Positions 1 through 21,435 of a stretch of 21,435 nucleotides of DNA are shown piece after piece. Within the stretch, counting starts at the first letter, position 1. Each line of letters begins with the position of its first letter. This stretch comes from a virus (taxonomy: Duplodnaviria > Heunggongvirae > Uroviricota > Caudoviricetes). The notes under the pieces are model-generated. The model was not told where the DNA came from and made no database searches. It worked only from the letters and a program-made list of their open reading frames with translations. The translations under genes were made by a program, and so were the position numbers. The DNA lies in the IMG/VR virus record IMGVR_UViG_3300042880_000509. One strand, written 5' to 3'.

Positions 1-504
1 TTGTGTTTTTCTAAATGCTGGAGTTAGTGCCTCATTTACTTTTTCCCAGTATTCTTCGGATTCTATAGCACTTGTTGTAATATCCCACATACTACCATGA
101 CCTTGAGTTCTAAATTCTTTAATAACACCGCATAAATCTGGAAGAGAAGGAATCTCACTAAGTATATCAATCATTTCGTCCTCATCACAAGATGTCAAAT
201 ACCCAGTCCCAGGACATGCGGTATGATATTCTTTAGCAAGACCTTCGTGTTTTTCTTGACTCTCAATTGGTTTTCCCTCTATACCACCTCTTTCACACAT
301 TTCAAATGTTGAGCTTGCTCTTTGTCTTGGTTCACCACTAGACCACCAATTATAAACGTCTTTACCTACGTTAGCAACTAGTGCTGATCCGGCAACCCAT
401 AAAGCAATAGTTAGTACTTCTTCATTTAGTTGTTGTCTTTCGTTTAAAACTCTCTTAACAATTCTTTTAAGATCATTTTCATTAATATTTACTATTTTTC
501 CCAT
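1..504 (-). CDS. Leader-bearing hypothetical protein, 3' end outside the window (not in ORF track)
   Basis: Hand translation from ATG at 504 is open to the window edge: MGKIVNINENDLKRIVKRVLNERQQLNEEVLTIALWVAGSALVANVG...; class A leader, then a hydrophobic segment and a Cys-containing domain. Confidence 0.9.
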   Translation of the reverse strand, partial: MGKIVNINENDLKRIVKRVLNERQQLNEEVLTIALWVAGSALVANVGKDVYNWWSSGEPRQRASSTFEMCERGGIEGKPIESQEKHEGLAKEYHTACPGTGYLTSCDEDEMIDILSEIPSLPDLCGVIKEFRTQGHGSMWDITTSAIESEEYWEKVNEALTPAFRKTQ

Positions 505-516
505 TTTTATTTTATT

Positions 517-750
517 TTAATTGGATCCTGAATAATCCCTTTTATTTTCAATTTTATTATAAAAACCTTCTTTGGTTCCTTTCCAGTCCCAAGGTAAATC
601 ATGTTTCATGTTATATTCTATTTGTCTTTCAGAAACACCTTTTAGTTTTGACATAATTTTTTTAAAAAAACCAATATTAGTTTCTTCCTTCTCTTCTAGA
701 ACAAGTTTTACAATTCTACGATAATCACTTTCGTTAATATGTCTTTTCAT
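517..750 (-). CDS. Leader-bearing hypothetical protein (77 aa)
   Basis: Start moved from 771 to ATG 750 (MKRHINESDYRRIVKLVLEE, class A leader); TATTTAT box at 762-768. Confidence 0.85.
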   Translation of the reverse strand: MKRHINESDYRRIVKLVLEEKEETNIGFFKKIMSKLKGVSERQIEYNMKHDLPWDWKGTKEGFYNKIENKRDYSGSN

Positions 751-818
751 AAGTTTTATTAATAAATACATTTTACTATATAAAAATTTTAAGTTAATAT
801 TAATTAAAATTAAAATAA

Positions 819-1244
819 ATGGAAAAAATAACTCAAAACAGTACTGTGACTGTAAATTACACAGGTAAATTAGAAGATGGAACTATTTTTGACACATCTT
901 TAGTTGAAGGTAGGGAGCCACTAAAGGCTAAATTAGGTGAAGGTCAATTAATCCCAGGATTTGAATCTGGATTAATTGATATGACAATGGGTGAAAATAA
1001 AACTATTGATATAAACCCAACTGAAGCCTATGGTGAATATAACGACGAATTAATTGTTGAGGTCCCAAAAAATAATGTTCCCGAAAATGTTGAGGTTGGT
1101 ATGATGTTACAAACTTTTGGTCCTATGGGTCCTAGTATTGTTAAAGTTTTGGAAATTAAAGATGAGGTTGTTGTTTTAGATGCTAATCATCCTTTGGCTG
1201 GTAAAAAACTTACTTTTGAATTAGAAGTTGTTGGTGTAGAATAA
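819..1244 (+). CDS. slyD: FKBP-type peptidyl-prolyl cis-trans isomerase, SlyD/SlpA-like with insert-in-flap domain, no His-rich tail
   Basis: VTVNYTGKLEDGTIFDTS, LGEGQLIPGFESGL, AYGEY and DANHPLAGKKLTFELEVV are hallmark SlyD/SlpA motifs; slyD versus slpA assignment is uncertain. Confidence 0.95.
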   Translation: MEKITQNSTVTVNYTGKLEDGTIFDTSLVEGREPLKAKLGEGQLIPGFESGLIDMTMGENKTIDINPTEAYGEYNDELIVEVPKNNVPENVEVGMMLQTFGPMGPSIVKVLEIKDEVVVLDANHPLAGKKLTFELEVVGVE

Positions 1245-1256
1245 TACACCAACAAC
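1227..1256. terminator. Perfect 12-bp hairpin between convergent genes
   Basis: GTTGTTGGTGTA-GAATAA-TACACCAACAAC; the FKBP stop codon lies in the loop; U-tracts are weak. Confidence 0.55.
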
Positions 1257-1258
1257 AT

Positions 1259-1633
1259 TTAAATTATCTGTTTAATTTCTTGTGAAATATCATTAACTTC
1301 TACGTTATGATATTCTATAATGTCAATTATTCTATTTGCAAGATCTAATATGTGGTCAGATTTTTGATCTCTCATTCCTGAATTTACGGATTCATCAACT
1401 ATATCTTCACATTTCTTTTTTATTTTATCAAGATATTTTTCGGTGTATGTTAACTCCTCAACAACCCTATTTAATTTACTTAAATTTTTAGTGTAGTGAT
1501 AACCTTTACCTTTAAAAAAACCTTTAACACCTGTCCAAGTATCGCCTAATCCTTCATTTGTTTCAGAATAATTTTCTTTTACAACTTTTTTAATAATTCT
1601 ATTAATATCTTGTTCTGTTAAATTTCTTCTCAT
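1259..1633 (-). CDS. Leader-bearing helical hypothetical protein
   Basis: MRRNLTEQDINRIIKKVVKE class A leader; coiled-coil-like cargo. Confidence 0.9.
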   Translation of the reverse strand: MRRNLTEQDINRIIKKVVKENYSETNEGLGDTWTGVKGFFKGKGYHYTKNLSKLNRVVEELTYTEKYLDKIKKKCEDIVDESVNSGMRDQKSDHILDLANRIIDIIEYHNVEVNDISQEIKQII

Positions 1634-1635
1634 GA

Positions 1636-2151
1636 TTAAAAACCTAAAAATGATTTAGCGGCGTTTACCGTACTTTTTGTTGTATCAGATACGGCTTGTG
1701 TTACTTTTTCTGTATTACTTTTTGTTGGTGTTTTTACACAACCAGATTGACATTTTAAAGTAATTGTAATACCGTCTACATTAACTGAAATTTTTTCTTT
1801 ACCAACATTATTTTTAATGGTATTTGACGCTTCCCCACCTGAAGGTAAGTCAAATGTTTGATCGCCTTTTAATGGTATTGAAACTTTAATTGAGTCACCT
1901 TCTGGAAAATCTTTAACATTTACCCCAACACCATAAGCACTTATTGAGTACACATACGTTTGTTTTGTTGTGCTATTTATAACTTTAACATCTCCATCAG
2001 GTGTTGCAGATAAAACATATGGTGATGCTTTATAATCATCTTCAGTTAATTCATCATTTTTAATTTGTTCACTTATAACTTTTCCTTTATTATATGTGAA
2101 CAAATATTTAATTTCATTAATTTCGTTAAGTAATCTTTGTTTCATATTCAA
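1636..2151 (-). CDS. Leader-bearing hypothetical protein
   Basis: MNMKQRLLNEINEIKYLFTY...VISEQ...LTED leader variant, then a beta-rich domain. Confidence 0.88.
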   Translation of the reverse strand: MNMKQRLLNEINEIKYLFTYNKGKVISEQIKNDELTEDDYKASPYVLSATPDGDVKVINSTTKQTYVYSISAYGVGVNVKDFPEGDSIKVSIPLKGDQTFDLPSGGEASNTIKNNVGKEKISVNVDGITITLKCQSGCVKTPTKSNTEKVTQAVSDTTKSTVNAAKSFLGF

Positions 2152-2157
2152 TAATTT

Positions 2158-3231
2158 TTAATATACATCACCGGTCCAAGTTGTGTCTTCTTTTTCTTGT
2201 TGTCCGGATCCTCCACCCATGTCTTTATCAAAATCATATTCATCATCACCGCCACCACCTTTTTTAGTTTTACAAATTGTTTGTAAATCGGCGTCGGTAA
2301 AATATGTTTTTCCAATTTTTGCTTTTACAGCATCTCTTGTTTTAGAACCAAATTTATTATCAACTCTATAAGGATAAAGACCATCATCTTTTAAACATTG
2401 TTGAGCTTCACCCACTTCTGGTGTGATACATCCCATAGAATAAGTTCCTTTACATTCATTTTTACCACCAACTCTAGGGGTATAATCTGGTTTTGGTGTT
2501 TTATCTTTTCCTGGATCATTTCTAACACCACTATCTCTACCACTTATTGTACTTGAGTATTTAGTGATAAAATCAAGAACATTTGATTTTTCTCCATTAC
2601 TTAAAGTTAGTTCAATGTTACTTAAAGCGTTTTGTCCTGCGTATTTACCATTATAGTTTGATATCTTACCAGTAATATTTGTACTAGCGTGTGATATAAA
2701 ATTACCAGGCATATTTCTCCAAACAATAAATTTATTCCAATAATAAAAAGAACCTTGTTTTTCATTTGAGGATTCTTTCACACTACGTACAAGATCGTTT
2801 TTTTCTAAATTTGTTTTTAGTACGGCCCAATAATTATCATTACCATTTGCCATCCAATCAAAAGTGGTTTTCTTTCCGGATTGTGTACATTCTACATCTA
2901 ATAATTTTGCAAATTCATCGTTCTGATATACTGATCCAAAATTTATGAAATTTTTTGTCCCACACATATAAATAACATCATTATTTTTCATATATGTAAT
3001 CATTACTTCTTTTCTGTTGGTACTTAGACCAAAAGTACTACCTTTCAGAATATTGATTCTTGGTAATGCAAAATTGGTAGCACCTCTAAGGAGAGTTAAT
3101 TCGTAGTTTTTATTAGTTCTTTCATGCGTTAAACGATTTAAACCTTCATAATTCTCATTCAAGGTCTTCTTACTATCATAATTCATGTATAGTAAAGATC
3201 TTTTTATTAAATCTTCATTAATATTTTTCAT
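2158..3231 (-). CDS. Leader-bearing protein with a C-terminal putative peptidoglycan-binding domain (PG_binding_1-like)
   Basis: MKNINEDLIKRSLLYM...TLNEN leader; GCITPEVGEAQQCLKDDGLYPYRVDNKFGSKTRDAVK resembles the G..V..lQ..L...G.....vDG.fG..T..Av pattern; TATTTATA box at 3246-3253. Confidence 0.8.
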   Translation of the reverse strand: MKNINEDLIKRSLLYMNYDSKKTLNENYEGLNRLTHERTNKNYELTLLRGATNFALPRINILKGSTFGLSTNRKEVMITYMKNNDVIYMCGTKNFINFGSVYQNDEFAKLLDVECTQSGKKTTFDWMANGNDNYWAVLKTNLEKNDLVRSVKESSNEKQGSFYYWNKFIVWRNMPGNFISHASTNITGKISNYNGKYAGQNALSNIELTLSNGEKSNVLDFITKYSSTISGRDSGVRNDPGKDKTPKPDYTPRVGGKNECKGTYSMGCITPEVGEAQQCLKDDGLYPYRVDNKFGSKTRDAVKAKIGKTYFTDADLQTICKTKKGGGGDDEYDFDKDMGGGSGQQEKEDTTWTGDVY

Positions 3232-3271
3232 AAAGTATTTTATTTTATAAATACCTCAAACAAGTAAAAAA

Positions 3272-3910
3272 TTAAGTAGTTTTTATAACAACCTTACTTT
3301 TAACATAATCTATTATGTCTTGTTTTGAAAATTTTGGATCCGTGTTCAACCTATCTAATTCATCCATAAATCTTGGTCTTCTTTCAGAATCTGAAATTTT
3401 ACTAGGAGTATTACTCTGAACATTACTTGGTTGACTTTGTGTCATTCTTTGTACTCCAGAAGCTTGTTGACTTTTATAGTATTGATCTCCGGTTGGTGCC
3501 GGACCTTCTTGTTTTTCCCTTTCAACTGTTTTGGTAGAGCAGTAACTTTCAATAAAAGGTATTTCTTGTTCTATTTTTGGTATAACATTATTTTTATCTT
3601 TAGCCATTGATTTAGCTAATCTAAGACCATCTTTAGCGTCATCCAATTTTGTTTTAGCATCAGAACTTAAATTATTTCCCGAACAAACATTGTTTGGGTC
3701 AATAGTGTTCATGTCGTCTATATATCCTTGTATTTTTCCTTTGAACAATGGATTTTGTGATTTTAAATCTTCAAGATAAGATAATATTGTTTGTTTTTTT
3801 GTTTCTAATTCTTTTATATCACCTTCTTTAAGTAACATTTTTTTTGTAATGTACTTATTTTCCATCATTAGATTCCTTTTAATTATCCTTTCTAATTTTC
3901 CTTTTGACAT
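3272..3910 (-). CDS. Hypothetical helical protein with a loose leader
   Basis: 212 aa ORF; KLERIIKRNLMME...LLKE start; Gln/Ser-rich linker. Confidence 0.85.
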   Translation of the reverse strand: MSKGKLERIIKRNLMMENKYITKKMLLKEGDIKELETKKQTILSYLEDLKSQNPLFKGKIQGYIDDMNTIDPNNVCSGNNLSSDAKTKLDDAKDGLRLAKSMAKDKNNVIPKIEQEIPFIESYCSTKTVEREKQEGPAPTGDQYYKSQQASGVQRMTQSQPSNVQSNTPSKISDSERRPRFMDELDRLNTDPKFSKQDIIDYVKSKVVIKTT

Positions 3911-3928
3911 ATTAATATATATTATTTT

Positions 3929-4471
3929 TTAGTTCATGTCAGACTTTTTATTTGGCTTGTGCTTATCAAGTCTTATTTGGAATTTAATATCTGAAACTTT
4001 TAAAGATGCTGCGTAATCGGTTAAGTATTTTAATACGTTTTGAGTTAGGTCTGCTAATCTATCCATTAATCTTTCTTTGTCTAGTAACTCTTCACCCATG
4101 TTAACCATTGTTCTTATTTTTTCTTGGTAAGACTCAAGTTTTCTATGTAATATTTCACCTTTTTTAATTGTTTCTTTTTCTGTAAAATCTCTAAAAACAA
4201 TTTTCATAACATCAATTATTTCTGTTATTAAATCAATTGCTTCTTTTAAGTTTTCCCTCAAATCAATATATTCAATATTTTCAGATCTTAACATTGATGT
4301 TATCCCTCTAAATACCTTTGACAGGTCTGTCATTGTATCAACAAGGATTCCCATTGATTTTCCACCATGGTTTAACATTGTATCAAAATCGTCATATCCG
4401 GCCGCTTCCTCATCCAGGTTTTCAACTAACCTCTTAACTTGAGATTCTGTAAGTATAAAATTTCTTCCCAT
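3929..4471 (-). CDS. Leader-bearing helical-bundle or coiled-coil protein
   Basis: MGRNFILTESQVKRLVE leader; heptad-like cargo. Confidence 0.9.
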   Translation of the reverse strand: MGRNFILTESQVKRLVENLDEEAAGYDDFDTMLNHGGKSMGILVDTMTDLSKVFRGITSMLRSENIEYIDLRENLKEAIDLITEIIDVMKIVFRDFTEKETIKKGEILHRKLESYQEKIRTMVNMGEELLDKERLMDRLADLTQNVLKYLTDYAASLKVSDIKFQIRLDKHKPNKKSDMN

Positions 4472-4473
4472 AA

Positions 4474-4587
4474 TTAATTTTTTAATTCTTCTTTTAGTTT
4501 TCTTAATATTTCTTCATTTTTCAAAAGTAATCTTAATCTCTTATTAAGGTTTCTTTTATTTCTTGGTTTTGTTTCTTCTTTTTTCAT
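4474..4587 (-). CDS. Small basic protein (37 aa, not in ORF track)
   Basis: MKKEETKPRNKRNLNKRLRLLLKNEEILRKLKEELKN; fills the gap, stop 2 nt before the next start. Confidence 0.6.
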   Translation of the reverse strand: MKKEETKPRNKRNLNKRLRLLLKNEEILRKLKEELKN

Positions 4588-4613
4588 TTCAAATACTATT
4601 GATTGTTATCTTC

Positions 4614-4706
4614 TTATACAACTTCAATATCTTGAATTACAAGATTATCTAAAATCTCATATCTTCTAAGAAAATTAAATTGTGATTCTGCTATTACTAC
4701 TTTCAT
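4614..4706 (-). pseudogene. Leader-only stub ORF (30 aa), truncated family member or micropeptide
   Basis: TATTTATA box at 4711-4718, then MKVVIAESQFNFLRRYEILDNLVIQDIEVV and TAA; matches the start of 7023..7319 (MKILITESQLNFIRRL). Confidence 0.6.
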
Positions 4707-4720
4707 TATCTATAAATATA

Positions 4721-5356
4721 TTAGCAACTGGATTCCTCCCAATATTTAGATAACATATCGTAATATTCTTCATACATTAGTTTTTCCACTTCTTCTCTTT
4801 CCGGTTCATTATCAAATATATCATAATCCATTTCGTATTCATCGGTACATCCCTCATCTTTATAGAAAAAACATAATCCCTCACTAATACAAAAATCTGC
4901 ATACTCCTCACCATCCTCAAAATTACAAGGATCCTGTATTTCTGTTTGGTAATCAATTATATCTCTTAATTCCTGGAGTCTTCTTAATCTGGTTATTGAT
5001 TTTTTATTTGGTTTAGAGTCCTTTGATTCAAACATATTTTGTTTACCGTAATCACTACAATCAACATCGTGATAATATTTTGATATATCATACTTAAATA
5101 GCATATTAATGGCCGTTTTTATAATTTCAATTTCACTATCGTAGTCTGTTGCTTCATCAAATTTTGTATAATCGTAAAATACAAAATCGGAAACACTATC
5201 AACTACAGTTGAATGAAACATTTCAAACCCGGATTCATTAGGTTTTTTACGATAATAACAAGGTTCCTGATCTGATAGTTCCCTCTCAAATAATTTTTTT
5301 AAATGATCCGGATCTACTCTTCTAAATAAAAAATTAATATATTTTTTCTTATCCAT
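4721..5356 (-). CDS. Protein with two tandem RR...YxxxIxxxY domains
   Basis: FLFRRV...EPC...LFKYDISKYY and RLRRL...DPC...EYYDMLSKYW, joined by an NMFES linker; box at 5361-5368. Confidence 0.9.
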   Translation of the reverse strand: MDKKKYINFLFRRVDPDHLKKLFERELSDQEPCYYRKKPNESGFEMFHSTVVDSVSDFVFYDYTKFDEATDYDSEIEIIKTAINMLFKYDISKYYHDVDCSDYGKQNMFESKDSKPNKKSITRLRRLQELRDIIDYQTEIQDPCNFEDGEEYADFCISEGLCFFYKDEGCTDEYEMDYDIFDNEPEREEVEKLMYEEYYDMLSKYWEESSC

Positions 5357-5381
5357 ATATTATAAATACAATTAAATTTCG

Positions 5382-5389
5382 TATATTTG
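5382..5389 (+). promoter_or_regulatory. Bacteroidota-type -7 promoter element
   Basis: TATATTTG (TAnnTTTG) 22 nt before ATG 5412; no clear -33 TTTG. Confidence 0.6.
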
Positions 5390-5411
5390 TAGAACACTAA
5401 ATTATTAAACC

Positions 5412-5852
5412 ATGAAAACTTTATTTTTGATTTTATTTACGTTTTTTTCTTTGAGACTTTCGTCACAAGTAATTACTTTAACTTCTTATAAGTCTGAAAC
5501 TTTATTTAAAGAAGGTAATTACATTGACTCTAATTTTACCCAAATACTTAACACGGAATCTGTTTTTAGTAGTTATGGTAAAATAACCAAAGTTTTGGAT
5601 TTAGATTTTGGATCAGCTCTTTTGATTGAAGATGGTAATTTAATTAATACATTAAAAATAAAATCACATGAATTAAAAAATGGTGTTTATTTTATTGTAT
5701 TAGATGATACAAATATTTTTACTGGGGAGCAACTTGATACATATCAGATTATTGATACAAATAATAATTTTAGTTACTTTTATTGGTTTTATTCTGACGT
5801 TAATGAGAGTTGGTTAATAAATGAAAAAATTGATAAAATTTTAATAGAATAA
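5412..5852 (+). CDS. Secreted or periplasmic beta-rich protein with a signal peptide
   Basis: MKTLFLILFTFFSLRLSS-Q: basic n-region, hydrophobic h-region, Gln at the predicted +1 position. Confidence 0.85.
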   Translation: MKTLFLILFTFFSLRLSSQVITLTSYKSETLFKEGNYIDSNFTQILNTESVFSSYGKITKVLDLDFGSALLIEDGNLINTLKIKSHELKNGVYFIVLDDTNIFTGEQLDTYQIIDTNNNFSYFYWFYSDVNESWLINEKIDKILIE

Positions 5853-5885
5853 AAAAAAAGGTGGATAAAAATCCACCTTTAATTT
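5853..5885. terminator. Bidirectional intrinsic terminator
   Basis: A-run, AAAGGTGGAT-AAAA-ATCCACCTTT, T-rich run, between convergent stops at 5852 and 5895. Confidence 0.9.
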
Positions 5886-5894
5886 TTCTATTCA

Positions 5895-6296
5895 TTACTT
5901 ACATCCGTGATTTATCATTGCAGCTTTAGCTATTTTTCCAAGCATCTTTTGATGGGTGTAATTATCTACAACAGGACCATTAACTTTATTATTAACATCA
6001 CTAATTCTATAGTCTTTTGGATTAAAACTATCTAAAGCACCAGCTCTAGTTACAACATAATAAAGTGGTTGTGCTCCAGTTGTTTTTTTTGTCTTTGGGT
6101 CAACTTCATCAAACTGAATAAATGTGTTTTGACAACCAATTGTTGCTAATCCAGTAATTTGATGTGATTTATTAACAATAAAAGAAACAACTGATCCTCT
6201 TGTATAAGTTTGTTCCATTAATAGTTTACTCTCATTAATTACTCTTCTTACAATTCTTGTAAGATCTGATTCTGTTAATCTAACAATTCTTTTCAT
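5895..6296 (-). CDS. Leader-bearing hypothetical protein
   Basis: MKRIVRLTESDLTRIVRRVINESKLLMEQ class A leader; box at 6329-6336. Confidence 0.9.
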   Translation of the reverse strand: MKRIVRLTESDLTRIVRRVINESKLLMEQTYTRGSVVSFIVNKSHQITGLATIGCQNTFIQFDEVDPKTKKTTGAQPLYYVVTRAGALDSFNPKDYRISDVNNKVNGPVVDNYTHQKMLGKIAKAAMINHGCK

Positions 6297-6354
6297 TTTT
6301 TTTTAATTTTTTAATTTTAGTATTTTACTATAAATATATTGACATAATTAAAAA

Positions 6355-6645
6355 TTAACCCATAGGGTAATCCCTTTTAAAATTTCTATAATACATATCC
6401 ATTAAAGGATTAAACTGACCAATTATAAAATCAACAATTGGTTCCCACTCACTTTCTGATAATTGATCAAGTGAAATATCAAACTTCAACTGGAAGAATG
6501 TATCAACAGCCGTTTTTGCTAGGTCTATCTTAAATGCTTCTTTATTTTTGGTATCCCAATAAGAGTGTATAGCACCCCTTCTCATAATTTTTTCAATCTT
6601 ATGTGAGTCGTATCGTCTTAAAAAAAATGATGGTAACTTATCCAT
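6355..6645 (-). CDS. RR...YxxxIxxxY family protein without leader
   Basis: LPSFFLRRY...QFNPLMDMYY. Confidence 0.85.
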   Translation of the reverse strand: MDKLPSFFLRRYDSHKIEKIMRRGAIHSYWDTKNKEAFKIDLAKTAVDTFFQLKFDISLDQLSESEWEPIVDFIIGQFNPLMDMYYRNFKRDYPMG

Positions 6646-6648
6646 ATT

Positions 6649-6990
6649 TTATACTTTTTCCATATCAACGCCACCAGTACTTCCTTCAGTTGATGAACCT
6701 TTTACAAAATTAATAACAGAATTAACATTTTCTTTTGATAAGGTTTTTTCAGTTCCATTTTTTGATTTAACCTTACATCCACCATCACTTGTTTTAGATA
6801 ATGATGCAACATTTATATTCATATAAAGTTTGGAGAATCTAATTTTTGCAGTTTTTTTATCAACAGTAATAGAAACGGTTCCATCACCATTCACACTAAA
6901 TGTTGCGTTGTTAATTACAACACTTTCATTAATTACACGTCTTACAATTCTAGAAAGATCGGATTCTGTAAGTCTAATTATTTTTTTCAT
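6649..6990 (-). CDS. Leader-bearing small beta-rich protein
   Basis: Start moved to ATG 6990 (MKKIIRLTESDLSRIVRRVINE); box at 7007-7013. Confidence 0.88.
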   Translation of the reverse strand: MKKIIRLTESDLSRIVRRVINESVVINNATFSVNGDGTVSITVDKKTAKIRFSKLYMNINVASLSKTSDGGCKVKSKNGTEKTLSKENVNSVINFVKGSSTEGSTGGVDMEKV

Positions 6991-7022
6991 AAAATAGTTT
7001 TTATTCATAAATACTAAAAATA

Positions 7023-7319
7023 TTAAAAAAGACTACTAGGTTTCTTACTGTTATAAATCTTTCGTATCTCACCCCTTAGTTCATAAACAATGTAATCTCT
7101 AAACTCCGTGCGTAAAGGATATTTTACCCCACGCCCACCAAATGGTGTCATATAACTTGGAAGTTCATTTAGGGTTGTTATTGCAACATGAGAAATATAA
7201 TCTTGAAAATCAACAAACTCGGTTGGCTCAACAAATTGTAGCACCTTATTAAGTTCCTCCTCAATGGCGGGAAGTCTTCTAATGAAATTAAGTTGGGATT
7301 CGGTAATTAATATTTTCAT
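7023..7319 (-). CDS. Leader plus RR...YxxxIxxxY domain
   Basis: MKILITESQLNFIRRL...ELRGEIRKIY; box at 7325-7331. Confidence 0.88.
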   Translation of the reverse strand: MKILITESQLNFIRRLPAIEEELNKVLQFVEPTEFVDFQDYISHVAITTLNELPSYMTPFGGRGVKYPLRTEFRDYIVYELRGEIRKIYNSKKPSSLF

Positions 7320-7346
7320 ATAAGATAAATATTTGTCAATTCCAAA

Positions 7347-8174
7347 TTAGGTTACCCCTTGTTGATTTACTTTATTTATACCTTGTTTGATTAAATTTAA
7401 CTTATCTTGTGAAAGATTCCCAAATGAACTATCCATTTGTGTTTTAACCTTTTCAAGATCTTTTGGATTTTGTGTTACATTAACTGTTGTTGGAGTGATT
7501 AGTTTTGGGTAATATGAGGCTAATGAATTTAAAAAGAACTTTTGTGTTTGATTTAAACTACTTTGGTATTTAGTTATATTTGTCAATTTTTCAAAAAACG
7601 TTTCAGCAGCACCTGGTTCCTGTTTTATATTTTCTCTCATTTTTTGTATCAATTCTGTGAATCTCTCTTTTAAATAATTTTTTGGGTCGTTTTGAGCGTG
7701 GGCTGGAATCGGTAATTCCATAAATCTTAAATAATATTCATCAATGTTTAACATGTCAGCCATGTCTTTTGTGAAATTATTGGTTGATGTTTCTTGATTA
7801 TCAACAGTTCCTCCACTCATATCTTTATTAATAAATGGTTTAACAAATTTCTTCCAAAGATCACTACTTTTTGTCGTAATCTCACCGTCACTATTATTTG
7901 GACACCAACCATCACCTGTTTTACAAACCCAAACAGGAATATTATTTTCTTCCATAAATTTCTTTAAATAATCATTATAATCCTTGTCTGTCCAACTACC
8001 GGTAGTTGCCGCCGGTAATTTTATATTATAATGGTTGTTTAAAAACTGGGCATAGTTTTTAGTGTGTTTGGCTTTTTTTGAATTTAGTACTTCCGGTGTT
8101 AGTTTTTCGCCAACTATTTCATACAACCCTAAGATTCTTTTTTTTTCATCTTCAGTAATAATTAATCTTTTCAT
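7347..8174 (-). CDS. Leader-bearing hypothetical protein
   Basis: MKRLIITEDEKKRILGLYE leader; YAQFLN...L...GSW segment weakly resembles a degenerate PG-binding fold; box at 8181-8187. Confidence 0.88.
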   Translation of the reverse strand: MKRLIITEDEKKRILGLYEIVGEKLTPEVLNSKKAKHTKNYAQFLNNHYNIKLPAATTGSWTDKDYNDYLKKFMEENNIPVWVCKTGDGWCPNNSDGEITTKSSDLWKKFVKPFINKDMSGGTVDNQETSTNNFTKDMADMLNIDEYYLRFMELPIPAHAQNDPKNYLKERFTELIQKMRENIKQEPGAAETFFEKLTNITKYQSSLNQTQKFFLNSLASYYPKLITPTTVNVTQNPKDLEKVKTQMDSSFGNLSQDKLNLIKQGINKVNQQGVT

Positions 8175-8204
8175 ACAACAATAAATATTGTAAAAGGAAG
8201 AAAA

Positions 8205-8780
8205 TTAATTTAACTCACCATTTTTGTGTTCATCTCTTATCGTCTCCAAACGGGGAATAACAATTTCAAACATTTGTTCCATACCATCATTTTTAAACCA
8301 ATTAAAAAATCCAACAAAACTTGAAAAATTTTCCGGTGGTGAAATGGTTGCAAAATTATCCTCACCCCAAATTTCATAATAATCGTCTTCAATAAAATAA
8401 TCTGTGGTATCAACAGGTATAAAACACTCACCTTCATAATAAGGTGTTGCAAGAACAACAATACCATCATAATTTTCTGGATCTTTTATATCATATTCCA
8501 TAACCCCATCATATCTTTTGTTAGACGATACTTCATATGGTTTATTATCAAAATAAAATGTAAAATTATGATCAAAATATTTTTTACCATAAAAATATCT
8601 ATGTAACTGACTCAAATCATAACAATCAAATTCAGGAAAATCGTTTTTAAAAATAAAATCAAGAGTTTTTGGGGTTAAAGAATAAGTTTCAAAAGTTTTA
8701 TACACACCTTTTTTTTCAAACGAGTCTAGAATCTTTGTTTTTAATTTATCTTTTTGATTTTCTGTTATAAGAAGTTTCAT
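8205..8780 (-). CDS. Leader-bearing protein, paralog of the C-terminal domain of 9446..10375
   Basis: Start moved to ATG 8780 (MKLLITENQ); ILDSF...LTPKTLDFIF...ATPYYEGEC matches ILNSF...LTPKALDKIF...ATPFYEGYC; box at 8787-8793. Confidence 0.88.
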   Translation of the reverse strand: MKLLITENQKDKLKTKILDSFEKKGVYKTFETYSLTPKTLDFIFKNDFPEFDCYDLSQLHRYFYGKKYFDHNFTFYFDNKPYEVSSNKRYDGVMEYDIKDPENYDGIVVLATPYYEGECFIPVDTTDYFIEDDYYEIWGEDNFATISPPENFSSFVGFFNWFKNDGMEQMFEIVIPRLETIRDEHKNGELN

Positions 8781-8802
8781 ATTATGATAAATACTCCATG
8801 AA

Positions 8803-8830
8803 ATAAAAAACCCCACTTGATGAGGTGGGG
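8803..8830 (-). terminator. Intrinsic terminator
   Basis: Minus strand CCCCACCT-CATC-AAGTGGGG followed by TTTTTTAT. Confidence 0.85.
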
Positions 8831-8838
8831 AAGTTGAT

Positions 8839-9018
8839 TTACAAACGAGATGCCGAATCCATAAGAAACTTTAATTTGTTTTCCAGGTCACGAATCTCAT
8901 TTAATTGTTTTTGGTTTAACTCAAGTGATTCCCCTCTTATTGAAGAGATTTTATTTTGAGTTCTTGTATATTCAATCATTAGTTGATTATACTTCTGTGC
9001 TTTTAGTTCGTTACTCAT
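8839..9018 (-). CDS. Small coiled-coil protein (59 aa, not in ORF track)
   Basis: MSNELKAQKYNQLMIEYTRTQNKISSIRGESLELNQKQLNEIRDLENKLKFLMDSASRL; box at 9035-9041 upstream and terminator directly downstream. Confidence 0.85.
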   Translation of the reverse strand: MSNELKAQKYNQLMIEYTRTQNKISSIRGESLELNQKQLNEIRDLENKLKFLMDSASRL

Positions 9019-9061
9019 AATTTATATATAGTTGATAAATATAAAAAGGAAATGAAGAACT

Positions 9062-9433
9062 TTACATTAACTTTTTTCTTTCCCAGGCTTTGTATAGTCG
9101 GTCCTTATATTTTTTTATTAGGATTGGTTTTAAATCCCAATACATACCCATAATTTTATTTCTACTTTCTTCATTATAAACCACGCCATAATCCGGATCC
9201 TCCTCGGTTTCAATCTCATCAACTTTTTTATCCATAATAAAGTCGTGAAGAAGATCACCAATAACAACACTTGAAAAATCATCAAACTTGTTTACCGGTG
9301 GTGTAGATAAAATATAATGTGTTAATTCTCTATCAAAATATTCAAAATCATCCGTGGTTAATCTTCTTTTAAGAGAATTAGGTAATTCACCAAATAATCT
9401 TTCATACTGGGATTCTCTAATAATAATTTTCAT
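9062..9433 (-). CDS. Leader plus RR...YxxxIxxxY domain (LKRRLT subfamily)
   Basis: MKIIIRESQY...LKRRLTTDDFEYF...KYKDRLYKAW. Confidence 0.9.
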   Translation of the reverse strand: MKIIIRESQYERLFGELPNSLKRRLTTDDFEYFDRELTHYILSTPPVNKFDDFSSVVIGDLLHDFIMDKKVDEIETEEDPDYGVVYNEESRNKIMGMYWDLKPILIKKYKDRLYKAWERKKLM

Positions 9434-9445
9434 ATAATAATTATT

Positions 9446-10375
9446 TTAAAATTCACCATTTCTAAATTTATCCCAAAGTGGGTTAATTTTTTTAAGTATA
9501 ATTTTTGGATAATCGTTATTAAACCAATTTGTTATATCAGAAAATGTTTTAAAATTTTTTTCATTTAAATCAATATAATAATCAATATATTCCTCCGGTT
9601 CAGTTCCACCCAATACTTCATCCTGTATATACGCATCAACAGAAATTGGTAAACCACAATACCCTTCATAAAATGGAGTGGCGTAAACTGCAATAGCATC
9701 TTTATAATCTAAATCAATTATATCAATCATAAGGGCTCTAGTATGATTATCGTTATAAAATATAAATTCATAAGACTTATTATTATATTCAAATAAAGTT
9801 TTTCCTTTTAAAAAACCACTTATAAAAAAAGCTTTTATTAAATCATCGATAATGGAACATTTTCCATAATCACCAAACACCCCAATTTCAGAAATACCTT
9901 TAGGAAATATTTTATCTAAAGCTTTTGGGGTTAAGTTAAATTTTTTTATTGTTTTAATATAATCAATTTCATCAAATGAATTTAAAATCATTTGTTTTGT
10001 TCTATTAATACTAGATTCATTTATATTCCCACTTCGTCCATGATACTCCATATGATAATCATATAATAAATCGTGATATTTCTTTTCTAGAAATGGAATT
10101 AATTGCCAGAAAATTTTATATTTAATATTTTCCTCATCATCCAAATCATCATAATCAAGGTCTTGGTTAATTTCTTCAAGTTTATAGTCGTGAATAAACT
10201 CATTTAAAGAATCACGTAAATTACCCTCAAGGTACCTATTAAAATCTTGCGCAACATAATATCTTTTATTGTTACGAATAACATCATCAAGAATATCAAA
10301 ATCTCTTTCGGTCATCCTTCTTCTAACAACCGGTGGTATTAAATCAATTTCTTCTTTTGTAATAATGAATTTCAT
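9446..10375 (-). CDS. Leader plus RR domain plus ATPxYEGxC domain fusion
   Basis: Start moved to ATG 10375 (MKFIITKEE); box at 10382-10388; the two domains are joined by GNINES. Confidence 0.9.
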   Translation of the reverse strand: MKFIITKEEIDLIPPVVRRRMTERDFDILDDVIRNNKRYYVAQDFNRYLEGNLRDSLNEFIHDYKLEEINQDLDYDDLDDEENIKYKIFWQLIPFLEKKYHDLLYDYHMEYHGRSGNINESSINRTKQMILNSFDEIDYIKTIKKFNLTPKALDKIFPKGISEIGVFGDYGKCSIIDDLIKAFFISGFLKGKTLFEYNNKSYEFIFYNDNHTRALMIDIIDLDYKDAIAVYATPFYEGYCGLPISVDAYIQDEVLGGTEPEEYIDYYIDLNEKNFKTFSDITNWFNNDYPKIILKKINPLWDKFRNGEF

Positions 10376-10423
10376 ATAATGATAAATATTGACCATTTCA
10401 AAAAACGCGGCCATAAGAGGGAA

Positions 10424-10450
10424 CAATAAAAACCACGGACGAAGTCCGGG
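10424..10450 (-). terminator. Intrinsic terminator
   Basis: Minus strand CCCGGAC-TTC-GTCCGTGG followed by TTTTTATT. Confidence 0.75.
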
Positions 10451-10484
10451 TCCGGTTTACACCCCCAATAAGAAAGGAAGAATT

Positions 10485-10859
10485 TTAATTAGTCATACCT
10501 TCGTGCCAGGCCATAGATAATTTATCTTTATAATACTCTTCAAAAAAAGGAATTAATTTCCAATACCTTTCAAAAACTTCATCCAAACTTTCATCATTAT
10601 ACATCACACCATATTCCGGATTTTCTTCGGTTTCAATTTCATCGTCTTTTCTATCAAGAACAAATTCGTGCATGACCTGTGAAATAACATTATAAGAAAA
10701 TTGATCAAAGTCTGATGTAAAAAGTAATTTATCGTGAATGTTTTTATTTAAATTTTTATTAAAATATTCAAAATCATCTGGGGTTAATCTTCTTTTAATA
10801 GAACTGGGTAATTCCTTAAATAACATTTCGTACTGGGATTCTGTAATAATGATTTTCAT
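10485..10859 (-). CDS. Leader plus RR domain (LKRRLT subfamily)
   Basis: MKIIITESQY...IKRRLTPDDFEYF...YYKDKLSMAW. Confidence 0.9.
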   Translation of the reverse strand: MKIIITESQYEMLFKELPSSIKRRLTPDDFEYFNKNLNKNIHDKLLFTSDFDQFSYNVISQVMHEFVLDRKDDEIETEENPEYGVMYNDESLDEVFERYWKLIPFFEEYYKDKLSMAWHEGMTN

Positions 10860-10874
10860 ATAGGAAAGAATTTT

Positions 10875-11231
10875 TTATCTGGACCTACCTTTTACCTTCC
10901 AGGCCTGGTATAATCTATTTTTATATTTTTTTTCAAGAAAAGGCATTAAATCTGAATACATTTCAAAAATCTTGTTTGTTTCACTATCGGCATCAAAACC
11001 TAATGTATCATCATATTCTGGTAATTCATCATATTTTTTAACCAAAACAAATTCATTAACAAGATCACTAATAACATCATAAGAAAATTTATTAAAATCC
11101 GGTACCCAACGTATATTATCAATATGATAAACTAAATTAGCATCAAAGTATTTAAAATCATCTGGGGTTAATCTTCTTTTAAGAGAATTAGATAATATAT
11201 TGTACTGGGATTCTGTTATTATGATTTTCAT
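10875..11231 (-). CDS. Leader plus RR domain (LKRRLT subfamily)
   Basis: MKIIITESQY...LKRRLTPDDFKYF...KYKNRLYQAW. Confidence 0.9.
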   Translation of the reverse strand: MKIIITESQYNILSNSLKRRLTPDDFKYFDANLVYHIDNIRWVPDFNKFSYDVISDLVNEFVLVKKYDELPEYDDTLGFDADSETNKIFEMYSDLMPFLEKKYKNRLYQAWKVKGRSR

Positions 11232-11237
11232 AATAAG

Positions 11238-11483
11238 TTACAGTTTTGATTCTATGTCTTGAATAACGTCTTTTAGTTTACGAATTAACCTTCTTAAATT
11301 ATCAAGTTCATCACCCATTCTTTTGTATTCCCCTTTTCTTGATAGAGTATCATACTCCTCCATTGATCTTGCAAGTTTTTGGGATACGGTTCTATATTCA
11401 TCTTTTACTGAAGATAAAGATCCCCGGTTTTCATTTAAAACCTTTCTTGTAATTCTTGTGATATCTTTTTCTGTTATTTTCAT
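11238..11483 (-). CDS. Leader plus short coiled-coil
   Basis: MKITEKDITRITRKVLNE; box at 11488-11494. Confidence 0.85.
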   Translation of the reverse strand: MKITEKDITRITRKVLNENRGSLSSVKDEYRTVSQKLARSMEEYDTLSRKGEYKRMGDELDNLRRLIRKLKDVIQDIESKL

Positions 11484-11500
11484 AATAATAAATATCTCAT

Positions 11501-11533
11501 AAAATAAAAAACCCCACTCTTTAGGAATGGGGG
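11501..11533 (-). terminator. Intrinsic terminator
   Basis: CCCCA...TGGGG stem with an A-run on the plus strand (U-tract on minus). Confidence 0.7.
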
Positions 11534-11563
11534 ATTAAAGTATTATTTTCTATTAAAATCTAT

Positions 11564-11803
11564 TTATCGGCCCTCTTTTTCTTTTGACCATCTTTTTGAA
11601 ACATCGTTTCTTAATTCCATATCACTTTCTATTTCGTCAGCAATTTGTCTTAACATATAAACTTTAGATTCTTTTGATTCGTATGAATTAAATAAAAGAT
11701 CTTTTATGTTATTATAAAGCGGATTTTTATCCTTATCTTCTTTTAATGTGTTTCTAACAATTCTTGCTAGATCTGATTCAGTTAATCTAACTATTCTATT
11801 CAT
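11564..11803 (-). CDS. Leader plus small helical domain
   Basis: MNRIVRLTESDLARIVRNTLKE; box at 11822-11829. Confidence 0.88.
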   Translation of the reverse strand: MNRIVRLTESDLARIVRNTLKEDKDKNPLYNNIKDLLFNSYESKESKVYMLRQIADEIESDMELRNDVSKRWSKEKEGR

Positions 11804-11831
11804 AATATTTTAATTTATATATATAAATATT

Positions 11832-11868
11832 CCGGATTTTTGAAAATTTTTCCAAAAATTTTTTTTTT
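11832..11868 (+). repeat. CCGG-A/T-tract motif, copy 1
   Basis: CCGGATTTTTGAAAATTTTTCCAAAAATTTTTTTTTT, followed by AGGGGGTC...GGGAGGGGGTC. Confidence 0.85.
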
Positions 11869-11922
11869 GAAATTGGAGGTTATTTTAGGAAGGGGGTCGT
11901 GTTTGTGGGAGGGGGTCTGTAA

Positions 11923-12339
11923 CTAATCTAATTTTATTGATATACCAACACCATTCTGATCCATAATTAATGAAGCCCTTTTTAAATGAATTGGGGCTTC
12001 CAATGTATATATTAACCCAATTAATGATATAACACCACCAGCACCAATTATAACACCGGAGAACTCATTACCGTCCATATATGACAAAGATCCAATGGAA
12101 GTGATAACCACCCCACCATATGATAATATAATACCCGTATAATGATGTTTAACGTATTTATTAATTTCAGTTCCAGGTGTAACCATTCCCCCGATGTACA
12201 TATTCTTATACCCATAGTCCAAATAATAACTTTCATTTCTTAAAGAGTCATATACTAATCCTTTATCAGGAACTTTAGCATATTGAGAAAAGACAGATAG
12301 GTTTATAAAAACCATAAATAAGATCAGTAATTTTTTCAT
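11923..12339 (-). CDS. Signal-peptide protein with a C-terminal Gly-rich hydrophobic hairpin (membrane protein)
   Basis: MKKLLILFMVFINLSVFS-Q signal; GIILSYGGVVITSIGSL and GVIIGAGGVISLIGLIY segments. Confidence 0.88.
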   Translation of the reverse strand: MKKLLILFMVFINLSVFSQYAKVPDKGLVYDSLRNESYYLDYGYKNMYIGGMVTPGTEINKYVKHHYTGIILSYGGVVITSIGSLSYMDGNEFSGVIIGAGGVISLIGLIYTLEAPIHLKRASLIMDQNGVGISIKLD

Positions 12340-12367
12340 ATATTTTTTTTAGATTGTTAATGGTTAA

Positions 12368-12396
12368 ATAATAGAACAATTAACCGGTTTTGTCAA
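12368..12396 (-). promoter_or_regulatory. Sigma70-like promoter TTGACA-N17-TATTAT
   Basis: Minus strand TTGACA at 12396-12391, 17-nt spacer, TATTAT at 12373-12368, 28 nt before ATG 12339. Confidence 0.45.
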
Positions 12397-12420
12397 AAAT
12401 TCTTCCAGAAATTTTTTTTT
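12384..12420 (+). repeat. CCGG-A/T-tract motif, copy 2
   Basis: CCGGTTTTGTCAAAAATTCTTCCAGAAATTTTTTTTT. Confidence 0.85.
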
Positions 12421-12451
12421 GTTATTTTTAATTGTTTAATTCAATAGTGTT

Positions 12452-12715
12452 TTACTTAGCAAAGATATCAGTTTTATTTTTAAAATGGTTAAGATTATTT
12501 AAAATAGTTTGATAAACATCATCAGCACTAAAATTTACATCATCTTTCATTTTAGTTAATTTATCGATTAATACTGTTACTAAATTATTTTTATCATCAT
12601 TAACCATATTGTCCAAATCGTTATTTGGCCCATAATCTGTAGCTTGCTCAAATACCAATGGTTTAACATTACCAAGGTCCGATTCTAATAATTGTCTAAA
12701 TCTATTTTTTTCCAT
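12452..12715 (-). CDS. Leader-bearing small protein (87 aa)
   Basis: Start moved to ATG 12715 (MEKNRFRQLLESDLGNVKPLVFEQ); the track's extension to 12850 runs through the repeat and G-rich DNA. Confidence 0.8.
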   Translation of the reverse strand: MEKNRFRQLLESDLGNVKPLVFEQATDYGPNNDLDNMVNDDKNNLVTVLIDKLTKMKDDVNFSADDVYQTILNNLNHFKNKTDIFAK

Positions 12716-12769
12716 AATATATTCTTTAGTAATAATTATACCCACTCCATATAATTGGGGGAACATAAA

Positions 12770-12805
12770 CCGGATTTTCCCAAAAATTTTTCCAGAAATT
12801 TTTTT
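12770..12805 (+). repeat. CCGG-A/T-tract motif, copy 3
   Basis: CCGGATTTTCCCAAAAATTTTTCCAGAAATTTTTTT, followed by a G/C-run block at 12863-12922. Confidence 0.85.
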
Positions 12806-12935
12806 ACGAATACTTCGTTTTTGGGATCGTACCCCCTTTCTACCTGTCAAAACGTCATATATGGGGGGGATACGGGAGGGGGCCCCCCTGTCATAGCGTC
12901 ATACCCCAATATAGGGGAGGGGTAGTGTGCCAGTA

Positions 12936-13676
12936 TTAGTCCCCCTGACTAAATGTCAGTAATAACTTATCAACATCAAGTTGTGGATAAAAATATTCTA
13001 TTCCAATATCCATTGGTTCTTTGTCATCTCTCCATTGTTTATAAAACGACTGACCCCTTTCTAAATTATCAATGTAGTCATCAGTCCAGCTCTCATACTT
13101 TGTGTGGATAACATTCTTTGGTAGAACCTTGTAGATCTGATTAAGATCCCTTTCAATGTTACTACTAATCTTATTTACATTATCCTTTTCTTCTGCATCA
13201 ACATAACGCATAAAGTAAGATCCCTTTTCTCCCAATAGATCCCACCATTCATTTTCAATGTATGTTTTCTTAGGACTTGTTTTTGTTATTGTATAAAACA
13301 TATTTAAATCAAAATGAATATTAAGATAAATGAATGAATTATCAATTTCATGTACCTCAATATCTGTAATGAATGGGTATTTCTTTTTCATTAACTTTTC
13401 TAACATTTGAATGTCCCTACCTTTTTTTTTAACATCGCCGGTTGATTCCTGTAATGTTTCTTGTGTGGGGGATTCAATATCAATGGACCCAATGATTGAG
13501 GTTCCTTCCTTTAGATTATCTTCCCAATCTTTATAATCCTCATCTGAATCAAAGGTTTTAATAATGGACTTGTAGTATTCATTATCCCCATCCTGGATCT
13601 TTAATCCGATCCCCTTTGTTATCTTTGAGGTTAGGGCCTTATTTAATTGCTCTTCTGTTATGATATATTTTTTCAT
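12936..13676 (-). CDS. Leader-bearing two-domain protein
   Basis: MKKYIITEEQL leader; internal TLQES linker before the MLEKLMKKKYPFITDI domain; box at 13681-13688. Confidence 0.9.
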   Translation of the reverse strand: MKKYIITEEQLNKALTSKITKGIGLKIQDGDNEYYKSIIKTFDSDEDYKDWEDNLKEGTSIIGSIDIESPTQETLQESTGDVKKKGRDIQMLEKLMKKKYPFITDIEVHEIDNSFIYLNIHFDLNMFYTITKTSPKKTYIENEWWDLLGEKGSYFMRYVDAEEKDNVNKISSNIERDLNQIYKVLPKNVIHTKYESWTDDYIDNLERGQSFYKQWRDDKEPMDIGIEYFYPQLDVDKLLLTFSQGD

Positions 13677-13719
13677 ATAATATAAATATGAAGATAATAA
13701 TAAAATAGTTTATGTGGAA

Positions 13720-13751
13720 TTTGTGTATGTCAATTATTATTTGTACCTTTG
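13720..13751 (+). promoter_or_regulatory. Bacteroidota-type promoter
   Basis: TTTG (13720-13723), N20, TACCTTTG (13744-13751). Confidence 0.8.
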
Positions 13752-13755
13752 TATT

Positions 13756-13950
13756 GTCAGTGTTAATAACGAAGACGGGTTCGGTTCACGAGTTGGGGGT
13801 CGCAGAGGGTGGACTCCATCCTACTTTATTAAATAATAAAGCTCCCCGCAGTAAACTGGGAGATCAAAAAAGATATGTTGCCAAATTCATCTTGAACTTT
13901 ACGTACCACCTGGGTTACTGAACAACTAATTCCCTACTGTGGGGAAAACA
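13756..13950 (+). ncRNA. Candidate structured non-coding RNA of unknown class; strand uncertain
   Basis: About 44% GC over 13771-13950; consecutive hairpins (AGGGTGG/CCATCCT, CTTTATT/AATAAAG, CTCCC/GGGAG, TTCCCTA/TGGGGAA); begins just after a consensus promoter; no plausible ORF downstream of that promoter. Confidence 0.55.
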
Positions 13951-14017
13951 AATTCTAATAATAAATATAATCTTTTTTTAAAAAGTCAAGAATTTCTAAA
14001 CTATTTACTTTAATTTG

Positions 14018-14048
14018 TTTGGTAGTTCAAATATTATTTGTATATTTG
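14018..14048 (+). promoter_or_regulatory. Bacteroidota-type promoter
   Basis: TTTG (14018-14021), N19, TATATTTG (14041-14048); context ATTATTTGTAnnTTTGTATTGT shared with the 13720 promoter. Confidence 0.8.
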
Positions 14049-14075
14049 TATTGTAATCAATTAAAACTTAAAACT

Positions 14076-14210
14076 ATGTTACCACTTATTTCTACCTTGG
14101 GAGCCATGATGCCCACAATCGTTTTTATCGGGATCTTTGTATCTGTAATGTTCATTGGATATCTTGTTGATCCAAAGTTAAGAAACTTCTTTAATGGAAA
14201 ACGTAAATAA
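14076..14210 (+). CDS. Small single-pass membrane protein (44 aa)
   Basis: Start moved from 14019 to ATG 14076, downstream of the promoter; MLPLISTLGAMMPTIVFIGIFVSVMFIGYLVDPKLRNFFNGKRK. Confidence 0.75.
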   Translation: MLPLISTLGAMMPTIVFIGIFVSVMFIGYLVDPKLRNFFNGKRK

Positions 14211-14211
14211 T

Positions 14212-14316
14212 ATGGAACAGCAACTAATCGGTTTTTGTATAATGATGATTGGATTCATCATACTTGTGTTATCTGCTGTAGCTGATCAAAGGAGTGATTC
14301 CGAATCAATAGATTAA
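14212..14316 (+). CDS. Small single-pass membrane peptide (34 aa, not in ORF track)
   Basis: MEQQLIGFCIMMIGFIILVLSAVADQRSDSESID; starts 1 nt after the previous stop. Confidence 0.6.
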   Translation: MEQQLIGFCIMMIGFIILVLSAVADQRSDSESID

Positions 14317-14554
14317 TTCTTTGAAAATCACTGGGTCCCCCAATCTCTTTTATCTTATATAGATATTCTATCACATCATCCATCTGGCAGTGGGTCATTA
14401 TCTGAACTCGCTGCCTAAACTTCTTTGTCTTTCCTTGAAGTACATGTTCTTCATAGATACAGTGTCCGGAATACAAATCGTGACAATATGTCACAGTTAT
14501 GGTGTTACCTGATTTGGTAACTTTGGGGTTGAAGATGTCTAATACAGATTCCAT
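14258..14554 (-). CDS. Hypothetical protein with a Cys/His-rich segment
   Basis: 98 aa ORF with a TATTTAT box at 14572-14578; 3' end overlaps 14212..14316 antisense by 59 nt. Confidence 0.55.
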   Translation of the reverse strand: MESVLDIFNPKVTKSGNTITVTYCHDLYSGHCIYEEHVLQGKTKKFRQRVQIMTHCQMDDVIEYLYKIKEIGGPSDFQRINLLIRNHSFDQLQQITQV

Positions 14555-14599
14555 ATTGGGGATTTTTGTTAATAAATATTTGTTAAATTATTTGATTTT

Positions 14600-15540
14600 G
14601 TCAAAATGTCAGTCGTTCGTTGTAACCCACACAATCCCCTCGTCCAGTTTGTCCCACTTTTTACCACTCTATAGTTCCCACTATTTACCACCATAATTGT
14701 CGTTTCAGATACCAGAACCCTAATTTTTTCCCCTTCCTGATACCTACAGGACCATTTTTTTTACTATATCTATTTCCCAGTAAAAAAGGGAAGTTATAGT
14801 TCCTAAGCCAGGGATAGACATTTATGTTGTTAGTAGTTCACTAATAGATCATTAAAAAGATAACTTCAACGACCACTTTAGTGTTCTACTAATTATTCAT
14901 TCAACATCTGACCCTTCAAACTTACACAATAATTAACACAAAGTAAATGGTGGTAAAATGTGGGGATTACTAAAATCCCCCCGACTGATAAGGAGATGGG
15001 GATTATGTTTTATATCACTTAAGCAAGGTTTAACCTTGCAATCAAGATATGATTAGTAATCCCCTTTCATTACCACACCAAAATATAATACCATACTGTT
15101 CATTCATTTAATCTGTTCAGTGACACTGAACATCCTCTGAAAGTGAACACCTCATCATTATACCAGAACGTGTTACTTATATTGTGTACTCATTGGTCAC
15201 CTTAAAATTGGTAGTATCATTTAGTAAAATGGGGGGAAATTGTTATGTTGATTTGGTGTACATTATATTATTGTCGTGTCGATTTTTTTGTGTTTTTTCG
15301 ACATTAGAACTTATTGTGTCGATTAAACGTACATTATATTTTATTGTTGTATCATTATTATATTTTAATGTTAACTGAAAATAGTTTTTACAACAGTATA
15401 GGATTATGTTAATACTATTTTACATTATGATTTAAGATATGTCCCAGAAATTACCACATAACCTTTATAGAGATGTAAGTATAAGATTAAATTATGAGAC
15501 GAGTTCCGGAACGGTAGTGGAGGACTATGAGGCGAATGAA
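14600..15540. other. Non-coding, inverted-repeat-rich region (possible origin, regulatory hub or long structured RNA)
   Basis: No credible ORF in about 1 kb; CCCACTnTTTACCAC at 14653 and 14677 with an inverted copy at 14947; hairpins and palindromes at 14735, 14756, 14962, 14996-15066, 15114 and 15503. Confidence 0.6.
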
Positions 15541-15558
15541 TTAATCTTATACTTTATA

Positions 15559-16062
15559 TTATATCTTTAATAACTCTTTAACTTCCGGATGGGATAAGAA
15601 TCTATCCACATCTCTTTTAACTGAACCTACATTACAAAATTGATTATTAAAGAACATTCTTGGTATTCTTTTATACTCATCGTGCCAGATGTCTAATCTA
15701 TAATCTTCTGGTAAATCATTTAATTGTCTTTCATACCACTCGTTTGCTCGTTGGTCAACCTCATCTTCTGTTGTGAAACCATTTGAGTCTAAATATAAAT
15801 TATCAATCTTAATGTATACGTGTACCAAATATGATTGTTCCACTTCTCCCTCGTCATAGTCATAAATCTCATCGGCCAGTATTAGATAATATCTTATGTT
15901 TTTATTTGGATATAGTTTTTTTAATCTACCAATGATATTATAGGCAAAGTAATGACAGTAACCGTGTTGATAATCATACTTATTCCCGTGTTCATTTCCG
16001 GTGTTCCAGTTATCTTCCAGGGTTTCCCTTAATACCTTTCTTATTTGTTCTTGTAGGTTCAT
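15559..16062 (-). CDS. Leader plus putative papain/transglutaminase-like Cys-His-Asp domain
   Basis: MNLQEQIRKVLRE leader; GYC36HYFA...VH81VYIKIDNLYLD92SNG. Confidence 0.7.
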   Translation of the reverse strand: MNLQEQIRKVLRETLEDNWNTGNEHGNKYDYQHGYCHYFAYNIIGRLKKLYPNKNIRYYLILADEIYDYDEGEVEQSYLVHVYIKIDNLYLDSNGFTTEDEVDQRANEWYERQLNDLPEDYRLDIWHDEYKRIPRMFFNNQFCNVGSVKRDVDRFLSHPEVKELLKI

Positions 16063-16583
16063 TATGCTCCGTAATTAAAATCAATATTTTTTATTAACTC
16101 TGAAGAAATGATGCCATTGTATGTTATTGACCTCCATAAATCTAAACTCTCTATAATTTTATCTTCATCATTTTCTGACTTATTCCATCCGTATAAATTC
16201 ATTTTATAATCATCGTCCACATCAAATAAATCATTATCTAATTTTGTTATATCCACGGTTAGTCTAACAATTGGTTTTTTATCATATGATTCTTCATCTT
16301 CATAATATTCATCCATGACATCCATTAAACTTTGTGGTAGATTGGCGTTATATAAACTTGGGGATGTTGTTAAAAAAATACCTTCCGTTCCTTCTTCATA
16401 AAAAGAATTGGGGTATCTTTTAGGGATTAATCCTTCATCAATTATACTTTCTAAATTATCAGTTAAGGTATAATGATATAGGTACTTACCACCAATTAAA
16501 TAATTGGATATCCTATTAGATAGATTTTCATTAATAACCCCCATCATTGATTTCATTCTTGATATTTGTTCTTGTAGGTTCAT
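16062..16583 (-). CDS. Leader plus putative ADP-ribosyltransferase-fold domain (Tpt1/KptA- or DarT-like pattern)
   Basis: MNLQEQISRMKSMM..INE leader; YLYH37YT...NLESII..GL.P...GIFLT...VRLTVD. Confidence 0.7.
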   Translation of the reverse strand: MNLQEQISRMKSMMGVINENLSNRISNYLIGGKYLYHYTLTDNLESIIDEGLIPKRYPNSFYEEGTEGIFLTTSPSLYNANLPQSLMDVMDEYYEDEESYDKKPIVRLTVDITKLDNDLFDVDDDYKMNLYGWNKSENDEDKIIESLDLWRSITYNGIISSELIKNIDFNYGA

Positions 16584-16584
16584 A

Positions 16585-16944
16585 TTAACAATTCTTTAAA
16601 GCTTCTTTGAAGTAATCTCTTATGTATTTTTCATAACCACCTTCATTTATTAATTCTTCAACTGTTTTTTGAAGTCTTAAAAGTTGCACAAAGGAAGGTT
16701 CCTCATTATCAAGTTGAGCTATCCTAAATGAAATATCATAAATTATTGATTGTTTAAGTTGACTCACAAAATGATCTTCCGCATCACCAAAAGTTGCTTT
16801 GTCCCATTCTTCATCCGAGTATGATGAATCACAAATATCTTGTTGTGAAAAATTTTCATCAAGATGTTCCATCATAAAACCATAAATTCTTCTTAAATAA
16901 GAATTTAATTTATTGTGTTGTTCTTCTGTGATTATAATCTTCAT
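16585..16944 (-). CDS. Leader plus RR domain
   Basis: Start moved to ATG 16944 (MKIIITEEQH); SYLRRI...GYEKYIRDYF; box at 16949-16955. Confidence 0.88.
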   Translation of the reverse strand: MKIIITEEQHNKLNSYLRRIYGFMMEHLDENFSQQDICDSSYSDEEWDKATFGDAEDHFVSQLKQSIIYDISFRIAQLDNEEPSFVQLLRLQKTVEELINEGGYEKYIRDYFKEALKNC

Positions 16945-16963
16945 ATTAATAAATATTATTGTA

Positions 16964-17278
16964 TTACCTAGACTGCCACTTATTATAGATGTTGCGTATT
17001 TTATCATCATACATTTCAGCAACTTGATTTACATAATCAATTTCTTCTTGTTCTGGTAACTCTTCCCACCCCATATTATATTCTTGCCACATAATATCTT
17101 CTAATGATTTTAGAACTAATTCATATCTAAATTGTTCGTAAGTCTCTGTCTCAAAAAATACTTGGCCGTCATATGAAGAAAAATTTTTTGCAACTTCTTC
17201 CGGTGTTACTCTTCTAAGAAAGAATTTTGTTTTGAGTTCTTCCCTTAATACCTTTCTTATTTGTTCTTGTAGGTTCAT
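16964..17278 (-). CDS. Leader plus RR domain
   Basis: MNLQEQIRKVLREE, KFFLRRV...MYDDKIRNIY; box at 17283-17290. Confidence 0.9.
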   Translation of the reverse strand: MNLQEQIRKVLREELKTKFFLRRVTPEEVAKNFSSYDGQVFFETETYEQFRYELVLKSLEDIMWQEYNMGWEELPEQEEIDYVNQVAEMYDDKIRNIYNKWQSR

Positions 17279-17300
17279 ATGTTATAAATATATGGAAAAC

Positions 17301-17332
17301 AAAAAGGGAAACCAGTTTTGATCTCCCCCTTT
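17301..17332 (-). terminator. Intrinsic terminator
   Basis: Minus strand GGGAGATC-AAAACT-GGTTTCCC followed by TTTTT. Confidence 0.8.
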
Positions 17333-17358
17333 GTATTAACTTTACCTATATCCATACG

Positions 17359-17631
17359 TTAATTTTTAACACTGTGAAAATACTCCCTTATTTCTTTTTC
17401 ATATCTTTCAGTTACAAATTTTCTGACAGATTTGTGATATTCCGGCTCCATATCATTTTGAGTTATAAAACCAATATTACGAATCCTAAATAAAATTATA
17501 TTAATTGCGGTTGTAACATAATATTCTTCCCCCATATAACCAAACCTGTCAAATTGTTGGGGAATAGCAAATTTGGCCTGTTCATCAATAAATTCTAATC
17601 TTCTAATTAAGGTTCTTTCGTATTTGTTCAC
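17359..17631 (-). CDS. RR-domain protein, probable GTG start, in frame with an upstream leader stub
   Basis: RTLIRRLEFIDE...RYEKEIREYF; TATCTTTG at 17642-17635 ends 3 nt before GTG 17631. Confidence 0.75.
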   Translation of the reverse strand: MNKYERTLIRRLEFIDEQAKFAIPQQFDRFGYMGEEYYVTTAINIILFRIRNIGFITQNDMEPEYHKSVRKFVTERYEKEIREYFHSVKN

Positions 17632-17646
17632 ACACAAAGATATGAA

Positions 17647-17712
17647 TTATTTTCTAATAAAAAAATTACTATCCTCCCTTAATATTCTTGATATGGATTC
17701 TTGTAGGTTCAT
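17647..17712 (-). pseudogene. Leader-only stub MNLQESISRILREDSNFFIRK
   Basis: ATG 17712 overlaps the upstream stop (ATGA); TAA at 17649-17647; same frame as 17359..17631. Confidence 0.7.
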
Positions 17713-18278
17713 TCTTCTTTCATTAAATAATCATCCATTATCTCAATGACTTTAGGTTTTACATTCGGGATGTCATTTATCTCTATATTAAAATTCCATA
17801 AGAAATTATCTTCTTGGTCGTAGATACCTGTTTCAGGTGAATAATAGACTATGTTGGTGGCAAAGTTATTCATATCGTTTGAAATAGTTACATAATAATC
17901 AGACATTGTTCTATCATTCCTAAATTCATAATCTAACATCTGACATACATCTTCAAAACTTGATTGATTGTTATCCCATTTGGCTAATAAAAATATTTCC
18001 GATGCCGTTGGTTGTCCTGTTATACCTACCTTTGGTTTCTTAGGATTTCTTTGAATAATAACCGCATGTAATCCTTTATGGTAATCTTCCCACTCATCCT
18101 TATCATCATTAATACACCACTGGCATTGGTGAGCATATTTTTGTAATGCTCTATGAGTTAATGGAACGACAACAATTATATTATCATCTTTATATAGTTC
18201 CACTCTTTCACTTCTTGGAACTCTAACTTCATTAAGTTCTTCCTTTAATACCTTTCTTATTTGTTCTTGTAGGTTCAT
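17709..18278 (-). CDS. Leader plus YxDD..VVVPLT..A..KY....WC domain
   Basis: MNLQEQIRKVLKEELNE leader; pattern loosely reminiscent of PcfJ-like phage domains (not verified). Confidence 0.85.
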   Translation of the reverse strand: MNLQEQIRKVLKEELNEVRVPRSERVELYKDDNIIVVVPLTHRALQKYAHQCQWCINDDKDEWEDYHKGLHAVIIQRNPKKPKVGITGQPTASEIFLLAKWDNNQSSFEDVCQMLDYEFRNDRTMSDYYVTISNDMNNFATNIVYYSPETGIYDQEDNFLWNFNIEINDIPNVKPKVIEIMDDYLMKEE

Positions 18279-18979
18279 AATGATTTGTTTTGGGTAACAT
18301 CATATCCTAAATTAGATAGTATTATGTAAATTTTATCTTTTTCTTCTTTGGTTGTACTGGTTAACGTAAGTTTTATTAATCCATTCTCGTCTACCATAGA
18401 ATAGTTACGTATATTATTTCGTTCCAAAATTTTTACAATTCTGTCAATTTCTTGATTGGGGGTTAATTTATGTCCGTGATTTGGTGATACCAATACGTCA
18501 TAGTTTTGGGTATATTTTTGGACTTTATTAAGAACGTCTTGTGGTGTTTTTGTATTATTACTTATCGGACCTTCTTCTATTATCTTAAAACCATTTTTTG
18601 TTAAAAAATCACGTATCTCATCTTCATATAAGAAATAGTTATTTAACCTAATCTCATAACTAAATCCCATCCCCAAGCCCATAAAAATATGATTAACTTC
18701 GGATTCAATTCCGTTATTTTTAAAAAGACGTATGATAAATTTTTTTATCATTTCAAAATTATAATTTTTATTAGATATTACAACAATTTTGTAATCATAC
18801 GTTTTAGTTTCTTTAGGTATATCTGTTCTGTTTAAACTATATAAGAATGTCTTCTCTCTATTATTTAATGAGTTCATTCCTTTGGTACTAATCTTATCTA
18901 AGATTTGATTTAATCTATCCTCATCTTCATTCAGATTCATTACCTTTATTATCCTTAATATTTGTTCTTGTAGGTTCAT
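18275..18979 (-). CDS. Leader plus ILDKIS..G..SL..REK.FL helix pair plus two ferredoxin-like repeats
   Basis: RLNQILDKISTKGMNSLNNREKTFL resembles the C-terminal tail of Bacteroidota rhomboids (DUF6576 as I recall it); two beta-alpha-beta...alpha-beta units follow. Confidence 0.8.
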   Translation of the reverse strand: MNLQEQILRIIKVMNLNEDEDRLNQILDKISTKGMNSLNNREKTFLYSLNRTDIPKETKTYDYKIVVISNKNYNFEMIKKFIIRLFKNNGIESEVNHIFMGLGMGFSYEIRLNNYFLYEDEIRDFLTKNGFKIIEEGPISNNTKTPQDVLNKVQKYTQNYDVLVSPNHGHKLTPNQEIDRIVKILERNNIRNYSMVDENGLIKLTLTSTTKEEKDKIYIILSNLGYDVTQNKSL

Positions 18980-19542
18980 TACTTTTTCTTTTTTACACAG
19001 TTAGGATATCGTTTACCAAACATTGTTTTCATTCCTTTCTGGGTATATCCTTTCCAACACTTTTCAGTTAGTTCTGTTTCCTGTAAATCCATTTCATCCT
19101 CATTTGTAATTTGTTCGGAATCTAATACTACCGTTACACCTCTACCAGCAAATGCTGGTTCCCAATATGGTGCTGCTTTGAATGGAAAAAACCTATTCAT
19201 TTCATCACATAAAGTCCTTACAAGCCAAGATTCCATATTACTGGCTGGATTATTTGTGTTAAAATGTATTTTAATTCTTACTTTATCTGGTCTATCTCTA
19301 TTAATTTCTAAATGTAATATATCAACATCTTCTATATCCGCATGATAAATAAAACTTTTAACCAACATCTCCTGGGTTTTTAAATCATCTAAATCAAGAT
19401 TTAATATCTTACTAAAATTATTAAATCCACCAACAGCCGCAGTTGCAACTTTAATCCCCCTATCTTTAAACAACCCCATTAAATTCTTTTGGAGTGATGT
19501 TTCTTCCTTTAATACTTTTTTTATGTGTTCCTGTGGGTTCAT
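18979..19542 (-). CDS. Leader-bearing protein with a C-terminal CWKGY...PNCV micro-domain
   Basis: MNPQEHIKKVLKEE leader; ...DLQETELTEKCWKGYTQKGMKTMFGKRYPNCVKKKK; box at 19547-19553. Confidence 0.9.
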   Translation of the reverse strand: MNPQEHIKKVLKEETSLQKNLMGLFKDRGIKVATAAVGGFNNFSKILNLDLDDLKTQEMLVKSFIYHADIEDVDILHLEINRDRPDKVRIKIHFNTNNPASNMESWLVRTLCDEMNRFFPFKAAPYWEPAFAGRGVTVVLDSEQITNEDEMDLQETELTEKCWKGYTQKGMKTMFGKRYPNCVKKKK

Positions 19543-19554
19543 ATTAATAAATAC

Positions 19555-19869
19555 TTACTCCACATAATATTTTTTATATTGATTGTAGTGGTCAGCTATT
19601 CTATCTTTATAAAGTTCTAATAACCCATTAAAGAAAATTTCATAGAATCTTGCGTTCATACCATAACCACTATGTGAGAAATTAACATTTAAATATGAAC
19701 TAGATAATAAACCATTAATTACACTATTAGTAAATATTTCTAATCTATCCCTCTTATTATAATAATGATGATTTGTGATTCTAACCTTACTTATATAATC
19801 TATAAAAGAATTATCTAATTCTTCCTGGGTATATCTTCTTTTTATTTCTATTGGTAATGTGTTATACAT
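19555..19869 (-). CDS. RR-domain protein without leader
   Basis: LPIEIKRRYTQEEL...LYKDRIADHY. Confidence 0.85.
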   Translation of the reverse strand: MYNTLPIEIKRRYTQEELDNSFIDYISKVRITNHHYYNKRDRLEIFTNSVINGLLSSSYLNVNFSHSGYGMNARFYEIFFNGLLELYKDRIADHYNQYKKYYVE

Positions 19870-19910
19870 AGTTTTTTTTCTTCTACCTTAATAATCTATA
19901 TGGATAAAAA

Positions 19911-19944
19911 TAAAAAAAATCCCCTAGTTTTACAAGTGGGGGAT
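19911..19944 (-). terminator. Intrinsic terminator
   Basis: ATCCCC...GGGGAT stem with an 8-nt A-run on the plus strand. Confidence 0.75.
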
Positions 19945-19948
19945 CAAA

Positions 19949-20626
19949 CTATTTGTTCATTGATTTATATTCTTTTGTTATTTCATCTCTGTAATAATCT
20001 TTTAATGCGTTCTCAATCGTTTCATACCACTGAACATCTTGTGGTAATCTATCTGTTAACATAGCATGAAGATTGTCCATTAATACCGATATTGTTAAAC
20101 TAATATAATTTTCTAAAGTTCTTTCAGTCCGACTATATATAGATGTATTATTTAGTAAACCTTTTGCATAATCTAAAGCATCGTAAAACTCAAAATAAAG
20201 TTCATCTTCTGTAAATCTTCTTTTAATAAAATTTGGTAATTCTTTTTTTTTATGATCATCGTCATTTTCATTAAGATTTGATTTCTTTTTACTGGTTTTT
20301 TTTGAATGCCTGTTATAGTAGTCTTCTATCTTATCTTTTAAATTATCATCAATATATGAATGCACATCATTTTCAATTTTTTGAGTTAAACTATTAAGTT
20401 TGTTATTAACATAATCTGTCGTATCCAACATATCTTTCATTAACATATCGTGTTTTATTCTAAACATCACATGTTTTTTAACTTTTGAATAAAAGTTATC
20501 AAATGTTTCAGATTTTTTTACACCTAAAAAATTAAGGAATGTATCAACCAGTTCTTCTAGTGGTATTGAGGAAGCATACCTTCTTGTAAGTGCACTATAT
20601 TGTGATTCTGTTATTATTATTTTCAT
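19949..20626 (-). CDS. Leader plus two tandem RR domains
   Basis: MKIIITESQY, ALTRRY...NLKDKIEDYY, SNLNEN linker, LPNFIKRRF...YYRDEITKEY; box at 20631-20638. Confidence 0.9.
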   Translation of the reverse strand: MKIIITESQYSALTRRYASSIPLEELVDTFLNFLGVKKSETFDNFYSKVKKHVMFRIKHDMLMKDMLDTTDYVNNKLNSLTQKIENDVHSYIDDNLKDKIEDYYNRHSKKTSKKKSNLNENDDDHKKKELPNFIKRRFTEDELYFEFYDALDYAKGLLNNTSIYSRTERTLENYISLTISVLMDNLHAMLTDRLPQDVQWYETIENALKDYYRDEITKEYKSMNK

Positions 20627-20925
20627 CTATTATAAATAGATGCTCTAAGAAAATAGTATTCCATAATTCTTGGGTGATAAATACTTTTTATTTGTTCGCC
20701 AACTGAATTATATAAAATTACATTTGAAAATGGGCAATTGTCACCTAATGGTATGTCTTTTGATACTTCTGTTTGAAGTAGTAAAACAATTAAATTAACA
20801 AAACTTTCATCACAATAACTTAAATAGGTATCCATATAATAATTAAGTTCTGGTGAAAACAATTCATTTAATTTATCTTCTATCATACCAGTTCTTCTAC
20901 GTATGTATTTGTCTGTTGCAGTCAT
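20623..20925 (-). CDS. RR-domain protein without leader
   Basis: TDKYIRRRTG...IYHPRIMEYY; ATGA overlap with the next gene. Confidence 0.82.
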   Translation of the reverse strand: MTATDKYIRRRTGMIEDKLNELFSPELNYYMDTYLSYCDESFVNLIVLLLQTEVSKDIPLGDNCPFSNVILYNSVGEQIKSIYHPRIMEYYFLRASIYNR

Positions 20926-20926
20926 A

Positions 20927-21205
20927 TTAATAAATTATGGTTGGGATCTTGTTATAATTTTTTATAATGACAAGAAATATACCTTCTTTAATTCCAAATA
21001 CGGATCTAATTTTTTGTTTTACCTTTGATGTATCTGGGGTTTTTATTATTCTATTGATAATCCCATCACATGGACTATAATTAACCGTAATTTCTATGTT
21101 ATATGTGTTTAATCTAAGACAAACATCCACATCAAGATCATCCCTTCCTTTGAAGATATGTTTTTTAAGTAATTTAATGATTTGTTTGGACCGATCCGGT
21201 TTCAT
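20927..21205 (-). CDS. Basic hypothetical protein, probably on a leaderless mRNA
   Basis: 92 aa ORF; promoter -7 element ends 4 nt before the ATG. Confidence 0.8.
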   Translation of the reverse strand: MKPDRSKQIIKLLKKHIFKGRDDLDVDVCLRLNTYNIEITVNYSPCDGIINRIIKTPDTSKVKQKIRSVFGIKEGIFLVIIKNYNKIPTIIY

Positions 21206-21209
21206 AAAT

Positions 21210-21241
21210 CAAAGATATGAAATAAAATTTGAAACTACAAA
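21210..21241 (-). promoter_or_regulatory. Bacteroidota-type promoter
   Basis: Minus strand TTTG (21241-21238), N20, TATCTTTG (21217-21210). Confidence 0.75.
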
Positions 21242-21435
21242 TACCCTTTCTCTTTTGAATCGTTATAAACTTGTAGTGTTGCAGTACCACCGGTAGAAAA
21301 CCTATCAAAATTATTTTGGAACATTGATTGTATCTTCTTCATAAATTTTCTTTTTATTTCATGTAAATTAATAGAATCTTCATCACTAAATGGTTGTTTC
21401 ATTACTGTTGTAACCTTTAATATTTTTTCATCCCA
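21235..21435 (-). CDS. C-terminal part of a gene starting beyond the window
   Basis: Open frame WDEKILKVTTVMKQPFSDEDSINLHEIKRKFMKKIQSMF...KGYL, TAG stop at 21237-21235. Confidence 0.75.
   Translation of the reverse strand, partial: WDEKILKVTTVMKQPFSDEDSINLHEIKRKFMKKIQSMFQNNFDRFSTGGTATLQVYNDSKEKGYL

Follow-up and report, generated by a model that had tools for sequence, protein, structure and literature searches.

Short N-terminal peptides of a few related types open 28 of the approximately 39 minus-strand ORFs in the window, i.e. the whole 21,435-nucleotide stretch of DNA analysed here. Judging from their sequences, these leaders are probably prohead-targeting propeptides comparable to the capsid-targeting sequence (CTS) of phage T4, carried by a greatly expanded arsenal of proteins. 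Every indirect test that was run agrees with this reading. The window lies within a hyper-variable array of genes in an uncultured T4-related jumbo phage of about 260-300 kb that probably infects a member of the Bacteroidota. Neither a publication on these leaders nor a cultured relative carrying one was found.

Four leader classes are distinguished, all variants of one amphipathic helix: A (MKRIVRLTESDLxRIVRRVINE), B (MKIIITESQY), C (MNLQEQIRKVLRE) and D (ExxRIKxLMGxxxEQ). HMMs built from the window's own leaders and run on its six-frame translations give eight matches for class A (E 2e-14 to 6e-10), 11 for class B (9e-7 to 8e-3) and seven for class C (3e-9 to 3e-6). Every match in the window coincides with a Met start, as do nearly all of those in two relatives. 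The HMMs recover the three classes proposed in an earlier note on this DNA, while their iteration adds class D (g2145 and g3231). A DNA repeat finder independently detects the leader families of the window as D1, D3, D6 and D9. The peptides quoted in the earlier note are indeed found at each start that it named, and its estimate of about 29 tagged ORFs among 39 comes down to 28, of which 26 are intact and two broken (start 4706, 30 codons; start 17712, with an in-frame TAA after codon 21). The start at 12715 (QLLESDL) falls below the leader HMM threshold, and the gene placed at 2151 truly starts at the ATG at 2145. Four plus-strand genes had also been described; only two plus-strand ORFs look like real genes. 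The features are as follows.

1-504, minus: g504, class A leader gene; HMM E 4e-13 at the Met start; 3' end cut off by the window start
517-750, minus: g750, class A leader gene; leader HMM; TATTTAT box 11 nt upstream
819-1244, plus: FKBP gene; kept across relatives
1259-1633, minus: g1633, class A leader gene; leader HMM
1636-2145, minus: g2145, class D leader gene; leader ends ISE-Q; iterated HMM
2158-3231, minus: g3231, class D leader gene; iterated HMM; peptidoglycan-binding cargo without signal peptide
3929-4471, minus: g4471, class A/B intermediate leader gene; leader HMM; ortholog in relative G001
4614-4706, minus: class B leader remnant (start 4706); leader HMM; 30 codons, then stop
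4721-5356, minus: g5356, leaderless RRR-domain paralog; G001 relative has leader C
5412-5852, plus: signal-peptide protein ORF; true signal peptide, no leader
5895-6296, minus: g6296, class A leader gene; HMM E 2e-14
6355-6645, minus: g6645, leaderless RRR-domain paralog; G001 ortholog has a 17-residue class C leader
6649-6990, minus: g6990, class A leader gene; leader HMM
7023-7319, minus: g7319, class B leader gene; leader HMM; box 5 nt upstream
7325-7331, minus: TATTTAT promoter-like box, an example; same box ahead of head and tail genes in relatives
7347-8174, minus: g8174, class B/D leader gene; leader HMM, iterated HMM
8205-8780, minus: g8780, class B leader gene; cargo homologous to the C-terminal half of g10375
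8781-8817, minus: terminator-plus-box cassette; repeat D15; second copy at 11482-11518, 84% identical
9062-9433, minus: g9433, class B leader and RRR domain; BLASTP
9446-10375, minus: g10375, class B leader, RRR domain and second domain; BLASTP
10485-10859, minus: g10859, class B leader and RRR domain; 34 homologs, AlphaFold model
10875-11231, minus: g11231, class B leader and RRR domain; BLASTP
11238-11483, minus: g11483, class A leader gene, short form; leader HMM
11564-11803, minus: g11803, class A leader gene; leader HMM
12936-13676, minus: g13676, class B leader gene; leader HMM
15559-16062, minus: g16062, class C leader gene; leader HMM
16062-16583, minus: g16583, class C/D hybrid leader gene; candidate ADP-ribosyltransferase-type fold; leaders of orthologs vary widely
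16585-16944, minus: g16944, class B leader and RRR-type domain; leader HMM
16964-17278, minus: g17278, class C leader and RRR domain; leader HMM
17359-17712, minus: class C leader and RRR domain, broken (start 17712); in-frame TAA after codon 21
17709-18278, minus: g18278, class C leader gene; DNA 95% identical to one relative, G005
18275-18979, minus: g18979, class C/D hybrid leader gene; DUF6576 after the leader
18979-19542, minus: g19542, class C leader gene; 73% identical to G001 ortholog
19555-19869, minus: g19869, leaderless RRR-domain paralog; BLASTP
19949-20626, minus: g20626, class B leader and two RRR-type domains; BLASTP
20623-20925, minus: g20925, leaderless RRR-domain paralog; RRR motif

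What is conserved in classes A and B is the peptide, not the DNA: codon pairs for the same residue differ in 33% and 38% of cases, respectively, as compared with 46% and 41% for free codon choice. In the g10859 family (34 homologs, 39-97% identical to g10859) conservation peaks in the leader. Besides M1, the only invariant leader columns are E9 and E22 among 13 sequences, and T8, E9 and E22 among 64 metagenomic proteins. An [LIVF]-x-E lies within the first 30 residues of 25 of the 26 leaders; [LIV]-x-E is a low-information motif, found in 33% of 23-residue control windows. Class B has an invariant S8-Q9-Y10 downstream of its Glu, implying either that the cut lies elsewhere or that residues past the cut matter. 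The median helical hydrophobic moment of the leaders is 0.59, against 0.41 for internal control windows.

The leaders are predicted to sit outside the cargo fold, on flexible linkers, and are the segments of lowest pLDDT in both AlphaFold models (one of them that of g10859). BLASTP alignments stop at residues 15-17 (class C) or 22-32 (class A), the remainders being unrelated in many pairs. For such pairs the earlier statement that similarity ends just after an (L/I/V)-x-E holds; it fails for class B, where S8-Q9-Y10 is kept past the Glu, and for four full-length paralogs. The same cargo occurs tagged or untagged, as in g6645 and g5356 versus their G001 relatives, and a dozen or more different leaders, almost all with [LIV]-x-E at the end, are found across the orthologs of g16583. 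The leader motif is also found inside longer metagenomic proteins. Features of Sec, Tat or lipoprotein signal peptides were not seen in the leaders, which are charged and have no hydrophobic core, nor in the RRR motif (see below), which is followed by acidic residues and no h-region; g12339 has a true signal peptide and no leader. Leaders of this kind are virus-specific: at least 120 matches to the class A DNA pattern were obtained in IMG/VR, as compared with two in 185,579 prokaryote genomes.

The cargos are mostly acidic (median pI 5.4), and the folds or domains among them include ART, PG_binding_1 (PGB), GH24, SLT, GH19 and one unmatched helical fold. The earlier view that they all differ has to be abandoned, since about 13 proteins, four of them leaderless, share one domain; it opens with a second motif, h-x-(K/R)RR-h-x-x-(D/E)(D/E) (RRR), and pairs with leader B, leader C or none. 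Wall-degrading cargos that have a leader and no signal peptide comprise a GH24 lysozyme, SGNH+PGB+SLT, PGB and PGB+GH19, the PF01471 match in g3231 scoring 23.1 bits against a cut-off of 23. By analogy, they resemble virion-borne wall hydrolases. There is no Pfam match for g16583; among its top 50 Foldseek hits, Tpt1/KptA, DarT and pertussis- or cholera-type chains predominate, with E only 2e-4 and TM 0.3-0.4, and its orthologs keep H37, Y38, T39 and E145 with few or no exceptions. A leader on replication or metabolic enzymes, which the earlier note took as contrary to packaging, was not seen among the leader-bearing proteins examined.

The leaders co-occur with a head module of T4 type. The relatives are T4-related phages of 257-296 kb in which PF03420 (the T4 gp21 protease) lies beside the scaffold and the gp23 capsid gene; it must be noted that protease, scaffold and capsid are known from these relatives, the tie to the phage of the window being synteny with G012. 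The protease is present in 16 of 21 large leader-bearing contigs and in eight of nine that are at least 90% complete. The expectation that a gp21-type protease is encoded is thus borne out in the relatives rather than in the window's own genome. The protein encoded between portal and protease has 16 [LI]-x-E in 237 residues, where the proteome as a whole has 1.49 per 100 (Poisson 1e-6); its ortholog has 11. This protein may be likened to the T4 core proteins shredded by gp21 (PMC9026906). The capsid protein has LYE51 and INE60 close to the cut position of T4 gp23.

Many of the genes share an upstream box, TATTTAT, of which the window has 24 copies on the minus strand and four on the other. Nineteen lie 4-33 nt ahead of a start codon, 12 of these with a spacer of 4-6 nt, and 14 leader starts (about half of the leader genes) are preceded by one. 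In a complete relative the box is found before 16 of 31 leader genes as compared with 69 of 297 other genes (p 0.002). Among the relatives it precedes terminase, protease, scaffold, capsid, sheath and fibre genes; none was found there before the genes for DNA polymerase, RNR, SbcC, RNase H, a DNA helicase or RNA ligase. From this association with head and tail genes, the box appears to be a late-type promoter.

The T4 internal proteins IPI-III and Alt carry a CTS that is removed by the prohead protease gp21 (PMC9026906, PMC3012670, PMC5694885). The T4 CTS reads MKTYQEFIAE (PMC8442874); Alt is both packaged and gp21-trimmed (PMC9026906), and in the otherwise diverse T-even internal proteins the conserved CTS is the sole common part (PMC3012670). 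Like the CTS, the leaders are short N-terminal peptides, with an L/I-x-E end, common to otherwise unrelated proteins of one phage; they belong to a lineage with a gp21-type protease, gp22-type scaffold and gp23 capsid protein (here in relatives), and their hyper-variable cargo set includes a putative ADP-ribosyltransferase-fold protein, as Alt is in T4. Unlike the CTS, they form four classes of up to 25 residues, often with two Glu sites, tag tens of genes per genome as compared with about five in T4, occur internally as well, mostly carry acidic cargos, and are known from sequence alone. There is no demonstrable sequence homology, only the pattern h-Q-E-x-I in class C, 10 residues being too short for a significant match.

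In phiKZ-like giant phages (201phi2-1, SPN3US), propeptides of ejection and inner-body proteins are cut after S/A-x-E by gp175/gp245-type proteases (PMC5694885, PMC9026906). They too have a large set of head-internal proteins processed after Glu, several cut sites per propeptide, and paralogs with identical N-termini and diverged bodies (SPN3US gp53 and gp54). However, their propeptides mostly exceed 100 residues and do not share one portable consensus, whereas the protease here is of the canonical T4 S77 type (in relatives) and P3 is L/I/V, not S/A. PeSLs are mobile promoter-terminator cassettes of the hyperplastic regions of T4-type phages (PMC4122927, PMC2839356). These regions are likewise full of small ORFs, with short conserved terminator-plus-promoter sequences between variable genes and exchange joints at the cassette borders. 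In contrast to PeSLs, which are non-coding and contain early promoters, the box here is of structural-gene type and the homology extends into a coding leader that is also under selection as a peptide. Encapsulin cargo-loading peptides are comparable short helix-linker cargo tags, and the HK97 fold is common to encapsulin shells and phage capsids. Microcompartment encapsulation peptides similarly steer diverse cargo into a protein shell by a short amphipathic helix and a disordered linker (PMC12339742). Neither kind is known to be removed by a protease, and no such genes occur here; the analogy is one of mechanism only.

We propose the following scheme. Most of the array's genes are single cassettes. 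A cassette often has its own terminator and late-type box, followed by the start codon, a peptide of 7-25 residues that is largely an amphipathic helix, a short linker and the variable cargo. The peptide would act like the CTS of T4 internal proteins. Tagged cargo would be synthesized late, alongside the head proteins, and docked by its leader on the scaffolding core of the assembling prohead, where a T4 gp21-type serine protease would cleave after the conserved Glu of [LIV]-x-E. The cargo would remain in the head and may pass into the next host together with the DNA. Because leader DNA is common to the cassettes, the leader would also be a homology joint at which cargos are swapped, duplicated, fused or lost.

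Several observations stand against capsid targeting. Its scale (28 genes here, about 31 in the complete relative) is far beyond that of T4, and acidic cargos would sit awkwardly beside packed DNA. There are leaderless paralogs, and internal copies of the motif, which are not known for T4 CTSs. The low information content of [LIV]-x-E and the SQY that follows Glu in class B weigh in the same direction, as do the protease, seen in relatives rather than in the genome of the window itself, and the late class of the box, assigned by association only and found also on one DnaB-type helicase gene.

The leader helix might instead dock on something that is not the prohead, a shared phage or host hub within the infected cell such as a chaperone or a complex involved in lysis or in the envelope, and tether late proteins to it without packaging or cleavage. 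The leaders are amphipathic helices on flexible linkers, internal motif copies would suit a position-independent binding module, several cargos act on the wall and could work at lysis, and the array holds an FKBP gene that is kept across relatives. Yet no candidate hub was found, and neither the two Glu in [LIV]-x-E, the sole invariant residues, nor the co-occurrence with a T4-type protease is explained. A late-made enzyme of ADP-ribosyltransferase-type fold or DHH-like type would moreover be of little use near lysis unless carried onward. We consider this possibility unlikely. It is very improbable that these are ordinary multigene families, made up of diverged paralogs of one folded domain whose first helix is the shared N-terminus. 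Although g9433, g10859, g11231 and g10375 are paralogs along their whole length and the RRR domain recurs, that domain combines with different leaders or none, many pairs align only from residue 1 to residue 15-32 before becoming unrelated, the cargos have different folds, and the leader is modelled with the lowest confidence.

Class C calls for a closer comparison with a DNA or mRNA cassette, in which promoter, start and first codons would be kept for near-leaderless mRNA expression and shuffling, the peptide having no address function. In the window its DNA is nearly identical (9% of same-residue codon pairs differ, as compared with 37% expected), and between otherwise dissimilar genomes class C leaders are 88-98% alike over 40-60 nt. 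The match of g18278 to G005 stops one base past the ATG, the gene having been exchanged as a unit; terminator-plus-box cassettes repeat (D15), 12 starts have the box 4-6 nt upstream, and PeSL-mediated shuffling is documented (PMC4122927). As the whole explanation this is nevertheless quite unlikely: in classes A and B synonymous sites are near saturation while the residues are kept, internal copies with neither promoter nor start codon retain the same peptide, differing leaders of the same pattern swap on one cargo, and upstream of classes A and C no conservation was found beyond the 7-nt box. The homogenisation of class C DNA indicates that the leader also marks a cassette or recombination joint, a true second role of the leader and not a replacement for its address role.

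If the leaders do target the capsid, a worldwide clade of T4-related jumbo phages may, as we tentatively suggest, have turned T4 capsid targeting into a general effector-delivery platform, with self-contained cassettes that recombine via the leader; we regard this wider claim as possible, somewhat short of probable. About a tenth of the genes of the clade would then consist of a promoter, a near-leaderless start, an address helix with Glu cut sites, and a cargo. The head-loaded proteins would number in the thousands, most of them unknown, and among them would be fused polyproteins with several cargos for the prohead protease to separate. Such a system would be for phages what effector arsenals or integron cassette arrays are for bacteria.

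The window has 29% G+C over its 21.4 kb. About 39 ORFs lie on the minus strand, and two genes are credible on the plus strand, where the earlier note had counted four. The starts for which that note quoted leader peptides do open with them when each one is translated. Profile HMMs trained on the window's own leaders and searched against six-frame translations match at Met starts only, with 8 matches for class A (MKRIVRLTESDLxRIVRRVINE), 11 for class B (MKIIITESQY) and 7 for class C. Iteration yields a class D, E-x-x-R-I/M-K-x-L-M-G-x-x-x-E-Q/N, on g2145 and g3231 (genes are named by start position), while g16583 and g18979 bear C/D hybrids. The supposed total of about 29 leader ORFs thus becomes 26 intact genes plus two broken ones, one starting at 4706 and reduced to 30 codons, the other starting at 17712, where codon 21 is followed by an in-frame TAA. 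The leader families also emerge independently from a repeat search of the window's DNA. All classes have in common [LI]-[TQ]-E-[SQ] at residues 3-10, and in classes A, C and D a second [LIV]-x-E lies 8-15 residues downstream of the first; judged by these motifs, a single theme underlies all classes. The leaders lack a hydrophobic core, and for this reason an identity as Sec, Tat or lipoprotein signals was rejected.

Similarity was said to end right after the leader, and this holds for many protein pairs, whose alignments extend to residues 15-17 (class C) or 22-32 (class A). The accompanying statement that the cargos, i.e. the remainders of the proteins, differ does not stand as a blanket claim. 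Many pairs are indeed alike only in the leader, but g9433, g10859, g11231 and g10375 are paralogs and about 13 proteins have a common domain of ~95 residues, opened by a second motif, (K/R)RR-h-x-x-(D/E)(D/E)-h. The model of this RRR domain has no significant match in the PDB. It is found with leader B, with leader C, or leaderless (g5356, g6645, g19869, g20925); relatives of g6645 and g5356 in another phage have leader C. Thirty orthologs of g16583, with cargos 48-88% identical to it, differ at the N-terminus, where at least a dozen distinct peptides occur and nearly every one has [LIV]-x-E at its end. In the g10859 family, unlike that of g16583, the leader is the most conserved segment. AlphaFold models of both families place the leader outside the domain, as the part of lowest confidence. 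Class A and C leaders have high helical hydrophobic moments. The g19542 protein (window 18979-19542) has a basic C-terminal tail rich in Cys, CWKGY...GKRYPNCVKKKK, and is 73% identical to its ortholog in a related genome (G001), the top value among the window's leader genes. That the leaders reflect plain paralogy is very improbable; paralogs there are, and yet the leader recurs on otherwise dissimilar proteins.

Nearly all cargos are without a match in Pfam or PHROGs, and most are acidic. The g3231 protein has a PG-binding domain, and the predicted structure of g16583 resembles, with modest scores, Tpt1, DarT and pertussis S1, that is, the ADP-ribosyltransferase fold. Beyond the window end, the contig's lineage encodes GH24 lysozyme, DHH-like, PG-binding and SGNH+PGB+SLT proteins, all of which have a leader and none a signal peptide; a PGB+GH19 protein with a leader is encoded by G012, a complete 257-kb relative syntenic with the window and possessing ~31 leader genes. 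A leader on replication or metabolic enzymes, which would count against head targeting, was not seen.

Other elements in the window are the following:
14555-15090: ORF-poor region with GGGGATT/AATCCCC inverted repeats, separating the A/B and C blocks of the array
11821-11865, 12374-12418 and 12761-12805, gene strand: 45-nt element AAAAATTTCTGGAAnAATTTTTG...CCGG, upstream of g11803, g12339 and g12715, respectively
819-1244, plus strand: FKBP-type prolyl isomerase gene, on the opposite strand within the array
14018-14065: 48-nt match (92% identity) to 'bajarodmic virus 417', a ~5.8-kb record from rodent faeces, with a near repeat at 13725-13757
11923-12339, minus strand, and 5412-5852, plus strand: two leaderless proteins with Bacteroidota-style signal peptides ending in SQ, a hint of the host

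The ORF-poor region shows 74% conservation to G012 82904-83593, and three other relatives (G006, G009, G010) have it as well. Its RNA folding z-scores are -4.7 and -4.9 for the two strands, and nothing in Rfam matches it; a structured RNA and an origin are both possible. Neither tRNAs nor Rfam families were found in the window. The 45-nt repeat may be another promoter or operator. The prolyl isomerase gene, with 66-75% DNA identity in most relatives searched, might specify a folding helper for the array's proteins.

A tblastn search of cultured phages with one leader protein and with leader peptides gave no match, nor did class A match the Flavobacterium 'immuto' phages, the nearest cultured relatives by capsid protein. 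Relatives in IMG/VR include 223-kb and 154-kb contigs of one phage, the latter encoding, in T4 order, terminase, portal, a PF03420 T4 gp21-type protease, an acidic scaffold and a PF07068 gp23 capsid protein. A degenerate class A DNA pattern occurs in at least 120 stretches in viral contigs versus only 2 in 185,579 prokaryote genomes. The gp21-type protease that the earlier note expected in the genome is found in relatives, namely in 16 of 21 large pattern-bearing contigs, and in 8 of the 9 pattern-bearing contigs with a completeness of 90% or more (257-296 kb). In G012 the gp21 homolog is encoded at 11778-12506. Searched against 1.84 billion representatives, the class A profile matches 7,487 protein clusters, nearly always at residue 1; the best matches have two or three copies each, some internal and without Met. 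No Pfam domain is present in 62 of 64 metagenomic proteins with the class A motif, and a word search with the leader region returned unannotated proteins only. The phage is a distant T4 relative that probably has a Bacteroidota host, a guess based on the host-type signal peptides, the Flavobacterium phages as nearest cultured capsid relatives and one Bacteroidetes MAG match.

Apart from M1, the leader columns that never vary are E9 and E22, joined by T8 in the metagenomic set. Since [LIV]-x-E is present in 33% of control windows, this motif alone is weak evidence. With 16 [LI]-x-E among its 237 residues, the protein encoded between portal and protease in G012 (13665-14378) has the highest density in that proteome, for which the figure is 1.49 per 100 (Poisson 1e-6); an ortholog 47% identical to it has 11. 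In T4 the core proteins gp67 and gp68 are encoded at this position, and the G012 product is a candidate core protein of the same kind. When the capsid protein is aligned with T4 gp23, its LYE51 and INE60 fall near the N-terminus of mature gp23. Two conserved structural-module proteins have leader-like N-termini ending in LKE/LNE and IRE/LKE; in each, Ala comes next and then a strongly conserved stretch. Neither protein was identified by sequence searches of the Atlas and the PDB. The G012 portal (14400-18422, 1340 aa) and large terminase (19487-22492, 1001 aa) are about twice as long as their orthologs in another relative (G002), with split alignments, and probably carry intein-like insertions.

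TATTTAT has 24 copies on the gene strand of the window (e.g. 7325-7331, 20632-20638) and 4 on the opposite strand. In 19 copies it lies 4-33 nt upstream of a start codon, and the spacer is 4-6 nt in 12 of these, implying near-leaderless mRNAs. In relatives the box is found upstream of terminase, protease, scaffold, capsid, tail sheath, fibre, Hoc-like and adaptor genes but not of those for DNA polymerase, RNR, SbcC, RNase H, a DNA helicase or RNA ligase; an exception is one gene for a DnaB-type helicase, which has the box. Among the genes of G012, the box lies upstream of 16 of the 31 with a leader versus 69 of 297 others (p 0.002). From these associations we infer that the box would be the late promoter of the clade.

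T4 internal proteins and Alt have capsid-targeting propeptides of 10-19 residues, which attach to the scaffolding core and which gp21 cleaves off after L/I-x-E; in the T-even phages the internal proteins are diverse and the targeting sequence is all that they have in common (PMC9026906, PMC3012670, PMC5694885). All observations fit the leaders being a greatly expanded version of this system, which we consider probable, the protease and promoter evidence coming from relatives. It is unlikely that the leader is instead a docking helix for a non-capsid hub, a reading that its amphipathic character would also suit; such a role would leave the invariant Glu of [LIV]-x-E and the co-occurrence with the T4-type protease unaccounted for.

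Quite unlikely, too, is a leader that serves mainly as a DNA-level cassette, akin to PeSL, the mobile promoter-terminator cassettes of T4-type phages. When pairs of codons for the same residue are compared, with free codon choice as the expectation, 33% differ in class A (46% expected) and 38% in class B (41% expected). These values are close to free choice and therefore indicate selection on the peptide. For class C the share is a mere 9%, with 37% expected, and its leader DNA matches at 88-98% over 40-60 nt among genomes otherwise ~70% identical or unalignable. Moreover, g18278 (window 17684-18279) is 95% identical in DNA to G005 288377-288972, the match stopping one base past the leader ATG; elsewhere only two short stretches of the window match this genome at >70%. 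This looks like a recent transfer of a single cassette. Together with the sameness of class C DNA, the match boundary indicates that the leader is also a recombination joint, and in our opinion DNA-level function is a real second role. In metagenomic proteins P0070-P0104, class A motifs recur two to three times in single ORFs with unrelated segments between them. These ORFs look like fused leader-cargo cassettes, which through their internal leader copies would give rise to cleavable polyproteins. The internal copies argue against a purely translational or transcriptional role of the leader.

The principle of T4-type capsid targeting is already known. Full-text literature searches with the leader strings returned nothing relevant, and the scale, the four leader classes, the cassettes with their own promoter box, the internal copies and the metagenomic breadth appear undescribed in the literature searched. 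Should the leaders be head-loading tags, every protein injected by a large group of uncultured phages would be recognizable from a plain sequence motif. Function is unassigned for nearly all of the 7,487 class A clusters, and these would then amount to a ready-made list of candidates for first-strike proteins in anti-defence and host takeover. The T4 targeting sequence is already in use for loading foreign proteins into capsids; the leaders would supply new portable tags for this purpose. The array would also be a natural model for the shuffling of such arsenals, and the number of proteins that a phage is able to inject, a question of long standing, would become open to direct testing.

Follow-up and report, generated by a model that had tools for sequence, protein, structure and literature searches.

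Comparative evidence for two convergent, uncatalogued small RNA genes in T4-like freshwater jumbo phages

A structured, non-coding locus in phage DNA is best read as two uncatalogued small RNA genes lying tail to tail on opposite strands, RNA A on the plus strand and RNA B on the minus strand, a reading to which we assign a probability of about 85% from the comparison of related sequences. Compensatory changes across dozens of related phages keep both RNA folds, and it is comparison of this kind that establishes the modules, the folds, the strands, the conserved promoter motifs and the non-coding status of the locus (Table 1). The window, meaning here the whole 21,435-nucleotide stretch that was analysed, is phage DNA of 30% GC whose minus strand holds nearly all of its genes. 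The element within it had been described as a single plus-strand RNA of about 190 nt at about 44% GC, and the latter figure is accurate (0.436, the second-highest value of any 195-nt interval in the 21 kb).

Several parts of the original prediction held when homologs were compared. The locus is conserved, non-coding and structured as proposed, the full promoter said to precede it is present in the window, and no tRNA is found there, with ARAGORN returning 0 genes and Rfam no match. The RNA had been called a class of no recognised kind, and none of the Rfam models matched over the element. What did not survive is the single transcript of ~190 nt, as its halves are separable and make up two RNA genes on opposite strands. 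The early-type promoter would indeed drive an RNA, but only the first 70-90 nt belong to it as RNA A; the 3' 120 nt, assigned to the same transcript, form a separate minus-strand RNA with a late-type promoter and a fold unlike the proposed one. All six proposed stems can be drawn in the window copy, but three of them are not conserved across 20 aligned loci: the stem at 13778-13794 is 61% paired with one double change, that at 13806-13822 is 69% paired with none, and the GTTG/CAAC closure of the domain at 13877-13926 is 56% paired with one. The stem at 13824-13841 is supported by 13 double changes in the same loci. The remaining two exist but belong to the other strand, the hairpin at 13842-13862 as the terminator of RNA B and the stem at 13930-13946, which is 99-100% paired, as its helix P2.

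The original prediction had also preferred an RNA over the overlapping 69-aa open reading frame, and the homologs bear this out. The element is strongly conserved, in contrast to the reading frame, which is full length in only 2/20 loci and keeps its start codon in 3/20. The idea that this stretch specifies one plus-strand RNA of 190 nt with the six listed stems, or else a 69-aa protein, is largely refuted and seems to us barely credible. The promoter does lie on the plus strand, the stems are drawable in the window copy, and homologs with GUUG tend to have a CAAC downstream as well. However, the halves are separable, three stems are unconserved, the reading frame is rarely intact, and the wobble pattern of the 3' half indicates the minus strand. 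As a single sequence, the 195-nt stretch folds no better than its shuffles on the plus (z -0.83) or the minus strand (z -0.46).

Table 1. Features of the locus and its surroundings in the window
Feature	Position	Strand	Remarks
G-rich block	12845..12990	+	single copy; TGACA/TGTCA repeats; inverted DnaA-box-like 9-mers at 12967 and 12982
69-aa ORF, judged spurious	13712..13921	+	unconserved; frameshifting indels
Bacteroidota sigma70-type (-33/-7) promoter of RNA A	13720..13751	+	TTTG-N20-TACCTTTG; fixed distance before homologs
RNA A	13752..13841 (approx.)	+	23-sequence alignment A4; start just past the -7 element
RNA A helix Pa	13754-58/13774-78, inner hairpin 13761-71	+	alignment A4
RNA A helix Pc	13780-86/13798-13804	+	alignment A4
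RNA A hairpin Pd	13809-12/13821-24	+	loop ACUCCAUC; alignment A4
GURK-ACUCC-NNN-NYRY hairpin	13809..13824	+	common to nearly all RNA A subtypes and paralogs
RNA A A/U-rich hairpin Pe	13824-41	+	20 aligned loci
RNA B, ~118-122 nt	13836..13957	-	three-way-junction domain, A/C-rich single-stranded linker, terminator
RNA B intrinsic-terminator-like hairpin and U-rich tail	13836..13862	-	tail short here; 5-7 U in many homologs
RNA B core	13883..13955	-	alignment A3, 30 sequences
RNA B helix P1	13955-47/13891-83	-	closes three-way junction
RNA B helix P2	13946-42/13934-30	-	5 pairs, 7-nt loop
RNA B junction UURG	13929-26	-	between P2 and P3
RNA B helix P3	13925-20/13897-92	-	alignment A3
RNA B internal loop A/GYAAA	A 13919; GYAAA 13902-13898	-	alignment A3
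RNA B hairpin P4	13918-13903	-	alignment A3
ATATTTAT box, phage late-type promoter element (putative)	13961..13968	-	points into RNA B
98-aa protein gene	14258..14554	-	no other gene accompanies both RNAs as constantly; single copy
Non-coding block upstream of 98-aa gene	14560..14860	-	conserved; GTGG repeats, TGACA direct repeat, DnaA-like 9-mer

The evidence for the two folds comes from one alignment each. For RNA A, 89.8% of cells are paired, with 55 double changes and 12/19 pairs that show them; for RNA B, where all 30 sequences are distinct, 93.1% are paired, with double changes in 14/25 pairs and 82 cells, and in neither case were any of 500 shuffles as good, but kinship among the phages compared, which the shuffle control leaves out of account, means that these counts overstate the number of independent events. 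Controls with slid pairings reached 40-52% paired for RNA A and 30-57% for RNA B. Both structures were drawn by hand from the very sequences later scored. The strongest independent support therefore lies in compensations in loci retrieved later (L121, L134, L140 and L150 for RNA B; L218 and L225 for RNA A) and, likewise, in tetraloop substitutions in P4. A covariance model of RNA A (R2) recovered copies in L218, L219 and L225, all outside the alignment, at 67-75 bits.

RNA A is preceded by a promoter of the sigma70 type whose consensus in Bacteroidota is established. The pattern alone is not above chance in the window, with 3 found against 1.2 expected and 3 reached in 16/100 shuffles; a promoter of this host type precedes essentially every RNA A homolog. 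The strand is indicated by the wobbles of Pa, Pc and Pd, where U-G and G-U pairs fit the plus strand. The sole part common across subtypes is the hairpin with the ACUCC loop, likely a functional motif, and it is missing in one subtype (L063, L031, L224); the RNA A of phage G002 is of a subtype without it. Several phages carry two RNA A copies of different subtypes, often face to face across an A/U-rich hairpin. Second, structurally different paralogs with their own host-type promoters, a short 47-nt type among them, were observed in L090, L073, L225, L223, L134 and L138, often facing the first copy. On the plus strand no U tract was seen 3' of RNA A, and its 3' end is uncertain. An apparent GGUUCG that invited a tRNA-like reading belongs to the covarying helix Pc.

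For RNA B, the minus strand is indicated by G-U wobbles and UNCG loops. P1 is paired in 281/297 cells when read on the minus strand against 205/297 on the plus, and the U-G pair that closes the junction is formed in 33/33 homologs on the minus strand and would be a mismatch on the plus. In L140 and L121 the P4 loop is replaced by cUUCGg and cUACGg, respectively. Folding energy was a poor guide to strand, being better for the minus strand in only 12/27 cases. RNAalifold recovered P1, P2 and the inner part of P4 and did not predict P3, in which two positions are often U-U. In the window copy, a strict terminator scanner did not call the terminator hairpin. Folded as a single sequence, this copy is predicted to form a rod in which GUUG pairs with CAAC, and RNA B may therefore have a second conformer. 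A long helix joining 13843-53 to 13935-45, preferred when single sequences are folded, was rejected as the conserved fold, being 76-79% paired with 4 double changes in 220 cells, but it may represent an alternative conformer. A loop-loop contact between P2 and P4, apparent in L031, L032 and L081, was likewise abandoned, given that UNCG tetraloops can substitute for the P4 loop. Nine phage records each contain one copy of RNA B.

The two RNAs occur without each other among relatives and are inherited separately. RNA B lacks an adjacent RNA A in L031, L032, L076 and L081, and in the complete record G003 and in G004 RNA B is present and RNA A was undetected; conversely, RNA A lies beside distant homologs of the 98-aa gene where RNA B was not found within 3 kb. 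The layout is convergent in most loci. In several, however, RNA A is directed away from RNA B, and in L071, L074, L083, L134 and L138 it sits on the other side of RNA B or on both sides.

The element that points into RNA B is a TATTTAT box, whose reverse complement is the T4 late promoter consensus, and we infer from its sequence and placement that it is a late promoter. The window has 13 copies on the minus strand and 0 on the plus, mostly directly before minus-strand genes, and the box stands a few bases upstream of P1 in 33/33 parsed RNA B homologs. In the relative G001 it precedes genes of the capsid (head) region and 85 of the 342 open reading frames in the sense direction, against 29 in antisense. 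Its position, in the window as in G001, is often 4-6 nt ahead of the start codon. The locus thereby supplies a candidate late-promoter box for this phage group.

The carriers are T4-like freshwater Bacteroidota jumbo phages. Window DNA is matched identically in lake metagenomes, and independent lake assemblies reproduce the DNA. Relatives bearing the element are records of 224-296 kb; a T4-type Gp23 is encoded by three that are near complete, and 2/5 relatives tested carry bS21. The host is probably a Bacteroidota species, as size, Gp23 and bS21 match the Bacteroidetes-infecting lake phages already described (PMC9723584), whose bS21-encoding members G001 and G002 resemble in genome size (257-291 kb), in having Gp23 and in the head-region location of bS21. 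The main text of that study makes no mention of non-coding RNAs or promoters. Uncultured giant phages of lake Bacteroidota abound, and very little has been described of their non-coding RNAs.

Homologs were gathered through a flanking gene for a 246-aa protein and then by DNA patterns, an initial exact 21-mer scan of viral contigs having given no match; BLAST against cultured phages returned promoter-sized matches only. Searches of the window and 21 homolog loci with the covariance models of Rfam 15 (E up to 10) found nothing near a gathering score. In 151 Bacteroidota genomes, with ~30 candidates scored per genome, the RNA A model gave five matches of 17-22 bits and the RNA B model (R1) one weak match, L188, which lies antisense within a gene and was rejected; across that same sample there was no convincing homolog of either RNA. 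Pattern matches from the genome collection (L159-L178) gave no score with R1 and were also set aside.

Both RNAs belong to a control cluster, present in single copy, that also contains DnaA-like boxes and a G-rich block. The latter has the highest GC of the window and runs of G, is single copy in 5/5 phage records and is kept in distant phages; in the window the 246-aa gene lies between it and the RNAs. On the other side, the GTGG repeats upstream of the 98-aa gene are spaced about 10 nt apart and may be MraZ-box-like elements or iterons. No consensus RNA fold was found in that block (14560-14860). In the non-coding region to the right, one short hairpin with double changes appears at 14925-15064 in a rough alignment. 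The 98-aa protein belongs to a family with 111 diverse representatives and has a predicted alpha/beta structure (pLDDT 86). It found no match in Pfam, PHROG or the PDB, and comparison of folds gave no clear match (best Z 5.8). Its gene has a conserved 13-bp palindrome near 14481, and RNA B occurs beside both close and very divergent subfamilies of the protein. Small membrane-like reading frames around the RNAs vary freely between relatives, and a second host-type promoter at 14018-14048 (+) is placed to drive small hydrophobic ones (14077-14210) against the late genes.

How might two such RNAs act? The original prediction offered a sponge, an antitoxin mimic or a regulator. A sponge or regulator role is plausible from the sequence comparison; an antitoxin-type role is disfavoured by the lack of tandem repeats and of an obligatory partner gene. 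We infer that both RNAs are transcribed and bind protein, RNA A early and RNA B late. RNA A would be made from the host sigma70-type promoter, probably right after infection, and RNA B from the phage late-type promoter, stopping at its own terminator. Their compact folds would display a few invariant unpaired bases, namely the ACUCC loop in RNA A and the UURG junction and A/GYAAA loop in RNA B. Since the invariant bases lie in loops and junctions and the stems swap freely, recognition by shape appears favoured. Each RNA may then act in trans, with a protein bound as decoy, ligand or scaffold; the partner would be a host factor early for RNA A and a host or phage factor late for RNA B. A protein-binding role is favoured by the separate promoters, by RNA A paralogs with one common motif and by the absence of an evident antisense target, as none stood out among the phage genes of G001 for either RNA. 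In sponge RNA families, too, paralogs have one motif in common. Taken as a whole, the two-RNA anatomy together with a decoy or scaffold role and this timing is a tentative proposal that falls a little short of even odds. That RNA A and RNA B are two new RNA classes serving a jumbo phage as early and late tools against or with the host machinery is a far bolder claim, and we think it improbable. If it were true, RNA A could for example act as a decoy that engages the ribosomal platform proteins concealing the anti-Shine-Dalgarno tail in Bacteroidota, together with the phage bS21, and RNA B a late ribonucleoprotein or a catalytic RNA.

The architecture of the locus also invites explanations at the level of replication and DNA control, of which an origin deserves some weight although we consider it unlikely. 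RNA A would here start an R-loop primer as at T4 oriE/oriF, and late RNA B, or transcription across it, would shut this off as RNA I does in ColE1, where RNA I and RNA II are likewise convergent transcripts. T4 oriE combines an early promoter with iterons, and oriF and oriG a promoter with an A+T-rich unwinding element (PMC3016281). The locus similarly has an early-type promoter that opposes late genes and is followed by a short A/T-rich palindrome, as well as repeats, a small conserved gene and a flanking single-copy G-rich block. The 3 kb around it in G001 rank top for DnaA-like 9-mers (4 against 0.68 expected), but the enrichment is circular for three of the motif classes, which were themselves derived from this locus. 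Against an origin, the skew of G001 runs monotonically through the locus, without the shift in strand bias expected of a T4-type R-loop origin. Moreover, the G-rich block lies upstream of the RNA A promoter, the two RNAs barely overlap, at their common end only, and occur separately, and R-loop formation in T4 is independent of RNA sequence (PMC3016281), yet RNA A keeps a specific fold. A temporal antisense switch, in which early read-through from the RNA A promoter silences RNA B until late, is more doubtful than an origin. It would fit the plus strand without a U tract after RNA A, the convergence in most loci and, elsewhere, two RNA A paralogs that face each other across a common A/U hairpin. 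However, each RNA persists without the other, and in several loci RNA A is directed away from RNA B. Less probable again is a role at the DNA level, with the structures working as single-stranded DNA or as sites for protein binding in the way of the T5 injection-stop region, also a non-coding region with DnaA boxes, repeats and palindromes (bioRxiv 10.1101/866236). The phage locus too is set among DnaA-like boxes and palindromes, but its boxes are fewer and mostly imperfect, it is internal (82.6 kb of 257 kb in G001), and it contains discrete RNA genes with strand-consistent G-U pairs, UNCG tetraloops, and a promoter and terminator at their ends.

Other alternatives assign one of the RNAs a different partner. 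The ACUCC loop of RNA A, which resembles the CCUCC core, could be an anti-Shine-Dalgarno element that pairs with the few host mRNAs bearing an SD, rpsU among them, or that imitates the 3' tail of 16S as held by bS21, bS18 and bS6; we hold this to be slightly less probable than an origin. Bacteroidia sequester the anti-SD, and F. johnsoniae rpsU has a strong SD (PMC7797042, PMC13000453). GGAGG is present in 20/23 Flavobacteriaceae rpsU leaders, but GGAGU, the partner of ACUCC, is in 0/23, and RNA A forms weak, bulged duplexes with these leaders (about -9 to -16 kcal/mol). Among phage targets, the best does not stand out from shuffles, 10% of which are as good. Phages G001 and G002 have both bS21 and RNA A and G003 has neither, but this co-occurrence is based on three genomes, and the G002 subtype has no ACUCC hairpin. 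The bS21 gene of G001 (L247 1492-1674) is on the strand opposite the head genes and lacks the upstream SD that most host rpsU leaders have. RNA B, for its part, might form a dedicated complex with the 98-aa protein, like a type III toxin-antitoxin pair, or be a virion or packaging RNA like the pRNA of phi29, possibilities that we rate as low as the antisense switch. Among the constant neighbours the 98-aa gene is indeed the closest; it is present once, lies on the RNA B strand and has the same promoter box. RNA B, like pRNA, is phage-encoded, ~118 nt long, with a three-way junction, and it is of late type. However, distant 98-aa homologs have no detectable RNA B within 3 kb, RNA B accompanies very divergent protein subfamilies as well as close ones, and the model of the protein shows no clear match to a toxin or RNA-binding fold. 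RNA B is single, non-repeated and downstream of the 98-aa gene, unlike the tandem repeats upstream of a ToxN/TenpN/CptN-like gene expected of a type III toxin-antitoxin system, and the protein family is without a Pfam match. The likeness to pRNA fails where P4 loops shrink to UNCG tetraloops, which leaves no conserved loop-loop or intermolecular pairing; in addition, P1 encloses a domain inside the RNA and does not join its ends, and RNA B phages have T4-type head genes.

The protein-binding reading that we prefer has its closest parallels in sponge RNAs such as CsrB/RsmYZ and 6S RNA, with which RNA A shares its own promoter and paralogs with one displayed motif. The phage RNAs differ from these in having neither repeated GGA loops nor a long rod with a central bubble, and no Rfam match. 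T4 RNA C and RNA D are stable small phage RNAs with no assigned function. They and the candidates of Fremin et al. (PMC10690425) are, like the present RNAs, stand-alone structured phage RNAs of ~100 nt that came to light by comparison, and one or both of ours may already be listed among the automated candidates of that study. Two real, uncatalogued phage RNA families thus appear, from sequence comparison, to be joined in an unusual convergent arrangement. Such a pairing of early and late RNAs is, to our knowledge, not known from the small RNAs of T4-like or jumbo phages. The two folds are small and well defined and have natural compensatory variants, and they could be synthesised, probed or used as bait at little cost, with the RNA B junction and A/GYAAA loop and the ACUCC hairpin of RNA A as mutational handles.

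Further class assignments were tried and gained no support. Self-cleaving ribozymes (hammerhead, twister, pistol, hatchet, HDV-like) gave no Rfam match, and the RNA B junction is merely UURG. A riboswitch or attenuator leader does not suit genes downstream that vary, nor an RNA A that faces RNA B or another RNA A; the next minus-strand gene after RNA B in the window has its own box. Rfam did not bear out resemblances to the fluoride riboswitch, SRP Alu, tmRNA, Y RNA and 16S helix 14. A likeness to Cas13b repeats, which would suit an RNA anti-CRISPR that mimics or complements a host CRISPR repeat, found no support from a scan of the candidate 16-mer, which occurs singly in 20/401 Bacteroidota genomes, like the control, and never in an array.

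Small hairpin insertions of similar sequence, possibly a tiny mobile element or scars left by recombination, were observed in loops of RNA B and 3' of the ACUCC motif of RNA A (L059/L078 1886-2031, L090 4313-4458, L015, L079). Elsewhere in the window, many minus-strand reading frames share N-terminal leaders (MKKI..LTE and MNLQEQI types) on unrelated proteins, which look like capsid-targeting tags, and the reading frame at 819-1244 (+) is, by eye, presumably an FKBP/SlyD-like peptidyl-prolyl isomerase.
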